A DNA stretch of 64,000 nucleotides, from the IMG/VR virus record IMGVR_UViG_3300022217_000228, positions 1 to 64,000 of that record; one strand, written 5' to 3'. The position numbers and the translations under genes are program-made. Origin of the DNA: a virus. Taxonomy: Duplodnaviria > Caudoviricetes. The notes under the pieces were generated by a model, which was given only the letters and a program-made list of their open reading frames with translations, was not told the origin of the DNA and ran no database searches. Positions 1 to 64,000 of this stretch are shown piece after piece. How positions within the stretch are numbered: position 1 is the first letter of the stretch; each line of letters opens with the position of its first letter.

Positions 1-90
1 CGCTATGCCACATCCCTGAAAATATTGTGGGTTGTCTACTCCGTGATCGACTATTTCATAGTCGCTGATTATTTTGTTTGTTGAATCCAT
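1..90 (-). CDS. Hypothetical protein, N-terminal part (MDSTNKIISDYEIVDHGVDNPQYFQGCGIA...), runs off the left edge
   Basis: ATG at 90 with GGAGG RBS and an upstream promoter; frame open to position 1. Confidence 0.6.
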   Translation of the reverse strand, partial: MDSTNKIISDYEIVDHGVDNPQYFQGCGIA

Positions 91-131
91 GTGATCCTCC
101 TTGGTGGTTGGTTTGATTTGCTTACACCTAA

Positions 132-160
132 AAGATAACACAACCCGCTTGCGATGTCAA
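132..160 (-). promoter_or_regulatory. Sigma70-type leftward promoter
   Basis: TTGACA-17 nt-TATCTT on the minus strand. Confidence 0.7.
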
Positions 161-237
161 TAGTTTTTTTTCATGCTATATATAGGTTCGGAAGAAAGTG
201 TGTTTTGTGGTGAACACGAAAATAATTAAAATAGTTG

Positions 238-266
238 TTGCTTTTTTATTGATATGATGTTAAATT
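238..266 (+). promoter_or_regulatory. Sigma70-type rightward promoter, divergent from the previous one
   Basis: TTGCTT-17 nt-TAAATT with TGn extension. Confidence 0.5.
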
Positions 267-286
267 AAGGATAGTTCTTTTAAATA

Positions 287-382
287 TGCATCACAAAAAA
301 CAGGGTATATACAGCCCGTATTTTTACACCTTCCCTTCCGTGATGCAGAGGGAAGGGGAACTGTGAGGATACGGGTTTTTTT
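287..382 (+). terminator. Terminator or attenuator-like leader structure
   Basis: CCCGTAT(315-321)/ATACGGG(369-375) followed by T7; nested CCTTCCCT/AGGGAAGG stem; competing TGCATCAC/GTGATGCA pairing. Confidence 0.5.
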
Positions 383-396
383 AATGAGGTGGTGTT

Positions 397-543
397 ATGA
401 ATAGGGACAAGGAGCTGTTAAAGCGGATCCACGAGAGTATTATCTTAAACTGGGATGATGTGCCGGAAGAGCTGCATGCGTTCTCGGTTAATATTGATAA
501 TGTGTGTAAAATAACAAAGTCTAAAGAAGAGCTGAGTAATTAA
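397..543 (+). CDS. Small hypothetical protein (48 aa)
   Basis: ATG with GAGGTGG RBS; below the ORF-track size cutoff. Confidence 0.5.
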   Translation: MNRDKELLKRIHESIILNWDDVPEELHAFSVNIDNVCKITKSKEELSN

Positions 544-626
544 ATGCCTATCACAGGGTGTTATTGTGTGAACAGTCGATGTGTGATGCATCGGCTGTTT
601 TAGTTTTATAGGGTGCACTGACAAGG

Positions 627-1160
627 ATGATTAAGCAAAATTATACTAGGCTTGATAAAATCAGGCTCGCATATAAAATGAGAAACAATCCTACTGAAGC
701 CGAAAAGGCATTATACACAGCATTAAAAAACGCAAAAATAAAACACTATCGCCAATATTTAATTGAAGGTTATATCGTAGACGCCTATCTCCCGGAGAAG
801 AAAGTAGCCATAGAATGCGATGGTGGGTATCATAACATTGCAGCACAACAGTTTTATGATATTGATCGAGATAACGCTTTGTTGAAGAAAAATATCACTA
901 CTCTACGGTTCACTAATGAAGAAATACTTCAAAATCCAATGGTGATCGTATCGGCAATTAAGAAAAGATTTAAAATAAAAGCTCGAACACGACCAATAAA
1001 AAGAAAAAAAAGTAAAAGAAATACAATCACTTCTTATAAAGAAATGATATTAATTAAAATAAGGTGTGCAGAAAGAACTCAATTATTTGAAAAAATGAGT
1101 AAAATGCCATCTTCTGTGTTTGTGGACTGCAGTACTACGCTAGCTAAAAAATTAGCGTGA
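627..1160 (+). CDS. DUF559/Vsr-like endonuclease-domain protein
   Basis: MRNNPTEAE, YIVDAY, IECDGGYH, RDNALL, LRFTNEEI motifs. Confidence 0.85.
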   Translation: MIKQNYTRLDKIRLAYKMRNNPTEAEKALYTALKNAKIKHYRQYLIEGYIVDAYLPEKKVAIECDGGYHNIAAQQFYDIDRDNALLKKNITTLRFTNEEILQNPMVIVSAIKKRFKIKARTRPIKRKKSKRNTITSYKEMILIKIRCAERTQLFEKMSKMPSSVFVDCSTTLAKKLA

Positions 1161-1416
1161 GCTCACTCTAAGAGTAATATATCCGGGCTCCTGCAGGTTG
1201 CTGGCAATACAAAGTATCGTAATGCCGACATTCTCCAGCAAAAACTGAGCAGCATACATAATGGCTGCAGGTGCGGACAACCCGCCAGTGGAGAACGTGA
1301 TAGCAAGGGCTGATGTTCCCAACATCACCGCTGATTAACTGTTTAAATCAACGGGGGACTAGGGGGCAATGCGTCTCTTTATAATCCATAACCCAACACA
1401 ATGACTGGAGCCAATA

Positions 1417-1662
1417 ATGACTAAGAAAAACCGCGTGTTCCTACCACCACAAACGTCGTATGTATGTGGGCATGGCGATGGCAGAGGAAACCTACTAATG
1501 GGACACGAAGAAGTAATCACAATGATCGAAAAAAACGGAGTAGAATACATGACTCACGCCGAATATGGACCATGTTCATACTGTAATGACGCCATGGATG
1601 AGAGAATAGAAAAACAAATCAACGAATATACAATGACTGAAACCACCTATGAAACAAAATAA
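1417..1662 (+). CDS. Hypothetical protein with Cys motifs
   Basis: ORF with GGAG RBS; CxxC near the C-terminus. Confidence 0.5.
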   Translation: MTKKNRVFLPPQTSYVCGHGDGRGNLLMGHEEVITMIEKNGVEYMTHAEYGPCSYCNDAMDERIEKQINEYTMTETTYETK

Positions 1663-1916
1663 ATGCATGTACTGCGAAACAGTAGGAGAAGCCAATTGTC
1701 CACACCATGGATCAGACTCAATAGAACAAGGTCTCAAAAATGAAAGAAAAGCAAAAAAACTACCTAAAAAGAATATATGTCCCAAATAATAAAAAACTCC
1801 CGTCGTTTCCCTACACCGATCCCCATTGAAATACTAACTAAAACTTGATTTTTAAACACTTTTAGTATATTATTATAATATAAACCGTAGGTACTAGCTT
1901 AACCGAAGAGGCTATC

Positions 1917-2561
1917 ATGTATAGCAAAAAATCACCCCGTACCACAAAATATAGAAAAAGAAGAAAGAAAAACCCAAACAAAAACCTGCAACGTAAATAC
2001 GAAATCGTCGAAAATGACGTCCCCGAAATAGATATCATAGACGATGAAAACTTCGTCCATAACCTCAAAGTACCAGAATATATAAAAACACCCGCCCACT
2101 TTGGGAATACATCAACATATAATAAAAACATCGCCCAACAAATCATTATAGACGTAGCTTCAACCAATAAACCTGTAGATAAAATAGCCGAAGAATACGG
2201 CGTGGCTGAAAGAAAACTATACGTGTGGATGTCGATTAGTGAACCTCTAAAACAGGTTTGGCTTCGAGCATTAGAGTGTAGAACGATTGTTTCAGCCTCA
2301 AGTATGGAGAACGATATTAGCCAGCTTGAGACAGTTTGTAATGATAGAAATGAGGATCCGCGGTATCAACATGCTCTTTCTGGCTCATTTGATCGTAAGT
2401 GGAGGCATAGAGAATGGTTTATGGCCAAGCTCAACCGTAAGCTGTTTGGAGACTCTAAGGATATAGGTGTGAATATAACAGTCAATACTGTTGAACTACG
2501 TCAAGCAGCATGGGACAAGCACAGAGTACAAGAAGCAGAGTATACAGAAGCGAATGAATAG
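1917..2561 (+). CDS. terS: Terminase small subunit (Sf6 gp1-like)
   Basis: HTH region YNKNIAQQII...KLYVWM, helical region, and WFMAKLNRKLFGD resembling the KW..SKL.PK.YGD motif. Confidence 0.75.
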   Translation: MYSKKSPRTTKYRKRRKKNPNKNLQRKYEIVENDVPEIDIIDDENFVHNLKVPEYIKTPAHFGNTSTYNKNIAQQIIIDVASTNKPVDKIAEEYGVAERKLYVWMSISEPLKQVWLRALECRTIVSASSMENDISQLETVCNDRNEDPRYQHALSGSFDRKWRHREWFMAKLNRKLFGDSKDIGVNITVNTVELRQAAWDKHRVQEAEYTEANE

Positions 2562-2747
2562 TGTCTATCAATAGTGTCCAAATGCCACTATCCTATAAGT
2601 TAACCTACCACATTGCTATTTAAAGCTCATACGAGTCAATTTGAGGTGCGCATAATATTTTAGTATGTAGACTCAATTGTGTATACCACATAACTATTCC
2701 AACTAAATATAATTACTTATACAACACTACATGTGACACACTACGAG

Positions 2748-2780
2748 AGGTACGGGGGGGGGCGATTCCCCCCATGGGTC
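2748..2780. other. G9/C6 motif after terS, candidate packaging-initiation region
   Basis: GGTAC-G9-CGATT-C6-ATGGG in a non-coding stretch just downstream of terS, between blocks of opposite skew. Confidence 0.35.
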
Positions 2781-3048
2781 AACGCCTCATTCTCTTATAT
2801 ATATACCCTCTTCTCCAACAGCTCGTAATTTTCATCAGCAGCTATGTAAACCACCACATGTAAAGAATGTATTATACAGACAGTATTGCTTGGGATTAAT
2901 TTTTCTTGACTTCTATAAAAATACTGTGTATACTTATAAATATGCACATGTTTAATATATGGAGGTATTATGGTTGTGATGCAACTTGTTCATCGATATG
3001 TTGAGGATCATGAGGTAAACAATGAGGAGTATAGTGAGTTACTGAATT

Positions 3049-3612
3049 TTGCTATATGGGCTGATGAGGCGGGTGTGTATGAAAAGGCGTTGGATGAAGC
3101 GTAGTAGTAACAGGGTTTCGTCATCTTCTCATGGTGATATAGTTAAGTTGTACAGTGAGGATATGGTGTCTATGATAGAGATAGCTAGTCGTTATGGTGT
3201 GACACGTATGGCTGTGTGGAAGATATTGAAGAAGTGTGGTGTTGATACGAGCAAGGCTGCTGCTAATGTAGCTACGAAGTGTGAGTGGTGCGGTGAGGGG
3301 TTTAAGTTGCTTCGTTGTTATTATAGGAGTAGGCTTCATCATTTTTGTAAGCCTGAGCATTATTATAAGTGGTTGAACCGGTCGATAACGCCGTATATAA
3401 AGCACCGTTATAGTTTAAAGATAGCCCGTAAGATAGTTGAGGAGCATTTCTTTATTGAGCCTGGCCAAGTGGTTCATCATGAGAACCGTGATCAGACTGA
3501 TAACAGCCTATCAAATCTGCGTGTTTTTGACTCCCAAGGAGACCATACAAGATATCATCGCGGCTTTGACGCTAAACCAGTTTGGGACGGCAGACAACCA
3601 ACCCCTTGTTAA
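3049..3612 (+). CDS. HNH endonuclease with N-terminal HTH and Zn motif (true start probably downstream)
   Basis: VVHHENRDQTDNSLSNL...HTRYH; CEWC...HHFC. Confidence 0.75.
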   Translation: MLYGLMRRVCMKRRWMKRSSNRVSSSSHGDIVKLYSEDMVSMIEIASRYGVTRMAVWKILKKCGVDTSKAAANVATKCEWCGEGFKLLRCYYRSRLHHFCKPEHYYKWLNRSITPYIKHRYSLKIARKIVEEHFFIEPGQVVHHENRDQTDNSLSNLRVFDSQGDHTRYHRGFDAKPVWDGRQPTPC

Positions 3613-3768
3613 CCACTGTTTTCTCTTTTTCTAACCGGTAGCATAAATCCTCAAACTTCTCCACCGAATAACTTTGTTATATATCAGCGACTTAACATTA
3701 TTTTTGTTGGATTAAAAATTAGCGGTAGCGTAAAAAAGTTCAAAAAACTATGTAAACACCTTGAGTTT

Positions 3769-4050
3769 TTGTTATATTACGTGTATACTTATGGTAGGAG
3801 GATTATGGAAAAGAAGTTTGTATTAATTGAATGGCTTGATAGTAAAGGATGCACGAGTGGGTGGGAGTTTTTTGAAGATATTAAACCGCAGCTTCCATCT
3901 AATTGTATCACAGTTGGGATTATTATTAATGATTGTAAGGAATATATAGAAGTTGCTCAATCTATGGATGTAGATAAAGATGATGAACAAGTAATGGGTA
4001 GAATGGCTATACCGAGATGTTCGATTAAAAAAGTTAAGAGATTGCGTTAA
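3769..4050 (+). CDS. Phage hypothetical protein (likely start near 3805)
   Basis: VLIEWLDS...TVGII...IPRCSI pattern; GGAGG RBS before the internal ATG. Confidence 0.7.
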   Translation: MLYYVYTYGRRIMEKKFVLIEWLDSKGCTSGWEFFEDIKPQLPSNCITVGIIINDCKEYIEVAQSMDVDKDDEQVMGRMAIPRCSIKKVKRLR

Positions 4051-4296
4051 ATGCTTTCTTATTACCAGTTTTTAGATGAGCTTTGTAAGAGGCACCATTC
4101 AGAGATGTTTTCCATTTTAACTTTTGTGGTAAATCGATTTATTCGTGATAAGAATCTTGATTTTGACCATATGGTTAAGTTTATCAAAGAGATGGGATAT
4201 ATGTTTAATAATAACAAAAATGATAGCCATCCAATAATACCGCTGGTAAGACGACAAAGGCGTATAAAGAGAGTGTTGAGGATTCGGAGAAGGTAA
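4051..4296 (+). CDS. Hypothetical protein
   Basis: Abuts both neighbours (translational coupling). Confidence 0.6.
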   Translation: MLSYYQFLDELCKRHHSEMFSILTFVVNRFIRDKNLDFDHMVKFIKEMGYMFNNNKNDSHPIIPLVRRQRRIKRVLRIRRR

Positions 4297-4568
4297 TGAA
4301 AGCCGTATTAATCCGCGGTAAGCTGATCAAGCTTGATGAAGAGGATTACCATTTGGTAGGTAATTACCGGTGGTGTCTCAATAAGGGTAAGGAAAATTTG
4401 AGTTGGTATGTGGTTCGAGGGAAGCGGGTGAATAAGAAGCTAATACGTGTATTTCTACATAGAGTGGTTGCCGGCGCCAAACCAGGTGATAGAGTAAGTT
4501 TTATCGGTAATGATACGCTGGATATGAGGAAGAAGAATCTGAGAAAGAACGGGAAACGTTTAATATAA
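4296..4568 (+). CDS. Degenerate HNH-family protein without AP2 domain
   Basis: LDEEDY..V..YRW, FLHRVVAG, VSFIGNDTLDMRKKNL; catalytic His absent. Confidence 0.65.
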   Translation: MKAVLIRGKLIKLDEEDYHLVGNYRWCLNKGKENLSWYVVRGKRVNKKLIRVFLHRVVAGAKPGDRVSFIGNDTLDMRKKNLRKNGKRLI

Positions 4569-4581
4569 ATAAATTAAAAGT

Positions 4582-4614
4582 ATATATTTCACATAATCAG
4601 TAGTTGGTGTCAAG
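4582..4614 (+). other. attI-like cassette entry site A
   Basis: ATATATTTCACA-9 nt-GTTGGTGTCAAG directly before the first + strand cassette; same 12-mer at 49297-49308. Confidence 0.55.
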
Positions 4615-4647
4615 TTTTTGAACTTTTAATTTGGAGGAAATTTTACT

Positions 4648-4956
4648 ATGTGGAGATTATTGGAAGTCGGTGAAGTTCGTCAGAGAGATGATGAATATAT
4701 ACTCAATGCGAATCCGTGGGAACCTATTGGGTCAATCATCGGAATACCGTTTAAAGATGGTGACAACCCGGTGCGCCGTAAAATTTCGGATAATTCGGAG
4801 GTTCAAAAACCAACCGCTAACATCGACTATACGGCGGTGCTTAAAAAGGAACTGAATCAATGGATTAATTCAGCGCCATCAGTTGTTGCCGAGAAAGATA
4901 TTCATCAATTTGCAGCGCACCTCAATGCCGTGATAAACAAACGGCACTGCACATAG
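4648..4956 (+). CDS. Cassette-borne hypothetical protein, translated through its attC
   Basis: GGAGG RBS; PTANIDYTAV is encoded by the hairpin left arm. Confidence 0.7.
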   Translation: MWRLLEVGEVRQRDDEYILNANPWEPIGSIIGIPFKDGDNPVRRKISDNSEVQKPTANIDYTAVLKKELNQWINSAPSVVAEKDIHQFAAHLNAVINKRHCT

Positions 4957-4973
4957 TCGAGAACCGTTGTGCG
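4814..4973 (+). other. attC-like site
   Basis: CCGCTAAC-ATCGACTATACGGCGGTGC ... GCACTGCACATAGTCGA-GAACC-GTTGTGCG. Confidence 0.8.
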
Positions 4974-5004
4974 AAATGTTTTTTTGAGAGTATAGGAGTT
5001 TGCC

Positions 5005-5235
5005 ATGACACTAAAAGAAGCATTTGATTTTTTGCAACAGAGGCATCGTGTTGTAGAAACCGAAAGCGATACCGAATCAAAATCATGGCAAGCTCTGAAG
5101 TCAGCGGTATTCGCTCAACAGCACTTAACAGGCGATAAAAACGAGCCGGAGGACATTACGCCCTGTGAACATGAGTGGAGGGCGGCGTGTACTCAGGCGA
5201 TTTGTAGGAAGTGTGGAGAAATATCAGATGATTAA
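5005..5235 (+). CDS. Cassette-borne hypothetical protein with Cys-rich C-terminus inside the attC loop
   Basis: AGGAG RBS; CEHEW...CRKCGE lies in the loop. Confidence 0.7.
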   Translation: MTLKEAFDFLQQRHRVVETESDTESKSWQALKSAVFAQQHLTGDKNEPEDITPCEHEWRAACTQAICRKCGEISDD

Positions 5236-5273
5236 CGACGGCGTAACGTCTTTTATCGCCGAACCGTTGGCCA
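5121..5273 (+). other. attC-like site
   Basis: CACTTAAC-AGGCGATAAAAACG ... CGTCTTTTATCGCC-GAACC-GTTGGCCA; same family as 63827-63992. Confidence 0.8.
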
Positions 5274-5277
5274 TAAT

Positions 5278-6048
5278 ATGAAAACACTTACAGCAGGACC
5301 ATTTTTATCAGAATTCGGATGGCTTATATGCTGCTGGATACCAGCCATCCGCAGATATAGCCGAAAGTTTGACGAGACTACAGTTGTATGCAGAGCAGCA
5401 CATGATTATTTGGTGGAGGATTTCGCTGGTGGTATTATACATCATGATAAAAAAGGGTTGCCAGATAGGTGGCTTTTGAATGGCAAGGAAACTCATATTC
5501 ATAAGCTTACTAAAAGGATGCTCGTTGGGGCCACTATCGTAGAGCCCACACAAAAAGTGTGCACCCAATGGAAACGTGAGTATTTTAAGTACGGTAAGAA
5601 ATATGAGGAATGCGCATATGATTTGGTTATCCATGCCCGGGCGTGCACGAAGTACGGTCAAAGATCGTGGAATTATCCGAAGCCACGATACAGAAAAGTG
5701 CTTGAAGCCCTGAAACCACAGAGAGTATGCTGCATAGGAACCGAAGCCAACTATATTGAAGGCACCGAGGACAAGAGAAACATACCATTAAAAGAACTAT
5801 GCGACATCCTGGCAAGCAGCAAAGTGCTGTTGTCGCCATCGAGCGGTCCTGCCCACCTTGCCTCTCTCTGTGGTTGTCCTCACGTAGTTATGACCGATAA
5901 CAAGTATCAGAAGTCGATCGGTGGGACGAATAGAGATAGATATAAGCGATTGTGGAATCCATTCCATACGAAGTGTAAAGTACTCGATAAAGATAACTGG
6001 CAGCCCCCTGTAAAAAAAGTTGTTAAAACTTTGGAGAAATTCTTATGA
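5278..6048 (+). CDS. GT9 (heptosyltransferase)-like glycosyltransferase
   Basis: LKELCDILASSKVLLSPSSGPAHLASLCGCPHVV matches the GT9 C-terminal motif. Confidence 0.7.
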   Translation: MKTLTAGPFLSEFGWLICCWIPAIRRYSRKFDETTVVCRAAHDYLVEDFAGGIIHHDKKGLPDRWLLNGKETHIHKLTKRMLVGATIVEPTQKVCTQWKREYFKYGKKYEECAYDLVIHARACTKYGQRSWNYPKPRYRKVLEALKPQRVCCIGTEANYIEGTEDKRNIPLKELCDILASSKVLLSPSSGPAHLASLCGCPHVVMTDNKYQKSIGGTNRDRYKRLWNPFHTKCKVLDKDNWQPPVKKVVKTLEKFL

Positions 6049-6281
6049 AAAGGTTACCAAGAGCAGATAAAAACGCCTTATTTAAATTAATAAGCGAATT
6101 AATGTCATGTGGGTTTAGAGGGTCAGCACAACGTGTTGTTGATGAAAACATTGATGAATATATAAGAGCGCAAATAAATGGTAATGAGTGGAAGTTCAAG
6201 TGTCCAAGATGTGGATGTAGATTTGCAAACGAAATAAGTAGTAAGTACTATTGTTATAATTGTAATGCTGAAATGCCATAG
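6045..6281 (+). CDS. Zn-ribbon hypothetical protein
   Basis: CPRC...CYNC. Confidence 0.65.
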   Translation: MKRLPRADKNALFKLISELMSCGFRGSAQRVVDENIDEYIRAQINGNEWKFKCPRCGCRFANEISSKYYCYNCNAEMP

Positions 6282-6317
6282 TTATGAAAATAACCTTCTG
6301 CTGTCAACACAATTATT

Positions 6318-6872
6318 ATGAGTGAATACCGCTTAATAAGTGACAAGCTGGTTAAAGCAAGCTTAATCACACTGAATTATCAATTTATTCCAACACTTAC
6401 TCATAACAGTATCTGGAATTTTGACATGAGTTTGCCGAATAGCCCACAAGTTGAATGTGCAAAACTTCTTCTAAGGCATGGTAGAAACTGGGGTAAGCTT
6501 AAATATTGCAGATATGCAGAGGATAGACGACATAGATACCGATGTGGTATCCATAAATGGACTGAAAAAGCCATTAAAGAACACATATTAGGCTCTCGGT
6601 ATGACATACTCATGAGTATAAAGAAGCGTGGATTTAGTAAAAAACTGAACGCAAAGCAGCCGATCACAGTGTTAATAGCTCCATTTTGGGCAACACGGTT
6701 TAATTTTAATGAAGAATGGCTTAACGGCCCAGAGATTTATCACGGTGGACGTCGATGTGCAGCTCTATACGCACTAGGGCATAAAACCGTACCGGTTCTG
6801 TGGGCTAAAGATAAACATCCTGGATCGTGCAAGGGTGGGAAATTTGAACAGAAGGTGCTGAGGTTTATATGA
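6318..6872 (+). CDS. ParB/sulfiredoxin-like domain protein
   Basis: EIYHGGRRCAALYALGHKTVPV resembles the ParB-N motif. Confidence 0.45.
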   Translation: MSEYRLISDKLVKASLITLNYQFIPTLTHNSIWNFDMSLPNSPQVECAKLLLRHGRNWGKLKYCRYAEDRRHRYRCGIHKWTEKAIKEHILGSRYDILMSIKKRGFSKKLNAKQPITVLIAPFWATRFNFNEEWLNGPEIYHGGRRCAALYALGHKTVPVLWAKDKHPGSCKGGKFEQKVLRFI

Positions 6873-7120
6873 CATCATATCAGAAATTAAAGAAACGTAT
6901 AGAGTGGTTAGAAGATATATGCGATAGATACGCTTGTTCTATTAATAATGCAAAAAATAAAGTTTGTGAAAATCCTAGTGTAATATTTGCTTCAACTATG
7001 TCTATTGGTTCTATTCTTCGTACTCAAAAATTGGAAAAAGATCCATATAAATTAGTAGAGATTATATGTAGTATTCCAATACGCCATCAACTTTTTTGTA
7101 ATAGAAAAAATAATGATTGA
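6869..7120 (+). CDS. Hypothetical protein
   Basis: Start/stop overlaps with both neighbours. Confidence 0.6.
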   Translation: MTSYQKLKKRIEWLEDICDRYACSINNAKNKVCENPSVIFASTMSIGSILRTQKLEKDPYKLVEIICSIPIRHQLFCNRKNND

Positions 7121-7871
7121 AGTCAGCGTAATAATCCCAGTATATAACTACGCCAAATATCTTACCGATGCTGTTCTAAGTGTTTCACGTGAAACACTTA
7201 GCGTGCAAATAATAATAGTGAATGATTGCAGTACCGACAATACCGATGACGTTGTTACAGAGTTATGTAGGCCGTTTAAGCTGCCTGAAGTCCGTATAAA
7301 ATATATAAAGCTCGAACACAACGGTGGAGTATCAGCAGCAAGAAACAGAGGACTCATCGAAAGTATCGGTGAATACATTACTTTTCTCGATGCCGATGAT
7401 ATGAGAGTGCCAGGATCTCTCGAACTTCAAAGAAAATTCCTCGATGAGCATAAAAAGCATGATGTCGTATGGGGACAAGCGCTTGAAATACGTGGAGATA
7501 TAGGCTACAACAAAGCAGTTAATAAGATAAGATCATTGAGGATCCATCCATCAGAAGTTAATCCGCAGACAGTAATGTATAGACGCAGTGTATTTGAACG
7601 GTTCGGCGGATGGTATGAGATGCTGCGTTCCGGGGAAGATAAAGAAATGAGTATGCGTCTTGGCATTCATCCCGAATCTCCATTCAAACTGGTTAAAGCC
7701 AAGAAGTTAAAATCACCGATAGCATTCTACCGCAAACACCCGCTCGAAAAGCACAAGCTTAGAAAAGCCGATTCGGATTGGAAAAAAGAGACGAAACGAA
7801 TACAAAAAGAACGAATTAAACAACTAAAACGTGAAGGAGTAACACGAGAAAATACTCCGTTTCCGATATGA
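7113..7871 (+). CDS. Family 2 glycosyltransferase
   Basis: VSVIIPVYN, IIVNDCSTD, GVSAARNRG, FLDADD, GED. Confidence 0.95.
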   Translation: MIEVSVIIPVYNYAKYLTDAVLSVSRETLSVQIIIVNDCSTDNTDDVVTELCRPFKLPEVRIKYIKLEHNGGVSAARNRGLIESIGEYITFLDADDMRVPGSLELQRKFLDEHKKHDVVWGQALEIRGDIGYNKAVNKIRSLRIHPSEVNPQTVMYRRSVFERFGGWYEMLRSGEDKEMSMRLGIHPESPFKLVKAKKLKSPIAFYRKHPLEKHKLRKADSDWKKETKRIQKERIKQLKREGVTRENTPFPI

Positions 7872-8704
7872 AAATACATAAGATGGGATTCGATATAGTT
7901 CACGGGTGTCAACTTAGGTGCGTGGGATGTCCTATATCTACATTAAAACCTAAAATTAGATATGTTTCTATTACTAATTTTTATAAATGTCTTATAAATC
8001 TTGATGTCAGTGAAATATTCAAATTAAGGCTTTATAATTATGGCGAACCATTATTGCACCCAGAGTTATATGAGATTTTAAGAGCTATCGCAGTTCAATC
8101 ATGGAAAGTTAAAAATGTTGAAATAACAACAAATGGACAGTATTGGAATACAGAAAGATTTGTAGAGGCATTTAGGCTTAATGTTGTTACTCAACTGTAT
8201 GTATCATGTGATGGCGATGCAACTCCGAAAGAATACGAACGCTTGCGCCCTCCGGCCAAATGGAAAAAGCTGATTGATTTTTTAAAGGAAATGAAAAGAT
8301 TGCGAGATGAAGTATGCCCTGGCATGTTTCTTGGAACACGTACTATCTGTACCGATGAAAAAGCTCAAAAGCGTTGGAAAAAACTGTTACGCCCATTGGG
8401 ATATACCACTGAATTCAGACCATGGGGAACACGTGCCGATGCAATAGAACAGCCCTGGGGAAAGGTTAAAGTACCTAAAGGAATATGCACGTATCTAACG
8501 AAAGAAAAGGGTAGAAGGCTATATGTGGATTATGACGGCACTGTAGTGCCATGCTGTGTTCATCCACGCGCTGGAGTATTAGGTAATTTACTTGAAAATA
8601 AATACAGTGAAATACTCGAAGGAAAACCACGGAAAAAGTTTATTTCAACCATGAAAAAAGGAAGAAAACATATTCCAGCTTGTGTAGGATGTCAGGAGAA
8701 ATAG
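7868..8704 (+). CDS. Radical SAM protein with SPASM/twitch domain, paralog 1
   Basis: CQLRCVGC, YNYGEPLLHP, VDYDGTVVPCC, CVGC. Confidence 0.92.
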   Translation: MKIHKMGFDIVHGCQLRCVGCPISTLKPKIRYVSITNFYKCLINLDVSEIFKLRLYNYGEPLLHPELYEILRAIAVQSWKVKNVEITTNGQYWNTERFVEAFRLNVVTQLYVSCDGDATPKEYERLRPPAKWKKLIDFLKEMKRLRDEVCPGMFLGTRTICTDEKAQKRWKKLLRPLGYTTEFRPWGTRADAIEQPWGKVKVPKGICTYLTKEKGRRLYVDYDGTVVPCCVHPRAGVLGNLLENKYSEILEGKPRKKFISTMKKGRKHIPACVGCQEK

Positions 8705-9607
8705 ATGATAGTAGCCGGAGTACAGACAGGGCAAATAAGGGGTGGGTCCGCAAGAATCAGATACTATACGTTCATGAAGCACCTCAAATGCGATAAAACT
8801 GATGACTTGGAAAAGGCAGATGTTGTCTATTTTCAAAAGAAATCTTCCAAAGATATTATCAAATTAGCGCGAGAGTTAAAATCCAAAGGGAAGAAAATAG
8901 TCTATGATTGTGACGACGGCGATGGAGATAGAGACAGGAAAGACAGAAACGATCCTGCAATGTTCAAGATTGCCGATGCGATCACTACCGATACAGATGC
9001 ACGTGCAAAACAGTTTCGAAAGAAAACAAATACTCCTGTGTATGTAGTACAGGATTGTATTGATTACGATATAGACCCTACTGATCATATAGAAATAAAG
9101 CCTACAATAGAAACGATCGGTACTTTTGGGACGCATAAGGTTCTTGAAGCTACCTTTAATATGATAAAGCATATTCCTCGCTGTAAAAATCAATATTACA
9201 TAACTGATAGAAATATAAAGAAATACGATAAACATGGCTGGAGGTTAATCCATTGGGGCTTAATTACATTTGTGGATAACCTTAAACTGTTTGACCTGTG
9301 TATTTTGTTGCATCCTAAAGACAAAGTTGGGAATCTAAAGTCAAACAATAGGCTACTTGTATGTATGGCTCTCGGTATACCAACAATTGTTTCAGATACT
9401 GCTGCTTATTCAAAAACAATGTGTCTTGTTAATATATATGGTTGGGATATAAAGATAAAAAAAGCAATTGATTTGATATCTGACTATGAAACAAGAAAAT
9501 ATTACTCTATAAGAATGAGTCAATTTGCTTGGGGAAGATATTCGCCTGCAGAATCAGCAAGACAACTCGAACAAGTATTCAGGAGACTATATGATTCAAG
9601 TCTTTAA
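8705..9607 (+). CDS. GT-B (GT4-like) glycosyltransferase
   Basis: ADVVYFQK, KIVYDCDD, KSNNRLLVCMALGIPTIVS. Confidence 0.7.
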   Translation: MIVAGVQTGQIRGGSARIRYYTFMKHLKCDKTDDLEKADVVYFQKKSSKDIIKLARELKSKGKKIVYDCDDGDGDRDRKDRNDPAMFKIADAITTDTDARAKQFRKKTNTPVYVVQDCIDYDIDPTDHIEIKPTIETIGTFGTHKVLEATFNMIKHIPRCKNQYYITDRNIKKYDKHGWRLIHWGLITFVDNLKLFDLCILLHPKDKVGNLKSNNRLLVCMALGIPTIVSDTAAYSKTMCLVNIYGWDIKIKKAIDLISDYETRKYYSIRMSQFAWGRYSPAESARQLEQVFRRLYDSSL

Positions 9608-10685
9608 ACCTAGTTTAAGAACAGCGAAAATAATGCCTGAAATAGAAAAGGCATTGGAAAGCGGTTGGATTGGATTAGGGCCAAAAGTTGCTGAATTCGA
9701 GAAAGAAATAGAGAAATATATTGGTGGGGGAGTGTATTGTTGCGCTTTGAATAGCTGCACCTCTGCTCTTCATTTGGCTGTGAAGGCACTCAATTTACCA
9801 CCTAAATCTCGAATATTAACCACCCCTATTACCTTCATATCTACAAATCATGCGATTTTATATGAAGGACATGAGCCTGTTTTTTGTGACGTAGAACCTC
9901 GAACCGGCAATATAAATGCTGTAAGTGTTGATAAGGCCATCTCTTATTATAAGCCAGATGCGATTATGGTCGTTCACATTGGCGGTTATCCCTGTGATAT
10001 GGAGGCTATAAACACTATCGCGGCAGGCGCACGTATTCCAATTATAGAAGACTGCGCTCATGCATTTGGGGCGAGATATGAAGGCTGGGCGTTGGTAGGG
10101 AATAGCCAGAATACCTGCTGCTTTTCATTTCATGCTGTTAAGAATTTGCCGGTCGGTGATGGCGGAGCAATTGTTTCCAAAGATAAAAACCTTATAGAAT
10201 GGTGTAAAAAACAACGATGGCTCGGTATAGATAAAGATACTATTAGCAGAAGCCATAATGGCTACTCGTGGGAATACGATGTTGAAGAGCTCGGGTATAA
10301 GTATCATTTATCTGATATTGCGGCGATAATAGGACTTGAACAAATAAAACATATCGAGGCTGATAATTTTCTAAGAGAAGCGTTTGCAAGTGAATATGAA
10401 TTTAATATGCCTGATATGGGACCAGAATATTCAAATAAGCGCCTAAGTAGCTATCATTTCTATCCGATGTTTTTCGAAAAAAGGAATGAAGTGTATGAAA
10501 AATTGATAAAAGCTGAAATCTATCCCGGAATGCACTATAAGATGAACAATAAATATAAAATTTATGAAGAATGCAAATGTATGGACTTGAGCGGTGCGGA
10601 AGAGTACGAACGAACGGAATTGACGTTGCCATTGCATTTGGATTTAAGGGTTGAGGATATAAGAAAGATTGTTGAAACCATATGA
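9525..10685 (+). CDS. DegT/DnrJ/EryC1/StrS-family PLP sugar aminotransferase (likely start 9591)
   Basis: SGWIGLGPKVAEFE, NSCTSALHLA, IEDCAHAFG, FSFHAVKNL (PLP lysine), GYKYHLSD. Confidence 0.95.
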   Translation: MLGEDIRLQNQQDNSNKYSGDYMIQVFKPSLRTAKIMPEIEKALESGWIGLGPKVAEFEKEIEKYIGGGVYCCALNSCTSALHLAVKALNLPPKSRILTTPITFISTNHAILYEGHEPVFCDVEPRTGNINAVSVDKAISYYKPDAIMVVHIGGYPCDMEAINTIAAGARIPIIEDCAHAFGARYEGWALVGNSQNTCCFSFHAVKNLPVGDGGAIVSKDKNLIEWCKKQRWLGIDKDTISRSHNGYSWEYDVEELGYKYHLSDIAAIIGLEQIKHIEADNFLREAFASEYEFNMPDMGPEYSNKRLSSYHFYPMFFEKRNEVYEKLIKAEIYPGMHYKMNNKYKIYEECKCMDLSGAEEYERTELTLPLHLDLRVEDIRKIVETI

Positions 10686-11605
10686 AACTTTACATTGATT
10701 ATAAAATAAACGATTCCGGCAAAGGAAAGTTTCTTGCAAGGCTTATTCCATGTCTAGAGAATTTGGGAGTAAAGTGCTCGTTTGATGATAAAGAAGCCGA
10801 TGTGGCATTAGGTGTGAGAAGATGGCGCAGCAAGCTGAAAATGCCGAAGGTGCTGCGAGTTGATGGTATTCATATGAGTAAGGATAAAACCACATATTAT
10901 AAAAACAATCTTACCAAAAATTCAATTAAGAAATCAAATGCGGTTATATGGCAATCGCGGTTTTGTAAGGATATTATCATACGGGCATTTAAACTTAAGC
11001 CGAAAAAAGATTTTGTGATATTTAATGGGGCAAATCCGGATGATTATAATGTTAAATCTATAATTATAGATAATAAAAAACATGTTATAATGTCTGCACG
11101 TTGGAAAGACCGTCCGTGGAAAAGGCTAAAGGATTGTGTTAAGGTTGCAAAAGAAGTCAGGAAACATGAAGATATTATTTTTTTGATTGCTGGAAAGGTA
11201 AACAGTACAATCAACGAGAGTGGAATAAAGACATTGGGATATCTTAACGAAGAAATATTAAGAAGATATCTTGTTGGCTCAGATGCCATGCTCAACCTTT
11301 CTTACTACGATTGGTGCCCTAATGCAATGGTAGAAGCGTTGTGTGCAGGGGTTCCTGTGGTATGCAATAACGCCAGCGGAGCAAAGGAGCTAATCGATCC
11401 CGAAAGCTGTGAGGTGGTAAACTGCGATTCTGAACGTAAATCAAAGATAAGAAACCGGGATAAACCTCCTCATGTAGATCCGGTCACTGTTTCCGAAGCG
11501 CTTTTAAGGGTATTACACAGTGGCAAAAGAGCCAATGTTCCGCACCTTCATATTGAAACGATAGCACAGCAGTATAAAACCGCGTTTGAAAGTGTGTTGA
11601 AATGA
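10682..11605 (+). CDS. GT4 glycosyltransferase
   Basis: VIWQS, VIFNG, DWCPNAMVEALCAGVPVV. Confidence 0.9.
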   Translation: MKLYIDYKINDSGKGKFLARLIPCLENLGVKCSFDDKEADVALGVRRWRSKLKMPKVLRVDGIHMSKDKTTYYKNNLTKNSIKKSNAVIWQSRFCKDIIIRAFKLKPKKDFVIFNGANPDDYNVKSIIIDNKKHVIMSARWKDRPWKRLKDCVKVAKEVRKHEDIIFLIAGKVNSTINESGIKTLGYLNEEILRRYLVGSDAMLNLSYYDWCPNAMVEALCAGVPVVCNNASGAKELIDPESCEVVNCDSERKSKIRNRDKPPHVDPVTVSEALLRVLHSGKRANVPHLHIETIAQQYKTAFESVLK

Positions 11606-12174
11606 GTAAAAAATTTTGGACTGATACGAAATTAAGCGATATTCAAAGTAACATAAAACATCGACAGGGAGTACGCGATTTTCAAACCTCCTATAGTCAT
11701 TGCAGAACAACGATTATAAGAGATTACATCGAAAAATTAATATCTCAAGGCAAAATTAAGCCATCCTTTACACTTATAGATTTGTTCTGCGGAGATGCAA
11801 TAATAATAAGGTTGCTGAAAGAACATTTTAAGAGAGCAACAGTAATTGGTGTGGATATAAACGAGATAAGAGGGCATGAAGGAGCAATTGGCGCTGGTGT
11901 GGAAATAAAATATCAGTATGTTCATGATTATATAAAGGATAGAAAAGAACCAGTAGATATTGTTTTAATGATGAATACCTACAGGAATATCAAAGCTTCT
12001 GGAATGACAAAACAGGAATTTGGGAAAATAAATAAATGGCTGTTTAAATATGTAGCTCATCCAATAGTTACTACATCAGATATAAAAAAGGCAAAGAAAT
12101 ACGGTTTCAACCCTCTTATAATCGGTAAGGGTGAGGGATCTTCAAAGATGGTCGATTTGAAAGGACAGGGATGA
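11602..12174 (+). CDS. SAM-dependent methyltransferase
   Basis: LIDLFCGD...VIGVDIN. Confidence 0.75.
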   Translation: MSKKFWTDTKLSDIQSNIKHRQGVRDFQTSYSHCRTTIIRDYIEKLISQGKIKPSFTLIDLFCGDAIIIRLLKEHFKRATVIGVDINEIRGHEGAIGAGVEIKYQYVHDYIKDRKEPVDIVLMMNTYRNIKASGMTKQEFGKINKWLFKYVAHPIVTTSDIKKAKKYGFNPLIIGKGEGSSKMVDLKGQG

Positions 12175-12998
12175 AACTACAGCGTCTTGGAATAGATATA
12201 GTAAGCGGCTGCAATCTCAGATGCGTAGGGTGCCCTAATTCTACTCTTAAAAGGAAGATTGAGTTCACTACTCCAGATAATTTCAACCTCATTCTTTCCA
12301 ATATAGATGTGAAACATATCGAGTATTTGAAGTTATATAATTTTGGGGAAACATTATTATATCCTAATTTAAGTGAGATTTTAGAAATTATTAAGAAACA
12401 GAGATGGGGTACAAAACACGTTGAAATTGCTACTAATGGGCAGATAATCAATGAAAGAAATATTAGAGCGATTTTTTATCGTAATGTAATTACTAAACTT
12501 GGAGTAAGCTGTGATGGCGACTGTACACCAGAAGAATATGAAAGGTTAAGACCGTCAGCAAAGTGGAATCAACTTGAAGACTTCCTTGGTGTAACAAATG
12601 CTATTTATTGGCCTTTAAACACGATAACAAAGCGTGTCCTTAAAATTATTTGTACCGGAAATAAAGAAAAATGGAAAAAATTCGCTAAACAATATGGTTA
12701 TGGTATTGAATGGCGCAAATGGCGTAAAGCCCCTAACTCTGTTAAATATGAGAAGGCCAAATTAAAGGTTCCTAATTACTCTTGCAAGCATGTAGAAAGT
12801 TCTCGGATACGTTGTTATGTTGATTGGAACGGTGATGTGGTACCTTGCTGTAATCATCCTAAAGCTACAGTATTTGGTAATTTAAAAGAACAAAAATTTT
12901 CTGAAATATATCACGGAAAGAAAAGAAAAGCATTTATAACATTATTAAATAAGGATAGAAAAAAGCATAGAATATGTGGAAGATGTGAAGTAAGATGA
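12171..12998 (+). CDS. Radical SAM protein with SPASM/twitch domain, paralog 2
   Basis: CNLRCVGC, YNFGETLLYP, VDWNGDVVPCC, CGRC. Confidence 0.92.
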   Translation: MKLQRLGIDIVSGCNLRCVGCPNSTLKRKIEFTTPDNFNLILSNIDVKHIEYLKLYNFGETLLYPNLSEILEIIKKQRWGTKHVEIATNGQIINERNIRAIFYRNVITKLGVSCDGDCTPEEYERLRPSAKWNQLEDFLGVTNAIYWPLNTITKRVLKIICTGNKEKWKKFAKQYGYGIEWRKWRKAPNSVKYEKAKLKVPNYSCKHVESSRIRCYVDWNGDVVPCCNHPKATVFGNLKEQKFSEIYHGKKRKAFITLLNKDRKKHRICGRCEVR

Positions 12999-13471
12999 GT
13001 CAAGCAAAATTGTATATGGCAGATAAATATGTTGATAAATGTTACTATGATAATAAAAAGAATAGGCTTTCTTCAGTAATGATGGAATTAGCAATGATCG
13101 GTCGTTTTAAAAGCCGTCATGCACCAAAAATAATAAAATATCTCAACAATGGGTACCGCATGAAACGCTATGATTATGCTCTTGGAACAACCAAAAAGCT
13201 GACTCGTTCCTGTCCTAATTTTTTAGACGAAATTAACGAAATTGAATGTGATTTAATAGATAATGGAATTAATCATCGAGATATCAACCCGGGTAATTTA
13301 CTGTATTGCGAAGATGAAAGCTCCTTGGTATTGATAGATTTTTATTGGGCCATTCCATTGGAAAAGGATGCTCAAAGAATTGGAAAGTTAAACAAATATT
13401 ATGGAAGAGATAAGAAAGCTTTTAAAAGATTGAGAAAAGAATATGGGAAAAGTAATAAGCCAGTTAGCTAA
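12995..13471 (+). CDS. Small kinase-like (APH/Kdo-kinase fold) protein
   Basis: HRDINPGNLLY and LIDF. Confidence 0.7.
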   Translation: MSQAKLYMADKYVDKCYYDNKKNRLSSVMMELAMIGRFKSRHAPKIIKYLNNGYRMKRYDYALGTTKKLTRSCPNFLDEINEIECDLIDNGINHRDINPGNLLYCEDESSLVLIDFYWAIPLEKDAQRIGKLNKYYGRDKKAFKRLRKEYGKSNKPVS

Positions 13472-14360
13472 AACCAAGATTGATAACTACAGCATATTTC
13501 CAGAACGACTTACTCTTGAGGAATGCGGGGAGTATCATTTCCATTATCGGAGTATTCGCATCGCATTTACCAAGCATGAGTACAAGGATTTTATTAGTCT
13601 TACAAAGTATGATTCGAAAGACAAAAAGAAAATTTTTCTCAAAAAGGTTATGAGTTCAAATGGAGATGTGATAGACAAAAATCGTTTGGTAGTTGAGTTG
13701 AGTAAAAATACGTACATCAAACACAGGGACGACACAGCAAAAGAAGCGGACTTCTTTAAGGATAAAGCTTATATCCATGTTCATTATCGCAATATTAGAT
13801 TAGAATTTCCTATCCATGAATTTATTCAAATAGCTCAAACCTTTGATGAAGCACGAAAAGCATTACCACTAAAAACCGTCAACGACATGTTCTATGCTAT
13901 TGACGATATCACATATGTTGTAATAAGAAACTTTGATAATTTGCCAAATTCAGTTAAGCTTGGACCGCACAGTGATTTGGATTTGCTATTTGCTTCAAGG
14001 CATGATGTAAATAAATTTATTCACATAACACATGCTGAAAAAACTTTCAAGGAAGAATATCGGGTACAGCACAAAGTAGCTATCGGAAAAGACTACATTC
14101 TCTGCGATTTACGGGTAATCGGTGACATGTATTTTCCGTTGCCTCTATGCGTTGATATGATAAACATTCGGATTCGGCACAAATGTTTCTGGGTTCCATC
14201 AGAACCTACGCATTCAATAGCCTTGGCGTACCATGCACATATACATAAAAAGCGCCTAACAAACGATTATCGCAAAAGAGTAAGGTATTCAAAATGTGAT
14301 ATACTGAATATGATTGAACCAACGAAACCTAAAGATAGATCTGTTGGATATAACCCATGA
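13443..14360 (+). CDS. Nucleotidyltransferase-like protein with duplicated N-terminal module
   Basis: YVVIRNFDNLP...HSDLDLL; repeated YHFHYRSIRIAF / YIHVHYRNIRLEF. Confidence 0.6.
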   Translation: MGKVISQLAKTKIDNYSIFPERLTLEECGEYHFHYRSIRIAFTKHEYKDFISLTKYDSKDKKKIFLKKVMSSNGDVIDKNRLVVELSKNTYIKHRDDTAKEADFFKDKAYIHVHYRNIRLEFPIHEFIQIAQTFDEARKALPLKTVNDMFYAIDDITYVVIRNFDNLPNSVKLGPHSDLDLLFASRHDVNKFIHITHAEKTFKEEYRVQHKVAIGKDYILCDLRVIGDMYFPLPLCVDMINIRIRHKCFWVPSEPTHSIALAYHAHIHKKRLTNDYRKRVRYSKCDILNMIEPTKPKDRSVGYNP

Positions 14361-14884
14361 ATACATACGTTAAAAAAGAAATAGTACGATTAATAAAACA
14401 ATACTATTCAAAGAACGAATTGAACGATACATCTTATAGGCTTCTCGATGTAGGATCTCTTGATATAAATGGAACCATTAAAAACAAAATACCGAAAGCA
14501 TGGGAATATGTAGGAGCTGATATATTGCCTGGTAAGAATGTTGATGCTTTAATGCTTTATCCATTTAAACTTCCTTTTGATAATAACACGTTTGATTGCA
14601 TTGTAAGTAGTTCGTGTCTTGAACATTGTACTAACCCATTAAAACTGGTACCAGAAATGGCGCGAGTTCTTAAGCCAAAAGGATATATGTTTATTGTAGC
14701 TCCATTTATATCTCCAAGACATGAGGTACAAGAGGATGGAACGATACTGAAGGATTGCTGGAGATTCCTTCCGAATGGATTTGATTACCTTTTTGAAGCT
14801 GCCAATATAAAAAAATTGCATACATACAACCATAAACGAAAAGCCAACAGAGTTTATTGCTGGGGAATAGGAAAAAAGGAATAA
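14357..14884 (+). CDS. Class I SAM-dependent methyltransferase
   Basis: LLDVGS, FDCIVSSSCLEH, RVLKPKG, DCWRF. Confidence 0.9.
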   Translation: MNTYVKKEIVRLIKQYYSKNELNDTSYRLLDVGSLDINGTIKNKIPKAWEYVGADILPGKNVDALMLYPFKLPFDNNTFDCIVSSSCLEHCTNPLKLVPEMARVLKPKGYMFIVAPFISPRHEVQEDGTILKDCWRFLPNGFDYLFEAANIKKLHTYNHKRKANRVYCWGIGKKE

Positions 14885-14891
14885 TAATATA

Positions 14892-15485
14892 ATGCTTGAT
14901 AAGACTACATATGAGATACTATCATCAAAATGGGTTGGTAAAGTATACCAGAAATGGAAAAAACTTAAAAAGAGGCTTCCTATGATAGAACGAAATCTGG
15001 ACTTCTTTAGAGGTACTAAAGTTCTTGAACTCGGTGCCAATGCTGGAATATATGCCTTTGTTCTATACCATTATGTAGAAAGCTACACAGGAATAGAATG
15101 CGATAAACATTATTACGATCAATCACTTCATACACTTAAAGGAAAGAAAAGAGTAACATTAATAAGAGATACGTTTGAAAATGTTGATATTGAATCACTG
15201 GATTTCAATCTGTTTCTTGCCAGCTACGTCCTTCATCATCTTAATAAAAAAGAAGTATATAAGCTCGGCAGAGTATTTGATATATGCAGTAAGGTTGCTA
15301 TTAGTACAAGAAGCGGAGACCCTCTTAAATACGGACATGATGAGCTTGGTTTCGATCCTCTTCCTAAGTGGGAGAACAGCAGAATAAAAAAGATGCTCGA
15401 TGAACGTGGGTATAAAAGTGAGTTGTCGTTAAAAAGCAAAATTGATTACAATGGCATTTATTTTATATTAGCGGAGAAAGAATGA
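14892..15485 (+). CDS. Class I SAM-dependent methyltransferase, paralog of 52756-53820
   Basis: VLELGANAG, YTGIE, SYVLHH. Confidence 0.88.
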   Translation: MLDKTTYEILSSKWVGKVYQKWKKLKKRLPMIERNLDFFRGTKVLELGANAGIYAFVLYHYVESYTGIECDKHYYDQSLHTLKGKKRVTLIRDTFENVDIESLDFNLFLASYVLHHLNKKEVYKLGRVFDICSKVAISTRSGDPLKYGHDELGFDPLPKWENSRIKKMLDERGYKSELSLKSKIDYNGIYFILAEKE

Positions 15486-16075
15486 TAACCATTAAAGGCA
15501 CTGCAAGAAAGATACCGAAGGGTGATTATAAGTGCCCTAACGATGGTATTCACCGGAAAAAGAAAAGCGGACGAATACGCGGGTTCTGGGCCGCTAAGAT
15601 ATCAAACGCCTATCTCTATTATGGGAACTGGTCATATTATTTAAAAAGTGATGAGCTTGGACTGAAAGTTTTTTATTCTTTTAAATTCAACGAGACTACA
15701 AAAACGGACAAAGAAGTTCAAGCTACAATCGATATGATGAATGATCTTCATGAATTTTGCCCAAAGATATACTATAAAGACACGGTAAAAACTGATATAA
15801 GGTTTAAGGAAAGACACTGTGTTGCAGAATCCCCAGCGATTAGCATGCAGCATATACACTACCCTGAGAGGGTATGGCTTAAATTTGCCAAGGGTAAGCC
15901 ATACGATTGGAATGCAGATAATCATCCCGCTCATTCAACACAGGGTTTTAGAGCTTTTAGGGCTTTACTCGAAGAATACACTAGAGATATTGAATACAAC
16001 TTTGACAGTTTTTCTATCGGTAATATCGTTTGGTGTACGGTGGAGAAGCGTTGGTACTTGGTGGATGTGAGATGA
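15482..16075 (+). CDS. Putative kinase-fold protein, paralog of 52461-53072
   Basis: LGLKVFY, SIGNIVW, WYLVD; the fold call is tentative. Confidence 0.45.
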   Translation: MITIKGTARKIPKGDYKCPNDGIHRKKKSGRIRGFWAAKISNAYLYYGNWSYYLKSDELGLKVFYSFKFNETTKTDKEVQATIDMMNDLHEFCPKIYYKDTVKTDIRFKERHCVAESPAISMQHIHYPERVWLKFAKGKPYDWNADNHPAHSTQGFRAFRALLEEYTRDIEYNFDSFSIGNIVWCTVEKRWYLVDVR

Positions 16076-16692
16076 TAGTCGGATTAATGGCACTCTGCAG
16101 ATTCCCGTATTATGTAAGATGTTTAGATTCATTATGTGAGTTAGTTGATAAAGTATATCTAAGATTCGATGGGATTACCGGAGATTATCGATTATATGAA
16201 GCTGCTCCAGGAATATGTGGAAATAAATTCGGGTCAATGTTTATTGGCAATACTATCTGGAATGCCTATAACTGGCGTGAAGAACTTCTTCGTTCAATAG
16301 ACGATGTTAAACCTGAACTCGTGTTATTTCCCGATGAGGATGAAATTTTTGGATTAGGAATTGAAGATGATATCAGAAGGTTCATGAAAAGCGACAAGCA
16401 GCAGCTTGCCTTTAATTACCAGCATCCTGCACCAACTGTAGATGGGTGGGAGCATAAGAAGCCCTACCCATCAGCACCTCACATCAAAGCGTATAAATGG
16501 AAAGAAGGATTAACATACATACCATACAAGAAGCGTGCAAGTCTTAGTAATTATGGCAAACTCAATTTCAAATTAGCGAAGAGTAAAATACTTCATTATT
16601 GCTTCTATACACCTGAATTGAGAAAGAATAAACTATGGAGTTGCCCGGAAAAGAAAGAATGGGCTAGAAAAATTGCAAAGAAACAAAAATGA
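16030..16692 (+). CDS. GT-A (GT2-like) glycosyltransferase (likely start 16072)
   Basis: RCLDSLCELVDKVY, VLFPDEDEIF, ILHY. Confidence 0.7.
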   Translation: MVYGGEALVLGGCEMIVGLMALCRFPYYVRCLDSLCELVDKVYLRFDGITGDYRLYEAAPGICGNKFGSMFIGNTIWNAYNWREELLRSIDDVKPELVLFPDEDEIFGLGIEDDIRRFMKSDKQQLAFNYQHPAPTVDGWEHKKPYPSAPHIKAYKWKEGLTYIPYKKRASLSNYGKLNFKLAKSKILHYCFYTPELRKNKLWSCPEKKEWARKIAKKQK

Positions 16693-17171
16693 AACCACTC
16701 CTACTATCCCAGAGAATTTTTTGCCTATTAGACGATAAAGATTATAATTGGCTTCACCACTGGAAATGGAGTATTGGTGGAACAAAAAACCGACGTTACG
16801 CACGTAGGAAGTTATCACATCCAAGTAATGGTAAAAAAGAATTTATATATCTCCATAAAATTATAGCTGGTGTTACCAATGATTTTACAATACGCTTCAT
16901 AGATAATAATCCGCTCAATTTACAACGCGATAATATATGTATAAAAAACCTCGCAAATGAAGACGTGTCGTGGAGAGGATCAAGTGGTGTATCTAATTAT
17001 ATCGGTGTCAAATGGGATGCCTATTATGGATTGTGGAGAGCAGAGATAAATGGATTGGTTGTAGGCTATTATGCAGAAGAAATGACGGCAATATTAGCAT
17101 ATAATACCAAAGCAAAAGAAATGTTGACTAATGAATTAAGATTGAATGGCACAAATGAGTTTGCAACCTAG
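16689..17171 (+). CDS. HNH-AP2 protein with degenerate HNH site
   Basis: LDDKDY..L..WKW, YLHKII; AP2-like SNYIGVKWDAYYGLWRAEI. Confidence 0.75.
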   Translation: MKPLLLSQRIFCLLDDKDYNWLHHWKWSIGGTKNRRYARRKLSHPSNGKKEFIYLHKIIAGVTNDFTIRFIDNNPLNLQRDNICIKNLANEDVSWRGSSGVSNYIGVKWDAYYGLWRAEINGLVVGYYAEEMTAILAYNTKAKEMLTNELRLNGTNEFAT

Positions 17172-19227
17172 ATATACCAACAAGTTAAAAGAGCTTCCCC
17201 CTGAAGCTTATGAGTATTACATGACTCACCCTGTGGAATTCGCACAGGAACAAATACTTGGGCTTTCACCTGATGATGTTAAGAAGGATCGGCTCTATCG
17301 GCGTTTAGAACCGCAAACCAAGTCTATTCTTTATAATATAGGGAAACATGATTATGTGTCGGTGTTCTCAGGCCGGGGATGCACAAAAACCACATCGCTT
17401 GCCCTTGCAGCAATCTGGTGGATATGGACTCGCAATGACGCCAAGGTTATGGCAACTGGTCCTAAATTCGAACAATTAAAAATTACACTTTGGGCAGAGA
17501 TAGCCAAGTGGCTTGATAAATCATATGTGAGTGATGAAGTGAAGCTAACAAGCGAACGCATATTCCATATCGATCCCAAGATGCATTCATTCGGTCAGAT
17601 AATGACATCTAAGGAAAAAGATAACATGGCCGGTGTTCATGCCACTCACGTATTGTGGCTCATAGATGAAGCGTCGAATGTCGATCAGGATATTATCGAC
17701 GCAATCTTTGGTGGTATGACAGACCCAGAGAGTAAGGTTGTGATGACCGGTAATCCAACCAGAGCATCAGGTCCATTCTTTGATTCTCAAAACAAATTTA
17801 GAGACCAATGGAGGTGCCTGAGATTCAGCTCAGAAGATTCTGCGCTTAAGAATAAAGTGTGGTTTTCGAGGATGCTACGGTATCCAAAGGAGTCTGATAT
17901 ATTTAGAGTTTATGTATTGGGCTTACCACCACTTGGAAACCCAAAGGCCATTATATCACTTGCAGATTGCCACGCTGCTGTCAATCGTGAAACTCCTGCT
18001 GAAGACTATCTTGAAATGGGTGTGGATCCTGCAAGGGAAGGAAATGATTTAACAGCCATAGCAATACGCAGAGGCATGAAACTTCTCGAAGTAAGGGTAT
18101 ATCCTAAGACTAAGGGCCCGGAAGTAATTGGATATACGCTTAAAATGCTACGAGAATACCGTGCAAAGACAGGTATTAAAAGCAGGGTAAAGATAAAGAT
18201 TGATGACCATGGGCTCGGCGGTCCGATCGGTGATGAGATGGCTTTGAATGAAATTGATAACATTGAAGTTATTCCATGCTTGTTTGGCGGTAAGGGTGAC
18301 GATCGATATACAGATCCAGCATCAATAATGTGGTTCGGACTTGCTGATATAATAAACGATGTAGAACTCTGTAACGATGAAGAACTCATTGAGGAGCTAT
18401 CTACTCGTGAATGGAATCCTTCTTCCGGTGGAAGAATGCAGGTTGAGCCTAAAGCTAAATACAAAGAAAGGCTTGGAAGAAGCCCGGATAGGGCAGATGC
18501 AACAGTATTGTGTTATTACGGCGGAGCAAAGAAAGTCTTTGAACTTCCTGATATTATCGGTGAAAAAGAAAACGATTTTGAAATAGATTGGAATTACGAA
18601 CACCTGACTGATGCATCGTATGGCGGTATATTCATGATAGATGTACTACACTATGCAGCACTTGTATTTAATAAAGACTTGTCATTCAACGGATTAGCTG
18701 CAGTATATCAATACTACTCAGATAAGCTATGGATTTATGAAGAGTTTTACCAAGACAGGCCAGAGCCTGATGTTATAGCTCGTGTGGTTAGAGCACTTAC
18801 TCATAAGGGGTTATACGATGATGACAGAGAAGTGCGAATAATTGGCAACGAACACATGTTCAGGCCAGATGGTGATCGTAGGCCGCTCTCAGACGTGCTT
18901 ATACATGAGAAGCTATATATATCAGAACCATTGAGATACGATGAATATGGGGCAATAGCATTTGGCTCTAAGATGTTTTCTGAAAATAAAGTAACACTAC
19001 ATAGAAAACTCACGCGTGCACGTCCTGCAATAAGCCTTTGGTCTGTAAAAAAAGGAACGCCTGAAACCGATGAGAATGGATACTGTAAGGCATTTTTACT
19101 TATATTAAGTGAAGTGAGGAGAAGGGTAAAAGAACGAAAGACAAAGAGAACGCCTAAAGATTATTCTCCAGTACATGTGAAATCGAATGAGAGAGAAAAA
19201 AATATGAACTCTTGGTGTGGGAGATAA
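17146..19227 (+). CDS. terL: Terminase large subunit with extra C-terminal domain
   Basis: Walker A SGRGCTKT, Walker B LIDEAS, TGNPT, nuclease motifs GVDPAREGND and SPDRADA. Confidence 0.95.
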   Translation: MAQMSLQPRYTNKLKELPPEAYEYYMTHPVEFAQEQILGLSPDDVKKDRLYRRLEPQTKSILYNIGKHDYVSVFSGRGCTKTTSLALAAIWWIWTRNDAKVMATGPKFEQLKITLWAEIAKWLDKSYVSDEVKLTSERIFHIDPKMHSFGQIMTSKEKDNMAGVHATHVLWLIDEASNVDQDIIDAIFGGMTDPESKVVMTGNPTRASGPFFDSQNKFRDQWRCLRFSSEDSALKNKVWFSRMLRYPKESDIFRVYVLGLPPLGNPKAIISLADCHAAVNRETPAEDYLEMGVDPAREGNDLTAIAIRRGMKLLEVRVYPKTKGPEVIGYTLKMLREYRAKTGIKSRVKIKIDDHGLGGPIGDEMALNEIDNIEVIPCLFGGKGDDRYTDPASIMWFGLADIINDVELCNDEELIEELSTREWNPSSGGRMQVEPKAKYKERLGRSPDRADATVLCYYGGAKKVFELPDIIGEKENDFEIDWNYEHLTDASYGGIFMIDVLHYAALVFNKDLSFNGLAAVYQYYSDKLWIYEEFYQDRPEPDVIARVVRALTHKGLYDDDREVRIIGNEHMFRPDGDRRPLSDVLIHEKLYISEPLRYDEYGAIAFGSKMFSENKVTLHRKLTRARPAISLWSVKKGTPETDENGYCKAFLLILSEVRRRVKERKTKRTPKDYSPVHVKSNEREKNMNSWCGR

Positions 19228-19266
19228 TATGTCTAAAATGCTCGAAATAGATATCAAGGTAAAGTA

Positions 19267-19647
19267 ATGGAAAGATATAAAGTAGATAACAATTTCATCG
19301 AATACGAACAGGTGTACGTTGATTCGATATTCAATATTCCTATCGTAGACAAATCTGGTAACGTGCTTGCCCGTGCAATACTCACTCAGAATGTTAGACA
19401 AGATACCCCAGGAAAGTTCAGTGAGGTGGTTATTCTTACCGATATCATTGTATACGATCCAAATGATAGAGGCAAAGGGCTCGGTGATAAAATCATGGGA
19501 TTCATCACTTCATGCGGCAGATTTGAAAAGATAGTTACCGGTATATCAACCAAAGCCGGGAGAGAACTTTGCCTAAAATGGGGATTTAAATACGATTTTA
19601 TTAAAGAAAAGAAGTTTTTAATATGGGAAAAGAAAAATGATACTTAG
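19267..19647 (+). CDS. GNAT-family acetyltransferase
   Basis: DRGKGLGDKIM acetyl-CoA motif; LKWGF. Confidence 0.75.
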   Translation: MERYKVDNNFIEYEQVYVDSIFNIPIVDKSGNVLARAILTQNVRQDTPGKFSEVVILTDIIVYDPNDRGKGLGDKIMGFITSCGRFEKIVTGISTKAGRELCLKWGFKYDFIKEKKFLIWEKKNDT

Positions 19648-20113
19648 TGGAAGAACCGATGAGCCTATAGATAGTTCTGGCAATATACCAAAATCTTTGG
19701 ATGAATATATAAATAGTCCTGCTGCAATTAAATCAGCAAAAAAAGCTATTGAAATGTGCCTTTCCGATAAGGCTGTTGTAAGAGCTGTAGTTGTAGATAA
19801 GAATAACTTCAAAGTAAAAGTATCTAAAAAAATGTGTAACAAAACGATATTCGTAGGCGATTGTCTTATTAGTATAGGTAAAGTAACATTTAATGAACAA
19901 AGAAGAATTGATAGTATAAAAAAAAATAATAAGGGTATAAAGAATATTGCCTTCACTATGACAAATAGAAAACTGATTAAAAAGCTATCAGGAAAGGAAG
20001 TCGACAATAAAACTGTTGACAAGACTAACCAAGAAACAATAAAGCCATGTAGCGAAACAAGCCAGAGTTGGGAAAGATATCGGGAAGCCAGGGTAGAATT
20101 TCAAGAAGATTGA
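19637..20113 (+). CDS. Hypothetical protein
   Basis: Coupled ORF. Confidence 0.6.
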   Translation: MILSGRTDEPIDSSGNIPKSLDEYINSPAAIKSAKKAIEMCLSDKAVVRAVVVDKNNFKVKVSKKMCNKTIFVGDCLISIGKVTFNEQRRIDSIKKNNKGIKNIAFTMTNRKLIKKLSGKEVDNKTVDKTNQETIKPCSETSQSWERYREARVEFQED

Positions 20114-20125
20114 AAGGAGACTGTA

Positions 20126-20260
20126 ATGCCGTTAACAAAAAAAGGTTCTAAAGTTATGAAAAATATGCGTAAAACTTACGGTTCTACGAAAAAAGCTGAA
20201 GAGGTGTTCTATGCTTCAAAAAATAAGGGGAAGCTTAAAGGAGTGTGTGGGAAAAAATAA
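20126..20260 (+). CDS. Small basic phage protein (MPLTKKG...VFYAS.NKG type, 44 aa)
   Basis: AAGGAG RBS; resembles a small ORF type common in uncultured phages; it takes up the annotated 20211 start of the next ORF. Confidence 0.75.
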   Translation: MPLTKKGSKVMKNMRKTYGSTKKAEEVFYASKNKGKLKGVCGKK

Positions 20261-20261
20261 T

Positions 20262-21248
20262 ATGGCTAAAGTATGCTTTTCTTCCGTATGCACTGCAGAT
20301 AGTTATTCATACTATATCCCGCTCTTCATATACACAACGAAGAAGGCTTATCCTAATGCGACAGTAAAGGTATTCGTTAAAGGAAAACTCAAAAATGATA
20401 TCAAAGAAGCACTTAAATTAATACCATACAAAGGATGGGAAGTATTAGAAAGTTGTTTTGCTTCATACCCGAATAAACCATTCATAACCAATTGCTTAAG
20501 ATTTCTTATTGATGAGAGGTATTACAAAGGATATGACTATGTTTTCGTTAAAGACATAGATTTTCTTATCTTTCCGCACAAAGTCTCTCATTACAAATAC
20601 TTTTCAAGACGTATTAAAAATCTTCCTTATTTCGGCGCAAAAGGTCCATACAGACGACCGAGAAGATACCACATAAATAGGGGGGGTTGGAAAGGGAATT
20701 TCACCAGAGTGGCTGGAGGTTCATTCTCATTCAAGAATCCTGCATGGTTTCGAAAAACAGGAAAAATACTCAAAGAATACAGACGTTATTTGAAGCACAA
20801 TGAACACGATAAATATGATAGCCACCCTCCTGGATCATATCGAGAATGCGATGAAGTAATGCTGTTCCGTATTATAAAGAAATCGGGACTTCCTACTCCT
20901 AGGAGAAAGAATAAAAACGTGTATGGCAAACGTGCACCTAAAACATACAGAGATATTCACTTAGGCGACTTTGGAAAAGCACGACATTCCTATAGAAGAA
21001 TATCGAAAAGACTAACTCTTGAAAACGTGAAAAAGTACGCAATACTTGAGAAGGATCCAATATGGAGAAAGCTACGAAAGAAGATGAGAACAAGCGCAAG
21101 GGTGAGGGAAGCGATTCGTCGACTAAGGAAGTATACAAAACGCCGCTTGAATTTATCTTCCTTATCCGTGGGAGGAACTGCGCAACCACAATTGAAAAAT
21201 GCATCCGTTCAATTAGAAGACAAACCTACAAGCACTGGCACGCAATAA
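20262..21248 (+). CDS. Putative GT-A glycosyltransferase
   Basis: LRFL...YDYVFVKDIDFL (DxD motif), DE near the C-terminus; the ORF track starts it at 20211. Confidence 0.55.
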   Translation: MAKVCFSSVCTADSYSYYIPLFIYTTKKAYPNATVKVFVKGKLKNDIKEALKLIPYKGWEVLESCFASYPNKPFITNCLRFLIDERYYKGYDYVFVKDIDFLIFPHKVSHYKYFSRRIKNLPYFGAKGPYRRPRRYHINRGGWKGNFTRVAGGSFSFKNPAWFRKTGKILKEYRRYLKHNEHDKYDSHPPGSYRECDEVMLFRIIKKSGLPTPRRKNKNVYGKRAPKTYRDIHLGDFGKARHSYRRISKRLTLENVKKYAILEKDPIWRKLRKKMRTSARVREAIRRLRKYTKRRLNLSSLSVGGTAQPQLKNASVQLEDKPTSTGTQ

Positions 21249-21859
21249 TAGTACTCGATGCTCCTACCGATAATTCTGAGCAAATCACAAAATCACTCAT
21301 AGAAAACGATAGTCGATTTCATCTTACTGTTAACAAAAGGCAGCTTGGTGTCTGCGGAAATATGTATCATATAATAAGATACACGTCAAAAACATTTCTC
21401 CCGTATGATTCCAATGTTGGAGTAGTAGTCGATGCTGATGATTGGATAAGCAAGGATGCTTTAAGGACGGTTGAAAAGGTCTTTAGAAAACATCCTGACG
21501 CGTTGATCACTCATGGCAGCTATAAAAAAATGTCACGAGGACGACGAACGAAAATAAGCAGGCCATATCCGAAGCACGGAAACATCAGAAAATTACCATG
21601 GCGCGGATCCCATATGAAGACAATTAAATGGAAAATTCTTAAAAAAGCTAGACCTTCGTGGTTTCAACACAAAGGGAAGTGGCTTGGTGCCGCAAGTGAC
21701 TTAGCATTAATGTTTAATTGTGTTGAAATCAGTGGGTTAAATAAAACAAAACATGTGTACAAAGTTATTTATTACTGGAATGACAATACCACTAAAAGGA
21801 AAAGAATGTTGGAAAAGAAATGTGAGAAGGTATTGAGAAATAAGGTTAAGAACACATAG
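21062..21859 (+). CDS. Family 2 glycosyltransferase
   Basis: KCIRSIRRQTY, IVLDAPTDNS, VVDADDW, ASDLALMF. Confidence 0.88.
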   Translation: MEKATKEDENKRKGEGSDSSTKEVYKTPLEFIFLIRGRNCATTIEKCIRSIRRQTYKHWHAIIVLDAPTDNSEQITKSLIENDSRFHLTVNKRQLGVCGNMYHIIRYTSKTFLPYDSNVGVVVDADDWISKDALRTVEKVFRKHPDALITHGSYKKMSRGRRTKISRPYPKHGNIRKLPWRGSHMKTIKWKILKKARPSWFQHKGKWLGAASDLALMFNCVEISGLNKTKHVYKVIYYWNDNTTKRKRMLEKKCEKVLRNKVKNT

Positions 21860-22286
21860 AATAATATTTATGAATATCGGCAACAGTTTCTCTTATTTCT
21901 GTCCCTGAGAAGCCACAACTACGAGGCATGTGCTCGTGTTCTATACCAAGTTTATCAAAATTTTTTAAAACCTCTTCATTCCCTGAAACATATATTGCAT
22001 CATTAACATTAATATCAAAATCACTGAGTAATGATAAATATTCTTTTTTTGTTATTTTAGCAAAATGAATGTTGTTTACTATTGCAATCACTCTGCCCTT
22101 TGAATTATGCTCGAATATCCTTTCAACAATCGATTTGACTTCATCAGCAGTTAATGTTCTATCCTCATAATCAAGAATAACTACCACAACGCTGGAATAT
22201 TTATCCAGTAATTTTAGTATTGTTAAGACGTGGCCAATATGGATTGGCGAGAACCTTCCAGAGAATATAGCTACTTTCCCGTTCAT
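21846..22286 (-). CDS. HxGH cytidylyl/adenylyltransferase
   Basis: FSGRFSPIHIGH, SGTEIR. Confidence 0.85.
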   Translation of the reverse strand: MNGKVAIFSGRFSPIHIGHVLTILKLLDKYSSVVVVILDYEDRTLTADEVKSIVERIFEHNSKGRVIAIVNNIHFAKITKKEYLSLLSDFDINVNDAIYVSGNEEVLKNFDKLGIEHEHMPRSCGFSGTEIRETVADIHKYYSMCS

Positions 22287-22402
22287 ATCGCCTTAATTAT
22301 CTCTATAACCATATGAATAATCCACAATATAAGTGCTCCACCCCAACCAAACATTGCTATTTTAACAGCTACCGGCTTATTTAGTATTGTTTTTGGACAC
22401 AT
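22283..22402 (-). CDS. Small membrane protein (39 aa)
   Basis: ATG overlaps the upstream stop; one hydrophobic segment. Confidence 0.45.
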   Translation of the reverse strand: MCPKTILNKPVAVKIAMFGWGGALILWIIHMVIEIIKAI

Positions 22403-22572
22403 TATTTAACCCATATATCCTTTATAAAGTTTAATATCATAACTACAAGAGAGCTAACGGCAAATGTTACAAACCACCACATTTTATCTTTAAGGCTTTT
22501 AATATCATTAGTTATATTTTTATGTCGTTCTTCGCACAATTCTTTGTTGAATTTACTTTCTTCATCTCCCAA
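22402..22572 (-). CDS. Holin/XhlA-like small membrane protein (56 aa, TTG start)
   Basis: Charged coiled-coil N-terminus (LCEERHKNI...LKD) followed by one transmembrane segment; lies at the end of the virion operon. Confidence 0.45.
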   Translation of the reverse strand: MGDEESKFNKELCEERHKNITNDIKSLKDKMWWFVTFAVSSLVVMILNFIKDIWVK

Positions 22573-22575
22573 AAT

Positions 22576-25500
22576 CTACTCACTCTCTTCTTTAGTTCCT
22601 TCAGATACCATCCTTTGATAAACCATTATAGCTGCATCTTTTTTAGGAACCCCCGAATCTTTCAATATGTTGAATATTTGATTGCTGCTTAAACCTGCTA
22701 CCATAGCATCTTTTAAAGTATCGACATATTTATTTAGTATTTTCTGCCGTTGTATTTCTGAAAATACTCTTCCTTCAGAGATACCGTGACTCTTTAGAGT
22801 GTTGGTTACGCTTTTCAAATCTCCGGTTAAAAGAAATCTTTTGCGCAATTTGCTGACAATCTTATTTTCTCTGATTTTCTCTCGTTCAGATATTCGTTCG
22901 CCTTTATACTTAAGTCTCGCCGCTTCGGTTAAATCACGTCGGAGTTGAAATGATTTGTATTTAAGGGAGCGTGCAACATTTAATCGAGATACTCTGACGC
23001 CTGTGGATTGTGCAATAGCCTCTGTTTTTAAATCATACTTCTGTCCGTACTTGCCAGCACCTTCCTTAGTTGCTTGGTACATTCGTTTCGCCCCAGCTAT
23101 TGCTCCAGGGGTAATAGCGTCGGCAAAATGAGCAGCAGCCTTTGTCATCTTTCCTTCAAGGGCATCCTCAGTATTCCAAACTTGAGTACCGTCTTTCTTT
23201 TTGTTTCTGCTGATATCAAGTAGCTTCTGAGTCATTAAATCCTCAGAAAGGAATGGTGAGAACGCTTCAGAAAGTGATTGAATAGCCTTTTGGTCTACAT
23301 CTTCTCCACGCATTGCAGCTATTACTACATTCTTCATATAAGAATGAGGATCGGTATAACCCAAATCAATATAATTCTGCTCCCCTTCTTTACCTTTTCC
23401 TGTATATATTATTTGAGAATTCTGAGACCATGGACCCATAAATGTCCTGTATGCTTCATCTTTCTTTCTGTTTGTTCCGGTAAGGTACCTAGCTCCTGCA
23501 GTAGCAGCACCTGTTATGGTAGCAGCAGTTAATATCCCTGCCAACCGCTTTGCACCAATAGCCTGCAATCCGGGAGTTTTTAATTCTGTCATTGCCAATT
23601 TAGTTGTATTTGCAGCCGTCCTTATTACTTCTGCAGGGAAGGATACGAAAGAGCCAACGAATGGGAACTTCCTCAGCGATCGAACAAGTTCAGGTATCAT
23701 TTCATAAGTTGGATACGTGTTTCTTACTATATTGGCCACATGTTCTTTGATTTCTTGTTCGGATGCTCCCGGCATTGCCTTCTTGTATCTCTTCAACTCG
23801 TTCTCATATGCAAATACCTTCCAAACGTCGTCTTCTGCACCATACAGCTTCTCTATGCCTTTAATCACTTTCTTTGCAGCTCTACGTTTCCCAGTGCCAA
23901 TCATCATATCAATGTCACCTTGAGTAACATCTTTTACTATGTCTTTGATCTCACCGTATCGAGCACCAGTTCCTATTACCCCAAGCTCGGTTAGTTCACG
24001 CAGATACCTTTTCTGTTCTGCTGTTCCTTTATTTGCAAAATCCTTAAATGTTGATGCTATTGCCTTGGGTGCTTTTGTAACATCTACATGGCCATTCATA
24101 ATGGCAAAACCAGTGTTTCCCGTGACATTTCTAAGGTGAGTCATTGGGGACAATATTGTCTTTGCATACTTTGCAGTGCTTGAAACGCCTATAAGCCCAC
24201 GTAGCCACGCTGGATCTACGGTACTACTCATAGTTTTTTCAAAAGCTTCTTTAATTTCTTTGGTAGTATACAATCCACTCAAGGGCTTCATTGAAGGAGT
24301 TACTTCGCCACTTATTGGAACGCTGTAACTCTTTCCTTGTTGAACGATCGGTTTCTCGTGAAAATATTTACCGAGCCCTTCGGCTTTAACATCATTAAGA
24401 AACTTGTGGTTGGCAATTAAAGACGCCATTTTAGAAACTGATTTAGCATAATTTACATCAGCATCTTTGTATTCTCCCCACAATGACCGTATCTCAGCAG
24501 GTATTTCTTTTCGGTGTTTTAAGACATCAAGTTTTTTGCTACCCAATTTGCCTTTTGCAAGCATAGCTATAGGAGCATCTTCTTTGTATAACAATTCATC
24601 TATTCTTCCATTAACTTCAGCTTCAGATAAATCTGGGTGTTCATCTCTGATAAAAGCCTTTGCCCTATTCCTAACAGGTTCAGGAACTTTCTTTGCCCAA
24701 TCAGGATCATCAAACACACGGTACGATCTGTGTGTGTAAAAACCCATATTCTCGGATACTTTACCTTCTAAATCACCAGCAATAACTCCCTCATCTATAA
24801 GTTTTTGAGACAAGGCGTCAATATGATTGCGCATATTTTTAACTACAGGCTGTAACTCAGGTTTTAGCTCTTCAATAGGCTTCTCGCCTTTTAATGCAGC
24901 ATCGAGTTCGAAGGCTTCTTGACTGGATAACCTTGATTTACCATAAGCTTTTGTAGCCTTTGATTTGAATTCATTTACAGTGTGTTCGATTTCTTTTAAC
25001 TCAGCATTTATCCAATGCTCTTTTTGCATCTTTCTACGGAATACTTCTTTAGGTAGGCCACCGCGAGTGGTGAGTTGTTGCTGCATTATTTTGCCAAGTT
25101 CATTTCTGGCATCTTTGGCAACACTTAAATTAACAGAACCGCGCTCACCGATTCCCTCGGGAACCATTGCGGTTTCAAATTGTTCAGGACGATCTAAACG
25201 GTCTATTTCGTCAGTAATAGCTTTAGAAAATGGAGATGGTTTGGAAAGTGTAGATTTTAATTCTTGGAAGGTGTCGCTGTATTTTTGTTCAACTGGAGCG
25301 CCTCGTCCCACAGCTCCTTCGCCCGCTGGCGCACCTGTGGGTTCGGGCTTTGTATAAGGCGGTATAGCTTCTGGGCGTAGTTCTCCTGCTGCTGGGGCTC
25401 GGGCTGTGCCCACGGGCTGCGGTTGCGGTTCACTCGGTTGCTCATACTCTTTAATATAACCCTCTTTGCCGGTTATGTCAACTGTTGTTTCTATATCTTC

Positions 25501-26922
25501 CTCTGTGGCTGGTGCTCTTACATGCCTAGTTTCTACCATTTCAGAAGGTAAAACTTCTCCTTCAAATACTTCTTTTGCTATATCTTTCCTAAACTCAGTC
25601 TTTTCAAATTCTGGTTTTTGTGGTTCAATAACTGGTTTTCTGCTCGGAGTTCTTGCCTTTTCCAAAGATTCCTTAATCAGTTGATTTAATTTATCGCTCC
25701 GTTCTTTCGGCATTTCAATCTGAATGTCTTTTATTTTACCTTGTCCAATAAGTTTTTTTAATTCATCTCTTTGTGCTGCTTGTTCAAGTTTGAATGTTTT
25801 TCCCGCGGCAACATCACGTATTGCAAATCCTGCAGCTGAGGCGAGGCTCACCACCTCGTTCTTCCACCACTCTTTTGACCCAACATCTTCTCCTCGAATT
25901 TTGCCTGCAGCAACATCATAAACAAGATCAGTTAATGGTTGTGCAATAAGCTGTGCAACTCCTGGTGGAGCAAGTACTTCTGGAATAACACTTATCAAAC
26001 CACCGCCGCTTTGCTGTGCAACATCCTTCATTGCCTCGCCAAGATCTTTTCTACCTATATTCTGTTCAGCAGATATTGCCCCTGTAGTAAGCACACGAGA
26101 AAGCGCAGTCTTTAATAACGGTGATTTTGCGATAGGGGCAATCTTATTAAGTGCGGCGCCGACAAGACGACCGCCAACTATTGCCTGTGCAATTGTTCCC
26201 GTTATTTGTCCTGCAGCAAATCGTATAGGGGCAGCCTGCCTTACCTTTTCAAGTTCTTCCTTCGTCTCTTTCGGGAAAAAAGTAGGAATTGGAGTAGACT
26301 GCAATATTCCAAATGCAAGAGCATTTGCTTCGCGATCTTCTTTAAGCAATACTTCCATTTCTTTTCTAACATGAGCTTGTTCTACCCATGGCAATTGCTT
26401 CATTAACTCTATCCCACGTTCTTGTGGAATAGATTTAAGCTCAAGAGCTCTTGCACGCGGGTCATCGATAGTAATAAATCGCGATTCCATGGCAGCAACT
26501 TTTGGATCCAGACTAAGTTGTATAAGAGGAATCTCTGTTGGTGGTTGCTTGGCTGCAGGTTGTTTAGATATACCTTCTGGTTCTCCGAATTCTCGTGTTA
26601 CACCGAAAGATATTTTCTCTTCCGGAGTTTCAAACTCACGCGAAACACCGGTAGATAAAGGCAATGCCCGCTGTTCTACCGGTGGTTCTTCAGGTTCTTC
26701 TTTTGCTGTAATGGATTCATAGAGCCCCTTTGCAGCTTCTACTCCAGCACCTATTCCTTCTTTCGCACGTTCTAATAGAGAAGGTTTTTCTTCTATTATA
26801 CCTTTGCCATACTCTGGGTATTTTGTCAGGATTTTGGTAACAAGAGTTTCATCATCTACAGAAGCATAAGATGGATACTTCGCTTTGATTTTCTGAGCAA
26901 ATTCACTTCTTGTATAATTCAC
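22576..26922 (-). CDS. Large internal virion / DNA ejection protein (1448 aa)
   Basis: Size, last position in the virion module, N-terminal FAQKIKAKYPSY..VDDETL motif, helical composition. Confidence 0.6.
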   Translation of the reverse strand: MNYTRSEFAQKIKAKYPSYASVDDETLVTKILTKYPEYGKGIIEEKPSLLERAKEGIGAGVEAAKGLYESITAKEEPEEPPVEQRALPLSTGVSREFETPEEKISFGVTREFGEPEGISKQPAAKQPPTEIPLIQLSLDPKVAAMESRFITIDDPRARALELKSIPQERGIELMKQLPWVEQAHVRKEMEVLLKEDREANALAFGILQSTPIPTFFPKETKEELEKVRQAAPIRFAAGQITGTIAQAIVGGRLVGAALNKIAPIAKSPLLKTALSRVLTTGAISAEQNIGRKDLGEAMKDVAQQSGGGLISVIPEVLAPPGVAQLIAQPLTDLVYDVAAGKIRGEDVGSKEWWKNEVVSLASAAGFAIRDVAAGKTFKLEQAAQRDELKKLIGQGKIKDIQIEMPKERSDKLNQLIKESLEKARTPSRKPVIEPQKPEFEKTEFRKDIAKEVFEGEVLPSEMVETRHVRAPATEEDIETTVDITGKEGYIKEYEQPSEPQPQPVGTARAPAAGELRPEAIPPYTKPEPTGAPAGEGAVGRGAPVEQKYSDTFQELKSTLSKPSPFSKAITDEIDRLDRPEQFETAMVPEGIGERGSVNLSVAKDARNELGKIMQQQLTTRGGLPKEVFRRKMQKEHWINAELKEIEHTVNEFKSKATKAYGKSRLSSQEAFELDAALKGEKPIEELKPELQPVVKNMRNHIDALSQKLIDEGVIAGDLEGKVSENMGFYTHRSYRVFDDPDWAKKVPEPVRNRAKAFIRDEHPDLSEAEVNGRIDELLYKEDAPIAMLAKGKLGSKKLDVLKHRKEIPAEIRSLWGEYKDADVNYAKSVSKMASLIANHKFLNDVKAEGLGKYFHEKPIVQQGKSYSVPISGEVTPSMKPLSGLYTTKEIKEAFEKTMSSTVDPAWLRGLIGVSSTAKYAKTILSPMTHLRNVTGNTGFAIMNGHVDVTKAPKAIASTFKDFANKGTAEQKRYLRELTELGVIGTGARYGEIKDIVKDVTQGDIDMMIGTGKRRAAKKVIKGIEKLYGAEDDVWKVFAYENELKRYKKAMPGASEQEIKEHVANIVRNTYPTYEMIPELVRSLRKFPFVGSFVSFPAEVIRTAANTTKLAMTELKTPGLQAIGAKRLAGILTAATITGAATAGARYLTGTNRKKDEAYRTFMGPWSQNSQIIYTGKGKEGEQNYIDLGYTDPHSYMKNVVIAAMRGEDVDQKAIQSLSEAFSPFLSEDLMTQKLLDISRNKKKDGTQVWNTEDALEGKMTKAAAHFADAITPGAIAGAKRMYQATKEGAGKYGQKYDLKTEAIAQSTGVRVSRLNVARSLKYKSFQLRRDLTEAARLKYKGERISEREKIRENKIVSKLRKRFLLTGDLKSVTNTLKSHGISEGRVFSEIQRQKILNKYVDTLKDAMVAGLSSNQIFNILKDSGVPKKDAAIMVYQRMVSEGTKEESE

Positions 26923-28379
26923 TAAAATAGCCCTAACGGATCTTCGGTTGGAGTCGCCGCCGGCTGTCCGGTTCCTTGTATTACTCCATAAACCTGATCC
27001 TGTAATTGCTGCATCTCACTTAAAACAGCCTGTATTTCCTCATCAGGTGGCTTTGGAGCACCTTTAGCTTGTGCAACAGCTCCTACTTCTTCAGGGAATG
27101 CATAGGCAAGAGCTATGCGCTTCTGCGGGTCTCTTAGAATAGCTCGTGCGGCATCAGCTATTCCACTTGTTTGCTTCATTACTTCGACACCATATTCACC
27201 TTCAATAACTTTATACAGATTTGGGAATTGCTGTTTAGCCATATTTTTAACTGCAGCTTGCAGCTCTTTACCTAATTTCCAATCTGGTGTTACTGTTGGT
27301 TGTCTTGGCGCCCTTTTTCTGGCATCTTCCTCTTTCATGCGCTTCTGCCATTCCGTAAGAGCGGTATCCCATGAACTCTGCTGCTGCTCTTCTTTATTTA
27401 TTAACCGGTCTATCTCAGTATTCATTCTACCGAGAAATTCTGGATCATCTGCAAGCTGCTGTGGTATATCAAGCTCCGTTGCAATTCGTTCTATCTCAAG
27501 CATCAAGTCAGTTTGCTTTCCACTTTCAATCTGACGTGGATCAAGGTTTTGTGTTTTTATAACCGTTTTAGTTAAATTGTCCAGCGTTCTCTTTTTAGTC
27601 CTTAGCCCCTCTACTGCATTTTGGCTCTCAATAATAGCAGTATGGAAACCAGACTCCTTGCTCACACCAGTCATTGTCCTAATATTTTTCTCACGCTGCT
27701 TATTTTCCTGCTCACGTTGCTCTTCATACATTTTTAGTGGCTGTTGAAATACCTGTTCAGTAGATTCAACCTGCTTACCGAGTGTTTCAGGAACCATTTC
27801 TTGTGCTGCCGGAGACAGTTGTGCGAATTCACGCTGGTATTCTTCACCTCTGATAGGCCGTCGCTGTTCCTGCATCTCCATAGGAACTTCACCAGCTCGT
27901 TCTGGAGCAGCTTGTGCAGGAATCGGTGGGCCTTCCGCCTGTACCTGCCGTTGTTCAGTTATAGGCTGCTGCATTTTACCTGTAAATCCTGCAGCTTCAC
28001 TCTTGGTTGCCAATCCTTCAAGATATTTATCAGCACGTTCAGCGCTACCTAATAACAGCTTTATGTTCTGCTCTGGGCTTAATCCCTGCATAGGTTTTTT
28101 AATAAACCTTTTAGCCTGAACCATAGCTTTAAGAAAATTACCTTCAAGTGACGGATCACTATTTTTAACATCATCAGCAAACTGATAAAGTGATTGCCCA
28201 TACAAATCATTGACTTCCTTATCAATGTTTTTTCTTTTAACTATCTCAGGTATTTTCTGTGCAAAATCAATAAGGTTTGAACTAATACCACTAGCAGTTC
28301 CACCAATAATATTAGCTTTCGCATATGCAGCCTGCATAGGGTCATATCGGATAGGCATATTATCCCCGCAATCCGGCAA
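26922..28379 (-). CDS. Putative internal virion protein
   Basis: Q/E-rich, ends in DPLGLF; position in the ejection cluster. Confidence 0.5.
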   Translation of the reverse strand: MPDCGDNMPIRYDPMQAAYAKANIIGGTASGISSNLIDFAQKIPEIVKRKNIDKEVNDLYGQSLYQFADDVKNSDPSLEGNFLKAMVQAKRFIKKPMQGLSPEQNIKLLLGSAERADKYLEGLATKSEAAGFTGKMQQPITEQRQVQAEGPPIPAQAAPERAGEVPMEMQEQRRPIRGEEYQREFAQLSPAAQEMVPETLGKQVESTEQVFQQPLKMYEEQREQENKQREKNIRTMTGVSKESGFHTAIIESQNAVEGLRTKKRTLDNLTKTVIKTQNLDPRQIESGKQTDLMLEIERIATELDIPQQLADDPEFLGRMNTEIDRLINKEEQQQSSWDTALTEWQKRMKEEDARKRAPRQPTVTPDWKLGKELQAAVKNMAKQQFPNLYKVIEGEYGVEVMKQTSGIADAARAILRDPQKRIALAYAFPEEVGAVAQAKGAPKPPDEEIQAVLSEMQQLQDQVYGVIQGTGQPAATPTEDPLGLF

Positions 28380-28725
28380 GTCTGTTTATAAATAAATTTT
28401 CGAGTTGTGCGTTTTTGTTTACCACTTGAGTCAATCTGCTTACTTGATCTCTGAATCTTGTGTGAGCTTCTTGTTCTTGATACATTCCAAGTTCTCGTTC
28501 TTTTAATTTTGTAGAAACATCGAATTGCCTTCTTCCTTCTCTAATCTTTCTCTTTTCAAGTTTTTCTTTGCTTATTCTAGCTCTTTTTGCCTCTTCAAAC
28601 TCACCAAGATACATCTCTTTCGATTCTCGTCGTCCCTTTTCAATCTCACGACTTTGCATAGAACCACTAACCACTTCGGTTCCAACACCAATTAATCCGC
28701 TTATTATTGCTGCTGCAATAGACAT
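28360..28725 (-). CDS. Putative small ejection protein
   Basis: Gly/Ala hydrophobic N-terminus followed by coiled coil. Confidence 0.5.
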   Translation of the reverse strand: MSIAAAIISGLIGVGTEVVSGSMQSREIEKGRRESKEMYLGEFEEAKRARISKEKLEKRKIREGRRQFDVSTKLKERELGMYQEQEAHTRFRDQVSRLTQVVNKNAQLENLFINRLAGLRG

Positions 28726-28741
28726 ATGTTACCTCTTCGTA

Positions 28742-31636
28742 TTAAGCAAGAACATAGTTCGTATACGATCCATCTTTATCTTTTAACTGTAATTGTATTG
28801 ATCCAGGTGATTCTATTATTTTTACAAGTTGACCAGAGACTTTTTTAGTACCTTCATCACCAAACCCTATTACTTCTGCTCCCCCAAGTTCATATGTTTT
28901 AAATTCCATTAGCTTACCTACTGACTTTTCAAGTACTTCCTTAAATTCTCCATCCAATTTTGTAGTTCGTTTTCCCCACATATCTAGATCATAATTTACA
29001 TTGTTAAAAACAAATTCCTTACTAGGAAGCTCATAGTAATACTCTGAGTCTTTAACATCATCCGGATTGCTCTCATATGCAGCAGTGAGTTTTTCGTAAT
29101 TATCTTTTGTAAGCAAGTCGGAGTATTCCTCAATTTCTATACTTTCTAGGGGGATCGTTGATGGCAATTCAGGGAGTAACTTCAGATACTCATCATATGA
29201 CTTAGGCTTTCCTGCTTTAATCCAAGCGTCTAAAGTAACATCTTCATCACCCGGAATAGTCCCATAAAATGCATCAAAGGACTCTGCTATACCTCTTTCA
29301 CCAGCCCCTCCTTCTCCAACAACATTCCCGGCATTATCGATAGTGATAGTGTCACCACTCATTATGTTTTTATACACATAGTTTTTCTGCTCATCAACTG
29401 AGTATCCCTTGTCGGCATTCTCACCAAGATATTTATTGGCATCAGCTATATTGTCGAAGGCTTGTACAAGGTTACCACTGGCATCAGTTACCTGATACGA
29501 AGGAGTAATATCAAATTCAAGCTCTCCGGTTAATCCTGCAGTAAGGGTATCTCTGATAAGCTGCTGAGTATCTTCATCAAATGATTGAAATGCCTTTGAT
29601 TCTGTTATTGCATCCCATTCCTCATCAATAGCGTTTAACTTCAATCCTTCAAACATTTCTACTGCATTCTCTTCAGTTATACCAAGATCTTCAATAAGAT
29701 TTAAACCTTCTGCAGACTTCTTAGCCTCATCCCATGTGCTAAATGTAGAGGCAAGTGTTGCTAAATCCGTCATACTCTGCGCATATCTATCTGCTCCAAC
29801 ATCCTGAATAAGCTGGTTCATATCAAATGATATTCCGGGGAACACCCCTTCAAGTACCCTTTCGGCTTCAGCAATATTCGTCGGATCCATAGTCTGCAAC
29901 AACATATTCGCACCACCCAGTGTCTTCTGCCACTGTGATTCACCGTATGGTGTGGCACCTAATATGTTCTGGAAATCATCAACAGATAAATCAAGTCCAA
30001 ATGCGTCATTAATCTGATCAAGTGATCCTCCCCTACCAACCATGTTGGATATGGAATTAACCCGTTGATCGCCAAGCTCCCCTATCAACCTGCTAATAGT
30101 TGCCTGTTGCGCCTGTCCTTCATAAGTGTAATCACGCTTTATTCCCATATATTGCTCTGCATTTAAATTCAATCCGGATGCTGTATTAGCTGCAATAAGA
30201 TCGGAACCTTGGTTAACAGCGGTAACAAATGCCTGCAGTCTATTGGAATCAACACCCAATCTCGCCGCTTCATTTCCAATATCCATCCCCTTGAGTTGTC
30301 GAGCTTTGTATTCTCGGGCAATTTCATAGTCTTCTCTTGTAGCATCAGGATATTTCTGCTGCCATGATTCGAATGAGGTAGTCTGCGCATCATCTGCCAT
30401 ACGTGTAAACTGTTGATCACCGTATTTTTCTCTCTCGAATTCTAATTGTTTTTCAGCCATCTCAAAACCAGCTTCTGCCCTTGCTTCTCCCGGTATTTGT
30501 CTGGCTGCGGTAAAAGCCCTTTCACCTTCCTGTTTCCTAAGATCACTAATAAGCTGGCTTTCCTGTGAACCTATTTGTCTGCCTAATCGTGCCGATTCTG
30601 TAGCGGCTTCGCGTCCTTGAATGCCATACTGTGCCATTTCCTGAGTTAATGCGCCCTTTGCTGCTGCAGCTTCACCGGCAAATCGTTCTCGTTCACCTGC
30701 TCGAATAGCTGCTTCTCTCGGGCTTTCAACATCAGCGTAGCGTTCTAACCGCTGCAACCCACGTTCCCGATATGGCTCGTAAATGTTTTCATCCGGAGTT
30801 GTAGCTGGAGCCTCTGCAGGAGTTGGTGTCTCAACAGGAGCAACCTCTTGTGGCTGCTCTCCATAGCTAAATGCACCACGGCGTGTACCGCTCGTTGCTG
30901 GTTGGGCTGTTGCACCAGCCGGTTCCTGTGCTTCACCGTAACTAAATGAACCCCTTCCACTTGTTGCCGTCTGAGCAGTGGGTGTTTGAACAGTGGGTTT
31001 TTGAACAGTGAGTGTTTGAGCAGGAGCTTGTGGAGCAATCTTAGGCGCCTCTCGCACAGGCATATCCGACCCAACTGGTTTAACAGTTACAGATGGCGGT
31101 GCGATTGTTCCCGGCGTCCTTGATATCGTCTGTTCCATTTGTGGTGCTATTGTTGTCGTTATAGGAGAACTTTTATTAGTAATTGCATCTATATTACTCT
31201 TTCTACTAAATCCTTCCTTGAATTCTTCGTTCGCGCTTTGATCTGAAGGAGTGTTCAGTTTCTCGCTAAATACTCTGTCTCTTGGGTGTGTAATGGTTCC
31301 ATATTGGTATCCTCTCATTCCGGATTTCTGCTCAATATCTTGCAGGTTAGCTTGTCCACCCACTTGAGATGCAGGTGTAACACTGAACTCTCCATTCTGC
31401 TCGACATCTAAGCGCTCACCCTCATGCACGGTACGCGGACCTTGATTGGTATTAAGAATACCTGTCGGTCGTTCAGGCTGCAATTGGTTATCATTGCCAT
31501 AGCCGGTGGAAAAAGAATTTTGGCCGTTAACACCGATAACTCCCAACTGATTCCAAAGCGAATTTATATTATCTCGCTGTTTGTCTTCTTCTGTTTTCTG
31601 GTTACGAGCCAGAAATGGATAGTTGCTTGTAGGCAT
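28742..31636 (-). CDS. Putative internal virion protein (964 aa)
   Basis: P/T-rich linker and helical body; position. Confidence 0.5.
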   Translation of the reverse strand: MPTSNYPFLARNQKTEEDKQRDNINSLWNQLGVIGVNGQNSFSTGYGNDNQLQPERPTGILNTNQGPRTVHEGERLDVEQNGEFSVTPASQVGGQANLQDIEQKSGMRGYQYGTITHPRDRVFSEKLNTPSDQSANEEFKEGFSRKSNIDAITNKSSPITTTIAPQMEQTISRTPGTIAPPSVTVKPVGSDMPVREAPKIAPQAPAQTLTVQKPTVQTPTAQTATSGRGSFSYGEAQEPAGATAQPATSGTRRGAFSYGEQPQEVAPVETPTPAEAPATTPDENIYEPYRERGLQRLERYADVESPREAAIRAGERERFAGEAAAAKGALTQEMAQYGIQGREAATESARLGRQIGSQESQLISDLRKQEGERAFTAARQIPGEARAEAGFEMAEKQLEFEREKYGDQQFTRMADDAQTTSFESWQQKYPDATREDYEIAREYKARQLKGMDIGNEAARLGVDSNRLQAFVTAVNQGSDLIAANTASGLNLNAEQYMGIKRDYTYEGQAQQATISRLIGELGDQRVNSISNMVGRGGSLDQINDAFGLDLSVDDFQNILGATPYGESQWQKTLGGANMLLQTMDPTNIAEAERVLEGVFPGISFDMNQLIQDVGADRYAQSMTDLATLASTFSTWDEAKKSAEGLNLIEDLGITEENAVEMFEGLKLNAIDEEWDAITESKAFQSFDEDTQQLIRDTLTAGLTGELEFDITPSYQVTDASGNLVQAFDNIADANKYLGENADKGYSVDEQKNYVYKNIMSGDTITIDNAGNVVGEGGAGERGIAESFDAFYGTIPGDEDVTLDAWIKAGKPKSYDEYLKLLPELPSTIPLESIEIEEYSDLLTKDNYEKLTAAYESNPDDVKDSEYYYELPSKEFVFNNVNYDLDMWGKRTTKLDGEFKEVLEKSVGKLMEFKTYELGGAEVIGFGDEGTKKVSGQLVKIIESPGSIQLQLKDKDGSYTNYVLA

Positions 31637-31652
31637 AAGTTACCTCATTAAT

Positions 31653-32090
31653 TTATACACCCAAAAACCATAATCTTCTTGCTTGCGTATTATCACTATA
31701 TATTCTGACATATGTATCTTCATGTGTTATACCTGCATCATATTCACCGATAGTAATATGGTTACTTTCTTTTAATATTCCTTCAATATTATCACCACCA
31801 TCGGTATTCCCGACACGAATTCCAGTATCAATAAATTTGGCAGCAATTATATGCTCTTCTCGTGATGCCGGCATTCCATCGGGTCTACGCAACACGTTTG
31901 GATCATGAGTAAGAACCCAATCCAAATATGCACTACGTGGATAATTTGTAGGTTGACGCAAAAAGGTATCTGGCTGCTCAACACGTGTTGCTGGATCATT
32001 CCTGATCTCAATTATATCGCAATATGCTGGTGCATCTTCTCTGTCTGAATCCAACCACACGTTACTTATTGGATAGCATTTAGTACACAT
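31653..32090 (-). CDS. Hypothetical virion-module protein
   Basis: GAGG RBS; colinear with the operon. Confidence 0.55.
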   Translation of the reverse strand: MCTKCYPISNVWLDSDREDAPAYCDIIEIRNDPATRVEQPDTFLRQPTNYPRSAYLDWVLTHDPNVLRRPDGMPASREEHIIAAKFIDTGIRVGNTDGGDNIEGILKESNHITIGEYDAGITHEDTYVRIYSDNTQARRLWFLGV

Positions 32091-32100
32091 AATAACCCCT

Positions 32101-32271
32101 CTATTTAGGAAACACCCATCTGTTTAATCTATCGATTTCTCTCTGCATTTCTTTCTGTTTTGCAGAGGTTTGTTTTGCAAATTCAATAAGCTGCAGGATA
32201 GCATTAGGATCACTTGGATCAATAATATCCAATTGAATGTTTTGTACTTGCAAGTCGTCTTTTGTGCTCAT
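32101..32271 (-). CDS. Small coiled-coil hypothetical protein (56 aa)
   Basis: Read by eye; fills an operon gap. Confidence 0.5.
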   Translation of the reverse strand: MSTKDDLQVQNIQLDIIDPSDPNAILQLIEFAKQTSAKQKEMQREIDRLNRWVFPK

Positions 32272-32283
32272 ATATGTGTTACT

Positions 32284-32457
32284 TTATTGTTTTGTTCCAC
32301 TATTCTTTACGGTTTTATCTTCCTTTAATTCCTCATTTTCTTTACTTAAATCAGCAATGTTTTTACATAAAAGAGAAAAAATATTATTTAATTCATCAAA
32401 ACTTCGTCTTATTTTTAATTCCAACTGATCTAAACTTACATTATTTTCAGGATTCAT
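32284..32457 (-). CDS. Small coiled-coil hypothetical protein (57 aa)
   Basis: GAGG RBS; fills an operon gap. Confidence 0.5.
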   Translation of the reverse strand: MNPENNVSLDQLELKIRRSFDELNNIFSLLCKNIADLSKENEELKEDKTVKNSGTKQ

Positions 32458-32472
32458 CTTTATACCTCTTTT

Positions 32473-33045
32473 TTAATATTGTGTTTTTATGATAATCAAA
32501 TCTCTCGCGTGAACATAATTATTAAGCCCGGATGTGATATCACAACTTTTCTCCCGTGCATATATAACAAAATTCGATTTTTCTCTCGATGATCTTATCG
32601 GAAATCTCCTATCAAGAAGGCACCCGTTTGGCTCTGAATCATTACGAGTGGATCCCCATGTCGAACCATTCTTTTTAAATGCGGATATAGTATAATCAGA
32701 TCCGTTGTGACACCCAAGCATTAGAGTGCCGGAGTCAACGAATACACCACCGGCGATCAAAATGCCATCATTACCAAATCCTTTATCTGCTGTAACAATG
32801 GTTTCTATCTCCCCGAGAGTGCCATCAGTTATTTTTACGTACTTACATTCTACACCGTTTTTATCGTTCATGTCATAAACGGTCATCAACAGCTCGTAAT
32901 CCTCTGTAATATCCAATATAGACCAGTGTGCAATAGTTGATCCATCACAAATCATCATCCCATCTGTTGATTTGTACAGCAATTTAGATGCGTGTGTCTG
33001 TATGATGATAGAACAAATGAGTAAAAGTATTTTAAGTAGCTTCAT
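32473..33045 (-). CDS. Hypothetical protein with signal peptide
   Basis: MKLLKILLLICSIIIQTHA N-terminus; GGA RBS. Confidence 0.55.
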   Translation of the reverse strand: MKLLKILLLICSIIIQTHASKLLYKSTDGMMICDGSTIAHWSILDITEDYELLMTVYDMNDKNGVECKYVKITDGTLGEIETIVTADKGFGNDGILIAGGVFVDSGTLMLGCHNGSDYTISAFKKNGSTWGSTRNDSEPNGCLLDRRFPIRSSREKSNFVIYAREKSCDITSGLNNYVHARDLIIIKTQY

Positions 33046-33058
33046 TTATTCCTTCTCT

Positions 33059-33364
33059 CTAAGTTGATGGATCTTCGTTAATTGCATCTATATACATTGC
33101 CTTTAATTCTGCCGCTATAAGATTATTCAATGTGCTGTAATTTAATACTGCGGTGTATATTTCATTGTTTGTCCATGGATCAACGCTTCCTGTGCCCAAA
33201 AAAATTAGTGGTCTTCTAATCGGGACACTTAACTCTCCATTTCCGGCATTTCCCTTGCAATGAATACGTGCTGCATGGTATAAATTGGTCTCGTGATTCT
33301 GCGCCGGTATATCAAAACGAATAGTAATATCTTTCAATTTAGTTGCCGTATAATCCTTTGGCAT
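33059..33364 (-). CDS. Hypothetical protein, possible fibre chaperone
   Basis: Directly follows the tail fibre gene. Confidence 0.5.
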   Translation of the reverse strand: MPKDYTATKLKDITIRFDIPAQNHETNLYHAARIHCKGNAGNGELSVPIRRPLIFLGTGSVDPWTNNEIYTAVLNYSTLNNLIAAELKAMYIDAINEDPST

Positions 33365-36300
33365 TAAGTACCTCCAATATGTATTACTGATAAATTGACA
33401 GCATGCACTGTAATTGTCGGTGTCCCCGCATCTGTTGTTCTTATGGCAACTTCTATTGTTGAATTATCAGCCAAATCTAGTATCGCAGAAGATCCAACGT
33501 GCTCTTCTTCACTTGCAAACTTATTTTCCACATGGCATTGACCTGCTGCATCTGCCGCTCCGGATCCGTTTATTTCAATACCTATTTCAACATGATCATT
33601 CGCTGCATCGTTTTCAAAGCAGCACGAATAGCTTACAAAAAACATACCTGGCTCTGTTACTGTTAACTCACCGCTTCCGTCATGTGTAACATTATGTAAA
33701 TTTCCATCGTTCATATCAGCATCAGAAATATTATACCATGTGTTCTGCACTGCATTGACTTGGACCCATGCGATGTGATTGCCATAACACGACCCGAAAG
33801 GAAGGCCGGCACCACCGACGAACTTCATGTCTCCATCTGATTCTATGTTGACATAATTCGTGGGGGCACCTGCCGAACTGTCGCCAATTCTCACCGATCC
33901 ATCTGCAAACATATCAAGAAAAGTATCGGCTTGTGAATATATACCTATCGCAGTATCTCTAAATGAAACCTTGGAATCAGTATCTAATAAGACAACACCT
34001 GCGCCGACAACCTTCGGATTAACAATTAAATTCGTTCCATTATAATGGATTTTTATATCTTGACCAGCACCTAAAACGAGACCGTAAGAATCAGAATCGA
34101 TTTGCACATCACCAAACAGGCGAGTAATTGTAGTTGATACGTTTCCTATAGCCGTTGTGTTGCTTCCTAAACCATCGGCACCATACCCTATTACAACTTC
34201 ATTTGTTTCGCCGTCACCGGCTGGATATGTATAAGACCCTAGAAATACCGAATCTTCACCCGAAGTATTATTTCCTCCACCAACTAGATACCTACCAGCC
34301 TGATAACCTATGCCGACATTGTGATCAGTATCTACTATCGAATACAATGCCCTACCACCTATGGCAATGTTTGCAGTGCCACTTTCTAATTCGCGCAAGG
34401 CAGTTATGCCTATTCCAAAGTTGAAACTACCATCATCGCAATCATAAAGAGCCGATCTACCTATTGCAACATTATACTCGCCGGTAGTGTTACTATATAA
34501 ACCGGCATAACCGATTGCTATGTTTGAACTTCCAGTCGTATTTGTAACCAGTGAGTCCCTACCGATTGCACAGCAGTAATTAGCTTCTGTTAAGTTAGAT
34601 AGCGCCTGGGATCCAATAGCTAAGTTATTATAACCTTTAGTTACTGAAAGTAATGCCCTGTATCCTACACCTAAATTATAAGACGAATGAGAAGTCGCTG
34701 TTGCAGTGCTCCCAGTTGTAAAATTCCCAGCATCTTCTCCAAGAAATAAATTTCTTCCATCAGGAATTGCACCGCCGCCAGTTGGGTGATGGAAATCGTG
34801 TAAAAACCTGTTACCGCCTTTGTAGATTACTCCTGTAACGGACGATGTGGTACTTACAGTATATAACGAAAGATTAAGTGAAATCCCTGAATCCGGAACG
34901 TGAGTTAATGTCACATCCTGGTCGTCTCCTAAGTAGATTACAGAGGCATCAGCAAGATAAAGGTCGGAAAATTCTAGAGAAGCTGTCCCTAATGCTGCTC
35001 CATCGGAAGCACTTGGGGATATTGTATCGGTAAACTTTACAGTTTGATCTGAATCTATCAGTACACTTACTGCACCACCAGAAAAAAGCCTGATAGTATC
35101 AGGCCATGTCGAGTCGGCGTCACCATACAACCAGATACTACCACCACTATTATAATCATCTTTTGCATTTAGAATTAATGCTTCACGGTTTGCAACAACA
35201 TAGTTCAATATCGTAGATTGACAGTTTCCCTCAAGTGTTATCACGGGGCTTGAAGACGTATCTGTAATATGAAGCAATGTGTCTGGACTTATCTCATTTA
35301 TCCCAACCCCATCGATTGTAATCCTCGCCATTTCCGTTCCGTTAAGGGTAGTTGTATTGGCCGCAGCATGAAACCTGATATTTGTAAATGCATTCATAAA
35401 TGTTGAACCACCACCGATAAACAAAGCACTCTGGGTAAGTTGTGACGAACCAACAAACCACGTGAGAGGTTCCTCTGCATTCGTATAATGTGGACTTCCT
35501 GCTCGAAAGTATTTTGATGTTAAATTTGTTCTAGTGTTCAATTGGTCGTCGGCACCAACTATAAGCCCAATAGTGCCATCACAAACATCTAACTTACCAA
35601 GTGGAGTAGCTGTAGCTATCCCTACATCACCATTGTCGAACTGGAATTCTCCAGCTCCAACCAGCTGAGAATCAAATACAAAGTTTGTTCCGTTATAACG
35701 TATTTCAGCGTCTTGTCCTGCGCCAAAAATAGCACCATATGCATCAGAATCTATCTGAATATCATAATTTGAATGGGCAGTACCAGCATTGTCAATATAA
35801 AATCTTGTAGCTGGTAGTGCGGTTGTATTTGCTGCCGTAGCAAGTATAATCTGTGTTGCCGCATTTAAACCTTCGTTCCCACCGGTTCCTATTGTAATAC
35901 TATTTGCCGCTACTGTACAATGACCCGCAATGATTCCCATTCCAGGCTCATCAGTATCATATTGAGGCATGCCTATGTGACTACGTTTAGTAACATTATC
36001 TGTTCGAGTAATAGCATTTTCATCAGCACCTATATAAAGAGTTTGCTCTCCATCAGAAACATCCAATGTGCCTAATGGGGTTGCTGTTGATACCGAAACA
36101 TTATCAACGAATAGCGTGTTTGTGTTGTAATTATACGTAAAAGCTGCTTCTGCACCCATTGCTCCAGCAAGATTATATTGAACTTCCATGTCGGCACCTG
36201 CTACTGCGGCTACTCCAGGAGCTATCCATCCTAAATTACCTGCACCATCAGTATAAATTATCTCGTTAACAGCACCATCAGCAGCGGGGAGTTGCCATAA

Positions 36301-36483
36301 GCTATTTACAATCATGCTTAACTGCTCATCCCAAGTAAGCAGTTGATTGTCAGTAGGTTGAGTGATTGTGGCTTTGGAAGATGCAAGCCTGGCGGTTATT
36401 GTTTCCAGCTCGTTTATAGTAGCTTCAATATCTTTTACGGCCCTAATCAAGTCTCGCATGTTATTTACAATTGATCTAATCAT
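33364..36483 (-). CDS. Tail fibre / receptor-binding protein (1039 aa)
   Basis: G/T/N-rich mosaic with NIAIG/NVAIG trimeric beta repeats and VGIATATPLGKLDV repeats. Confidence 0.8.
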   Translation of the reverse strand: MIRSIVNNMRDLIRAVKDIEATINELETITARLASSKATITQPTDNQLLTWDEQLSMIVNSLWQLPAADGAVNEIIYTDGAGNLGWIAPGVAAVAGADMEVQYNLAGAMGAEAAFTYNYNTNTLFVDNVSVSTATPLGTLDVSDGEQTLYIGADENAITRTDNVTKRSHIGMPQYDTDEPGMGIIAGHCTVAANSITIGTGGNEGLNAATQIILATAANTTALPATRFYIDNAGTAHSNYDIQIDSDAYGAIFGAGQDAEIRYNGTNFVFDSQLVGAGEFQFDNGDVGIATATPLGKLDVCDGTIGLIVGADDQLNTRTNLTSKYFRAGSPHYTNAEEPLTWFVGSSQLTQSALFIGGGSTFMNAFTNIRFHAAANTTTLNGTEMARITIDGVGINEISPDTLLHITDTSSSPVITLEGNCQSTILNYVVANREALILNAKDDYNSGGSIWLYGDADSTWPDTIRLFSGGAVSVLIDSDQTVKFTDTISPSASDGAALGTASLEFSDLYLADASVIYLGDDQDVTLTHVPDSGISLNLSLYTVSTTSSVTGVIYKGGNRFLHDFHHPTGGGAIPDGRNLFLGEDAGNFTTGSTATATSHSSYNLGVGYRALLSVTKGYNNLAIGSQALSNLTEANYCCAIGRDSLVTNTTGSSNIAIGYAGLYSNTTGEYNVAIGRSALYDCDDGSFNFGIGITALRELESGTANIAIGGRALYSIVDTDHNVGIGYQAGRYLVGGGNNTSGEDSVFLGSYTYPAGDGETNEVVIGYGADGLGSNTTAIGNVSTTITRLFGDVQIDSDSYGLVLGAGQDIKIHYNGTNLIVNPKVVGAGVVLLDTDSKVSFRDTAIGIYSQADTFLDMFADGSVRIGDSSAGAPTNYVNIESDGDMKFVGGAGLPFGSCYGNHIAWVQVNAVQNTWYNISDADMNDGNLHNVTHDGSGELTVTEPGMFFVSYSCCFENDAANDHVEIGIEINGSGAADAAGQCHVENKFASEEEHVGSSAILDLADNSTIEVAIRTTDAGTPTITVHAVNLSVIHIGGT

Positions 36484-36489
36484 AATAGT

Positions 36490-38763
36490 CTAATACATTG
36501 CGCACGTTGTATTGCCATGGTTTTCAATGACATCGGTATAAATAAACCGTACTGCATTCGCTGTGAGCACTGAACCGATTACCCTCGGCTCAAATCCAAT
36601 TACCTGCCCACCGAAGAAAACTATCGGACTTGCGTATGATAAATTCTGGCTCAAATATCGAGTGTTTGATATAGTGTCATTTTCATATACATCAATAACA
36701 TCACTATGCCTTACAATTGTAATCATAGTCCAGTTGGTAAGCTGCGACGTTAAAGGAACTATCCAATCATTCGTTCCATCATTCCATCGTAATTCCCATT
36801 CAGAATCAACCTGAACAAGTTGTATTGTCAAGATTGCATTACTCATTATAGTACATGGGCTTACAGGCGATCGAACCCATAACACAATGCTTAATGTTCC
36901 TGCAGGTATGCTTTCGTTAATGCTCATGCTATCGGTTGTTCCGAATGCAAGTGCAGACCTGTCATGTCCATCGGGCCCTTGTGCTACACCTGTGAAACTT
37001 CCGGTCGTTATCTGATTGCTTCCTTTATCCCACGGCATAGTATGAGAGCCGTCATCTATATTAACCAAGTCAACGCTTCTTCCAACCCAGATCAATGTAG
37101 TGCTAAGTAGTTCAACCCACGTTTTTTCACTCATCTGCTTTTCATCCGGAGCTGCTGCAGTATCTATTTCTTGATACCATTGTTCAACATCAACCAACCT
37201 CCATGGGGCACCGACCAATCTCAAACCGGATTGTATGCTCTCGTCCTCTATATGCCTGTCGGAAACTATCTGCGCCCTTCTTCGAAAATAACGCACCACT
37301 GCCCTGTCAACCGGGCTTGACTCGGTTCTGAAGTACATGCTTGCCAAGAATTCATTGGTAAATCCATGCGGACCATAACTCCCGGTATTACGCCTATCTT
37401 TAAACCATGGCTTTAAGTTTGCACTGGATTCTGAATGTCTTAACTTTGCTGTTGGACTATCTGAAGGAACGTTTTCACGGAAAAGAATATCTGATTCAAT
37501 CTGAGTGCCGCCATAGTCTTCATTCTCTCCATCAACCCAATGATCTTCTCTTCCAAGCCAATAATGTTTGAATGAGTTACAGTCAGTTACGATAACGCGT
37601 TCTTCATCTTGAACAGTGAACAACTTACATGTTCCGACAAGACCTATGGCATTTGGGTAGTCGTCTCCGTTGTATTCACTCCAACCAATACCCTGTTTCT
37701 TTTCCTGCGGTATTCCAAACCGATATATGCGAGTTGATTTTGTGACGTTTCTACCACCGGAACTATAATCGTTTTCATAAACATATATCGTTACTGAAGA
37801 CGTTGACGTGTCTCCGCCCGAATCGGTAACAGTCAACGTTACCTCATATTCACCCGGCATATCATATGTATATGTTGGATTTTGATCTGTTGAAATATTT
37901 CCGTCCCCAAAGTCCCACTCCCAATTAGTTATATGGTAAGCGTTTAGGTTGGGTGTATTTGGGACATAACCGCTTGTATCTGTAAAATCCACTTCAAGAG
38001 GAAATGCACCATATTCGGGGGAATAAGTAAAACTAGCAGTCAGTAGCCTTAATGCAGCCCACAATGGCACATAACCATCAGGAGCACCAAGAGAAAAAAG
38101 ATGGTACGTATTTTCATCAAAATCAGGCGCATCGTTATTTGAAAATTCATATGTTATATCGGTAATATTCGTATAGCTACCATCTGTAAAATCAGCTTCG
38201 TTTGCCCTGTTTGTGTATATGTTATTTACAGATATAGCACTACCGTTTCTCAGAGCATTTTCTGATACTGATATAACTGTACTGTATTCCCCTCCTCTAT
38301 CAAGAACAGCATATGCGCCTGATAGAAGATTGAATGTGCACCTTACAGGAGGATAAACTCTGAAAGTAATGTAAGTATTAGAATTTAAATTAAAATAACA
38401 ATGTTGGGCTCTGTTGATATAGATATAGTCGGCATCGCAAAATAGAATACCGTCGAAAAGGTCGGCTCTCCTATAATCGATTCTGTTTGCTCTTATCCTC
38501 CATGGGGTATTTGCTATACCACCATCTGTATATTCATTTAAATACCATGCTTGCGGATCATCAAGATCTATTTGATCATCCCATGAATACATGTAAAATA
38601 TACGATCATTTAGTATTAGATTTACTGCACCATAATCGTGGCTACCTCTTAAAAAAACGTTGTCACCAGCAAGAACTGCAGCCTGCCAATCAGAATGTCC
38701 GTAAGGATTATCTCGTGTTCCTGCCCCGGAAGCTCTGTCTAAATCAACAAATAAGTTTGCCAT
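36490..38763 (-). CDS. Tail-associated protein with PKD domain and LamG-like C-terminus
   Basis: WEWDFGDG...NPTYTYDMPGEYEVTLTVTD; WTMITIVR...VYEND. Confidence 0.7.
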   Translation of the reverse strand: MANLFVDLDRASGAGTRDNPYGHSDWQAAVLAGDNVFLRGSHDYGAVNLILNDRIFYMYSWDDQIDLDDPQAWYLNEYTDGGIANTPWRIRANRIDYRRADLFDGILFCDADYIYINRAQHCYFNLNSNTYITFRVYPPVRCTFNLLSGAYAVLDRGGEYSTVISVSENALRNGSAISVNNIYTNRANEADFTDGSYTNITDITYEFSNNDAPDFDENTYHLFSLGAPDGYVPLWAALRLLTASFTYSPEYGAFPLEVDFTDTSGYVPNTPNLNAYHITNWEWDFGDGNISTDQNPTYTYDMPGEYEVTLTVTDSGGDTSTSSVTIYVYENDYSSGGRNVTKSTRIYRFGIPQEKKQGIGWSEYNGDDYPNAIGLVGTCKLFTVQDEERVIVTDCNSFKHYWLGREDHWVDGENEDYGGTQIESDILFRENVPSDSPTAKLRHSESSANLKPWFKDRRNTGSYGPHGFTNEFLASMYFRTESSPVDRAVVRYFRRRAQIVSDRHIEDESIQSGLRLVGAPWRLVDVEQWYQEIDTAAAPDEKQMSEKTWVELLSTTLIWVGRSVDLVNIDDGSHTMPWDKGSNQITTGSFTGVAQGPDGHDRSALAFGTTDSMSINESIPAGTLSIVLWVRSPVSPCTIMSNAILTIQLVQVDSEWELRWNDGTNDWIVPLTSQLTNWTMITIVRHSDVIDVYENDTISNTRYLSQNLSYASPIVFFGGQVIGFEPRVIGSVLTANAVRFIYTDVIENHGNTTCAMY

Positions 38764-38764
38764 A

Positions 38765-41302
38765 TTATTTCGCAGTCATCCAAAACACATGTCCCAATGT
38801 TCTCCCGTAAGCACTTGCACCAAGATTCCAGCACTCTTTGAAATCCTTTGCAATTATATCCTGCTCGGTGTCTCGATCGAAGGTAAGATCTTCGCCATAC
38901 TTTTTATTTACCAACTGCCGTACACTCATATCCTGACAAACAAGTTCGAAAGTACCGTAATCAATTTCCTCAATACTTCCCCAGTCAACAGCACCGATAT
39001 ATTCATCGACTATATCAGCATGAAGCACTCCGTACCACTCACCAAATTCAGGCAAGTCTTTGATATCCGGGTTATTAGTTGGGCCTCCCCATAAACTGTT
39101 GTTACACCATACGAGAAAGTAATTTGGGGCTTTTTTAATAAAATTAATAGTTCCTTCAATCTTGTCCATTATCTGTCTTGTCTGTAAATAATACCCTGCA
39201 TTATATTTTGCATCACTTGGCATATCACAGTAATGAATAAGAGAATCGCCGCGGCGTGCAGTAATCATAAATCCCGGAACAATTCTAAGTATATTACAAT
39301 TTGGCATTGCTTCTTTATACCGCATATTAAGAAGTCCTATGTGCTTTTCATCCATACGGTTACGCAGTGTTTTATCAGTGGTTATATCGGTTATTACTCT
39401 ACATGTAGGATCGAGTGTTATTCCCTGTGTTTCCCTTGTTACGCTATCATGAACTTGTACCCTGTTGCCTGAAAGCACTCTCACTATTATAGAGCTATAA
39501 TCGGTTGACCAATATATTGTTTTTCTCTCGTCGCATTCAGTATTAGAGAACACATCATCATTAAGCTCAGTTTCTAAAGTAACAATGTTACCACTTTGGG
39601 ACGCCCTCATTACTCTACCGCCGCCGATCGCACATGCTTGTAACGCTTTATTTCCACCTTCGTAATATTCACTACCTACCCTTACTTGTCTGATAGATAT
39701 GTATTCTATTATTGTATAAACTTCTCCATCTTCAAACCTAAGAGGTGTCCCCTCGTCTGCCTTTTCAAAAGAACCTATTTCGGCAGTAACTATATTATTA
39801 CTCATACTTGCATAAAAGGCACCAGCTACTCGATAGTCACCACACCATGTTATTTTATTAGGAGGAAGCTCAACCTTATTATCAGTTGTTCGCGGATCCG
39901 CGCCGTTTTCACTTATATCAGTTGATCGCCAAAGGCTGTAGTGACTCCAATGCCATTCATAATTTCCCTGATCTCTCGGGATATACAGTATCCCTACTTG
40001 ATTTGGGCTGGTTGGAGGCCAGTCATCATCAATCGTGGCACTATCTTCTTCAGTCCCTTTAATGATTGAAGAGACATCAGTTCCGCTCGTTCCTGCGCCA
40101 AGATAGCTTATTGTGGAGTTGCTTTCTTCGCCTGTTGTGAATACAAAATGATCATTATCCGTGTATTCAACCTGTATCCATGGGAATAGAGTATTTATAG
40201 ACTTTTGAAGAGCAGTAGCTACTTCCGCCATATTCTGCACGTTTTCACCAGTAGTACTCATATCAACTAGAAATTCTGCAGCATCATCATTATGGGTAAA
40301 TTTAAACGATGCACCTGGAGCTGCTATTGTTCTGTAATATCCAGGATCTCTATTAGTATCAGACAATCTCGCACATATTAATCGACAACCTGTCTGTGAA
40401 GCAGTATCATTATTTCCAATAGGCTTTTCAGTCCAATACGTTGTATAATCTCTGTTTGGAGTGACTTCGAGATTAAGCCGCGTCGTACCACTTTGCTGTA
40501 GCAATGTTGCTCCAACAGTTGTTCTACTTCTTAAACCATACCCTCCAAGCCTACACATGGAATAAAGGTAATCATATCGTTTTTTATGGACTCTCCTACG
40601 AGTTCTTCCTTCGAGAAGGACATCAGGAATTGGGCCGTTTGCACGCCAAAGGATTCTAACATTATCGTAAAAACTTAATTTGAATATTCCATTCGAATTT
40701 CCTAACATGCTGTAATCGTCAACATCATCATAATCAGATATTACATTGGAAGGCATTCTTCTTGAAACACATAGGCATTCATTCCAACGTGAATAAGAAA
40801 TAGGACTTGTGTATATTCGTTTTCCCCATTGCCATATTTTCCTCTTCATTCTTTTATGGAAGCCGTTAGTATTTAATCGCCCATGAATATAACAACCAGA
40901 TGTTGAATTTCTATTACCTGATAGAGATACTCTTACTTGATCACCGGAAAGATACTCAATTATTTCATCGTGATAATATCCATCATCGGTAGGCCATGCA
41001 ATATGTCTACTGACAAATCCTTGAGTGAAAATGTCATCATTGCAAGTAACGATGTCATCAACTTTCTCCATCGTGTAAGTGTCTTCATCATTATTACAAT
41101 CGTCCCTCCAGATGGGAGGTTGTAGTTCAGACCATAACCACGATGCAAGCCTTGGTTGTATCTCAGTATCGTAACAGTGAGCATTAACCAAGCCGGCAAC
41201 AGATGTGTCGGGGATGTCTTCATGAGGAGCGTTTTTAACCAGCCCTCTACCAAAGTTATGCTGTTCCCAATTCTTCAGGTTGTCATCAGATTGCCTACTC
41301 AT
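38765..41302 (-). CDS. Putative tail nozzle / tubular protein (845 aa)
   Basis: Follows the adaptor-like gene; FGRGL N-terminus; beta-rich. Confidence 0.5.
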   Translation of the reverse strand: MSRQSDDNLKNWEQHNFGRGLVKNAPHEDIPDTSVAGLVNAHCYDTEIQPRLASWLWSELQPPIWRDDCNNDEDTYTMEKVDDIVTCNDDIFTQGFVSRHIAWPTDDGYYHDEIIEYLSGDQVRVSLSGNRNSTSGCYIHGRLNTNGFHKRMKRKIWQWGKRIYTSPISYSRWNECLCVSRRMPSNVISDYDDVDDYSMLGNSNGIFKLSFYDNVRILWRANGPIPDVLLEGRTRRRVHKKRYDYLYSMCRLGGYGLRSRTTVGATLLQQSGTTRLNLEVTPNRDYTTYWTEKPIGNNDTASQTGCRLICARLSDTNRDPGYYRTIAAPGASFKFTHNDDAAEFLVDMSTTGENVQNMAEVATALQKSINTLFPWIQVEYTDNDHFVFTTGEESNSTISYLGAGTSGTDVSSIIKGTEEDSATIDDDWPPTSPNQVGILYIPRDQGNYEWHWSHYSLWRSTDISENGADPRTTDNKVELPPNKITWCGDYRVAGAFYASMSNNIVTAEIGSFEKADEGTPLRFEDGEVYTIIEYISIRQVRVGSEYYEGGNKALQACAIGGGRVMRASQSGNIVTLETELNDDVFSNTECDERKTIYWSTDYSSIIVRVLSGNRVQVHDSVTRETQGITLDPTCRVITDITTDKTLRNRMDEKHIGLLNMRYKEAMPNCNILRIVPGFMITARRGDSLIHYCDMPSDAKYNAGYYLQTRQIMDKIEGTINFIKKAPNYFLVWCNNSLWGGPTNNPDIKDLPEFGEWYGVLHADIVDEYIGAVDWGSIEEIDYGTFELVCQDMSVRQLVNKKYGEDLTFDRDTEQDIIAKDFKECWNLGASAYGRTLGHVFWMTAK

Positions 41303-41985
41303 TAAAATGCCCTTTTAACACAAAATGACGATAGTCCCTGCTCTCCATCGTCTAATTCAGTCCAATATTTAGGCTTTAGTACTGTTTCGATATATTTAGT
41401 AACGGCAAGTTGTTTCTTATGATCATTGATTGCATCAATAAGAGACATGGTAGCCTGCATGAGAAGCTGCTCTGCTGCAGGGCTCGGGCATTCATGCTGT
41501 ACGCGTGGACTTGTTATTTCTGTTGGGAGCCTATAACTTATTCTTCGAAACAAGGATGACGTGCCCCCGGGATTAACACCCCTAAACATAAAAGTGGCCG
41601 GAGTGACACTTCCACTTCCGGCTACTCTTGCAGGCGTACTTTTTATATTAACGACACGAAGGTATTCCAGACCTTCAAAAATGAACTCCTCAGTTCTCCA
41701 GTCACTTGTCCATGCATTAGGCAACGCCTGATCACCGTCTATCACAATATGTTTTACCTGCCAGACAGTAGTAGGACAAGTATATTGGAATTCATTGTTA
41801 CGTGTTGTTACGTATGGAAAATCTCCCGTCGCTGAGTCATAGAGTAAATTCTGTTCTCTTTCCGCAGTATTAAGAAGCCGGTGCGCCTGATTGTACAGTG
41901 GCAGGATTCCTTTTTGACTTCCCTCCGGGTTCCATCCGTGGCACTCCAGCGCTATCCACGTCAGATGTTGATTCGTCGACGCCAT
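41302..41985 (-). CDS. Putative head-tail adaptor
   Basis: Size and position between capsid and nozzle genes. Confidence 0.45.
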   Translation of the reverse strand: MASTNQHLTWIALECHGWNPEGSQKGILPLYNQAHRLLNTAEREQNLLYDSATGDFPYVTTRNNEFQYTCPTTVWQVKHIVIDGDQALPNAWTSDWRTEEFIFEGLEYLRVVNIKSTPARVAGSGSVTPATFMFRGVNPGGTSSLFRRISYRLPTEITSPRVQHECPSPAAEQLLMQATMSLIDAINDHKKQLAVTKYIETVLKPKYWTELDDGEQGLSSFCVKRAF

Positions 41986-42592
41986 CTATATCATCTCCCT
42001 TTTTTGGCCGCCCTCTTCTCCCAGGCGATTTTTGAGATACTTCCTGTTTTTCAATTTCTTCCAGCTTCTTTAAATCAGCAGCAATTCTGCGTTCGATTTC
42101 TTCTTTAGGACTAAGTTCTGTTTTAAACGGTTCATCTTTTATTTTTTCAATCTCTTCAGCTAATTTTGAATCAACAACAACGAGTTCACGATGTGTTGAA
42201 ATGAAATGTCTGTTCCAGTTGTCAGGATCATCCCAGATATCGGCTTCGATTTCACCGGTAATAGATTGCCTAAAAAGCAGCGCACGTGCTCCTGGCCGTG
42301 CCTGCCATTCTGTTTTTCCAGTACTAACATCAGTCTTCTCATATGCTTCTACATCTCTAAGGCCATGAATTCTTATGTTAAAACAAACGCCTTCGCTATC
42401 AATTTGCGGTATTGCTCTGCCTTCATAACGAACCTTTATGAACTTTTCGCCTTTCCGCCTGAGATTTTCAATGTTTTTTAGGTGTTCTCTGTCCTGTTGA
42501 GATTTAAAAAAATCCGCTAACTGATTCATGTTAATCCTTTCTTTTGGTGGATACAAAGACAGGGGTATTAACCCCCTGTCTTCACAATTCAA
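41870..42592 (-). CDS. Hypothetical protein after the capsid gene (true start probably near 42530)
   Basis: AAAGG RBS before MNQLAD; RRGRPKK tail. Confidence 0.6.
   Translation of the reverse strand: MNCEDRGLIPLSLYPPKERINMNQLADFFKSQQDREHLKNIENLRRKGEKFIKVRYEGRAIPQIDSEGVCFNIRIHGLRDVEAYEKTDVSTGKTEWQARPGARALLFRQSITGEIEADIWDDPDNWNRHFISTHRELVVVDSKLAEEIEKIKDEPFKTELSPKEEIERRIAADLKKLEEIEKQEVSQKSPGRRGRPKKGDDIDGVDESTSDVDSAGVPRMEPGGKSKRNPATVQSGAPAS
42556..42582 (-). terminator. Intrinsic terminator after the capsid gene
   Basis: AAGACAGGGG/CCCCTGTCTT stem followed by TTTGT. Confidence 0.65.
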
Positions 42593-42604
42593 TATTATGC
42601 AGTA

Positions 42605-43894
42605 CTATGCATTCTCTACACGGCCAAGCACAACCAGTACTGAGCCGAAATACTCACGCTGCGCACCGGTAGGATCAACAGGTGTGGTATCAAACTGTAG
42701 ATGCTGATATCCACGATTACCTGCATAACCGACACCATTACGCACATTGTAATCCCAATCCTGAGAAATCATATGCATCTTCTCAGGTTCCATCAGATAC
42801 AATGAACCTGCACCATGAAGGATAGATGCATCACGTACCAATGGATTCTCAAGTTGTCTCTGGTCGTTTGCAGTAGGCCACATATAACCAGCTTCCAGGC
42901 CAAAAGGCTCTGCAGTACCACTCGGGATAAGAGTAGCGAGTCTGTCGTCACGAACAATGTAAATTGTTGCACCGGCAGCGCTTTCCCATTTCCCTTGTAT
43001 ACCATACCAGTTCTGTACTTTATGATCTTTGATATCATCAACACGAGTATAACGACTTCCAAGCGTATCGATGAACCGAGGATTGGTAAATCGTGCCGCT
43101 TGAAGCTGTGATATCGTTAGAACAAAAGCCTGATTTCCTTCGATTGATAACGGCCATAGCCGACGCAGAAATGCAAACCGAACAAGATCATCCATTACCC
43201 TACCGGAAAGCATTTGTGCTGCAGTCTGCGGAAATGTTCCGGTTCCACCTGAAGCAGTATCCATTGCACTAACAATTCGATTGGTATACGTTGCCCAGTT
43301 GGGATGGAATTGCGGTTGATGGAAAATGTCTGTTGCGCCATTGGCAACATAGCAATGACGGTTCCATTGGGCAGGACATACGTTTTGAGTCGAGCCTGCC
43401 ATGAGATTCCAACCGTATGTTTCTATCAATCCCATGTGGATTTCAAGATCTTCCTCTGCCGCTGCATGAGGCGCCAAATCCTTAGCATGGGTTTCATAAA
43501 GCTTATAGAATTCTGCATCAAGCTTATGCTCACCATAACCAGGCTTGTCCTGAAATACGATACGATAGTTATTACGATACAGTGTACCATTTTTCACTAT
43601 CGGTGGTATTTCAGTTCCCATTGCAACTGCATTACCGCGGAGAATATTAGCATCGACTTCCATCTTAAGACCGACGCGTACATTATTTGCGCCGCCGATC
43701 TCTTCCGGAGCCAAGCGAACAATAACGTCGCTCGGCATGGATAGCTCCTGCCGTTTATAGATTATCCTTTCACCGGTAATATTTGCATATATCGACTTTG
43801 GAATAGCTCTCCTGCGGAGAGTATTGCTGAACTTCCTTACAACAAGACTTCCGCCAGAAAGAGTATTCAAACTAGTATAATTTCTTACACCCAT
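42605..43894 (-). CDS. Major capsid protein (N4 gp56/DUF4043-like)
   Basis: 429 aa after the scaffold gene; GGANNVRVGL...ILRGNAVAMGTE resembles this family; AAGGAG RBS and downstream terminator. Confidence 0.75.
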   Translation of the reverse strand: MGVRNYTSLNTLSGGSLVVRKFSNTLRRRAIPKSIYANITGERIIYKRQELSMPSDVIVRLAPEEIGGANNVRVGLKMEVDANILRGNAVAMGTEIPPIVKNGTLYRNNYRIVFQDKPGYGEHKLDAEFYKLYETHAKDLAPHAAAEEDLEIHMGLIETYGWNLMAGSTQNVCPAQWNRHCYVANGATDIFHQPQFHPNWATYTNRIVSAMDTASGGTGTFPQTAAQMLSGRVMDDLVRFAFLRRLWPLSIEGNQAFVLTISQLQAARFTNPRFIDTLGSRYTRVDDIKDHKVQNWYGIQGKWESAAGATIYIVRDDRLATLIPSGTAEPFGLEAGYMWPTANDQRQLENPLVRDASILHGAGSLYLMEPEKMHMISQDWDYNVRNGVGYAGNRGYQHLQFDTTPVDPTGAQREYFGSVLVVLGRVENA

Positions 43895-43953
43895 ATGTTA
43901 CTCCTTTTCAAGTTAAGTTTTGTTGCGATTCTACTTCGCTCTACACCTGAATA

Positions 43954-45537
43954 TCAGGCAACTTGCTTCCAATGATCTTCGACATCAGGAACAGGTAGTT
44001 TGAGTGTTTCACATGCTTTCTTAACGGCGTTAAACATATCCCATCCACGTTTATCGCCATTACGTAACAACCGTTCCATTTTTTCTTCATCAACGGTCAT
44101 ACGCCCTTGTTTTTCACCAAGGATTTCAAGAGCCTGGTCTTCACTCATATCCTGTCCTTCCGGTGGAGCACCAGTGGGAGAAAGGGTAGGAGATGATGTA
44201 TCTCTCTTTTGAATAGATTCATTCAAACTCTGCTGCCCTTGTTTCTCAGCCTCAATGATTTTCATCTCATTTTCAAGCGTACTTAATCCACCTGAGTCTT
44301 TCATATTTTGAAAAGCTGCGCCAAAATCAGGAAAGGTTATTTTGTTGCCACGAAAATCTTTGACAGGAACTCGTCTTCCAGAGCGTGAATCAATTTGTTC
44401 TCCACGTTGTCTCCAGTATACATTCATTAGAATACCGTAGTTTCGAATATCATTACCATTGATTCCGAAATCTGCAGGGTTAATACCTTCCTGCTCACAT
44501 ATTCTAGTAAGTTCGCTGTCATTGGCATTATAAGCACTTACAAGCTTGTTGACCTCATCAAAGTTCTCTGGGTTTCTTCCATACACCCTCCGTGCCATAC
44601 TTATAATAGATGACTCAACATCATTACGATCGTCGGCATAAAGCGGCTTTGAAGTCTTCAGCTCTGGATGTTTAACCTGTAAGTCAGCTAATCCCCTTTC
44701 AGCAGCCTTTTGTTCATGTTCAGCTTTGCGTCTTGCCTCACCCACTTTGGTAGTTTCAGACACGCTCCTTATATTGTCTTCAAGGCTTTTGTACCTTTTT
44801 TCTGCATTTGTTCGATAGTTGGTAAACTCAGTTTTTACACTATCGAGTTCGCCCAACGTTTCTTCAAGTGCATTAACAGTGCCTGAAATTGCTTTCTGAA
44901 GAGGTTCAATTTCATCCCCTTCATAATTGTTAAGCTTAGATACTTGCTCATTAATAGTATCGAGTCGGCTACTAAGCTCAGAGCGTTTTTTAGTACTCAT
45001 AGGTTTTGATTCTATGGTACTCTTAACTTCCTTTGAAGCAGCCCTCAATTCCTGAAGCTCTCTTTGGAGTTCTGGAACTGTTTTGGCTGTGTTTTCAAGT
45101 TCTGCTATACGCTCTTCATATACATGCAATTTTCCTTCAGCACTATTCGCATAACGGCGTGCATGTGCCGTTTGCTTCAGTATTTCAGGAGCGCTTTTGT
45201 AATTACGTATCGATTCATCAAGATCACTTCGTTTTACCTTGCCGAGAGTTGAAAAATCAATGTAATCGTCCTCACTTTCTACCGTTTCAACAGACTGTTG
45301 TGGCTCTTTCTGTGTTACGGTTGGCTCTTCTGTTGGCTCATTGGGGAGAACTTCAGAAGCCGCTTCTTCAGAAATAGACGCATTGCGTATTTCTTCTTCT
45401 TTGAGTTCCTGCTCATGCTGCCACTCCTCGATATTAGCTGTACCCTTGGGGGGTTCATCAGGAAGTTCGGCTAAAGCAGTGTCTCGTTCTTCCTCGTTTT
45501 TAAAAACGAGTTCTTTTGCTTCATCTGGCATCTTCAA
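43954..45537 (-). CDS. Capsid scaffolding-like protein
   Basis: Acidic N-terminus and long coiled coil, between portal and capsid genes. Confidence 0.6.
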   Translation of the reverse strand: MKMPDEAKELVFKNEEERDTALAELPDEPPKGTANIEEWQHEQELKEEEIRNASISEEAASEVLPNEPTEEPTVTQKEPQQSVETVESEDDYIDFSTLGKVKRSDLDESIRNYKSAPEILKQTAHARRYANSAEGKLHVYEERIAELENTAKTVPELQRELQELRAASKEVKSTIESKPMSTKKRSELSSRLDTINEQVSKLNNYEGDEIEPLQKAISGTVNALEETLGELDSVKTEFTNYRTNAEKRYKSLEDNIRSVSETTKVGEARRKAEHEQKAAERGLADLQVKHPELKTSKPLYADDRNDVESSIISMARRVYGRNPENFDEVNKLVSAYNANDSELTRICEQEGINPADFGINGNDIRNYGILMNVYWRQRGEQIDSRSGRRVPVKDFRGNKITFPDFGAAFQNMKDSGGLSTLENEMKIIEAEKQGQQSLNESIQKRDTSSPTLSPTGAPPEGQDMSEDQALEILGEKQGRMTVDEEKMERLLRNGDKRGWDMFNAVKKACETLKLPVPDVEDHWKQVA

Positions 45538-45800
45538 TTGCCTTTCTTGGTTGCAGGTGGCTCCTCTTAAGTAGTTGGCTACTCATAAGGCTGCTTCCCT
45601 ATTAACAATCATTTATATAAAACACGCCACTACTTCTTTTTTGGAGAAGGTAGCGGCATAAGAAAAATCAAATCTAAGGGTGGATCCGGTTCGCTGTCAT
45701 ACGTGTTCTCCTCACATCCGCCGAGAGTTTTATAACGATTATCCAGATTTTCCTGAATAGGAGTAGGTTCGATTTTTAATTTTTCCATAATGGCACCCTT

Positions 45801-47957
45801 CTATCCCGGTATTGCAGGAGATTCATTTCCAAGTCTGTTTATATTCTGAACTCGCTGTTCTCTTTCCGTAGGCATTGATTGTTCTTGTGCAGGTCCGACG
45901 CTCATTGCTGCAGGTGTTGCTTGTTCTGGAATACTTGGCTGTTGTGCCCCTCCCTGCATTTTGGCCTGCATATTCTGCATCATTCCTTGAAGCTGCATCT
46001 GCATCGATTTCGCTTCCATTCCCTGTGCTTTTAATCCCTCGATTTGGGTGAACAGCGACAGTATATCACGCATTTCTTTAAGTGTTCGCATGCGCTCAAT
46101 CTTCAACTGCTCTTCCGGTGTTCTTTCTATGGTACTGAGAAGATCGTATGTGAGCATCTGGATTTCCTCTTTAAACAATTCCGGATGAGCAGATAGCATC
46201 TTGGTTGTATCGAATAGTTCAAGCCTTTTCTCCATGCGTTTTGTCGGAGAAGATTTTGAAAGCCGAACAACAACTCTTGCGCGTGGAAGATCGCTTATTG
46301 AGTTTATATAAACCTTTTCCCTGCCTCCATTTTGATTCGTTCTAAATGCAGGAACATTGAATTCAACCTCTCCGCTACCGCCGGCCATAGGGATTTTACG
46401 ATACAAATCTTTGTACGAGATTTGAGCTTGGTTGTACCATGCTTCTGCCTTATCCATAAGGAATTGCTGCCAAGCACCGTATAGGCGTAGTGTTCCGAGC
46501 TTTGTGATTTCATGGCGCAATTCAAGAAGAATGCCAGATTGATCCCTTTCGGCAGCCCCTTCGAGTGCAGGAGTAACAGGCGTTACTCTATCAAGCAGGT
46601 CGATTATTTCATTAACCTGTCTAAAAATGTGCTCCGGAACTTGTCCAACTGGAAATAATGCAGCTACATTATCAGGAGGGCCATCAACGGCATGAACGTA
46701 ATCAGGACGGGTTTTATTCTGCATTATTTTTTGAACACCCTGTTTGCCGCCAACTTTGTTTTGATCAACAAAGGTTGCTCCTGAAGCGGCAGCAGCAATA
46801 ACGTCATCCATCTTTGATTGTCGATAATTAAGTGTTCTGTTTAAATCGAGGCCGTATTCGAATACGCCTTTTCTTATACCAAACATTTTGTTGGAAGAGA
46901 ATTCGAATAGACCTATCATCCCAGGTTGTGTAGGATGTTTTCCTCTGACGAAAACCAAATCAGGTGCAATTCCGGTTAGATCAGGTGATATAATACCATA
47001 ATAAAGAATATTGTCTTCATACGGAAATTCTCTTATATCTGACCAGGTTATACCCGTTTTTTCCTTAAAATCACGTACTTGATCTTCCGTTACTTTTAAT
47101 GGAAATGCAAACCACTCGCCAGTTTGCATTTTTGCATGTAGGCGAGTGGTTCTTAGCTTTTCAAGCCAACGGTATTCGGTAACGAGATAGCGTGATCCAC
47201 TTTTTGTCGGCAGGTTTTCCCATGCCCGTACATCATCGCCTTCATTGGCGTAATCATAGCCTATCGCAAAATCACGTTCGGCGAGTTTTCTTACACTATC
47301 ATCGCGGCAATCAAGCTCTTCTATCATCATTTCCGGAGTGAGGTATCCGTCTATCATGGCCTTACGCCAGTTTCGTATCTCGTTGTCCTGCCAAAAAGGA
47401 TCCGAAAGAACGGTTCCATCCGTGCAGTGCTTGAAACTTATTGCACCTGTTCGTCTGATATCATAATCAAGACACATCATTTGTACACCGGAATGTAGTA
47501 ACCCCGACATATTTGACTGATTATCTGCTGTTTCATACTTGTACTGATCTTTATCGGCGAAATACCAATGCTTTATAGAGTCTATGAGCGTGTTTTCGTC
47601 TATATCCAATGCTTTAAAATCGAAATCGAAGCGTTCTGACATCAATGAGCCACTTAGGGTTTCCATTTTTTGTTTTAATATATTTATACTTGTTGGGTGA
47701 CGATCGGCGTTTAGTAGTTGGTTGCGTTCTGTTTCAGGCCACATTCCTCCGTTAATATCCATGAATGCCTGCATTGCATCATAATATCGTTCTCTTGAAT
47801 CTTGATGACATGCAAGCCAGCGTGTGTGGAGATCTTCGACATGCCGAACGAATTCCCCATCAGATGAGCGCATCCGCATGGAGGTTTTAGTGTTTATGTT
47901 AGCTTTTTCTATCGGGAATTCTATGTCGGAAGTGAGATGTAGTGGATACTTGTTCAT
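45801..47957 (-). CDS. Portal protein (P22/podovirus-like)
   Basis: 718 aa; FMDINGGMW, SINILKQK, Q-rich C-terminal extension; first gene of the head module. Confidence 0.8.
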   Translation of the reverse strand: MNKYPLHLTSDIEFPIEKANINTKTSMRMRSSDGEFVRHVEDLHTRWLACHQDSRERYYDAMQAFMDINGGMWPETERNQLLNADRHPTSINILKQKMETLSGSLMSERFDFDFKALDIDENTLIDSIKHWYFADKDQYKYETADNQSNMSGLLHSGVQMMCLDYDIRRTGAISFKHCTDGTVLSDPFWQDNEIRNWRKAMIDGYLTPEMMIEELDCRDDSVRKLAERDFAIGYDYANEGDDVRAWENLPTKSGSRYLVTEYRWLEKLRTTRLHAKMQTGEWFAFPLKVTEDQVRDFKEKTGITWSDIREFPYEDNILYYGIISPDLTGIAPDLVFVRGKHPTQPGMIGLFEFSSNKMFGIRKGVFEYGLDLNRTLNYRQSKMDDVIAAAASGATFVDQNKVGGKQGVQKIMQNKTRPDYVHAVDGPPDNVAALFPVGQVPEHIFRQVNEIIDLLDRVTPVTPALEGAAERDQSGILLELRHEITKLGTLRLYGAWQQFLMDKAEAWYNQAQISYKDLYRKIPMAGGSGEVEFNVPAFRTNQNGGREKVYINSISDLPRARVVVRLSKSSPTKRMEKRLELFDTTKMLSAHPELFKEEIQMLTYDLLSTIERTPEEQLKIERMRTLKEMRDILSLFTQIEGLKAQGMEAKSMQMQLQGMMQNMQAKMQGGAQQPSIPEQATPAAMSVGPAQEQSMPTEREQRVQNINRLGNESPAIPG

Positions 47958-48232
47958 GTCATATCTTCCATTATATATTCTACTGATTTATTTTCATCCA
48001 TTAATCGTACAGATCTTACGCCTTCTGAAACAACGGCGACACTATCAAAATTAAAGTGTTGTGTTATTGGCAATAATTTAGCAGTTATACCACCATTTTT
48101 ATTTATATCAACCTGTACCCATCTGTTGCATTTTCTGTCACCACAATGCACCCAAAACCTCTTTTGGTGTGGATCATATGCTATAAGTATCTTGGGATAT
48201 TGGTGGTTCGGACAATTAATTCGCACTTTCAT
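47954..48232 (-). CDS. Small Zn-binding protein upstream of portal
   Basis: CPNH...HCGDRKC. Confidence 0.6.
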   Translation of the reverse strand: MKVRINCPNHQYPKILIAYDPHQKRFWVHCGDRKCNRWVQVDINKNGGITAKLLPITQHFNFDSVAVVSEGVRSVRLMDENKSVEYIMEDMT

Positions 48233-48328
48233 CTACTATAATAATAGTACTTAAGCGCAAAAATAAATAGTGACGCTACTCCACAGGTAGCATGATTTTA
48301 AAAACTAACTATGTAAACGGTAGGAAAA

Positions 48329-48994
48329 CTAGGTGCCGGAAACAATTCTCCAGGTGCGTTGATTATCCCATTTTTGGATAATGCAAGCTACCTGTTTTCT
48401 GCTGCTTCCGCCTTGGGGGATTGGCCAACATGGGTATTCCCAATCCAATACGTGGCCGAATTTTTCGGGGATTTGCACTTTAATCTTTTTGAAGTCTACC
48501 CACATTAATTTATTAACGTAATCAGACGGGATGCCGAGGGCTATCGCTTCGGTTTCATCGTTATATCCCCATCTGTTTGAATCGAATTTTGATTCTCTTA
48601 CCCATCTGCCGCTTTTGGACCACCACCAGAATCCTTGAAAATTGAAACCTATCCAGTGACAGAACTTTGCTCTCTTTGCCCCGCGCCTTAGTGTAAACCA
48701 TGTGGCCATATCAGTATCTTTTCTTCTCGCTACTTTCTCGCGGGAGAAAAACATGTTCTTTTCCCTGAGGTATTCTATATAATCATCAAGTTGTTTCTTG
48801 GTGATACCATCAGCATGGATGCACATATCGATGTCGTTGTCATGGCCTATAAAATCGTTTTCGCGTATGATACCGAGAAGAAGGCCGAAATTAACGAAGA
48901 GTTTATCTTTTATACCAGCTTTTTCTGCGCATTCGTAGCATATGGACAGATCCTCTGTAGCGTACAATTTTCTCTGATAATCAAAAAAAGCCAT
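48329..48994 (-). CDS. LicD-family nucleotidyltransferase-fold protein, paralog 1
   Basis: FVNFGLLLGIIRENDFIGHDNDIDM; KVQIPE...LDWEY. Confidence 0.85.
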   Translation of the reverse strand: MAFFDYQRKLYATEDLSICYECAEKAGIKDKLFVNFGLLLGIIRENDFIGHDNDIDMCIHADGITKKQLDDYIEYLREKNMFFSREKVARRKDTDMATWFTLRRGAKRAKFCHWIGFNFQGFWWWSKSGRWVRESKFDSNRWGYNDETEAIALGIPSDYVNKLMWVDFKKIKVQIPEKFGHVLDWEYPCWPIPQGGSSRKQVACIIQKWDNQRTWRIVSGT

Positions 48995-49005
48995 TAATGT
49001 CCTTT

Positions 49006-49136
49006 TTCACAACGGTCCGCGAATATGTGCAGTGCTGGAGCCATCCGGCTTATTTACGCGCCTTTGGGCTGGTGCCGAAACCCGCATAATCCAACTTAGT
49101 AGCACAACCAGCATTGCATATATTCGCTGTTGTATG
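49006..49136 (-). other. attC-like site of a solitary cassette
   Basis: CATACAAC-AGCGAATATATGCAATGCTGG ... CCAGCACTGCACATATTCGC-GGACC-GTTGTGAA. Confidence 0.85.
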
Positions 49137-49283
49137 TTGAAGGAGATTTCCTCCATAGTGTAAAAGCGATATGTTAATTATTTTTCCCGGACGGAACGGC
49201 CTTATCCGATGTTCCGTATATTTGATAATTAACTCTCGGATGCGATATCGCATTACAACCATAAAAGAAATCTCCTTTTGCAT
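49050..49283 (-). CDS. Cassette-borne hypothetical protein (likely start 49262)
   Basis: AAGGAG RBS just after the entry core; HTTANI is encoded by the hairpin arm. Confidence 0.6.
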   Translation of the reverse strand: MQKEISFMVVMRYRIRELIIKYTEHRIRPFRPGKIINISLLHYGGNLLQHTTANICNAGCATKLDYAGFGTSPKARK

Positions 49284-49308
49284 ACAACTATATTAGTGTG
49301 AAATATAT
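49277..49308 (-). other. attI-like cassette entry site B
   Basis: ATATATTTCACA-8 nt-GTTGTATGCAAA. Confidence 0.55.
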
Positions 49309-49347
49309 TATTCAAGTAATGCACTACATAATTAGAACAATGTCATT

Positions 49348-50049
49348 CTATTTCAAGCCTTTACAAGTCTTAATTTTTTTCACCCACGGAGTCATACTCT
49401 GTCCTTTATAATACTCCCTGAACCGCCACGATGGCGAATACCAGGTGTCAAGCAGGTGTCCGATTGCAAAAGGGAGTCTCATGGTTAATCCCGATTCAGA
49501 TCCGAATACTGGCATTTTCCAGGTACCTAACTCAGTTAGCATGAGTTCGCGTCCAGGCTTACCAATCTTTCTTTCCTTCTCTATTACTTCCTGAGATGGG
49601 AGAAGCCATTCTTTCTTCACCCCTTTGAACACATATTCCGGTGGAACCTTCTGTCCGGTTTTCTTTGTATCATATGTGTGATACAGCAACTCTCCTACTG
49701 GGACCCAGAAGTACACGTCTATAGTTGGGGTGCCTTTTAGGAAATCCTCACCGGGTTTAAGGTGCACGTTAAAACACTTGCCGTTAATGTCATTAACACA
49801 CATCTTTTTGGCCTTGTATCCATGGCCTGTGAATGAGTTGATAAGCTTGTTTTCATCACAAGCGCCATAAATGACACCGATATCAATATCATAATTGAGG
49901 GAGAAAGTTTTATCACAAATGTATTCGAGCATTCCGCCAAAGCAATGGCACCACCATACTTTATGGCCCATATTATCTTCCATCATATCCATTATGTTTG
50001 TAACACTATCAAGAACCATTTTGGCGAGTTCAACTTTTTCATCAACCAT
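49348..50049 (-). CDS. LicD-like nucleotidyltransferase-fold protein, paralog 2
   Basis: CFGGMLE...YDIDIGV, IDVYF, MRLP...LLDTWY. Confidence 0.7.
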   Translation of the reverse strand: MVDEKVELAKMVLDSVTNIMDMMEDNMGHKVWWCHCFGGMLEYICDKTFSLNYDIDIGVIYGACDENKLINSFTGHGYKAKKMCVNDINGKCFNVHLKPGEDFLKGTPTIDVYFWVPVGELLYHTYDTKKTGQKVPPEYVFKGVKKEWLLPSQEVIEKERKIGKPGRELMLTELGTWKMPVFGSESGLTMRLPFAIGHLLDTWYSPSWRFREYYKGQSMTPWVKKIKTCKGLK

Positions 50050-50329
50050 ATAGGCTCCTCATTTTTCTATCCATATACGGCAATTCATTTTTTAATTGAT
50101 AGACAAGCCAATCTCTTATACTCATAGGTAACTCAAATTTACTATGCTTGAACAACTTTTTCTCGCCATCTTCAAATGTTAAAACATATTCAATAGATGG
50201 TTCATATATTGAGTCTGATATTGATACTTTTTTTAATTTGTGCTCAGTAATATTCAATCTATTAATTGATATAATAGTTGCCTTAAACTGCATATCTGAA
50301 TATCTTAAATCAAAAGGAAGTTTAGCCAT
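50042..50329 (-). CDS. Hypothetical protein
   Basis: Coupled ORF. Confidence 0.6.
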   Translation of the reverse strand: MAKLPFDLRYSDMQFKATIISINRLNITEHKLKKVSISDSIYEPSIEYVLTFEDGEKKLFKHSKFELPMSIRDWLVYQLKNELPYMDRKMRSLYG

Positions 50330-51254
50330 AAATTATCAACTCCCGGAGATGTTTTGCCGCTACTGGAATTGATAACTCGTTATCATAAGTTTCTCTGAGT
50401 TTTAATCGTTTATATGCAAGATCAGATTTTTTAATCGCTACAGCTACAGTATGCCAGAATGATTTTGAATCCACTGTTCGAACCGGATACTTCTCTTTCC
50501 AAAATTGACAAGAATCTAAGGCGATAACCGGAATGCCGCAGGCCAGTGACTCTGGAATTATTCGTGGGCATGAATCTTCGCTTGTGTATGGGGCAATAAT
50601 CACCTTGCATTTAGATATCGCTCGTGGCATTCGATCGTGCTGTATGTATTTTACCGAGAAGTTTGAAGGAGATCGGCAGGCGTGTCCCATTTGGAGAATT
50701 TTCAAGCCTTTCGGAGCAGTTTTATGCACCCATGAGACACGCTTCCGCTTATCCTTCGGCCATATTGCGGAAAATCCTACATCGTATTTTTTTTCGACAG
50801 TACGTGGAAAAAACTGTGGAGTTGCAGGTTTAATGAATAATTTCCCATTCAATCCGCGCTTTCTGCATTTTCTAACCTGTTCTTCGCTGTCACAGAGGAT
50901 CAGATTGTATTTAATACCGTCCTTTGGGATACATCCGTGGTTGGCACCGTAGTAGACTTTCTTAGCTCGTGGATATTTTTTTAGTAAAGGAACGTATTCT
51001 TTGAATCCTCCACGAGCAATAACTATATCAGGACAATCAGCTTTATATCCTTTAAAAGATTTAGTTCCAGATTCAACAAAATTAGAACGATAATAAACTC
51101 TCCTATCATCATTACTATATAAAACCCTACCATAATCTTCTTCACTGACCACTCCGGCAAACAGATGGGTCCACATGTCCGTGCACTCATCGAGTGAGTT
51201 CCAGGCACATTCTTTATGCCGTTCCATGCGGCCTCTAAGAAATAGCCAATTCAT
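50322..51254 (-). CDS. GT4-like glycosyltransferase
   Basis: EDSCPRIIPESLACGIPVI. Confidence 0.8.
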   Translation of the reverse strand: MNWLFLRGRMERHKECAWNSLDECTDMWTHLFAGVVSEEDYGRVLYSNDDRRVYYRSNFVESGTKSFKGYKADCPDIVIARGGFKEYVPLLKKYPRAKKVYYGANHGCIPKDGIKYNLILCDSEEQVRKCRKRGLNGKLFIKPATPQFFPRTVEKKYDVGFSAIWPKDKRKRVSWVHKTAPKGLKILQMGHACRSPSNFSVKYIQHDRMPRAISKCKVIIAPYTSEDSCPRIIPESLACGIPVIALDSCQFWKEKYPVRTVDSKSFWHTVAVAIKKSDLAYKRLKLRETYDNELSIPVAAKHLRELIIYG

Positions 51255-52180
51255 AAAACTCTTTCGAAAAATGTTAGATACTGCCGTGCTATGTTATCTA
51301 TATACAAATCTTTGGCAAATATATTGTCATGTTTCCAAGTTAGTACACTTTTCATGGCATTGATAAGCTCTTCTTGGTTTATTTTTGGTGGTTTGTCGAG
51401 ATTGATTGGTTTGTATTTGAAAGGCTTATCCTTTAGCACTTTACCGTATCGCAGTATCTCTTTCGTTCCACCTTGATCGGTGCAGATTACCGGTAGCCCG
51501 GCTATTTGGGCCTCTACAACGCTATTCGGCGATGCATCCACGTATGTTAAATGGATCATAGCGTTGCATTTACAGTAAAAATTAGCTATAGTATCATCAT
51601 CACATAGTCCACAGAATATTACATTGTGTGATAAATATTTTTTCCATATACCTTGACTATCTCCTAATATATAGATATAACTATTTGCTATATTTGCATC
51701 ATTGAATGCTTTAACAATTTGCTTAAGCCTTTTTTGTTTCAACCAAACACGAGTACTTGCCATAAAATTTATTCTATCATCGTCATCATGGGAAGGTATA
51801 TTATACTCTCTCGGATCAGCCCCATTAAAAATAATCGTTTCCGGCTTATCTGGATGGCACACGAGCTTGTGGTAGATTTTCTTCGAATACTTTGATTGGT
51901 AGATTATGGCATCTGCCTTCTTGATACTCTGGGCCTTTTCGTGGTTGATTTTGCGGTAGTTCATTTGAGTTGAGATACAGGCCGGACCAACGCGGAGAAC
52001 TTGTTTTCTTGCCTTGTTGGAATAATGGCAGCGGCCCACATTTAAGGCAATATCAGCCTTGGCTTTTGGATCCTCAGTAATATTAACACCCATCTCTTTC
52101 CAAGCTCTAACAAGGCGGTTTGCGAACTTTGATTTTCCCGTTTTCCCACGTAGGTAATGGCTATTTATTTGGATTCGCAT
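51251..52180 (-). CDS. GT4 glycosyltransferase, paralog of 10682-11605
   Basis: IIYQS, IIFNG, DASPNSVVEAQIAGLPVI. Confidence 0.9.
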   Translation of the reverse strand: MRIQINSHYLRGKTGKSKFANRLVRAWKEMGVNITEDPKAKADIALNVGRCHYSNKARKQVLRVGPACISTQMNYRKINHEKAQSIKKADAIIYQSKYSKKIYHKLVCHPDKPETIIFNGADPREYNIPSHDDDDRINFMASTRVWLKQKRLKQIVKAFNDANIANSYIYILGDSQGIWKKYLSHNVIFCGLCDDDTIANFYCKCNAMIHLTYVDASPNSVVEAQIAGLPVICTDQGGTKEILRYGKVLKDKPFKYKPINLDKPPKINQEELINAMKSVLTWKHDNIFAKDLYIDNIARQYLTFFERVL

Positions 52181-52392
52181 AATACCGGAACCTTACCATC
52201 GTTCCATAAATAATAATATTTATCACCAATTTTTATAGGCTTTAACCGATTTTTCTCGGCCCATCTTATTAGTGCATCTAGCTCTTCATTGCTTAATTTA
52301 ACGTCTGGTTCATGTTTTATTTTCATTAGATAATATCCAACCAAACAAATAAAAAGGGCAGGGGTGAGAAGCTCGAAAAGAAACCGCCCCAT
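52165..52392 (-). CDS. Small membrane protein
   Basis: N-terminal transmembrane segment. Confidence 0.5.
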   Translation of the reverse strand: MGRFLFELLTPALFICLVGYYLMKIKHEPDVKLSNEELDALIRWAEKNRLKPIKIGDKYYYLWNDGKVPVLCESK

Positions 52393-52460
52393 TTAACGGA
52401 TAGACCGACCCTATTTTTAATCATAATGAGTTTTCGAGCCTCATCTATAATATATCGTCA

Positions 52461-53072
52461 TTAATCATCGATGTCAATATAATAATACCGCCTTCTCTTG
52501 GTGTCATATGTAATATCGCCCATCTTCAGCGAACCGGTAGTTTTCAACCCTGCAGCTTTCATCTTTCTTTTTACCTTGGCTACAAATCTCAAATACCCCT
52601 CTGGATTATGTTCTGGATGCTCTTTCTGATCAAGGCAATTGAAATCATATGGATAGCCCCTGAGATAATCATTCCATGCTTTTTCATGGTAGTGTATATG
52701 GCGGGTTTTTACCCCATATGCTTTGGCTCGATGTCTCGTATTTTTATACAGAATATTAATCTGTACTGTTATTATCTTCTCCGCCGGTGGAGATAGGCCT
52801 AGTGCGTGAAGTTTGTTTTGCTTTCGAAACATTCTTCTTACGTACCGGAGCTTTTGCGCTTTTTTCCATGCCAGGCTGTAGTAAACTTGGATCCCGACGT
52901 TTTCGCTTTTTCTTTTGTAAATCTTCACTCTTCCCTTCAACAGGAGTTCTTTCCCGAGCAGAAGTCCGTGGCATCCTTTTAGACGACCTTCTTTGTCTGT
53001 TTGATGTACCCGATCTGCTGGTGGTTTTAGTTTTACCCTCGGTATCTGTTTCGCCACCCCTCGTATCTCCAT
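52461..53072 (-). CDS. Putative kinase-fold protein, paralog of 15482-16075
   Basis: VGIQVYY, YDF...HPEHNPEGY, MGDITY, YYID. Confidence 0.5.
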   Translation of the reverse strand: MEIRGVAKQIPRVKLKPPADRVHQTDKEGRLKGCHGLLLGKELLLKGRVKIYKRKSENVGIQVYYSLAWKKAQKLRYVRRMFRKQNKLHALGLSPPAEKIITVQINILYKNTRHRAKAYGVKTRHIHYHEKAWNDYLRGYPYDFNCLDQKEHPEHNPEGYLRFVAKVKRKMKAAGLKTTGSLKMGDITYDTKRRRYYYIDIDD

Positions 53073-53820
53073 CGGCTTCTTCCTTTTCTTTTGTATGCAT
53101 AGTTATGTTATCGATTGTATTTTTTGCATCTTCTAATACGGGTTGGGGTATTAGTGGTTTTTCTTCAGCTCCTTTAGTCTGATTTACAAGCATTTGTTTT
53201 CCACTTTCAACACGCTTTTCCCCAATAATAAAGTGAAATTTTTCATTTGGTCCCCATTCAAGTTTAACATAAAATCCATTCCTTGCCAGGAACTTAGCTA
53301 CATTCTTCGGGTGCCAAAAACCGTAACTATTATGCGTCCGTCGTCCCTTTTTATTTCTCTTAGCATAACGACTCTGAACGACAACTACATCCAGCTTCGG
53401 CAGAATCTCTTTCTCGAACATCTGCACTTCTTTGTCGCTGAAGTGGTAGAGGACGTATGAGAGGTACGCGGCATTGACACTTATTTTGAAGTCACCGCGT
53501 TCGGCACGTTTCATATATGTTTTGATACTCATGTTCAGGAAAGCCGTGTTCTTTGATTCAATCTGCTTTTGAGTTTCAAGCGCTTGGTTCCAATATCCTA
53601 TTTCAGCTTCCACGCCGGTATAGTTCTTTGCTACTTGTGCAATATGATACGCAGCGAGTCCGGCATTACAACCTACTTCGAGAACGTTTTTATCCTTAAA
53701 GACATCAATGTGTTTCAGCAGCATCGGGAATCGGACTTTGTACCGATCAAACTTTTGATACGTACTGCTGTGTTTTCCCCAGTTTTTCGTCAGTTCTTTG
53801 TATTGGTCTTTGGTTAGCAT
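52756..53820 (-). CDS. SAM-dependent methyltransferase with long basic tail, paralog of 14892-15485
   Basis: VLEVGCNAG, YTGVE, SYVLYH. Confidence 0.85.
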   Translation of the reverse strand: MLTKDQYKELTKNWGKHSSTYQKFDRYKVRFPMLLKHIDVFKDKNVLEVGCNAGLAAYHIAQVAKNYTGVEAEIGYWNQALETQKQIESKNTAFLNMSIKTYMKRAERGDFKISVNAAYLSYVLYHFSDKEVQMFEKEILPKLDVVVVQSRYAKRNKKGRRTHNSYGFWHPKNVAKFLARNGFYVKLEWGPNEKFHFIIGEKRVESGKQMLVNQTKGAEEKPLIPQPVLEDAKNTIDNITMHTKEKEEADGDTRGGETDTEGKTKTTSRSGTSNRQRRSSKRMPRTSARERTPVEGKSEDLQKKKRKRRDPSLLQPGMEKSAKAPVRKKNVSKAKQTSRTRPISTGGEDNNSTD

Positions 53821-53878
53821 ACTTTCTCCTTTTTTATCAGTATATATTAAACATTTTTCTGTGACATCATTTTGGCGT

Positions 53879-54841
53879 TCACTTCACCACCTCAATCAAT
53901 TTCTTCATACACTGTTCTCTGCTACCTATTTTACTTAATATAAGCTCTTTGTGGGCTTCGTTCAAGGAATTATCGGCTTCTTCAATTGCTTCAACTGCGC
54001 TATCTACGTCGAGTGCTTTGTATTTCAATGCTGTTACGCCATCTATGCAGTGATCGCTGCAGCCGGCAAGAGAAGCATCCGGATAAACTATTGCACAACC
54101 ACAAAGAGCAGCTTCTATAGGAACATTATGTAGTCCTTCTTTTGTACTCGTGCACACCCATGTTCCAACTAAGTTGTACATTCGAATTAAATCGCTGTAC
54201 TGTGCGTTTTTCACAAACCAATCAAATCTCTTCTTCGTGAACACTTTTATTTTATGATTAAGATCGACTCCGTAACCATAGTATTTGTACTTTTTCCCAA
54301 GTTTTTTTATTACTTCCATGGCGAATTCGAAGTGTTTGCGTTTTTTGCTGGAAACGAGGAATCCAATGCTTTTTGGTTCGTGGAGTTTGAGATCGCGCCA
54401 TTTTTTCAGATCCACACCTTGGTACACTACATCTACCGGTTCAATACCATGGCGCATAAACCACGTATATAGATCCTCGCTATTTACTATTACTTTAATC
54501 TTTGCAGCTTTTTTTAGAATTTTTCTTTTTGGCATGCTGTGGTTCTCAACTAATCTGCAGTACCAATAGGCCTTAGCTTTTTTCGGCATTGTTTTTAGCA
54601 TAGGGTCAATGTCGCTTACTGAGCATGCTATGCATACATCGGTATCAGAAGGAATGTGTCTTAATGGTTTTTTATGTTTAATCCACGTACATTTATCTGA
54701 ATGAGTAACTATATGTGTTTTATGCCCCAGCTTAGTAAGAGTTTTACATGACATTATTATGGTTTTAGAACCACCTGTTTTATTAAGACCGCCATAATAG
54801 TGATGTTGACATGCAAATATTATTTTCATACTTTTATCCAA
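53879..54841 (-). CDS. GT4 glycosyltransferase
   Basis: STKEGLHNVPIEAALCG (E-x7-E). Confidence 0.88.
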   Translation of the reverse strand: MDKSMKIIFACQHHYYGGLNKTGGSKTIIMSCKTLTKLGHKTHIVTHSDKCTWIKHKKPLRHIPSDTDVCIACSVSDIDPMLKTMPKKAKAYWYCRLVENHSMPKRKILKKAAKIKVIVNSEDLYTWFMRHGIEPVDVVYQGVDLKKWRDLKLHEPKSIGFLVSSKKRKHFEFAMEVIKKLGKKYKYYGYGVDLNHKIKVFTKKRFDWFVKNAQYSDLIRMYNLVGTWVCTSTKEGLHNVPIEAALCGCAIVYPDASLAGCSDHCIDGVTALKYKALDVDSAVEAIEEADNSLNEAHKELILSKIGSREQCMKKLIEVVK

Positions 54842-55263
54842 GCTATTTTTTTAGCTTTTTCCAGAGTGATAGACTTTCCTCTTCTGAATTCTATTGTCGG
54901 ATATTTAAACATGATGCAGTCTTGTTTGTGCACCCATAAAACGAAAGACCAGTGATTGCAAGCGTGCCACGATAAAAAATTTTTGACTTGATCGTCTGAT
55001 AACCTACTGTGAAAAAGTTTATCACTATCGCATAATTTTACTTCGATGAATGCCGGAAGCCAAAAACCATCTTGCGGGATAGAGCAGATGAAATCACACG
55101 GTGTCCCCCCGGTGTGAACAACTCTATTGTACTTTTTAATGAACACCTTTTTTGTTTCCAGCTTATGCACATTTTCGAAGCTGTTTTCTTTGAAAAACCA
55201 GCGCGCCCGATCTTCTCCGAATTTACCGAGTTTCTGAGGGTTGACTAGTTGCATTTTCATCAA
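54826..55263 (-). CDS. PD-(D/E)xK Holliday junction resolvase-like protein
   Basis: GKFGED, PCDF, FIEVK. Confidence 0.7.
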   Translation of the reverse strand: MMKMQLVNPQKLGKFGEDRARWFFKENSFENVHKLETKKVFIKKYNRVVHTGGTPCDFICSIPQDGFWLPAFIEVKLCDSDKLFHSRLSDDQVKNFLSWHACNHWSFVLWVHKQDCIMFKYPTIEFRRGKSITLEKAKKIAWIKV

Positions 55264-55615
55264 ATAAATCGATCGTTGTATTGTTGTTATTTGAATTTCT
55301 ATTATTCATATGTTTTAACAGATCAAGTCTTAGGTGGCAACGTTGACACAGAGCTATTAAATTTTGTTTAGTACTATTCATTTTATTTCCATCAATATGA
55401 TGCACAGTAAGAACTATTTTAGTTTCTTTAAAATCGACACCACATTCGTCTAATGTTTCTGTATATTCCCATGGATGCGAATAATCACTATTAAACCTGC
55501 CGACAATAATACCGTTTGGAGCAAAGCACAGCTCACACTTATTACCAGCATCTTTGATTACCTGTTTTGATAGCCATTTCCAATTTTCTGGATATTCTTT
55601 GTAATCTATTGGCAT
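55223..55615 (-). CDS. HNH endonuclease-family protein
   Basis: CELC, LTVHHIDGNKMN...NLIALCQRCHL. Confidence 0.85.
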   Translation of the reverse strand: MPIDYKEYPENWKWLSKQVIKDAGNKCELCFAPNGIIVGRFNSDYSHPWEYTETLDECGVDFKETKIVLTVHHIDGNKMNSTKQNLIALCQRCHLRLDLLKHMNNRNSNNNNTTIDLFDENATSQPSETR

Positions 55616-55654
55616 CTTATTTCATCCACCACGTTAAGGTTAATATTATTGCAT

Positions 55655-55885
55655 TCATGCCGGTGTGGATTCGTTGTCATATTTTGTCAATTCAACTACT
55701 ATAGGCTCACTATTGAGATATCTTCTTAATTGGCTGGCACACCGAAAACAAATGTGTATATTGTCGGTACAACCATAACCACCGATAGTGAAATCATATA
55801 AATTGCTAAAATGTAGGCCATACAGCTTTGTTGGTTCGATGTCCTCATTGCAGATGTTACACCTATACAGTTTTTTCATTGCCAT
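55655..55885 (-). CDS. Zn-finger hypothetical protein
   Basis: CNIC...HICFRC; GGAG RBS. Confidence 0.65.
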   Translation of the reverse strand: MAMKKLYRCNICNEDIEPTKLYGLHFSNLYDFTIGGYGCTDNIHICFRCASQLRRYLNSEPIVVELTKYDNESTPA

Positions 55886-55989
55886 TGATTACTCCTATTT
55901 AAATACTCCCGGAGACTTTCACCGCCGGGCCGGTGTCCCACTTTTGTTTTTATAACCTCGTTCAAAGTGTGGCTTAATGTCGAGGTGTA

Positions 55990-57030
55990 TTATGACAAAA
56001 TCATTTCTGCTTCGACATAGGAAGCACGCAACTCAGAAACATGATTAGTCGTCATTTTCTTTTTTAATTCAGGAGTTATTTCTTTTCCGAGTTTTTTTAA
56101 ATCGTCCAGAGATTCGCACAATACAATTCTCCCTTTGTATTTTTTAAGAATTGTGGTAGATTCAGACTCTTTTAGTGCGTCTTCTTTGGTTATTTGTTCG
56201 GCGTCTATTGCTGCTGTTTCATCTTCTGATTTCATGGCAGCCTGCTTACCGCCAAGAAGAGGAAGAAGTGGCTTGATAAGGTTGTCATAATTAGGCGAAA
56301 TTATTGTACGACCTGATAGTATCCCGGTGCGATCCTTCTCAGCAAATGCTGTGATTGATGCCAAACCACCCTTTTTGTCTTTAGTTGACTCCATGTGCAT
56401 TAGAATGTGTGGCTCGTATGGTGTTTCACCTTCTGCCTTCATTTTAGTGCCAATGTTTTTTAATTCGCCTGTTTCTTCATCTTCTTCGAAGTCGTTGCCC
56501 TGTCGACCGCATATAATCACATGCATTGGAGAAGAAAGAAGGTAATTGATTAATTCTTTATAGGGTTTTTTGATTTTTCCCCAAGCATGAAAAGGAATCG
56601 TACCTGCTGATGTAATTTTTCCTTTGTATGCCTGTTTTGACGCTTCCCAGATGTGAGTTATAGAGTCTATGATTATTATTCCATACTCATTTGGATTAAG
56701 TCCTTTTACGTCGCTAATTACTTCTGTAATGGAGCGGGTATAATTAGCATCAAAATCAAAGGCTCTCGGGTGTACTTTTCTTTCCTCCACATCCTTGCAG
56801 TAAAAATCTGTTCCACGCTCAGTATCAACAAATGCTATTCGTTTTCCGGTAAACGCTGCTAATCCTTCGGCACATAGGAGCGCCGTAAATGTTTTCCCGC
56901 TTCCTGATTTCCCATAAAAACCGATTTTTAATGCTGCTTGCTCTGCCTTTGCTTTTCTAAATCCAGCCATAATTAAATCCCTTTCACCTATTGCATAATT
57001 GTAAATGGACAAATCTTTCTTTAATCTCAC
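55990..57030 (-). CDS. AAA-family ATPase, Sak4-like phage recombination protein (likely start 56970)
   Basis: YGKSGSGKT, FVDTERG, IIIDSITH, HVIICGR. Confidence 0.85.
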   Translation of the reverse strand: MRLKKDLSIYNYAIGERDLIMAGFRKAKAEQAALKIGFYGKSGSGKTFTALLCAEGLAAFTGKRIAFVDTERGTDFYCKDVEERKVHPRAFDFDANYTRSITEVISDVKGLNPNEYGIIIIDSITHIWEASKQAYKGKITSAGTIPFHAWGKIKKPYKELINYLLSSPMHVIICGRQGNDFEEDEETGELKNIGTKMKAEGETPYEPHILMHMESTKDKKGGLASITAFAEKDRTGILSGRTIISPNYDNLIKPLLPLLGGKQAAMKSEDETAAIDAEQITKEDALKESESTTILKKYKGRIVLCESLDDLKKLGKEITPELKKKMTTNHVSELRASYVEAEMILS

Positions 57031-57114
57031 AAAACGATTTTACCCACTGCTTATCAGATTTTCTTTTAACCACGATTCCACAGTGTACACACCTGTATTT
57101 TCTGATTCGTATTT

Positions 57115-57303
57115 TCATTGCTGTGTTATAGGCTGTTGGCAAGATTCCTCATTTCTTAAAATGCGAGGACAATCACCCTCTTCACAACGATGTGTTTCGT
57201 TAATTCTCGACAAACAAACATAGCCCAAATTACCCCCATGACAGCGTTCACGCGCATTACAAAACCATTTGAATTTATCGAAATCTTCATTTAATAGAAG
57301 CAT
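57115..57303 (-). CDS. Last cassette gene, Cys-rich; followed by a degenerate attC
   Basis: GGAG RBS; inverse core GCCTATAAC at 57125-57133. Confidence 0.65.
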   Translation of the reverse strand: MLLLNEDFDKFKWFCNARERCHGGNLGYVCLSRINETHRCEEGDCPRILRNEESCQQPITQQ

Positions 57304-57332
57304 TTTACTCCAATCGTTTTGAATTGCCTATT

Positions 57333-57468
57333 GCCTACAACGTTTGCGAAATGTGCGCCGTTAAAACCTATAGCCACAATGAGGACACGATTCAACGGTA
57401 TCCACCTTGATTAACTTACGACAACCAGGGCACGGCTCTTTTAATGGCGCACTTTCTGCTGTTGATGG
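57333..57468 (-). other. attC-like site S1
   Basis: + strand: GCCTACAAC-GTTTGCGAAATGTGCGCC ... GGCGCACTTTCTGCT-GTTGATGG. Confidence 0.88.
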
Positions 57469-57645
57469 TTGTGCTACGGGTTCCACAGTGTAATCAGCGC
57501 TCGACAGGAAATTTTCCAACCCTCGTAATTCTGCCTGTGCTGCCCGTTCACAACCGAGTTTAACTTCATTACCTGCTAATTGTTCAACAGCTATACTACT
57601 GGAAATAACCTTTAATCTGGACTCGATATATTCTGATAGTTTCAT
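57361..57645 (-). CDS. Cassette gene with C-terminal Zn ribbon inside the attC loop
   Basis: CPGC...CPHC. Confidence 0.7.
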   Translation of the reverse strand: MKLSEYIESRLKVISSSIAVEQLAGNEVKLGCERAAQAELRGLENFLSSADYTVEPVAQPSTAESAPLKEPCPGCRKLIKVDTVESCPHCGYRF

Positions 57646-57680
57646 AATTGCGTTTATCCAATCTATTTAAGAGTAGCATT

Positions 57681-57857
57681 TCCACCAACGGACTAGGCAT
57701 CCGCCCGAAGTTGCCGTTCTAAAAATTCGTGATACATTTCTGCCATAAAAACAACATCATCTTTAATGCCACCTGCTCCAATTTCCCACAAATATTCAAT
57801 AAATGATTCCTTATTGTCTTCCCATAACGGCAATTTTGGGCTGCCTGGGTTGGTGGA
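57681..57857 (-). other. attC-like site S2
   Basis: TCCACCAAC..AGGCATCCGCCCGAAGTTGCCG ... CGGCAATTTTGGGCTGCCT..GTTGGTGGA. Confidence 0.88.
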
Positions 57858-57986
57858 TGCGTTTTCGACCTTAGTTAAAGCTTCTTTTATGCGATACCAC
57901 GAATCAATAACTTTTTCTGGGTGACAAATATATTTAAAACTTGAGTCTATCGTTTTTATGTCATCAGTAAGCATAAAAGACTCCAA
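57693..57986 (-). CDS. Cassette gene, related to 63546-63797
   Basis: Shared STNxGSPKLP and RQLRAxA. Confidence 0.7.
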   Translation of the reverse strand: MESFMLTDDIKTIDSSFKYICHPEKVIDSWYRIKEALTKVENASTNPGSPKLPLWEDNKESFIEYLWEIGAGGIKDDVVFMAEMYHEFLERQLRADA

Positions 57987-58000
57987 TCAACTGAACGTTT

Positions 58001-58076
58001 CCACCAACGTCTTGGCATACCAGAAGTGCGTCAGCATTTGGGAGAGGCTTCCGAACCTGCTATTGTTTGTTATAGG
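58001..58076 (-). other. attC-like site S3 (short, weaker pairing)
   Basis: CCACCAAC..TGGCA..GAAG ... CTTC..TGCTA..GTTATAGG. Confidence 0.65.
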
Positions 58077-58083
58077 CTGTTTG

Positions 58084-58617
58084 TCAACCATCCTTATTAT
58101 CCTTTTTGGAGGCGGTCTTAGCATTAGCACAAAAATCTAACCATCCTTCCTTATTACCTGTTTTCAAAAATGGCTCTGCTGCGGCTAATACCTGAAGCGC
58201 GTTCGTGTAATATGTAAGACCTTCTCCGTGACTGCCCCAAAGGTTAGTAATTCCAAGGCAGGAAGCTAACGCCGATATCGTTGCCCCATGAGCAGACTGT
58301 AGAACATCAGAGCCGTTTTTGAATATCCAATCGAGGTTAGATTTTTGTGTAGCTTCTTCTTTCTCCTCATTTCCCCATTGCTGCAATAGATCCATACGAT
58401 CCGATTGAATTAATTCTAATTGTTGCTCGTAATACCATGACGATTCGCCTCTACCTTTTATATGAATGGTATATTGTTGCGATTCGCGTTTACCGCCTCC
58501 ATATTGGTCTTTATATGACCCAATTACAATAGCGTAACAGTCTGATTCAAAATGTGACATCGTGGGACCGAGGTCTTTTATTACGTGAACAAAGTCTCCT
58601 TTGTGATATTTTTGCAT
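58084..58617 (-). CDS. Cassette gene, hypothetical with SH3/KOW-like N-terminus
   Basis: KGDFVHV...AIVIGSY...SWY; GGAGG RBS. Confidence 0.75.
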   Translation of the reverse strand: MQKYHKGDFVHVIKDLGPTMSHFESDCYAIVIGSYKDQYGGGKRESQQYTIHIKGRGESSWYYEQQLELIQSDRMDLLQQWGNEEKEEATQKSNLDWIFKNGSDVLQSAHGATISALASCLGITNLWGSHGEGLTYYTNALQVLAAAEPFLKTGNKEGWLDFCANAKTASKKDNKDG

Positions 58618-58658
58618 TAGTAGCCTCCAAAACTACAATATAAAACGGTTGATAAATT

Positions 58659-58796
58659 GCCTATAACGGTTTGCGAAATGGCCGAAGTAGTGCACCCGCC
58701 GAAGCTCCCGTTGAGCTTGCACTGTTTATGTCGGGTTAGTGCGCGGCCCACGTCGGAAGTATCGAGTGCACTATTTTGACCTTTCGCTGTTATTGG
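58659..58796 (-). other. attC-like site S4
   Basis: GCCTATAAC..GCGAAATGGCCGAAGTAGTGCAC ... GTGCACTATTTTGACCTTTCGC-T-GTTATTGG; the ORF stop TAA lies in the inverse core. Confidence 0.9.
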
Positions 58797-58999
58797 CATG
58801 TTGTTGCCGATTCTATAGCCAACTTTTTTCGCTGGCGTTTATATTTAATACCTTTCCAACTTGAACAAAATCCATCGCTACTAGTACGAGTATCCTGTAA
58901 ATCACAGATACCAGGATTGGCGAATTTATCGTTTACCCATTTAGTATACCAAGTACAAGAACCGCATCGTTTTTTATGTATCAAAGCGAAAAACTCCAA
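58790..58999 (-). CDS. Cassette gene, small Cys-rich protein
   Basis: CGSC...C...C; GGAG RBS. Confidence 0.7.
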   Translation of the reverse strand: MEFFALIHKKRCGSCTWYTKWVNDKFANPGICDLQDTRTSSDGFCSSWKGIKYKRQRKKLAIESATTCQ

Positions 59000-59018
59000 T
59001 TCTCAAGAGGCAATAATT

Positions 59019-59097
59019 GCCCATAACGTTCGATGCTACCAGACGTTTTAATGTTCCGAAGGACAAGCGTCAGCGCCGCTGGTAGCATTTGTTGGCT
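59019..59097 (-). other. attC-like site S5
   Basis: GCCCATAAC..ATGCTACCAG ... CTGGTAGCAT-TT-GTTGGCTG. Confidence 0.85.
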
Positions 59098-59287
59098 GCT
59101 GTGCAGCGTGTTCCGCCATTGCTGCGGCGCATCTATCGGAAAATCGATTAAGCGCCGACAATACTCCAGGTTCCAAACAGATACGATCTGTAGGGTTTTC
59201 ATGATCATTTGCATGTAACCAGATAGCGTATCCATCAAAAAGACCATAGACACCATCTCCGAGATAATCTTTCATTACAAATTCCAT
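59048..59287 (-). CDS. Cassette gene, phage-type hypothetical (ORF track extends it upstream to 59455)
   Basis: KDYLGDGVY...ICLEP; AAAGG RBS. Confidence 0.7.
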   Translation of the reverse strand: MEFVMKDYLGDGVYGLFDGYAIWLHANDHENPTDRICLEPGVLSALNRFSDRCAAAMAEHAAQQPTNATSGADACPSEH

Positions 59288-59321
59288 TGCGCCGCCTTTC
59301 TGTAAATTTAAGAGCTGCATT

Positions 59322-59423
59322 GAACACAACGTTTCCAGGTTTGGTGAAGTGCCGCGTGTTTTTGCGGCATTTGCCGAAGGCCGAAGTGAGCTTGCGAACG
59401 GAGCACCAAACCTGTGTTGTAAG
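59322..59423 (-). other. attC-like site S6
   Basis: GAACACAAC..CAGGTTTGGTG ... CACCAAACCTG-T-GTTGTAAG. Confidence 0.88.
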
Positions 59424-59451
59424 CTGTAAACCTGCCCCTGCCTTTTGCCTT

Positions 59452-59700
59452 TCACGCCGCCGCCTTCTTTTTGTTCTTTTTAAAATATTCCTTCAGTATC
59501 ACGGATACTGTCTTGTTTCCCGATCTCTCATCCTCTTTCGCCTTTTTATCTATCATCGTCCAAAGGTTTGATTCAAGATAGATGCTTCGTGACGTCATTT
59601 GACTTGTTTTCATATTTTCATCTATTTTGGTGTAAGACATTATGAAATATATAAGACTTCCTCTTGCCTTTGTCCTCACTATAAATATTGCTGCTATCAC
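59452..59700 (-). CDS. Arc/ribbon-helix-helix-like DNA-binding protein (likely start 59640 or later)
   Basis: RSIYLESNLWTMIDKKAKEDERSGNKTVSVILKEYF. Confidence 0.65.
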   Translation of the reverse strand: MIAAIFIVRTKARGSLIYFIMSYTKIDENMKTSQMTSRSIYLESNLWTMIDKKAKEDERSGNKTVSVILKEYFKKNKKKAAA

Positions 59701-60034
59701 ACTTTATTGGAATAGCAATCCAAAGATCATTGTTTTTGTCGGGTTTATTATACTTATCCTGCAAAGTTGTATCGAAATGTTGAAATGTCTTACTATTGAT
59801 ATTGACAATTGGCTCAAGTTTAAACTGTATAGAATTGACATCAAGCTGCTTAGATATCCTTCCAAAAAGGAGAAATACGATGCAAAAGAGAAGAACTATC
59901 GTAATAAGGCTAACAGGAGAGTAGTATTCGCTGAACCTGTCTTGATAATACTGCAAGTCACGGTTTGTCTCGGTACCTTGTTTATTCTCTTTTGGGGAGC
60001 TATTCATTTTTCCTCTATTTTTTAACCTCATCAT
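59618..60034 (-). CDS. Hypothetical membrane protein; an antiparallel ORF (59642-60025, +) is equally open
   Basis: One transmembrane segment, co-oriented with the array; coding strand unresolved. Confidence 0.35.
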   Translation of the reverse strand: MMRLKNRGKMNSSPKENKQGTETNRDLQYYQDRFSEYYSPVSLITIVLLFCIVFLLFGRISKQLDVNSIQFKLEPIVNINSKTFQHFDTTLQDKYNKPDKNNDLWIAIPIKCDSSNIYSEDKGKRKSYIFHNVLHQNR

Positions 60035-60128
60035 GCACTATTAAATAATGTTAAAAATGATTATTCTTTTCAGTATGAAAACGTTGCTTCCTGGCTATCC
60101 GAGAATTATTAATAGCCATTGTTATCAT

Positions 60129-60449
60129 TCATTTTATATTCCTTTTTATTCTAACTTGTCTTTCGGCGGCGTCTTCCTGTCTTCGGGCAGGTTTTTTGCT
60201 TACAACGGGTTGCCGCACTCGCCAGCAGTACCCCACCGGAATAGTTTGCATTACCGGCAGCCTCGCACTTCTCGAACGTAGCGATCTCGTCCCAGAGCTT
60301 GAGGTATTGCTGGCTGCGGCTGTTGTACGATGTAAAGTGAGCTTCCTTAGTGTAAGCACAATCCAGCTTCGGAAGAAGTCTAATTTCACTTTTTGAAAAG
60401 TGCTACGACTTGAAAGTCCACTGTTTGGTTTAATTGTGCTTATTAACAT
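60129..60449 (-). CDS. Cassette ORF reading through the whole of S7
   Basis: RTTAAA in the usual frame; coding status uncertain. Confidence 0.4.
   Translation of the reverse strand: MLISTIKPNSGLSSRSTFQKVKLDFFRSWIVLTLRKLTLHRTTAAASNTSSSGTRSLRSRSARLPVMQTIPVGYCWRVRQPVVSKKPARRQEDAAERQVRIKRNIK
60198..60329 (-). other. attC-like site S7
   Basis: GCTTACAAC..GCCGCACTCGCCAGCAGTACC ... GGTATTGCTGGCTGCGGC-T-GTTGTACG. Confidence 0.88.
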
Positions 60450-60465
60450 GAAAGCTCACTTTATT

Positions 60466-60609
60466 TTGTACAACGGCTTCAGGCACCCGCCTGCCGTGGC
60501 CGATAGAAATCGTCTGCATCTCGAATACAATGATTTGCACCTAAAAGGCAACACTGCCCCTTTTTATTATCACAATCGTCAGGACATGGCAGGCTGCCTG
60601 GGTTAGAAG
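60466..60609 (-). other. attC-like site S8
   Basis: TTGTACAAC..CAGGCACCCGCCTGCCGTG ... CATGGCAGGCTGCCTG-G-GTTAGAAG. Confidence 0.88.
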
Positions 60610-60802
60610 CTGTGGGCTGGGTTCCGCTGCCTTTTGAAATTTTACGAAGTAACGTACCACCAAACATTAACGGATAAACACCTACAGCTTGCCCGGCATA
60701 TAAAAAACTACACTTCCCAGGCTCCTTCAACTCTATTACAACCACATCACCGACTTTAGAGTATCCGTTACCAGCTTCTCTATATCCCGGTATATTAATC
60801 AT
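60479..60802 (-). CDS. Cassette gene with Cys-rich tail in the attC loop (ORF track starts it at 60931)
   Basis: GGAGG RBS before MINIPG; CPDDC...CC...HC. Confidence 0.7.
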   Translation of the reverse strand: MINIPGYREAGNGYSKVGDVVVIELKEPGKCSFLYAGQAVGVYPLMFGGTLLRKISKGSGTQPTASNPGSLPCPDDCDNKKGQCCLLGANHCIRDADDFYRPRQAGA

Positions 60803-60838
60803 AGTAAAATTTCCTCCAATAAATTTAAGAGTCGCATT

Positions 60839-60995
60839 GCTTCTAACGTTTGCGAAACGTGCGCCGTTACTTGAAACACGGTTTATTAGCATAACAATGT
60901 AGATTTTTATTTTTAATAGTACATTCATCATAATAACAACACGGCCTTGCGCTCCATTCTTCGTATTCTAATGGCGCACTTTCTGCTGTTGGATG
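60839..60995 (-). other. attC-like site S9 (same family as S1)
   Basis: GCTTCTAAC-GTTTGCGAAACGTGCGCC ... GGCGCACTTTCTGCT-GTTGGATG. Confidence 0.88.
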
Positions 60996-61166
60996 CTGTT
61001 GCTCGGCGCTCCCCTTGCCCTGCCGGGCTTCACCGCAGTACAATTCCATAACATCAGATACGTATAAATATCCACGCTTATCCCCATGAAAAGCTACCTT
61101 CACACTATTTAAACATGCATCGTTTAACTTATTATCGATTAAAAACTTCTGTTCCTTAGATCCCAT
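60867..61166 (-). CDS. Cassette gene with Cys-rich tail in the attC loop
   Basis: HPTAESAPL followed by CCYYDEC...HC...C. Confidence 0.7.
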   Translation of the reverse strand: MGSKEQKFLIDNKLNDACLNSVKVAFHGDKRGYLYVSDVMELYCGEARQGKGSAEQQHPTAESAPLEYEEWSARPCCYYDECTIKNKNLHCYANKPCFK

Positions 61167-61211
61167 AAAAACTACCTTTTACCCGGCCTTTAACATGGCC
61201 GCCGAGCAATT

Positions 61212-61293
61212 GCCACCAACGGGTTGCAAAACGTATTTAGTGCGGTACGCTCTCATACTGCCTCACCGCGTTGAATACTTTTGCTGTTATGGG
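61212..61293 (-). other. attC-like site S10
   Basis: GCCACCAAC..GCAAAACGTATTTAGTGCGGT ... ACCGCGTTGAATACTTTTGC-T-GTTATGGG. Confidence 0.9.
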
Positions 61294-61968
61294 CTGTAGC
61301 GCCCGATTCCTTATTTAAAACCGCAATGAGCTGTTCTCCGAGAAACTGCGTGTAAGCCGGCGGTATAGCTTGCGTTAACTCTTTCCTCGTCATCCAATCT
61401 ATGCCCATTGCGTTTCTCCACTCAATGACACTTCCCTTTGAGACATCACGCATGACTGTCCCCCATGTTTTCCAACGACCTGCACCACCGGCAACAGAAT
61501 AATAACCCTCTCCGATACGGCGACCGCGGTGTGATGGATGAGGAGGAATAAAAAAAAATGACTACAATCAAAATGGCGATGTCTGAAAACTTTTAAACCG
61601 AACATTAAACCACATAGCGTTATTGACTTATCAAGCGGAGCGCCTGGCACGTTTTCAACTACATATGGTATTCCAATTTTTTTTAATTCCGCAAGTGTCG
61701 GCGTAAGGTAATCAATATATTTTTTACCTCTGTTACGATGGACATTGGAAGCAATTGACCATTTCTGACATGGGGGAGAGGCATGTACTACATCGAATTC
61801 GTGATGATGATCCCGGAGATATTCCAGTGCATCAGATTGGATAAACTCAAATGGATACCGTTTTTGAAAAACAGTATCGACACCTACGATCTGAGTAAAG
61901 CCGGCCCTGAAATAACCCTTCGCTGCTCCACCTCCACCACAGTACAAATCTAAAAGTTTCCAGCTCAT
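61253..61968 (-). CDS. C5-cytosine DNA methyltransferase split by a -1 frameshift at a T9 run
   Basis: LLDLYCGGGG, HASPPCQ, VVENV in the first frame; MGIDWMT...QAIPPAYTQFLG in the -1 frame. Confidence 0.85.
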
Positions 61969-61998
61969 TGCCTATTTATTCTCCAAGAGGGCGGTATT

Positions 61999-62124
61999 GC
62001 CTATAACGTCTGATAAACGGGTGAAGTGTCTACCGGGTTTTTCGGCACACACCGAGAGGGCTGCCACCTTTGACCTCATAGTATTCATTTGTAGAATCAC
62101 ATTTCACCCTTTATTTGTTGTGTA
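61999..62124 (-). other. attC-like site S11
   Basis: GCCTATAAC..ATAAACGGGTGAAGTGT ... ACATTTCACCCTTTAT-TT-GTTGTGTA. Confidence 0.88.
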
Positions 62125-62237
62125 TTGGTTTTGCGCTTCCGCCATTTGGCAAAAACGACACACCAACACCATAACATATTTTTAGAATACTCAGTTGCTT
62201 CTTTACAGCCTATACACGGACACTTATCTTTTGCCAT
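62097..62237 (-). CDS. Cassette gene, 46 aa Cys-rich protein (ORF track starts it at 62462)
   Basis: GGGGA RBS; CPCIGC...WCWC. Confidence 0.55.
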   Translation of the reverse strand: MAKDKCPCIGCKEATEYSKNMLWCWCVVFAKWRKRKTNTQQIKGEM

Positions 62238-62259
62238 ACAATCCCCAAAAGCAAAACTT

Positions 62260-62444
62260 GTACACAACGGTTTAGCAAGGCAGAAGTTTGCGACTACAAT
62301 ATGGGCAAAACTGCATACCGTCAATTGACAAAATTGATTGTACCAATTCACCACAAGATGTATGAAAAAATCCACCATGCTCATTTTCCTTAATTTCCCA
62401 CTCGCAAATTTCCGGAGGCGAAAGCTGCCTTGCTTTGTTAGCGG
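62260..62444 (-). other. attC-like site S12
   Basis: GTACACAAC..AGCAAGGCAG-AAGTTTGCGA ... TCGCAAATTT..CTGCCTTGCT-TT-GTTAGCGG. Confidence 0.88.
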
Positions 62445-62616
62445 AATGTAATGCGAGTTCATTAGCTTTTAAGGCGGCAACTATTTCCCGGTGAAAACCA
62501 CCAAAAAGAGTTCTAAAATATTCACCCTTACCGTCTATCGATAAATCAGATATTGCAGTGTTCAAGTAAGCTCCGAGCCTACCATTCCCTGGATCGCACA
62601 TATTTGATATATCCAC
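62272..62616 (-). CDS. Cassette gene with Zn-ribbon domain in the attC loop
   Basis: CEW...TSCG...FCPYCS. Confidence 0.75.
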   Translation of the reverse strand: MDISNMCDPGNGRLGAYLNTAISDLSIDGKGEYFRTLFGGFHREIVAALKANELALHSANKARQLSPPEICEWEIKENEHGGFFHTSCGELVQSILSIDGMQFCPYCSRKLLPC

Positions 62617-62653
62617 TTATTGCCGCCTTTATAATAAATCTAAGAGCATTATT

Positions 62654-62736
62654 TCCGCTAACGGATTGGCAAAGAGCCGAAGTGCGGTACACTCTCATAT
62701 TTACTTACCCGCATTTTGGCTTTTGCCTGTTAGCGG
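62654..62736 (-). other. attC-like site S13
   Basis: TCCGCTAAC..GGCAAAGAGCCGAAGTGCGG ... CCGCATTTTGGCTTTTGCC-T-GTTAGCGG. Confidence 0.92.
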
Positions 62737-62752
62737 TTGTTTTGACCGCATC

Positions 62753-63109
62753 CTAATTATCCTTTCGGCGAACGGCGGTTACACACTCTCGATACTTAAC
62801 CATCCAATCGCCACAGTCTTCATGTGCCCACGGATCATCTTTATACTGTTCGTACAAGATGGAATCATGTTTCTTTAAATCATCTATAGTTGCATTATAG
62901 GCAAGAGGACAATCCCATGAATTACAGCATCCTGGCTCCTGCTTGTTCTTGAATTTAGACGCACAACCATAACCGCCGTTTGGTATATTATCACCTGTAC
63001 AAAATAATCCGCATTCTCCAGATAAATTATCAATGTCTATTAAAACTGGTACTATGTTTCTATATGCCATATTTTCTCCAGTGAGCCGAACTACAATCTC
63101 AGCGGTCAA
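62753..63109 (-). CDS. Cassette gene, Cys-rich hypothetical (possible start 63070)
   Basis: CGLFC, GYGC, CCNSWDCPL; stops before its attC. Confidence 0.7.
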   Translation of the reverse strand: MTAEIVVRLTGENMAYRNIVPVLIDIDNLSGECGLFCTGDNIPNGGYGCASKFKNKQEPGCCNSWDCPLAYNATIDDLKKHDSILYEQYKDDPWAHEDCGDWMVKYRECVTAVRRKDN

Positions 63110-63113
63110 AATT

Positions 63114-63277
63114 GCCGCTAACGGTTTAGGTTAAAAGAAGTGCCGCCATAAAGCAGCGTTACATTCTATACCACCACGCGAAAGGCAAAAGCTGCATCCA
63201 GCTACCGGACATTCGGAACATGAGGGCGGCATTTGCGGAGCCGTAGCGTTAGCGGAGCTTTTAACCTTTGTTGTGTG
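63114..63277 (-). other. attC-like site S14
   Basis: GCCGCTAAC..AGGTTAAAAG-AAGTGCCGCC ... GGCGGCATTT..CTTTTAACCT-TT-GTTGTGTG. Confidence 0.88.
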
Positions 63278-63502
63278 GGCGCTTCGCCGGACTGGTTTTG
63301 TTGACTCCACATTATCCAGTGATTCTATGAAAGCTGCTACTTGACGCAAGCAATCGGGACGCCACCAAGTTAGATCGTCGCTTATTAGACACCACCTTTT
63401 CTTTCGGCTTACCCACTCTTTATGTATACGGCCGATTGCAACTGTACGATAACCAAAAACTGTAAACCCTTTATCGTCCGCTTCTATTTTTAGAGCTTTC
63501 AT
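63131..63502 (-). CDS. Cassette gene, phage-type hypothetical with Cys-rich tail
   Basis: IGRI..W...WC...CLRQVAAFI; CSEC...CSFC in the loop. Confidence 0.75.
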   Translation of the reverse strand: MKALKIEADDKGFTVFGYRTVAIGRIHKEWVSRKKRWCLISDDLTWWRPDCLRQVAAFIESLDNVESTKPVRRSAHTTKVKSSANATAPQMPPSCSECPVAGCSFCLSRGGIECNAALWRHFF

Positions 63503-63533
63503 AAATCACCTTTAATATGGTTCAACAAAACTT

Positions 63534-63679
63534 GCGCACAACGTCTCAGGCACCCGCCCGAAGTTGCCGACACAGTTCATCGTAAAACTGCTGAGTTACC
63601 CACCTATGACGATCCTCTGCACCAGTAGCCTCAAACATCTCATCGTGTGTCGGCAATTTTGGGCTGCCTGTGTTGGTGG
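63534..63679 (-). other. attC-like site S15 (same family as S2)
   Basis: GCGCACAAC..CAGGCACCCGCCCGAAGTTGCCGACAC ... GTGTCGGCAATTTTGGGCTGCCTG-T-GTTGGTGG. Confidence 0.92.
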
Positions 63680-63797
63680 AAGTAAATTTTTCCTCCACCA
63701 GTTTTTTTATGCGGCCCCAAGCCTCCATCGGCCACAATTTGCCATAGCTAATGACCGCCTCTTCAACATCGGTAATATCCCCTTTGGTTATAAGCAT
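63546..63797 (-). CDS. Cassette gene, related to 57693-57986
   Basis: GGAG RBS; STNTGSPKLP, RQLRAGA. Confidence 0.7.
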   Translation of the reverse strand: MLITKGDITDVEEAVISYGKLWPMEAWGRIKKLVEEKFTSTNTGSPKLPTHDEMFEATGAEDRHRWVTQQFYDELCRQLRAGA

Positions 63798-63826
63798 ATA
63801 CTACAATCTCCAGAGAAAAATTTATT

Positions 63827-63992
63827 TCCACCAACGGATTGGCGATAACAGAAGTTACGCCGGTTGATAATTACTAAGACAATCTACCGAATTAATTTTC
63901 CACATACAATTAAGACCACCAACGCATCGTGAACAATTAGGCGTAATTTCCCCTTCGGGCAAGGCTTCCGCCGTGTTATCGCCTGTTGTAAG
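63827..63992 (-). other. attC-like site S16
   Basis: TCCACCAAC..GGCGATAACA ... TGTTATCGCC-T-GTTGTAAG. Confidence 0.88.
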
Positions 63993-63998
63993 CTGTGC
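63855..63998 (-). CDS. C-terminal part of a cassette gene entering from the right edge
   Basis: LTTGDN...EITPNCSRC...C...C resembles HLTGDKN...DITPC of 5005-5235. Confidence 0.5.
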   Translation of the reverse strand, partial: AQLTTGDNTAEALPEGEITPNCSRCVGGLNCMWKINSVDCLSNYQPA

Positions 63999-64000
63999 TG

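Follow-up and report, generated by a model that had tools for sequence, protein, structure and literature searches.

A question raised by a pair of small genes near the left end of this phage genome is whether the gene cassettes that make up its main array can also colonise other loci of the same genome, as the initial annotation had proposed. The window analysed here, 64,000 nucleotides in length, covers bases 1-64000 of an IMG/VR virus record of 73,346 bp, for which CheckV estimates 96% completeness. The first 22 kb or so have their genes on the plus strand and the remainder on the minus strand; TerL occupies 17146-19227 of the phage genome and the portal gene 45801-47957. The main cassette array occupies 57.1-64.9 kb on the minus strand, and a solo cassette stands at 49.0-49.3 kb, with its junction at 49013. 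The satellite pair lies on the plus strand, where G|TT junctions at 4603, 4966 and 5266 follow a 20-nt head motif, and each of its two units combines an RBS and a single ORF with an imperfect hairpin whose geometry is that of the main array. Our results support colonisation of other loci on the basis of the match of the junctions to the main-array family, the presence of cassette 1 in other arrays, the absence of these ORFs from the relatives examined and the sharing of array heads. The satellite is an extension of the main array and not a separate discovery.

The coordinates and strand given in the initial annotation were right; the units are 363 and 300 nt long. To the left stands a 90-aa ORF (4296-4568, plus strand), previously called a degenerate HNH gene, which has no Pfam or PHROG match and is kept in relatives (45-52% identity to the L001, L002 and L007 proteins by tblastn), where it stands 5′ of a small-terminase-like gene and TerL. 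The head motif, TATATTTCACATAATCAGTA (4583-4602, plus strand), abuts the first G|TT and could be an attI-like docking site and/or a promoter. Cassette 1 (4603-4966, plus strand, 363 nt from G|TT to G|TT) contains a 5′ UTR with the RBS GGAGG at 4633-4637, a 102-aa ORF at 4648-4956 and a site that overlaps the 3′ third of that ORF. Cassette 2 (4966-5266, plus strand, 300 nt) has the RBS AGGAG at 4994-4998 in its 5′ UTR, an orphan ORF of 76 aa at 5005-5235 and a site of its own. The tail that follows, GTTGGCCATAAT (5266-5277, plus strand), presumably represents what was once the right-hand half of the docking site; relatives have nothing equivalent to it, and it abuts the start codon of a GT9-like glycosyltransferase gene (GT; 5278-6048, plus strand), whose ATG at 5278 lies, as had been reported, 12 nt past the G of the last GTT at 5266. 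GT has 62 homologues; the source annotation of some of them reads heptosyltransferase, and PF01075 is present in one. The idea that GT is itself a cassette was rejected because no site is found 3′ of it.

Both satellite sites have the architecture of the main-array family, namely R″ of the form xxxxxAAC, 1 nt, an 8-10-bp stem, the returning strand of that stem, 5 nt (GAACC) and GTT. Attachment-like (attC-like) site 1 (4814-4974, plus strand) is composed of R″ CCGCTAAC at 4814-4821, a spacer at 4822, L″ at 4823-4830, the loop, L′ at 4953-4960 (which holds the stop codon TAG, 4954-4956), the spacer GAACC at 4961-4965 and R′ GTTGTGCGA at 4966-4974. Site 2, also attC-like (5122-5274, plus strand), is composed of R″ CACTTAAC at 5122-5129, a spacer at 5130, L″ at 5131-5140, the loop, L′ at 5251-5260, the spacer GAACC at 5261-5265 and R′ GTTGGCCAT at 5266-5274. 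The stem is thus 8 bp long in site 1 (4823-4830 with 4953-4960) and 10 bp in site 2 (5131-5140 with 5251-5260), and under the family hairpin rule (AAC, 1-2 nt, stem...stem, 4-6 nt, GTT) 8/8 stem pairs form in both. In three orthologues the basal stem of site 1 reads TCGACTAT/ATAGTCGA, GCGATTAT/ATAATCGC and CGGGCTAT/ATAGCCCG, with compensatory changes at 4 of the 8 pairs and none broken.

The main-array junction signature, (A/C)C GTT R NNNN (C/A)AA, is present at both satellite junctions as judged by a position weight matrix (PWM) that was trained on 18 main-array junctions only and scored on both strands, about 147,000 positions in all. The junction at 4966 scored 17.7 bits, inside the training range, and that at 5266 scored 13.8 bits; among non-training positions they ranked first and third, the solo cassette at 49013 ranked second, the next match reached 11.4 bits and the remainder stayed below 9. 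Membership of both satellite units in the main-array site family is therefore far beyond chance. A crude scan by geometry alone gives about 6.5 false matches per genome (an estimated 0.002 per GTT), so geometry by itself is supportive and insufficient; that two adjacent junctions selected by the PWM both pass it is not chance. Exact repeats that 4560-5290 shares with other parts of the genome reach at most 20 nt, which makes repeat-induced misassembly unlikely, and a 20-nt UTR sequence, TTGGAGGAAATTTTACTATG, is common to cassette 1 and the main-array cassette 60847->60474. The proposal that these are ordinary small ORFs with fortuitous GTTs, or main-array reads misjoined during assembly, could draw on the modest z-scores for hairpin folding energy (site 1, -1.5; site 2, -2.9 or -2.95) and on the orphan status of the cassette 2 protein, but the PWM ranks, the passage of both junctions through the geometry scan, the existence of orthologous cassettes with stem covariation and the shortness of the shared repeat already effectively refute it, and we give it almost no weight.

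The second cassette is tied to the main array by its ends. The nearest match to site 2 is the site of the main array that ends at 63835; the two agree at 26/35 right-arm positions, the maximum of 666 site pairs, and have the shared blocks AACAGGCGATAA, ATTACGCC, CGGCGTAAC and TTATCGCC. The 5′ UTR of cassette 2 likewise resembles that of the main-array cassette 64233->63835, while the ORF bodies of the two are unrelated; this pattern of conserved ends around a swapped ORF is also seen when cassette 1 is compared with its counterpart in contig L215. The kinship of site 2 with a main-array site had been noticed before and stands. A resemblance of its protein to the 63855-63998 fragment had also been suggested, and this part fails, as BLASTP against 63858-63998 gave no match; the likeness is confined to short peptides that the common DNA site dictates. 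Among 5.8 billion proteins the cassette 2 protein matched only itself.

Cassette 1, in contrast to its orphan neighbour, recurs elsewhere as a cassette. Its protein has two word-indexed homologues, and both are cassettes of other arrays, at 352->738 in L008, a 7-kb contig with about 11 junctions, and at 552->924 in L009; a further orthologue is at 4908->5211 in L215. The cassette is kept with the same G|TT ends and with other neighbours in L008, L009, L215 and L216, and in a fifth contig, L208, its ends are degenerate. DNA similarity among the orthologues begins at the left GTT and ceases at the right GTT, and the orthologous cassettes have the boundaries of attC-delimited units, with an inverse core ...AAC, a core GTT... 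and the cut at G|TT. Arrays carrying a site of the site 1 type include L215 (16 junctions) and L216 (12 junctions). A profile search over 1.8 billion representatives revealed that the cassette 1 protein is modular. Its N-terminal ~50 aa are a repeat unit found in 3-9 copies in longer proteins, and its C-terminal ~55 aa (NIDYTAVL...AAHLN...KQHCA-stop) are the translated site, joined in other proteins to many unrelated N-termini. Searches for a cargo function of the two cassette proteins in Pfam, PHROGs and a protein atlas returned nothing usable, and GenBank phages contained no DNA or protein match to the region or to either cassette protein.

One of the proteins with the ~55-aa tail, P0085, provides a link to a recombinase. 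It is encoded by the first cassette after a recombinase gene in contigs L209 and L210, and the site of that cassette aligns with site 1 at 74% identity across 185 nt (E = 6e-29). In both contigs the recombinase gene is followed directly by a head like that in the window and then by the cassette with the site 1-like site; the head after the recombinase stop codon is TTTCATCATAACTTA|GTT and the satellite head is TTTCACATAATCAGTA|GTT. The L209/L210 recombinase is a 273-aa protein of the tyrosine type and is Xer-like (XerA/XerC-like). Among NCBIfam models it fits XerA_Arch best (197 bits); TIGR02249, the integron-integrase model, is matched in two stretches with 145 bits, below the cut-off of 265, and the nearest solved structures are XerC-like 4a8e, XerA 5hxy and IntI4 2a3v. 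The satellite shares both the head motif and the site family with these recombinase-linked arrays; the position next to its head is occupied by the 90-aa ORF and not by a recombinase gene.

Neither does any such gene appear elsewhere in the phage. The genome, which is 96% complete, encodes no recombinase of the tyrosine, serine or Y1 type; PF00589 is unmatched throughout the 73-kb record at a threshold as permissive as E <= 10, and tblastn with the L209 recombinase against this genome returned nothing better than E = 1.2. No recombinase was found in G003 either, a related phage of 71 kb that bears arrays of its own and whose GT is 52% identical to that of this phage. Two candidates were discarded. 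An integrase in the relative G001 was considered irrelevant, being located beside an excisionase-like ORF with no array and looking like part of a lysogeny module, and an ORF 5′ of the main-array head that seemed by eye to resemble the HxxRHS region of tyrosine recombinases had no tblastn support.

A further property of the family concerns the relationship between the R″ box of a site and the start of the cassette that it ends. With R″ defined by geometry alone and 37 cassettes from 9 arrays pooled, R″ forms Watson-Crick pairs with the start of its own cassette at 173 of 222 variable positions (78%), as against 88 of 222 (40%) with the adjacent next core. We take this own-start complementarity to be the scar of a circle that would have been opened at G|TT. 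Own-start mismatches of the A.C type (G.T on the bottom strand) outnumber those of the G.T type by 22:5, compared with 34:23 in the control, a weak hint that it is the bottom strand that folds, as in integrons.

The two satellite cassettes depart from this family rule. In neither is R″ complementary to the first 9 nt of its own cassette; both score 5/9, which is 2/6 variable positions, and the weaker entry-core matches described in the initial annotation are thus in fact at chance level. Comparison with L215 accounts for the loss in cassette 1. The 5′ end of the L215 orthologue is the same as that of cassette 1 (GTTGGTGTCAAG...; GTTGGTGTCAAGTTTTTG), and its R″, CCACCAAC, is complementary to that start, while R″ of the window cassette, CCGCTAAC, differs from it by two transitions; the loss of complementarity is attributable to these two changes relative to an intact orthologue. 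The cassette 1 box looks decayed by point mutation, which fits an old or no longer mobile insertion, and the earlier suggestion that these insertions may be older thereby gains specific support. A codon insertion splitting this R″ had seemed plausible from L008 alone and was dropped, as L208, L209 and L215 have the same length. In cassette 2, a box at 5111-5119 (plus strand), TCGCTCAAC, matches the cassette start at 8/9 positions and lies 10 nt upstream of the canonical R″ position; with an estimated probability of about 1-2% by chance, it may be the displaced former R″ of this cassette. Since the satellite sites appear to have decayed, the cassettes are probably fixed.

These observations bear on the proposal that the hairpins are regulatory repeats, that is, RNA or transcription signals between which genes are shuffled by homologous recombination with no dedicated recombinase. 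Such an arrangement would resemble the PeSLs of T4-type phages, units of a promoter and a stem-loop that, in the account of Arbiol, Comeau and Krisch from 2010, are reported to recombine by homology. As with PeSLs, we see small accessory phage ORFs flanked by conserved stem-loop repeats and shuffled between genomes. The swapping of ORF bodies between conserved 5′ UTRs and sites (cassette 2 against 64233->63835, cassette 1 against L215) and the missing recombinase gene are what this proposal would lead one to expect, and the sites, being translated, could act in the mRNA as well. Unlike PeSLs, however, the cassettes have fixed ends at a single phosphodiester (G|TT) in independent arrays, carry the scar of a circular permutation and belong to a site family whose arrays abut a tyrosine recombinase gene in relatives. 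A role as RNA or terminator does not predict that R″ pairs with its distant own start in preference to the adjacent core. There were 8 promoter-like matches in 4200-6400 against 5.7 expected, which is not above shuffles, although the host may use promoters of another type, no terminator-like sites in the same interval, and no Rfam match within 4400-5400. We consider this proposal improbable.

A stronger competitor emerges from the comparison with relatives. Genes in the eight nearest loci are arranged as follows: the 90-aa ORF, the small-terminase-like gene, TerL, and further on a GT2 gene, an ORF of 101-114 aa, GT and its continuation, which 3′ of GT runs through GT1_4 to GT1, a 184-aa ORF, GT2 and a radical SAM gene; the GT2 gene and the 101-114-aa ORF precede GT with overlapping stop and start codons. 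In this phage the order is the 90-aa ORF, the head, two cassettes, GT, a novel 78-aa zinc-ribbon ORF and the 184-aa ORF, with the terminase block at 16.7-21.8 kb and the GT1_4 to GT1 segment inverted at 54.8-51.3 kb. Homology to the relatives ends at the stop codon of the 90-aa ORF and resumes exactly at the start of GT (ATG, TTG or GTG followed by AAAAC), and hence 4569-5277, 709 nt in all, is novel DNA at a synteny breakpoint. The proposal of insertion would have been weakened if relatives always carried these ORFs; in 8 close and about 60 distant relatives, neither the satellite ORFs nor any junction was found beside GT or the 90-aa gene. Similarly, no junction or head motif occurs near GT in 61 viral loci (about 0.5 Mb) or in L001-L007, and the nearest whole-genome relatives, G001, G002 and G004, contain no arrays. 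A junction-like motif 5′ of GT in L012 was set aside as chance, as it follows an ordinary 132-aa ORF, which may be nuclease-like, with no hairpin cassette.

The empty allele that the initial annotation had hoped to see in related phages was not recovered. A scan for the exact head pattern gave 0 matches in viral contigs and 15 in metagenome contigs, all unrelated to arrays, and single-protein searches of viral contigs with GT and the small terminase yielded nothing. Two other probes were uninformative, namely the 14-mer TATACGGCGGTGCT, which gave 117 chance matches and no arrays, and the 20-mer from the UTR, whose one match was unrelated. Because the locus is a synteny breakpoint, the empty allele cannot exist in the known relatives, and with a breakpoint and no empty allele, arrival of the cassettes as a block rather than one by one has to be weighed as a reading. 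For the solo cassette, the corresponding comparison reveals that the two genes flanking it abut in G004 and that homology to G001 and G002 resumes a few bases past its last GTT.

In such a block transfer the head and the two cassettes would be one array fragment, moved here by general or illegitimate recombination in the course of which the packaging and glycosylation modules of this phage were also reshuffled, and the cassettes would be genuine while the locus would be no docking site. This account would explain why the pair sits exactly at the breakpoint in a phage whose terminase and GT1_4 to GT1 blocks have been relocated or inverted, and it is in keeping with chance-level pairing of R″ with its own start in both cassettes and with a genome that encodes no recombinase. 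The mismatch in cassette 1, on the other hand, amounts to two point mutations in comparison with an intact orthologue, and the distribution of the head motif also argues against a block. The 11-mer TATATTTCACA is present in the genome in three copies, at 4583 (plus strand), 49307 (minus strand) and 64908 (minus strand), where about 0.1 would be expected by estimate, and each copy lies at an array head, 8-9 nt 5′ of the first GTT of that array. All three heads have the layout TATATTTCACA(T/C), then 8-9 nt ending in TA, then GTT. In G003 the main array is headed by CGCATAGCAAGTA|GTT, and G003 has one other copy of the same 14-mer, in front of a solo cassette that lies between GT2 and GT and is homologous to the main-array cassette 63835->63542 of this phage; the core CATAR-N4-TAGTT heads both G003 arrays. 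Since G003 also has a main array together with an outpost bearing the same head, the layout has been seen twice independently, and one cassette family can belong to the main array of one phage and form an outpost in a different phage. The heads, three here and two in G003, stand before the first cassette and a few nt ahead of the start or RBS of a conserved gene, and their flanks are not shared beyond the 14-nt motif, so they are not copies of a larger duplicated block. On balance we regard block transfer as unlikely, though clearly less so than regulatory repeats.

The explanation that we favour, and consider reasonably probable, is that the locus is a small recombinase-less array of the integron type, CALIN-like, formed by site-specific insertion at an attI-like head by an Xer-type enzyme acting in trans, with later decay of the sites. 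Under this scheme two cassettes would have been inserted at an attI-like docking motif that the phage carries in three copies. Each cassette would once have been a circle, with the folded site R″/L″...L′/R′ cut at G|TT, and the cut circle would have been joined to the G|TT behind the head motif. Catalysis would fall to a compact tyrosine recombinase of the Xer type, such as the one that other phage contigs encode beside the same head and site family, and a co-infecting phage, an ancestral phage or the host would have provided it in trans. The two cassettes would now be read together with the downstream glycosylation and packaging genes, and since their insertion the satellite sites would have decayed and the cassettes would probably have become fixed. 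The empty docking allele predicted by this scheme is ...CACATAATCAGTAG joined to TTGGCCATAATATG. The evidence for cassette insertion at this locus is all comparative, and we infer the circular intermediate, the identity of the enzyme, insertion one by one and co-transcription from it.

How this locus relates to known gene-capture systems depends on which features are compared. A classical integron has a single attI beside a single integrase, a complete integron encodes IntI, with its specific extra domain, next to attI, and a CALIN in the definition used by IntegronFinder is a cluster of attC sites without an integron integrase. Canonical attC sites have the core GTTRRRY, roughly symmetrical spacers of ~5 nt, an unpaired central spacer and extrahelical bases. 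The satellite resembles integrons and CALINs in having co-oriented, promoterless-looking cassettes of one ORF, each closed by an imperfect hairpin with an ...AAC core on one side and a GTT... core on the other, in the cuts at G|TT, in the family-wide complementarity of R″ to its own 5′ end and in the attI-like site at the array head. With at least two close sites, here 300 nt apart, and no integrase, it answers to the description of a CALIN; with no tyrosine recombinase in the genome, it does not answer to that of a complete integron. In contrast to integron attC sites, the satellite cores GTTGGTG, GTTGTGC and GTTGGCC do not fit GTTRRRY, and the two arms have unequal spacers between the R and L boxes (1 nt and 5 nt). 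Unlike in integrons, the ORFs here are translated through the site, the loop encoding a conserved tail of ~55 aa, the docking motif occurs three times in the genome, and the enzyme linked in relatives is a 273-aa protein of the Xer type, with a match to the integron integrase that is below the cut-off and split in two.

The arrays closest to the satellite are those of L209 and L210, which share its junction PWM, geometry and head motif as well as a site 74% identical to site 1; the window phage differs from them in having no recombinase gene and in its mutated satellite R″ boxes. Virulent phages with attC clusters and no integrase, whose sites were recombined by IntI1, have been described by Qi et al. 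2023 (PMC9892861), and these phages have at least two attC-type sites and mostly co-oriented cassettes, with orphan methyltransferases among the cargo. They are similar to the present phage in combining at least two sites with the absence of an integrase, and the main array here includes a methyltransferase-like cassette. Their sites were found by canonical attC models, whereas the site design here is non-canonical, and the section consulted describes neither several docking sites per phage nor a partner of the Xer type. Our literature search found no paper on Xer-linked cassette arrays in phages.

What the satellite adds to the main array is a docking motif in multiple copies, a tie to a head that lies next to a recombinase gene elsewhere and a decayed site that can be dated. 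Cassette 1 allows its R″ to be compared in intact and decayed form, which is useful for defining what the recombinase needs. In a virus with no recombinase of its own, all three copies of the docking motif are occupied, and the pattern is repeated in G003. A broader possibility, which we put forward tentatively and with more doubt than confidence, is that a trans-acting, Xer-type, integron-like system uses several portable docking motifs per genome, located a few nt in front of conserved genes or operons, so that cassettes are plugged into different transcription units, in this case the glycosylation/packaging operon, and that recombination between the dispersed sites may have driven the rearrangement of modules relative to relatives. 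Should recombination really target the motif, phages would not be limited to one ‘hyperplastic’ region for capturing cassettes, accessory genes could enter late structural operons or glycosylation operons, and co-infecting genomes could share the enzyme. The findings at this locus suggest that gene capture of an integron-like kind can become established at several loci of a single phage genome.

The N-terminal half of the protein encoded by cassette 1, the first cassette of the satellite array, corresponds to a module of about 50 aa, MWRLL..GE..GD...PVRRKIS (window positions 4648-4800), which is found as three to nine tandem repeats in proteins of 200-600 aa without known function, one of which gave a weak KOW match under the cut-off. 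The hairpin site that follows (4814-4960) is itself translated as a conserved C-terminal tail, NIDYTAVL..AAHLN..KQHCA-stop, whose stop codon falls within the L' arm, the right stem arm of the site. This tail, which is also present in the proteins retrieved by a profile search with the cassette-1 protein (P0085-P0155), forms the end of many proteins whose N-termini are unrelated.

In the window phage, the modules for packaging and glycosylation are rearranged, with at least four breakpoints in comparison with eight related phages (between 90aa and sTer, GT2 and GT, GT and GT1_4, and GT1 and 184aa), and the satellite array occupies one of them. The regions involved are 4296-6318, 16689-21844 and 51254-54841, and the block from GT1_4 to GT1 is now inverted, with the main array to one side of it and the solo cassette to the other. 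The breakpoint between GT and the 184-aa gene is filled by an orphan zinc-ribbon ORF of 78 aa (6045-6281), which has a weak Zn_ribbon_IS1595 match under the cut-off, carries no attC-like site and has no homologue in any of the loci compared.

The interval with the solo cassette (48994-49348) is variable when compared with L211, L212 and L214. The flanking genes overlap (ATGA) in the related phage G004, and in each of G001 and G002 a pair of other small ORFs lacking GTT junctions occupies the interval. The main-array head is preceded, at a distance of about 400 nt and outside the window, by a hexanucleotide tandem repeat of CGGCTA/CGGCGA units (G000:C1:65290-65500, - strand), one frame of which reads GYG/GDG; after this repeat comes a strong sigma-70-like promoter (TTGACT-N17-TATAAT).

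Cassettes are also found in G003, a related phage of 71 kb, at L206 (G003:C1:21126-24139) and L071 (G003:C1:34000-44000). An array of about five lies downstream of a primase-like gene, and a solo cassette at a separate place is preceded by an identical 14-nt head. Like the window phage, G003 has no tyrosine recombinase. Elsewhere in this genome, on the reverse strand of L213 (G003:C1:67829-71069), the initial 300 nt hold about four tandem repeats of about 70 nt with CCCGACAGTCGGGGGGA hairpins and small ORFs downstream; these repeats are not related to the sites of the cassettes.

Cassette 1 has a full-length orthologue in L208 (L208:950-1400), which stands singly within a replication module there, with a YpsA-like gene on one side and a helicase gene on the other. 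This orthologue looks like a fossilised cassette, since its start core (GTC...) and its end core (GTTTAC) are both degenerate.

Follow-up and report, generated by a model that had tools for sequence, protein, structure and literature searches.

Integrons are bacterial gene-capture devices with one attI site beside one IntI gene; attI1 of the classical integrons comprises L and R boxes together with the elements DR1 and DR2. Several other systems lie close by: dif, a site for the resolution of chromosome dimers that has no cassette arrays; the integration of the CTX phage, for which XerCD acts at a folded single strand; and the PeSL elements of T4-type phages, where an early promoter and a stem-loop serve to shuffle small ORFs via homologous recombination. 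Short orphan attC clusters are already known from phages. In virulent phages these take the form of CALINs (attC clusters without an integrase), amongst whose cassettes methyltransferase cargo also occurs (Qi et al. 2023, PMC9892861), and integron integrases additionally use attG sites, with a consensus of only GWT (bioRxiv 10.1101/2022.09.11.507474).

Comparing these systems with the cassette blocks found in a 64,000-nucleotide stretch of phage DNA (‘the window’), we see that the motif described below shares with attI its place at an array head, its nature as a partner that is double-stranded and forms no hairpin, an L box with AAC or AAT at its end, a 3–5 nt spacer, an R box GTTRnnn with a G^TT crossover (^ marking the point of exchange), a constant left flank followed by a variable first cassette and, in related arrays, a position next to a recombinase gene. 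It differs in that the neighbouring enzyme of those related arrays is XerA-like and without the IntI-specific insertion, that the gene encoding it points the same way as the cassettes, the site abutting the gene's stop codon, and that three copies of the site occur in this genome with no recombinase. Phage CALINs (PMC9892861) have the same co-oriented cassettes, attC-type hairpins and lack of an integrase; here, however, there are ~21 sites in three blocks, each with the same non-hairpin head motif, and the hairpin/head family is tied to a Xer-like enzyme. As with attG insertions, there are cassettes outside the main array, in operons where read-through can express them, but 11–12 nt are common to the two outlying sites and the array head, and both outlying sites resemble recombinase-adjacent heads. 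Likeness to Xer/dif lies in a core site where a short central region separates two inverted arms and, as for CTX, in one partner that would be a folded single strand; in contrast to dif, the enzyme here stands at the head of arrays composed of mobile units of one gene each. PeSL-like, too, are the repeated intergenic elements flanking small accessory ORFs in a plastic region of the phage, yet these heads have neither a stem-loop nor a consistent promoter, and their junctions show the offset complementarity of site-specific insertion. In our reading the motif is most likely a docking site for new cassettes, of the attI type (L box, spacer, R box).

The motif and the blocks that it heads

The phage genome is complete at 73.2 kb (IMG/VR record of 73,346 nt), and a scan of the whole record for the exact 11-mer TATATTTCACA returns three copies against 0.12 expected, starting at 4583 (+), 49307 (−) and 64,908 (−). 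At the first two the match extends to the 12-mer ATATATTTCACA (4582-4593, + and 49308-49297, −), for which five matches with up to one mismatch are found versus 1.33 expected—a count attained in none of 100 shuffles. All three exact copies are block heads, lying 8–9 nt ahead of the TA^GTTG at which the first cassette starts, and the 73-kb scan gave no copy of TATATTTCACA away from cassettes or at other operon heads.

A sequence-only reading of the window had quoted strings at 4582 (+) and 49308 (−), both of which are present as written. It described the two sites as intergenic, free of hairpins and 8–9 nt from the first crossover G, a description borne out by the flanking ORFs, by the folding given below and by the crossover positions (4603 at site A, 49288 at site B; 9 and 8 nt past the 12-mer). 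Its forecast of a third copy beyond 64000, heading the main array, was correct: the copy lies at 64,908-64,898 (−) of the genome. The scan of the full record was also its suggestion, with the proviso that a motif missing from the main-array head, or common without cassettes, would speak against the idea; neither is seen in the 73 kb, the three exact copies all falling at cassette blocks. The features are as follows.

4582..4609 (+): head A; motif ATATATTTCACA at 4582-4593, L-box-like CATAAT at 4592-4597, spacer CAGTA at 4598-4602, crossover G at 4603, R box GTTGGTG at 4603-4609
4604..4966 (+): satellite cassette A1; ORF 4648..4956, 102 aa, no family
4967..5266 (+): satellite cassette A2; ORF 5005..5235, 76 aa
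49282..49308 (−): head B; motif at 49308-49297, CTAAT at 49296-49292, spacer ATA, crossover G at 49288, R box GTTGTAT at 49288-49282
49013..49287 (−): solo cassette B; ORF 49050..49283, 77 aa
57341..64000 (−): main cassette array within the window, running past its edge to head C
59628..59652 (−): degenerate head-like copy TATATTTCATAATGTCTTACACC, without GTT, within an 876-bp cassette
64,908-64,885 of the genome (1908-1885 of L003) (−): head C, GTATATTTCACATAACGTCTA^GTTGTAGGCAAT, heading the main array

Sites A and B are located inside co-directional operons, A between ORF 4296..4568 and the A1 ORF, B between ORF 49348..50049 and the ORF of cassette B. An attC-like hairpin with its last G at 4966 forms the end of A1 (duplex −24.1 kcal/mol, folding end to end), its right arm being 85–89% like that of cassette B; A2 ends likewise (last G 5266, duplex −22.5 kcal/mol), and 12 nt past this final G, at 5278, is the ATG of a 256-aa core gene. 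Cassette B has an attC-like hairpin with final G 49013 (duplex −28.0 kcal/mol, fold z −2.64) and a start complementary to its own inverse core; next after it, from 48994, comes a LicD-like core gene of 221 aa. Between G 64,523 and G 57,341 the main array has 18 attC-like sites, the last of which is followed by a cassette-like unit; cassettes there number ~19, and attC-like sites ~21 over all three blocks. The degenerate head-like copy falls at the 3' end of ORF 59618..60034. An ungapped hairpin finder being too insensitive, attC-like sites were located with a duplex-energy finder, and only those at or below −18 kcal/mol were used because a −13 cut-off gives ~70 matches in shuffled genomes.

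Heads A, B and C are alike only in the motif and the crossover, over a shared stretch of 11–14 nt. Duplication of a segment comprising head and cassette was considered and rejected: blastn between the pairs recovers just the 11–14 nt motif, along with a 28-nt hairpin arm for A and B, and the cassette proteins behind the heads are mutually unrelated; since the heads share the motif alone, they are not segmental duplicates. The predicted empty sites would read CACATAATCAGTA^GTTGGCC (A) and CACACTAATATA^GTTGTGAAAAAGG (B). The closest relatives found, G001 and G002 (71% portal identity), have neither motif nor arrays, so that an empty-site comparison is impossible. One DNA run, probably of the source sample and kept as contigs only, shows neither variants nor joints that skip a cassette; no RNA run is listed. 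Wider searches turned up little: TATATTTCACA-N8/9-TAGTTG has 14 single matches in IMG/VR, an estimated chance-level number, with no array at any; TATATTTCACATAAY-N4-TAGTTG in metagenome contigs gives two copies of one unrelated AT-rich sequence; TTCATCATAACTTAGTTR matches IMG/VR once, within a coding region and with no array; and GGCGCACRTTTCGCAAACGTT has no match there. A megablast of window positions 42000-50000 against deposited phages likewise produced no match.

Related heads beside a Xer-like recombinase

The same hairpin family is present in other viral and metagenome-bin contigs, in nine of which a co-oriented tyrosine recombinase gene ends 0–60 nt ahead of the first cassette. For seven of the nine, the array begins 0–16 nt past the stop codon of a XerA-like recombinase and the head reads (T)TTCATCATAAC(T/A)TA^GTT; the other two arrays lie beside a more distant relative of this enzyme. 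Most of the seven contigs carry phage-type genes or have phage-type sizes. Between recombinase-linked loci, head identity is 65–95% in the 20 nt left of the crossover and 15–42% to its right, except for one pair at 0.68 with a common cassette leader. A layout of (A/C)TAA(C/T)-N3 or N5-GTT(G/A) runs through the three heads here and the nine recombinase-adjacent heads, so that the ACATAAT-5 nt-GTT singled out as attI-like in the sequence-only reading recurs, as a layout, directly behind recombinase genes in nine contigs. We find in it the parts of a simple attI site (L box, short spacer, R box GTTRRRY and G^TT), the cut point within A-G-T-T being finer than sequence alone can resolve. Adjacency to the integrase gene of its own element, a further attI feature, is seen in these nine contigs and is lacking in our phage.

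A matrix built solely from the seven recombinase-linked heads ranks heads C, A and B 1st, 3rd and 4th of ~146,700 positions; scores for single heads (14.6–19.5) fall inside the range of best shuffled-genome matches (15.1–19.7), so only the joint ranking is telling. Head B lines up with the recombinase-linked consensus without any shift, and heads A and C need one of 1–2 nt. The part in common with the recombinase-linked heads is TTCA..TAAC..TA^GTT; the TATAT part of the motif is not conserved in the external heads, and as an extension of the three heads in this phage it could have an accessory role of the DR1/DR2 type. Neither G003 nor G006, both recombinase-bearing genomes, has a head beyond that beside its recombinase, and alignment of the recombinase against IMG/VR added only two loci, both ordinary integrases without arrays.

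On TIGR02249 the related recombinase (P0003) reaches 149 bits, below the cut-off of 265 and spread over two stretches; XerA_Arch is its best family, at 202 bits (cut-off 220). It aligns end to end with archaeal XerA (PDB 4A8E, 5HXY)—a further likeness to Xer/dif—and in only two stretches with IntI4 (2A3V), and the additional domain specific to IntI was not detected in it. The enzyme being Xer-like rather than a canonical IntI, we use ‘attI-like’ for a working mode and not for placement in the integron family. No tyrosine recombinase was found in the complete phage genome with PF00589, 3-member or 42-member profiles in six frames; with the genome complete, no such enzyme is available in cis. 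Homology between the 86-aa ORF ahead of head C and a 90-aa ORF preceding head A was considered and dismissed, KNGKR being all that they share (E 0.15).

Folding, junctions and competing explanations

As single strands the three heads give fold z values of +0.21 (A), −0.56 (B) and +0.16 (C), with no attC-type hairpin, as expected of the double-stranded site of an attI; cassette-end sites fold end to end, from AAC to GTT, with z from −1.0 to −4.4. At the start of a cassette, 5.06 of the 7 variable bases match its own inverse core (3.01 when permuted, P<1e-5), compared with 3.11 for the hairpin neighbour (P=0.39). This complementarity to the own inverse core, and not to the hairpin neighbour, is the signature of cassettes that entered as circles. 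Each of the three heads is followed by a cassette with a start of this kind, and the first junction has a fixed left flank and a mobile cassette on its right, as at attI. Judged on these comparisons, the junctions at the heads are true recombination junctions. The match to recombinase-linked heads, the matrix ranking and the absence of folding together make attI-type the best reading of the motif, the fixed double-stranded partner site probably being TATATTTCACA-(T/C)(A/T)AA(T/C)-N3 or N5-TA^GTTG.

Could the motif instead be a promoter, host sigma-70 or phage-specific, one for each block, with cassettes kept wherever they landed behind it? Its TATATT matches the −10 hexamer in five of six positions, site A offers TTAATA-17-TATATT (9/12) and site B TTGAAT-17-TATAGT, and in classical integrons cassettes near resident promoters are expressed (bioRxiv 10.1101/2022.09.11.507474), which we count in favour. 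We nevertheless think this quite improbable: the hexamers stand in differing registers at A and B and are missing at C, where a far better TTGACT-17-TATAAT (11/12) occurs 260 nt upstream, hexamer counts are no higher than in shuffled sequence, and the same-register pairs with 16–18 nt spacing of a Pc-like sigma-70 feature are not seen. A and B moreover sit within co-directional operons, other operon heads and the relatives do without the motif, and TATAT is not the part held in common with recombinase-linked heads. The earlier suggestion of a late promoter doubling as a target finds no support in this pattern of registers. Very little credence, in our view, attaches to the idea that the motif has no role, the outlying cassettes being at attG-like secondary sites or the heads being cassette ends with deleted hairpins. 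It is true that classical integrases use loose GWT sites throughout genomes for insertion, that the array's inverse cores are loosely similar (TTTAC...AAC form) and that a collapsed hairpin would leave AAC-N5-GTT; secondary sites, however, need only ~3 nt, yet the three heads share 11–14 nt and match recombinase-adjacent heads, an extended conservation beyond the bare GWT core of attG. A and B, moreover, read TAAT where every inverse core has AAC, and none of the heads is preceded by a cassette-like unit whose start is complementary.

We also regard it as unlikely that the heads are fossils—inactive relics of a recombinase-attI-array module that has lost its recombinase. The complete genome without a recombinase fits such a history, as does the 86-aa ORF occupying the place of the recombinase gene at head C, its stop in the same CATAA as at L057 and L059; it gives one weak collinear BLASTP match to the recombinase C-terminus (E 0.25). 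Searches with PF00589 and with the 3- and 42-member recombinase profiles nevertheless find no remnant, the 86-aa ORF not being amongst their matches, and the 14 nt (A) and 40 nt (B) between upstream core gene and motif leave no room for one. The retention of 11–14 identical nt in three relics, furthermore, suggests selection or a recent origin.

A probable docking site and a possible enzyme from elsewhere

The attI-type reading, which takes up the earlier proposal of dedicated entry sites, agrees with every sequence test that was run. A XerA-like recombinase would bind the two inverted boxes (L and R) and, at G^TT or directly beside it, exchange strands with the folded hairpin of a circular cassette, thereby placing the cassette just downstream of the motif, where read-through from upstream promoters would express it. 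Since the complete genome encodes no recombinase, the enzyme would need to act in trans, supplied by a co-infecting phage, a prophage or the host; alternatively, the three sites would be leftovers of past activity. We tentatively entertain the possibility that the three attI-type sites, one heading ~19 cassettes and two within core operons, are kept for a XerA-like recombinase acting in trans. On this same tentative reading the phage would hold part of an integron-like platform split between genomes, with a cassette pool common to unrelated phages.

What emerges is that sequence allows us to define where cassettes of a phage-borne system insert, that this site is conserved beside a Xer-like recombinase in several phage-like contigs, and that in one complete phage lacking a recombinase it occurs three times. 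Should the sites be active, phages could hold several entry points for accessory genes whilst relying on a recombinase from elsewhere, which would change the picture of gene flow among co-infecting phages. It would also provide a natural instance in which an enzyme that has no IntI-specific domain recombines a hairpin with a duplex—a case that would bear on how integron integrases evolved from Xer enzymes.

Head sites and the cassettes behind them

Each of the three cassette blocks of this phage is preceded by a 'head', in which the motif is followed by a crossover point (marked ^) before GTT:

Head A, 4582-4593 (+): motif ATATATTTCACA, G of GTTG at 4603; written TTTCACATAAT-CAGTA^GTTG; precedes two satellite cassettes, whose end sites have their G at 4966 and 5266.
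Head B, 49308-49297 (-): motif ATATATTTCACA, G of GTTG at 49288; written TTTCACACTAAT-ATA^GTTG; precedes a solo cassette, whose end site has its G at 49013.
Head C, genome 64,908-64,885 (-): TATATTTCACATAACGTCTA^GTTG; written TTTCACATAAC-GTCTA^GTTG; start point of the first cassette of the main array.

The motif is thus present at both sites where the sequence-only reading had placed it, and the third copy forecast upstream of the main array, past 64000, is head C. A full-genome scan finds the 11-mer TATATTTCACA three times against 0.12 expected, with no copy away from the heads; other one-mismatch copies of the motif all lack TAGTTG, and its TATAT portion is specific to this genome. Duplication of larger segments was considered and rejected, pairwise blastn returning the motif alone (plus a 28-nt hairpin arm for A versus B) and the cassette proteins being unrelated. 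One of these one-mismatch copies (59651) belongs to a fourth, degenerate head-like string, TATATTTCATAATGTCTTACACC, at 59628-59652 (-) (compare head C, TATATTTCACATAACGTCTAGTTG), which has no GTT and sits at the 3' end of ORF 59618..60034, within an unusually long, two-ORF cassette of 876 bp; it may be a relic of an earlier array head.

The main array comprises 18 minus-strand sites from 64,523 to 57,341 (xxxxxAAC, 1-3 nt, an imperfect stem, ~5 nt, G^TTRxxxx), and behind each of them lies a small ORF in the same orientation. Single-strand folds of cassette-end sites pair from AAC to GTT, whereas folding of the 123 nt ending at each head is no better than that of shuffles (z +0.21 for A, -0.56 for B, +0.16 for C). 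When inverse cores, picked on hairpin energy alone, are compared with the seven variable bases after GTT, each matches the start of its own cassette (5.06/7 against 3.01 for permuted pairs, P<1e-5; head C's first cassette included) and not that of the next, its same-hairpin partner (3.11/7, P=0.39). Judged from sequence, this offset complementarity is the trace expected of circular cassettes inserted by crossover at GTT; the left flank of each head would then be the fixed partner of such insertion.

The leader of the first cassette behind head A, GTCAAGTTTTTGAACTTTTAATTTGGAGG (4606-4647, +), is 62-65% identical, ungapped, to first-cassette leaders at loci L056 and L058 of other contigs, most other pairs being 15-50% identical, and leaders resembling CAAGTTTTG recur in the main array; these look like a conserved cassette 5' leader. 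A 787-bp cassette (61253-61968, -) encodes the N-terminal part alone of a C5 cytosine methyltransferase (PF00145, residues 4-80); its ORF has an internal T run and is followed by a second, overlapping ORF (61253..61453), possibly reflecting a frameshift.

Genome setting

The full record spans 73,346 nt, of which the window covers bases 1-64000. The contig of the probable source run breaks at a low-complexity repeat (~65.3-65.5 kb), within an ORF of 75 aa that consists almost entirely of GYGSGDG-type repeats (genome 65,285-65,512, -; 2285-2512 of L003, the stretch holding head C), where many short contigs stack (depth 620 versus 19); from this break and pile-up the contig is recognised as a circular permutation of the record. 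Together with the recurrence of the record's first 40 nt at 137 nt before its end (129/137 identical), this shows a complete genome of ~73.2 kb. It carries a P22-type portal, sugar-modification genes and an AAA_24 protein; megablast with 42000-50000 found no match among deposited phages. Two IMG/VR relatives, G001 and G002, have most core genes in common with it (~40-88% amino-acid identity; portal 71%) and lack the heads, other small ORFs occupying the site-B position. Where the array would be, G001 (IMGVR_UViG_3300029827_000121) has kilobase tracts of GCAnAGGCAnnGTGAAG-form repeats (~5-nt period, 31/36-nt super-period; L010 5100-6300, 15300-15800 and 17700-20000; L011 1-1000).

Recombinase-adjoining heads in other contigs

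Four other IMG/VR contigs contain 21 bases of one hairpin family (CTTCGGGCGGRTGCCT-N4-CGTTG), and two contigs assigned to metagenome bins contain 19 bases of the same family. At least four of the six hold rows of like sites, the largest with at least 13 cassettes, and in three a tyrosine recombinase gene (268-298 aa) lies immediately upstream of the row, co-oriented with it. That of CAIOJS010000371.1, P0003, belongs to a tight clade (48-88% identical, contigs up to 94 kb). The best-fitting family for P0003 is XerA_Arch (202 bits), followed by XerD and XerC. Archaeal XerA structures align with it from end to end, the RHRH/Y residues being kept by eye; the integron-integrase model matches two stretches only, under cut-off, and IntI4 aligns in two pieces. 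P0003 is thus Xer-like and lacks the IntI-specific insertion.

At all six homologue loci examined, small ORFs of the same orientation as the recombinase come after it, together with hairpin sites (L060 having one site only at the cut-off used), with phage genes (RecT, a faint terminase match, Gp3-like) near several. Counting P0003's own locus, the first cassette begins 0-16 nt past the recombinase stop codon in seven of seven, at (T)TTCATCATAAC(T/A)TA^GTT (GCT for GTT in L059). Identity between these loci is 65-95% over the 20 nt left of the crossover and 15-42% to its right (+4 to +43), one pair excepted (0.68, a shared cassette leader). By position and behaviour, the recombinase-adjoining head is the predicted attI of the system. 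At the two loci whose recombinase is more distant, the heads are GTATAAC-AAGTA^GTTG and GTATAAT-AAGAA^GTTG.

The heads of our phage share the (A/C)TAA(C/T) box, the GTT and, between them, a spacer of 3 or 5 nt. TTTCA is shared too, its distance to the crossover being equal or nearly so. When ~146,700 positions on both strands are scored with a weight matrix trained on the seven external heads alone, head C comes 1st, head A 3rd and head B 4th, the single score of each lying inside the range of best matches in shuffled genomes; by our own arithmetic, C(4,3)/C(146,700,3), three pre-fixed positions would by chance all fall in the top four about once in 1e14 trials. The 2nd-ranked match, GGTTATAATAACTTAGCTA (34594-34617, -), lies within a 1039-aa gene with no adjoining cassette, probably by chance.

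No recombinase is available in cis in this phage, a six-frame search with PF00589, P0003 and two custom profiles finding none. An array of at least 12 cassettes at L032 ~9005 (-) (IMGVR_UViG_3300036885_000119) has a similar head, TATATAGATCATCTAATAGCTA^GTTGG, possibly a second orphan; no tyrosine recombinase was found in its 57.9-kb record (74% complete).

Promoter or docking site

Could the motif instead be a promoter of the cassette blocks, sigma-70 type or phage-specific? At head A it can serve as the -10 of TTAATA-17-TATATT; at head B, however, the match (TTGAAT-17-TATAGT) is in a different register, head C gives nothing, and no match count exceeds shuffles. A strong sigma-70-like promoter, TTGACT-17-TATAAT (11/12; L003 2163-2191, genome 65,163-65,191, -), lies 260 nt upstream of head C, ahead of an 86-aa ORF whose stop codon falls in the motif, and heads A and B are within co-directional operons, so that read-through expression requires no promoter at the heads. 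We consider a head promoter, phage-specific or not, unlikely. The -10 upstream of head C ends 7 nt before the ATG of the 86-aa ORF, which runs into that head; this suggests a leaderless transcript reading into the main array.

CALINs are on record from phages, as are a few complete integrons (PMC9892861), and classical integrases also insert cassettes outside attI, at loose GWT sites (bioRxiv 10.1101/2022.09.11.507474); our full-text search found no paper on phage hairpin-cassette arrays headed by Xer-like recombinases. The attI-like reading proposed from the sequence holds up as a description of how the site works, given the true junctions, the absence of a fold, the recombinase-linked heads and the matrix ranks. 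We lean towards the head motif working as an attI-like site, one that is outside the canonical IntI integron family.

Follow-up and report, generated by a model that had tools for sequence, protein, structure and literature searches.

Is the 275-bp unit that lies alone between two genes upstream of this phage's portal gene a member of the phage's own family of integron-like cassettes, and how did it come to lie there? The window that we analysed (64,000 nucleotides) covers bases 1-64000 of an IMG/VR virus record that is 73,346 bp long and was estimated to be 96% complete; genome-wide scans refer to the full record. The minus-strand genes around the unit run in the order two glycosyltransferases, a 95-aa gene, a 233-aa gene, a 353-bp gap, a 221-aa gene, a 92-aa gene and a P22-type portal (Table 1). 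The initial annotation described the genes on either side of the gap as two LicD-like paralogs. A Pfam LicD match was detected in only one of the two, the 221-aa protein, where it is below threshold, while the 233-aa protein has no Pfam hit and similarity between the two proteins is marginal (BLASTP E = 0.018; 48329-50049 (-)); 'LicD paralogs' is therefore a loose label. Homologues of the 233-aa gene (63-68% identical) adjoin the 221-aa gene in related phages.

Table 1. Features of the solo cassette, its surroundings and the array used for comparison
Feature	Position	Strand	Remarks
P22-type portal	45801-47957	-	
Downstream flanking gene, 221 aa	48329..48994	-	weakly LicD-like; ATG at 48994
attC-like folded site (hairpin 2)	49006..49137	-	inverse core, 1-nt spacer A, left arm 49127-49108, 69-nt loop, right arm 49038-49019, spacer GGACC, core GTTGTGAA
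28-nt shared stretch	49008..49035	-	shared with 4944-4971 (+) in the site of the first satellite cassette; 0 matches in 100 shuffles
Cassette proper, 275 bp	49013..49287	-	begins with the TT that follows the left crossover, ends with the G of the right crossover
70-aa ORF	49050..49262	-	Shine-Dalgarno AAGGAG 49272-49277; reading frame crosses the inverse core and enters the hairpin site
Hairpin 1, 3' arm	49129..49172	-	ends in the inverse core CATACAAC (49136-49129)
Hairpin 1, 5' arm	49245..49288	-	core GTTGTATG, 3-nt loop CAA, outer stem AAGGAGATTTC, Shine-Dalgarno, start codon
Head motif TATATTTCACAC-TAAT-ATAG	49288..49307	-	ends at the crossover G 49288
59-nt leader, from the stop of the 233-aa gene to the cassette	49289..49347	-	absent from all relatives examined (L026, L027, L028, L029, L006, L007)
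Upstream flanking gene, 233 aa	49348..50049	-	from the ORF list; "LicD-like" in the initial annotation
Two-cassette satellite array	4583..5266	+	comparison array; same head motif

The unit has the boundaries that had been proposed for it. Read on the minus strand, it extends from G/TTGTATG (49288) to G/TTGTGAA (49013), where the slash marks the crossover, and its length from G to G, 275 bp, is inside the size range of the main-array cassettes (261-876 bp). At its left end stands GTTGTATG (49288-49281), whose exact reverse complement CATACAAC gives the reported inverse-core match at 8 of 8 positions. At the right end we found GTTGTGAA (49013-49006), 19 nt ahead of the ATG of the 221-aa gene; the ribosome-binding region of that gene, AAAAAGGA, begins 6 nt past the crossover and is conserved in some relatives. 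The ribosome-binding site and short ORF reported inside the unit are present as well (ATG 49262, TAA 49052-49050, 70 aa). The ORF has its start codon about 27 nt past the left end of the cassette; the inverse core is read in the phase most frequent in the family, and the stop codon falls within the site, ahead of the crossover. This layout is the same in 16 of the 21 tabulated cassettes, the solo one counted. No homologues were detected, the sole match in 5.8 billion proteins being the protein itself, and the predicted product is an orphan. A full HMMER search gave one match, which was rejected as spurious: it is an ORF of a 69-Mb eukaryote chromosome that spans a tandem repeat, five copies of which inflate the score.

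Just before the start of the 221-aa gene lies a well-paired hairpin (hairpin 2), as had been noted. Its 20-nt arms are 90% complementary, with two mismatches that are G-T pairs on the plus strand. An inverse core ending in AAC and a core beginning with GTT flank this imperfect hairpin, as in integron cassettes and their attC sites, and the hairpin site spans 121 nt. All sites of the phage's cassette family follow the same plan (AAC, 0-1 nt, left arm, loop, right arm, 3-5 nt, GTT), and about 12 nt past the GTT are partly conserved across them. The solo site also agrees with the array consensus at the 3' end of the site, namely a right arm, an A/C-rich spacer with CC, and GTTRNN...AA. We re-derived the 18 sites of the main array (57-65 kb), built a weight matrix from these sites alone, and scanned both strands of the genome with it (2 x 73 kb, 146 kb). 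Positions 4966(+), 49013(-) and 5266(+) were among the four best outside the array; 49013 scored 14.5, and the sole unrelated position reaching 14.3 in the 146 kb was 37722(+), whose score falls between those of the three. Arm pairing in the solo site is 11/12 (array range 7.5-11.5), with spacers of 1 and 5 nt, both common values. Its closest relative is the site at 4814-4973, and the arm that the initial annotation had described as common to the two turned out to be longer than claimed, with agreement at 25 of 25 specified positions of a 28-nt pattern. Two differences between the shared arms are mirrored in the opposite arms (T/G with A/C and C/A with G/T), and such compensatory differences argue that the predicted hairpin fold is under selection. 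An exact pattern scan of IMG/VR for the shared right arm returned nothing. The matrix, the arm pairing and the complementarity of the cassette's own ends, described below, identify the 275-bp unit as a genuine single member of the hairpin-site family of the main array, so that it was rightly called a solitary cassette.

In integrons, the bases that follow the crossover G are those of the next cassette, and they match the inverse core of that cassette. Across the cassettes of this phage, own ends matched in the core at 4.19 of 6 variable positions against 2.47 for non-own ends, and in the outer block (positions 13-24) at 6.24 of 12 against 2.98 for others; neither own-end value was reached by any of 20,000 permutations (p<5e-5). 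Inverse cores were assigned by the arm-pairing rule, under which three main-array sites were mis-called; because these three fit the own-end rule by eye, the permutation statistics are conservative. The pairing brings the start of a cassette together with the region before its own inverse core, with complementarity beginning at position 4 after the G, and it comprises a core of 8-9 bp, then an internal loop of 3 nt, rich in A and C, and lastly an outer stem of about 10 bp that has a different sequence in each cassette. The solo cassette has all three parts, with 8/8 in the core (5 of the 6 variable positions), the loop and 11/12 in the outer block, and its pairing goes on to 33/44. Two cassettes of a related phage have the same pattern of core, 3-nt loop and outer stem (outer pairs 10/10 and 9 + 3). 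The 8/8 match reported in the initial annotation is thus exact, yet it is one part of a much longer complementarity between own ends that characterizes the family as a whole. In the solo cassette it forms the base of a 44-nt, 75% inverted repeat (hairpin 1) that had gone unremarked.

These data support the view that the ends of the solo unit bear the mark that opening of a circle at G/TT would leave. The long stem can close next to the core only when the cassette is circular, which leaves a few bases around G/TT as the possible exchange point. Own-end complementarity is in this respect a second, independent trace of a circular intermediate, and one that sets the crossover within a few bases.

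The sequence that the cassette adjoins on its left can be recognized elsewhere in the genome. A motif of about 20 nt, TATATTTCACAC-TAAT-ATAG/TTG, is found, near-copies included, at three places in the 73-kb genome, 4582(+), 49308(-) and 64909(-), and all three copies directly precede a first cassette, that of the satellite array (4582), the solo cassette (49308) and that of the main array (64909). The family form of the head, TATATTTCACA..TAG/TTG, is present ahead of the solo cassette, and the head of a small array in a related phage (TATATCCAGTAG/TT) is similar. As the motif is repeated at all array starts, the solo cassette sits at a dedicated attI-like head and not at a random secondary site. 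The solo head is overlapped by a weak sigma-70-like match (TTGAAT-17-TATAGT, 49315-49287, 9/12). The equivalent hexamers are poor at the other two heads, and since the promoter-like match is not conserved among them, we read the head as a recombination target rather than as a conserved promoter. A scan of IMG/VR with the head motif gave three matches only, chance-like in AT-rich or coding DNA. We also considered the empty site as a palindrome (TTTCACA ... TGTGAAA) and dropped this feature, which the other two heads do not show. With a single cassette at a head of its own, the cassette system reaches beyond one array. A defined and repeated entry sequence can sit inside a late-gene operon, and it offers a short candidate for an attI-like target. 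The head together with the own-end features would aid the recognition of such systems in other phages and the choice of substrates for recombination assays.

We consider it likely that the phage has an integron-like system to which the 275-bp unit belongs as one gene cassette, formerly a small circle that a tyrosine-type recombinase inserted at the attI-like head. The cassette would have existed as a small circle, and a site-specific recombinase, presumably of the tyrosine type, would have crossed over at G/TT between the folded hairpin site of the cassette and the head. The receiving head lies between two putative sugar-modification genes and is one of three, all of them occupied, by 18 cassettes, by two and by a single one. 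The solo cassette would have minimal cargo, a 160-nt hairpin in which the ribosome-binding site and the start codon of the orphan 70-aa ORF lie buried, and with this cargo the circular form would be an almost fully paired rod.

We found no match to a tyrosine recombinase (PF00589), a serine recombinase or a Y1 transposase in the 73-kb genome at E <= 1, although the controls were positive and all PF00589 control genomes were matched. As the phage has no recombinase gene, the enzyme would be supplied by the host or by a co-infecting element, or would have acted in an ancestor. A related phage encodes a 379-aa tyrosine recombinase (L013:15800-17419) that is preceded by an HTH_17 (excisionase-type) gene and lies far from the small array of that phage. 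It looks like an ordinary lysogeny integrase module, and a recombinase with such an excisionase-type partner indicates that the family includes temperate members. No prophage relatives were found in 185,579 species genomes.

A phage without a recombinase gene could also have gained the unit by homologous recombination between short conserved sequences, with no dedicated recombinase, as do the PeSLs, promoter-plus-stem-loop cassettes that shuffle genes in T4-type phages in a recombinase-free manner (PMC2839356, PMC4122927). PeSL mini-circles arise without a dedicated recombinase (PMC2839356), and the two systems are alike in their small orphan phage genes bounded by stem-loops, in having no dedicated recombinase and in circular forms, which for the present unit are proposed. 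Conserved stretches that might provide microhomology are the head motif and the 12 or so nucleotides that follow GTT. However, the exchange point lies within a few bases, with arm pairing up to the spacer before GTT and own-end pairing from position 4. Moreover, PeSLs consist of a conserved promoter and terminator, are conserved in sequence and move by homologous recombination, whereas the present stems are cassette-specific and not terminator-like, and the exchange point is fixed. The hallmark of PeSLs, a conserved sigma-70 promoter with a terminator stem-loop, is not seen here: the promoter-like match is 9/12 and is not conserved at the heads, and no terminator-like site was detected on the gene strand, hairpin 2 having no T run after it. 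A PeSL-like origin is on these grounds quite improbable.

The folding of the locus bears on a further reading, in which the hairpins are local regulatory RNA (a processing site, an attenuator or a translational control element) and resemble the array sites by virtue of a common RNA-level role. The 361-nt intergenic region folds strongly on the transcript strand (z = -8.3 against shuffles), and hairpin 1 (160 nt) buries the Shine-Dalgarno sequence and AUG of the 70-aa ORF. Hairpin 1 also folds slightly better on the sense strand (-59.8 vs -55.8 kcal/mol as RNA), where several of its non-Watson-Crick positions are G-U, and in two further cassettes the ribosome-binding region pairs with the stretch before the inverse core. 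All of this is compatible with a function in RNA. Yet the outer stems are cassette-specific and their register is anchored exactly at G/TT, neither of which an RNA role needs, and hairpin 2 folds better on the non-coding strand. Rfam gave nothing at the gathering threshold for the locus (one meaningless snoRNA match, E = 0.1), the gene strand lacks a terminator-like site, and a head motif common to three array starts is left unexplained by RNA function. We therefore regard a purely RNA-level explanation as unlikely. An influence of the cassette on the expression of the downstream genes, which the initial annotation had raised, is a plausible hypothesis.

Per base, no cassette folded as a circle is lower in energy than the solo one (-0.19 kcal/mol per nt, z about -7 to -8), which is predicted to form an almost fully paired rod. 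The only rival is a 268-bp cassette of the main array (60206-60474 (-)), which is predicted to form a similar rod and has the second most negative value (-0.18 to -0.19 kcal/mol per nt). This 268-bp cassette contains a hairpin of about 150 nt closed by GTTGTAC/GTACAAC, with an attC-like hairpin immediately after it. Beyond the common site ends and one short motif, the two cassettes show no clear sequence similarity. They may code for proteins, act as elements at the RNA level or be passengers with no cargo.

The size of hairpin 1 (160 bp) and its long, imperfect terminal inverted repeats (44 nt) are those of a miniature inverted-repeat transposable element (MITE), which might have landed beside a pre-existing lone hairpin site. 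A MITE would be expected to leave traces that we did not find, as hairpin 1 occurs once in the genome and is without a match in the phage collection, and no target-site duplication is present at its ends (49289/49128). In addition, the start pairs with the inverse core in most cassettes, whose sequences differ, and the cassette at 60474-60206 has the same double-hairpin layout with no clear sequence similarity. A MITE is accordingly a very improbable source of hairpin 1.

A bolder variant of the preferred explanation, which we put forward tentatively and regard as rather doubtful, is that this phage lineage runs a folded-DNA system unlike integrons, with several dedicated entry sites in each genome that a head motif of about 20 nt marks, three-part stems as recombination sites (arm, core, 3-nt loop, outer stem) formed only in the circle, and an enzyme supplied in trans. 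The solo cassette and its 268-bp twin would then be cargo-less, rod-shaped mini-cassettes. If this were true, the two would be selfish passengers of the cassette system, as MITEs are to transposons.

Compared with classical integrons, the present system has the same order of boxes (inverse core, left arm, loop, right arm, core), the G/TT crossover and cassette starts that complement their own inverse core. It differs in that the phage has no intI gene, that the head motif occurs three times, and that ORFs commonly run through the site. The present sites further have asymmetric spacers (1 vs 3-5 nt), and a conserved 3-nt internal loop with an outer stem of about 10 bp beyond the core. In the folded plus strand of hairpin 2, the bulge is uneven, 5 nt against 1 nt on the opposite side, and the 20-bp arm is continuous with two G-T pairs and no bulged base. 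Compared with classical attC sites, with their unpaired central spacer and extrahelical bases, the solo site appears to differ in its asymmetric bulge of 1 vs 5 nt, in an arm that has no obvious extrahelical bases and in an extra outer stem.

The closest published concept to the solo unit is the SALIN, a single attC site lacking an integrase; isolated bacterial cassettes of this kind result from integrase-mediated insertion outside arrays, at loose GWT sites (bioRxiv 10.1101/2022.09.11.507474). Like a SALIN, the solo unit consists of one ORF and one folded AAC...GTT site, stands alone with no integrase nearby, and has G/TT junctions. Unlike a SALIN, it is located in a phage and not in a bacterial chromosome, it lies at a 20-nt motif common to two other heads and not at a loose GWT site, and its site has an extra outer stem, apparently another bulge geometry and no known IntI. 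The repeated specific head motif, the predicted three-part stem and the lack of a known enzyme set this SALIN-like unit apart. Virulent phages also carry attC clusters without an integrase (CALINs), and IntI1 recombined five of six such sites tested (Qi et al. 2023, PMC9892861). Phage CALINs and the present system share phage-borne hairpin recombination sites, the lack of an integrase gene and cassettes in one orientation. The CALIN sites were found by classical attC models, and most of those tested were recombined by IntI1, whereas the present sites are known from sequence only, and the present phage has 18 + 2 + 1 cassettes at three heads.

The nearest genomes that we found have 61-71% protein identity in the region. 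A single-protein query detected no close relatives. The portal and an alignment of the 221-aa gene yielded seven related loci, of which six have both flanking genes (61-68% protein identity) and none has the head motif at the junction. Of the six, two have the genes abutting (3-nt gap or TAATG overlap), a spacer of 90 nt separates them in another two, and the remaining two have a pair of unrelated small genes. In the two spacer-less relatives the flanking genes are probably translationally coupled; in the present phage the 221-aa gene has its own ribosome-binding site. The junction between the flanking genes is thus a hotspot. The right boundary of the variable junction coincides with the right end of the cassette, and the difference on the left takes in the 59-nt leader with the head. 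Since the relatives have no head at the junction, the unit of difference is the head plus the cassette and not the cassette alone. The seventh locus, L025, reaches the end of its contig without a 233-aa gene.

An empty site had been predicted to exist in reads or relatives. An exact pattern scan of IMG/VR for it, TATATTTCACACTAATATAG/TTGTGAAAAAGGACATTAATG, found none. The initial annotation had named two things that would speak against it, an empty site never seen and other boundaries in homologous regions; these were borne out by half, and by genomes that at 61-68% identity are too distant to decide the matter or to fix the ancestral state. No second copy of the solo cassette was found in IMG/VR and the phage collection (megablast/blastn of the locus and of the 300-bp unit) or in protein databases. 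Nor was a circular junction of the cassette, predicted as ...CGCGGACCG/TTGTATGCAAAAGG and also as ...ATATTCGCGGACCG/TTGTATGCAAAAGGAG, found in IMG/VR, the phage collection or protein databases. The same phage is present in two other assemblies that are 100% identical here, over 6.7 and 13.9 kb.

Several smaller features were seen in the other cassettes and in the related loci. The second satellite cassette contains two adjacent AAC boxes (5108-5131 (+), GCTCAAC-A-GCACTTAAC), of which the outer complements the cassette start (9/10) and the inner abuts the arm stem. The cassettes at 4603-4650 (+) and 60800-60847 (-) have a ribosome-binding/start region in common, TTGGAGGAAATTTTACTATG, and in both GAAATTTTAC complements the stretch just before the cassette's own inverse core. 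In the 90-nt spacers of two metagenome relatives (L028:2200-2300 and L029:100-200), CTTACAAC is accompanied by a GC-rich hairpin with TTTG after it, which may be a terminator or what is left of a site. L025 (L025:1-230, IMGVR_UViG_3300022699_000278) begins with a 62-bp repeat in about four tandem copies, has small Cys-rich ORFs upstream of its 221-aa gene homologue, and shows a recurring CAGTCAGGRGGAG...CGGTGG motif. The small array of the related phage (L012-L015, IMGVR_UViG_3300029827_000121, 67480-68945 (+)) has two cassettes of the same site family with clear outer stems. It is located between the portal module and the 221-aa gene homologue, on the opposite strand, and is followed by a tRNA-like sequence (about 69130-69230).

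Follow-up and report, generated by a model that had tools for sequence, protein, structure and literature searches.

A probable integron-like array of mobile gene cassettes in a closed phage genome

Integrons are viewed as devices of bacteria, and the recombination of folded attC sites is held to require the insert specific to their integrase, IntI. In CTX-phi, a folded single-stranded hairpin, attP(+), is integrated by XerCD at dif, the double-stranded partner. This reaction carries the whole phage genome into the chromosome and involves no cassettes, no arrays and no AAC/GTT cassette signature. In T4-type phages, small accessory genes occur as shufflable, stem-loop-bounded units known as promoter-early stem-loop (PeSL) cassettes, each of which includes a promoter; recombination by homology has been proposed for them. 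In the canonical attC site, the L'' arm carries the extrahelical bases, which face the bottom-strand AAC, and each arm has a spacer of around 5-6 nt (Nivina 2016; PMC5027507). Clusters of at least two attC sites have been reported in phages on the basis of canonical attC models, and sites tested were recombined by IntI1 (Qi et al. 2023; PMC9892861).

Here we analysed a window of 64,000 nucleotides, representing positions 1-64,000 of a closed and complete phage genome of 73 kb. The region towards the end of this window is likely to be an array of mobile gene cassettes that is integron-like and carried by the phage, and we read this phage as belonging to a phage-borne, integron-like cassette system but lacking the integrase. 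In the literature that could be searched, no paper was found that describes phage-borne, integron-like arrays associated with an insert-less Xer-type enzyme.

Layout of the main array and its satellites

A covariance model (R1) built from 28 sites, all from other contigs, recovered 16/16 main-array sites in the window as full-length matches (E from 3e-13 to 2e-3). R1 also found two main-array sites past the window end (genome 64222-64304 and 64512-64593, with the G of GTT at 64233 and 64523, respectively) and three satellite sites (4814-4977 and 5122-5277 on the plus strand, 49002-49136 on the minus strand). The 21 cassette sites are thus split into 18 in the main array and 2 + 1 in the satellites; nothing else was found at E < 0.01 in the whole 73-kb genome, and the control loci, approximately 120 kb in all, gave zero R1 matches. 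When the array was searched with a strict pattern (AAC-N1-2, 6-bp stem, N4-5, GTT), 13 matches were obtained, whereas shuffled sequences predict about one match per strand and spacer combination. Both an R1 E value below 1e-4 and a well-paired stem are kept in 19 of the 21 sites. Two sites, those with G at 58008 (dG -2) and 62268 (17 bits), are weak.

The main array occupies 7.6 kb of the minus strand, with its head outside the window at genome position 64888. The original prediction of an array of at least 16 units was therefore borne out, and the array continues beyond the window. The 16 crossover points then proposed (57341 to 63835) each coincide with the G of a minus-strand (coding-strand) GTT and without exception fit the proposed core GTTRxxxx(C/A)AA; the unit lengths of 261-876 bp were also correct. 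As predicted, every GTT closes an imperfect hairpin with xxxxxAAC at its 5' end. Several 5' arms had been drawn too near the GTT, the true sites being 66-174 nt long. A cassette extends from the TT of one GTT to the G of the next. It opens with a conserved head (TTRNNGGCAAT), has an RBS of its own and, in most cases, a single small ORF, and closes with the hairpin at its 3' end. The ORF table agrees with the earlier description of mostly one co-oriented ORF per unit with its own RBS, and the in-window cassettes are promoterless units. The upstream ORF extends over the AAC arm in about 11 of the 16 sites. Searches of Pfam and PHROGs left almost all ORFs of the 16 in-window cassettes of the main array (57341-64000, minus strand) without a known family. 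A Sak4-like AAA_24 protein is encoded beside the main array. No close relative of the phage was found, and presence/absence polymorphism of main-array cassettes thus cannot be read.

Sites are numbered here from the last of the main array, all on the minus strand. Site 1 (57330-57468; G 57341, AAC 57463; 25.4 bits, E 2e-6 with R1, supported by its fold) has arms nearly identical to those of site 9 (60836-60995; G 60847, AAC 60990; 23.4 bits), with loop and ORF body unrelated in the alignment. The loop of site 1 codes for the zinc-ribbon tail of the ORF at 57361-57645. The arms of site 2 (57678-57856; G 57689, AAC 57851; 22.8 bits) align with those of site 15 (63531-63679; G 63542, AAC 63674; 38.4 bits) at around 95% identity. 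Site 3 (57997-58076; G 58008, AAC 58071; 22.3 bits) has a degenerate stem. The longest, site 12 (174 nt; 62257-62444; G 62268, AAC 62439; 17.1 bits, E 2e-3), has a 6/6 stem, and site 13 (62651-62736; G 62662, AAC 62731; 44.9 bits, E 3e-13) is wholly intergenic. Site 6 (59319-59423; G 59330, AAC 59418; 33.8 bits) closes a two-gene cassette encoding a membrane protein (59618-60034) and an Arc-like repressor (59452-59640; Arc-like match in PHROGs). Site 10 (61209-61293; G 61220, AAC 61288; 30.2 bits) closes the cassette of a C5 DNA methyltransferase (61253-61968; PF00145), the frame of which is broken near 61550 at a homopolymer run. The other in-window sites are site 4 (58656-58796; G 58667, AAC 58791; 37.8 bits), site 5 (59016-59098; G 59027, AAC 59093; 35.5 bits), site 7 (60195-60329; G 60206, AAC 60324; 33.0 bits), site 8 (60463-60609; G 60474, AAC 60604; 20.0 bits), site 11 (61996-62124; G 62007, AAC 62119; 40.0 bits), site 14 (63111-63277; G 63122, AAC 63272; 24.4 bits) and site 16 (63824-63992; G 63835, AAC 63987; 22.2 bits).

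Each array is headed by a conserved attI-like motif (3/3 in the genome), the attI function of which is only inferred. The exact 11-mer TATATTTCACA is present only three times in the genome, in each case separated by 8-9 nt from the first GTT of the array that follows it. The main-array copy (genome 64888-64908) lies outside the window, upstream of the sites with G at 64523 and 64233. On the minus strand, TATATTTCACA-N8-GTT (49286-49307; G 49288) heads the single satellite cassette 49288-49013, whose hairpin site lies at 49002-49136 (24.8 bits). This hairpin sits just before the RBS of a licD-like gene. On the plus strand, TATATTTCACA-N9-GTT (4583-4605; G 4603) heads a two-cassette array composed of cassettes 4603-4966 (site 4814-4977; 22.4 bits) and 4966-5266 (site 5122-5277; 25.4 bits).

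Structure and polarity of the hairpins

The hairpins follow a common order of xxxxxAAC, 1 nt, a 6-bp stem, a variable part, a bulge of 1-3 nt, 6 bp, 4-5 nt and GTT. The 6-bp helix is 95% paired, with changes on both sides at 6/6 pairs, as compared with 26-40% pairing in slid controls. Only one G-U pair was seen in 238 cells of this helix, and the more stable fold is on the non-coding strand in 18/21 sites here and 51/59 elsewhere. From their sequence, the sites appear to work at the level of DNA. Elements acting on RNA, such as inter-cistronic processing or stabilising hairpins (e.g. the RNase III sites of T7 early RNA) or weak terminators, would fit a hairpin with an asymmetric internal loop at the 3' end of every cistron, always co-oriented with transcription. 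However, processing hairpins of the RNase III kind should tolerate G-U pairs, be selected on the RNA strand and involve no DNA rearrangement, which is not what we find: G-U pairs are almost lacking, the non-coding strand folds better and the hairpins match no Rfam family.

The polarity of the sites was compared with that of a known attC. In the array sites, it is the 3' (L') arm of the coding strand that carries the bulges and the longer spacer, with a central spacer of 1 x 4-5 nt. With the identical script, the aadA1 attC control had its bulges and long spacer on the L'' arm, i.e. the opposite polarity. The attC geometry that had been claimed for these hairpins is therefore correct in part. 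The AAC/GTT form (R''/R' cores ..AAC and GTT.., variable terminal structure) is met by 21/21 sites and the G/TT crossover stands; canonical polarity does not, since neither the L''-arm extrahelical bases nor the 5-6-nt spacers of classical integrons are found in the array sites. As the bulges are on the arm that disfavours the implied strand in classical attC, the chemistry of IntI is not simply transferable to these sites.

This polarity bears on whether the array is a fragment of a classical integron (CALIN), i.e. host chromosomal-integron cassettes moved by a canonical host IntI. Such clusters are known in phages, and IntI1 recombined 5/6 of the phage attC sites tested (PMC9892861). The overall geometry is also alike: the cores are AAC/GTT, the loop is variable, the ORFs are co-oriented and promoterless, and the core complementarity is offset (see below). 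With 18 sites in 7.6 kb and no integrase, the array resembles a CALIN (two or more neighbouring attC sites without a nearby integron integrase) in layout only, because its sites fail the canonical attC polarity (L' instead of the L'' seen in the aadA1 control and Nivina 2016). Their spacer is 1 x 4-5 nt instead of about 5-6 nt on each arm. Further points against this origin are that the only recombinase found beside this type of site lacks the IntI insert, that three MAGs holding such arrays have no protein above the TIGR02249 cut-off, and that the same cassettes and sites turn up again on phage contigs. We therefore regard it as improbable.

Recombination signatures and the associated recombinase

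When the inverse core (R'') of site n is set against the GTTxxxxx of site n-1, 4.1 of 5 positions are complementary. Its own site gives 2.3 and other pairs give 2.2, and 0 of 100,000 permutations reached the offset value. The inverse core thus pairs with the GTTxxxxx that opens its own cassette and not with the core after it, which is the signature of a circular cassette. In a related array (L046), the two copies of a duplicated cassette are 100% identical between their bounding GTTs, and the flanks are unrelated. The satellite cassette 4603-4966 is similar to an L046 cassette from the GTT onward, and the left neighbours differ. Entry sites without a hairpin conserve GTT and not AAC. These three signatures (offset complementarity, the L046 duplicate and similarity starting at GTT) meet the expectation for a classical integron of a G/TT crossover with a complementary site rebuilt in circular form, and support the original proposal of recombinable, co-oriented cassettes. 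Cassettes and site families are common to otherwise unrelated phage contigs. The comparison of cassette content with related contigs that had been suggested was successful for shared, GTT-bounded cassettes (L046) but not for the main array, which has no close relative.

Folding of RNA leaves the match of R'' to the core of the previous site unexplained, and equally the GTT-GTT duplicate, the hairpin-less entry motif and the recombinase adjacent to arrays in other contigs. RNA-level elements are already contradicted as the sole explanation and have almost no support left. Cassettes could also be shuffled by homologous recombination at short repeats without a site-specific enzyme, as proposed for the PeSL cassettes. 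Some hairpin arms are indeed near-identical across cassettes, and the Sak4-like protein beside the array would be in keeping with this. However, most sites share just AAC, GTT and a few flanking bases, which is insufficient for homologous exchange; the breakpoints fall inside the 3-nt GTT, and arrays in other contigs come with a dedicated recombinase and entry site. Shuffling by homology alone is therefore very hard to sustain.

No tyrosine recombinase was detected in the closed genome (no match to TIGR02249 or PF00589 across the whole genome). Indeed, no recombinase of any kind was found in it, and activity in this phage is therefore not shown. Three other contigs, two of them clearly phage, have a co-oriented Xer-type recombinase of about 280 aa directly before an attI-like motif and such an array. 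In L068, L069 and L070, a small co-oriented Xer-like recombinase is followed within around 20 nt by TTCAxCATAAC..TA, then GTT and hairpin-bounded cassettes, and TATATTTCACA aligns with this motif after the recombinase stop codon. Within the recombinase clade, 3/3 contigs for which DNA was obtained carry the recombinase, the motif and an array of 8-12 sites. The phage studied here has the entry motif (three copies) and the cassettes without the recombinase.

The array-linked recombinase scored 202 bits against NF040815 (XerA) and 149 bits against TIGR02249 (IntI), under the cut-off of 265. Its match to VchIntIA falls in two pieces with 25 aa between them, compared with 61 aa in VchIntIA. By these profile and alignment results the enzyme is of the Xer type and lacks the IntI-specific insert; its link to cassette movement rests on adjacency in three contigs, with no assay. 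The expectation for a classical integron of an IntI with its specific insert above the TIGR02249 cut-off is met neither by the genome nor by the array-linked enzyme. Judged on sequence, then, this is not a classical integron, given the L'-arm bulges, the genome without a tyrosine recombinase and the relatives' enzyme without the insert.

The missing recombinase raises the possibility that the array was built by the mechanism proposed below and is now inert in this phage following loss of the recombinase gene. The broken methyltransferase frame and the one degenerate site are consistent with such a fossil. However, 19/21 sites retain well-paired stems and E < 1e-4 with a model from other contigs, and the 11-mer is identical in 3/3 attI-like motifs. 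Hairpin arms in paralogous cassettes also remain around 95% identical despite divergence of their ORFs, which suggests continuing selection on the sites. We consider an inert array unlikely, although it cannot be set aside.

For the favoured integron-like array, the signatures and the analogy with integrons lead us to infer that cassettes would be excised as circles and reinserted by a tyrosine recombinase. In the folded single-stranded hairpin, strands would be exchanged inside the GTT/AAC triplet, and insertion would take place at a double-stranded attI-like site (TATATTTCACA-N8-10-GTT), of which this phage has three, one heading each array. The enzyme would not be a classical IntI; the candidate is the Xer-type recombinase without the insert, as in the three other contigs. 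Movement in this phage would require a recombinase in trans, from a co-infecting phage or the host; otherwise the cassettes would record past captures. The array is placed downstream of a putative sigma-70-like promoter in the presumed early/replication region, and its probable role is that of a reservoir of exchangeable accessory genes (DNA methyltransferase, Arc-like repressor and many small Cys-rich proteins).

Taken together, these observations allow a wider reading that we find plausible but put forward tentatively, namely that phages run an integron-like gene-exchange network of their own. Its driver would be the small Xer-type recombinase without the IntI insert, acting on hairpins of opposite bulge polarity to attC. 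Integrase-less phages like this one would hold several attI-like docking sites and about 20 cassettes, and use the shared pool when a helper recombinase arrives with a co-infecting phage or from the host. Because they are often translated, the hairpins would also graft interchangeable Cys-rich tails onto cassette proteins.

Comparison with known cassette systems

Phage genomes here show the full genetic signature of cassette capture, in association with a plain Xer-type recombinase and hairpins of opposite polarity. If this is correct, hairpin-based cassette capture would be possible without the IntI insert, and phages would exchange accessory, probably anti-defence, genes in modular form across unrelated lineages. 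It would also provide a second compact, structure-specific recombination system for study and engineering, and the origin of integron integrases from Xer enzymes would become directly testable.

The phage arrays resemble integrons, especially the sedentary chromosomal ones, in their co-oriented, mostly promoterless single-ORF cassettes, in the AAC/GTT-closed imperfect hairpins with a variable loop and G/TT crossover, in an inverse core complementary to the first bases of its own cassette and, in other contigs, in a dedicated entry site adjoining a tyrosine recombinase gene. They differ from integrons in that the relatives encode an insert-less Xer-type recombinase, co-oriented with their cassettes, in that L' and not L'' bears the bulges and the longer spacer, with a central spacer of 1 x 4-5 nt, and in sites of up to 174 nt that often double as coding sequence for the C-terminal tail of the cassette protein. 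The arrays are also carried by phages, and no recombinase accompanies the three entry sites of this genome. CTX-phi shares with the mechanism inferred for the phage arrays an insert-less Xer-type enzyme that acts on a single-stranded DNA hairpin and a double-stranded partner site. In contrast to PeSL cassettes, the units of the phage array lack a promoter of their own and have a fixed crossover at GTT, and an entry site and a dedicated recombinase are associated with arrays of this kind. The phage CALINs of Qi et al. 2023 (PMC9892861) are similar in being integrase-less clusters of attC type with methyltransferase genes among their cassettes, whereas here we find 18 + 2 + 1 non-canonical sites, attI-like sites and, in other contigs, a phage-associated Xer-type recombinase.

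Genome and hairpin sites

The window covers bases 1-64000 of a 73,346-bp IMG/VR virus record, which is a phage genome as judged by its P22-like portal, HNH endonucleases, small terminase, glycosyltransferases and AAA_24 (Sak4-like) ATPase. The record is labelled linear; bases 1-126 recur identically at 73210-73335 (the last 11 nt of the contig are unmatched) and the ORF cut by the contig start resumes at the opposite contig end, so that the genome is effectively closed at ~73.2 kb. Searches turned up no close relative of this phage, and tblastn of the portal against GenBank phages gave no match. An ORF at genome 69837-70478 (L004 13838-14479, minus strand) contains a type IV pilin-like, prokaryotic N-terminal methylation motif, which may hint at the envelope type of the host.

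The original prediction read the flagged region, in which every gene is on the minus strand, as an integron-like cassette array with 16 crossover points from 57341 onwards. Each of these points is the G of a minus-strand GTT, and 16/16 fit GTTRxxxx(C/A)AA. Folding with the AAC/GTT pair enforced produced an imperfect hairpin of 66-174 nt closed by each GTT. On the coding strand, the 5' half of a site consists of xxxxxAAC, 1 (rarely 2) nt, a 6-bp stem, further stem and a variable loop; the 3' half follows with a 0-3-nt bulge, the 6-bp stem, 4-5 nt usually ending in C, and GTTRNNGGCAAT. For ~11 of the 16 the AAC arm falls within the upstream ORF, whose final 20-50 residues, in many cases a Cys-rich or zinc-ribbon tail, are then encoded by the loop.

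A strict pattern scan recovered 13 sites in the array, compared with ~1 per strand and spacer combination in shuffled sequence, and three extra sites outside it, all co-oriented with the local genes. A covariance model (R1) trained on 28 short sites, all from other contigs, then matched exactly 21 sites in the genome, each over its full length (E 3e-13 to 2e-3), with no further genome match at E < 0.01 and none in ~120 kb of control loci. They comprise the sites at all 16 predicted crossover points, a further two past the end of the window (genome 64222-64304 and 64512-64593) and three in small satellite arrays (window 4814-4977 and 5122-5277 on the plus strand, 49002-49136 on the minus strand). 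In the 19 sites of the window, the 6-bp helix shows 95% pairing, with both-side changes at all six pairs, and pairing falls to 26-40% once the partner columns are slid. Only 1/238 cells is a G-U pair, and the more stable fold is on the non-coding strand in 18/21 sites here and 51/59 elsewhere, which together argue for a DNA rather than an RNA structure. An Rfam search of the array returned no family match.

Crossover position and putative array entry

When the five bases before the AAC of a site are set against the five that follow the GTT of the preceding site, 4.1/5 positions are complementary, compared with 2.3/5 for the site's own GTT and 2.2/5 for all other pairs; the summed value was reached by 0/100,000 permutations. 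Integron cassettes show the same offset complementarity, since whatever follows G|TT moves as part of the next cassette. By itself, this signal fits a crossover at either hairpin end, and we therefore considered whether exchange takes place at the AAC of the 5' arm, in which case the coding strand would correspond to the canonical bottom strand. In the array of contig L046, one cassette is present in two copies that are 100% identical from GTT to GTT, not AAC to AAC, and unrelated outside. The window cassette at 4603-4966 is likewise similar to an L046 cassette from the GTT onward, and the two have different left neighbours, a putative entry motif in this phage and another hairpin in L046. At the hairpin-less entry sites the GTT is conserved and the AAC is not. 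These three observations place the crossover at GTT. An AAC crossover would also leave the single 49-kb cassette without a hairpin and would split ORFs, and it was rejected.

The main array begins beyond the window, at genome 64888, where a sigma-70-like promoter (TTGACT-N17-TATAAT, read directly) is followed by an 86-aa ORF and then TATATTTCACATAACGTCTA|GTTGTAGGCAAT. The genome contains exactly three copies of the 11-mer TATATTTCACA. One precedes the main array, another the single cassette at 49.3 kb and the third the two-cassette array at 4.6 kb, in each case 8-9 nt ahead of the first GTT. An ordinary promoter was rejected as the explanation for this motif, since a -35/-10 pair fits the 49-kb copy only and the 11-mer occurs nowhere else in the genome. 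All three entry motifs align with recombinase-adjacent motifs of putative function on the contigs L068, L069 and L070. Three separate HNH or homing-endonuclease-like genes were also seen in the genome (window 627-1160, 3049-3612 and 55223-55615), two of them near the 4.6-kb satellite array.

Related arrays and an adjacent recombinase

A search of viral contigs with the site-arm pattern TTTCGCAAAC..GTTRNNRGCAAT gave 0 matches. Using the common hairpin arm as the search pattern, related arrays of this site type were located in L021 from IMG/VR, L007 from Logan, and the MAG-binned contigs L039/L068, L042, L046 and L044. Some of the array contigs are binned as Omnitrophota or Thermoplasmatales; one unannotated contig, G001:C5, resembles a phage structural gene block in size and layout, and we therefore set such labels aside as unreliable host evidence. 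The AAA_24 ATPase adjoining the main array (window 55990-57030, minus strand) has >2000 homologues on metagenome contigs. Hairpin sites were not found in five contigs carrying relatives at 60-72% amino acid identity (L005, L006, L008, L009 and L010). Among the AAA_24 relatives compared, only L007 (74% identity) has an array, downstream of the gene, whereas that of this phage lies upstream.

Within the limited reach of the scans, a search of the closed genome for a tyrosine recombinase found none. Its absence cannot be put down to an incomplete sequence, given the 126-bp overlap between the contig ends, and a hidden recombinase was rejected because PHROGs and Pfam searches of 40 ORFs turned up nothing beyond HNH endonucleases, an IstB-like ATPase and the AAA_24 protein. 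In L068, the gene for a 288-aa tyrosine recombinase stops 16 nt short of TTCAACATAACTTA|GTTGTAAGCAAT, which is followed by an 11-site array. Homologues of this enzyme form a tight clade of ~40 proteins at >=48% identity, and its next relatives (35-45% identity) carry, where named, only DPANN-archaeal names. The order of recombinase, motif and array is repeated in two clade members on phage contigs, L069 (93.5 kb, 12 sites) and L070 (63.7 kb, 8 sites, with the array between the terminase and a P22-type portal), and the contig of a third member matches them at the level of gene layout alone. A tRNA-like sequence (L068 ~2420-2500, T-arm GGTTCGATCCCC; ARAGORN was not applied) lies within one cassette of the L068 array.

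Judged by sequence comparison, the recombinase of this clade is Xer-type. In NCBIfam it scores highest with XerA (202 bits), with IntI at 149 bits against a cut-off of 265, and archaeal XerA structures align with it from one end to the other. Against VchIntIA it aligns in two pieces only, with 25 residues between them where IntI has 61; the stretch that it lacks corresponds to the insert that PMC8138268 describes as essential for integron function. The putative tie between this enzyme and the cassette system rests on adjacency in three contigs, without an assay.

Site polarity differs from the canonical attC as well. When all spacer combinations were scanned without bias, the coding-strand 3' arm came out 3-4 nt longer than the 5' arm and the mirror combinations stayed at background; of the bulges after the 6-bp stem, 30 lie on the 3' arm and 2 on the 5' arm. 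The real aadA1 attC (100% identical to R100), passed through the same script as a control, showed the opposite arrangement, with two bulges on the coding-strand 5' arm and a roughly symmetric spacer, the same polarity as the canonical attC of Nivina et al. 2016 (PMC5027507). The bulge arrangement of the phage sites disfavours, for IntI, the strand implied here. The simplest reading is a different recognition logic that matches a different enzyme, although this step is an inference.

Cassette content and comparison with integrons

Cassettes and site families are common to contigs without any shared core genes. One cassette of this phage encodes a C5 DNA methyltransferase in a broken frame (window 61253-61968, minus strand), split into two frames at a nine-A/T run at ~61549-61557; a sequencing error, a pseudogene and a phase-variable tract are all possible explanations of the break. 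Other products include an NrdR-like zinc-ribbon protein and an Arc-like repressor with a membrane protein, and many of the small cassette-encoded proteins belong to no known family in Pfam or PHROGs. The same hairpin-encoded tail (..NSAMPG..PPQI.EAQTSA) stands behind a radical-SAM gene in L007 (7991-8071) and a methyltransferase remnant in L021 (13860-13943), where the GTT of the site is mutated to GAT. Hairpin modules seem to be portable between genes. The HNH endonuclease at window 55223-55615 (minus strand), outside the array here, shares 64% identity with a homologue that forms one of the cassettes in the L068 array (4779-5099).

The array originally predicted is real and its reading as recombinable cassettes is supported. 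We read it as belonging to a phage-associated, integron-like cassette system, here spread over three loci and without an integrase, with no assay or read evidence of movement in this phage. Phage CALINs and captured integrons have already been published (PMC9892861); in a full-text literature search, no account of a phage-borne array together with an insert-less Xer-type recombinase came up. Classical integrons differ from this phage cassette system in both their enzyme, IntI, and the polarity of their sites.
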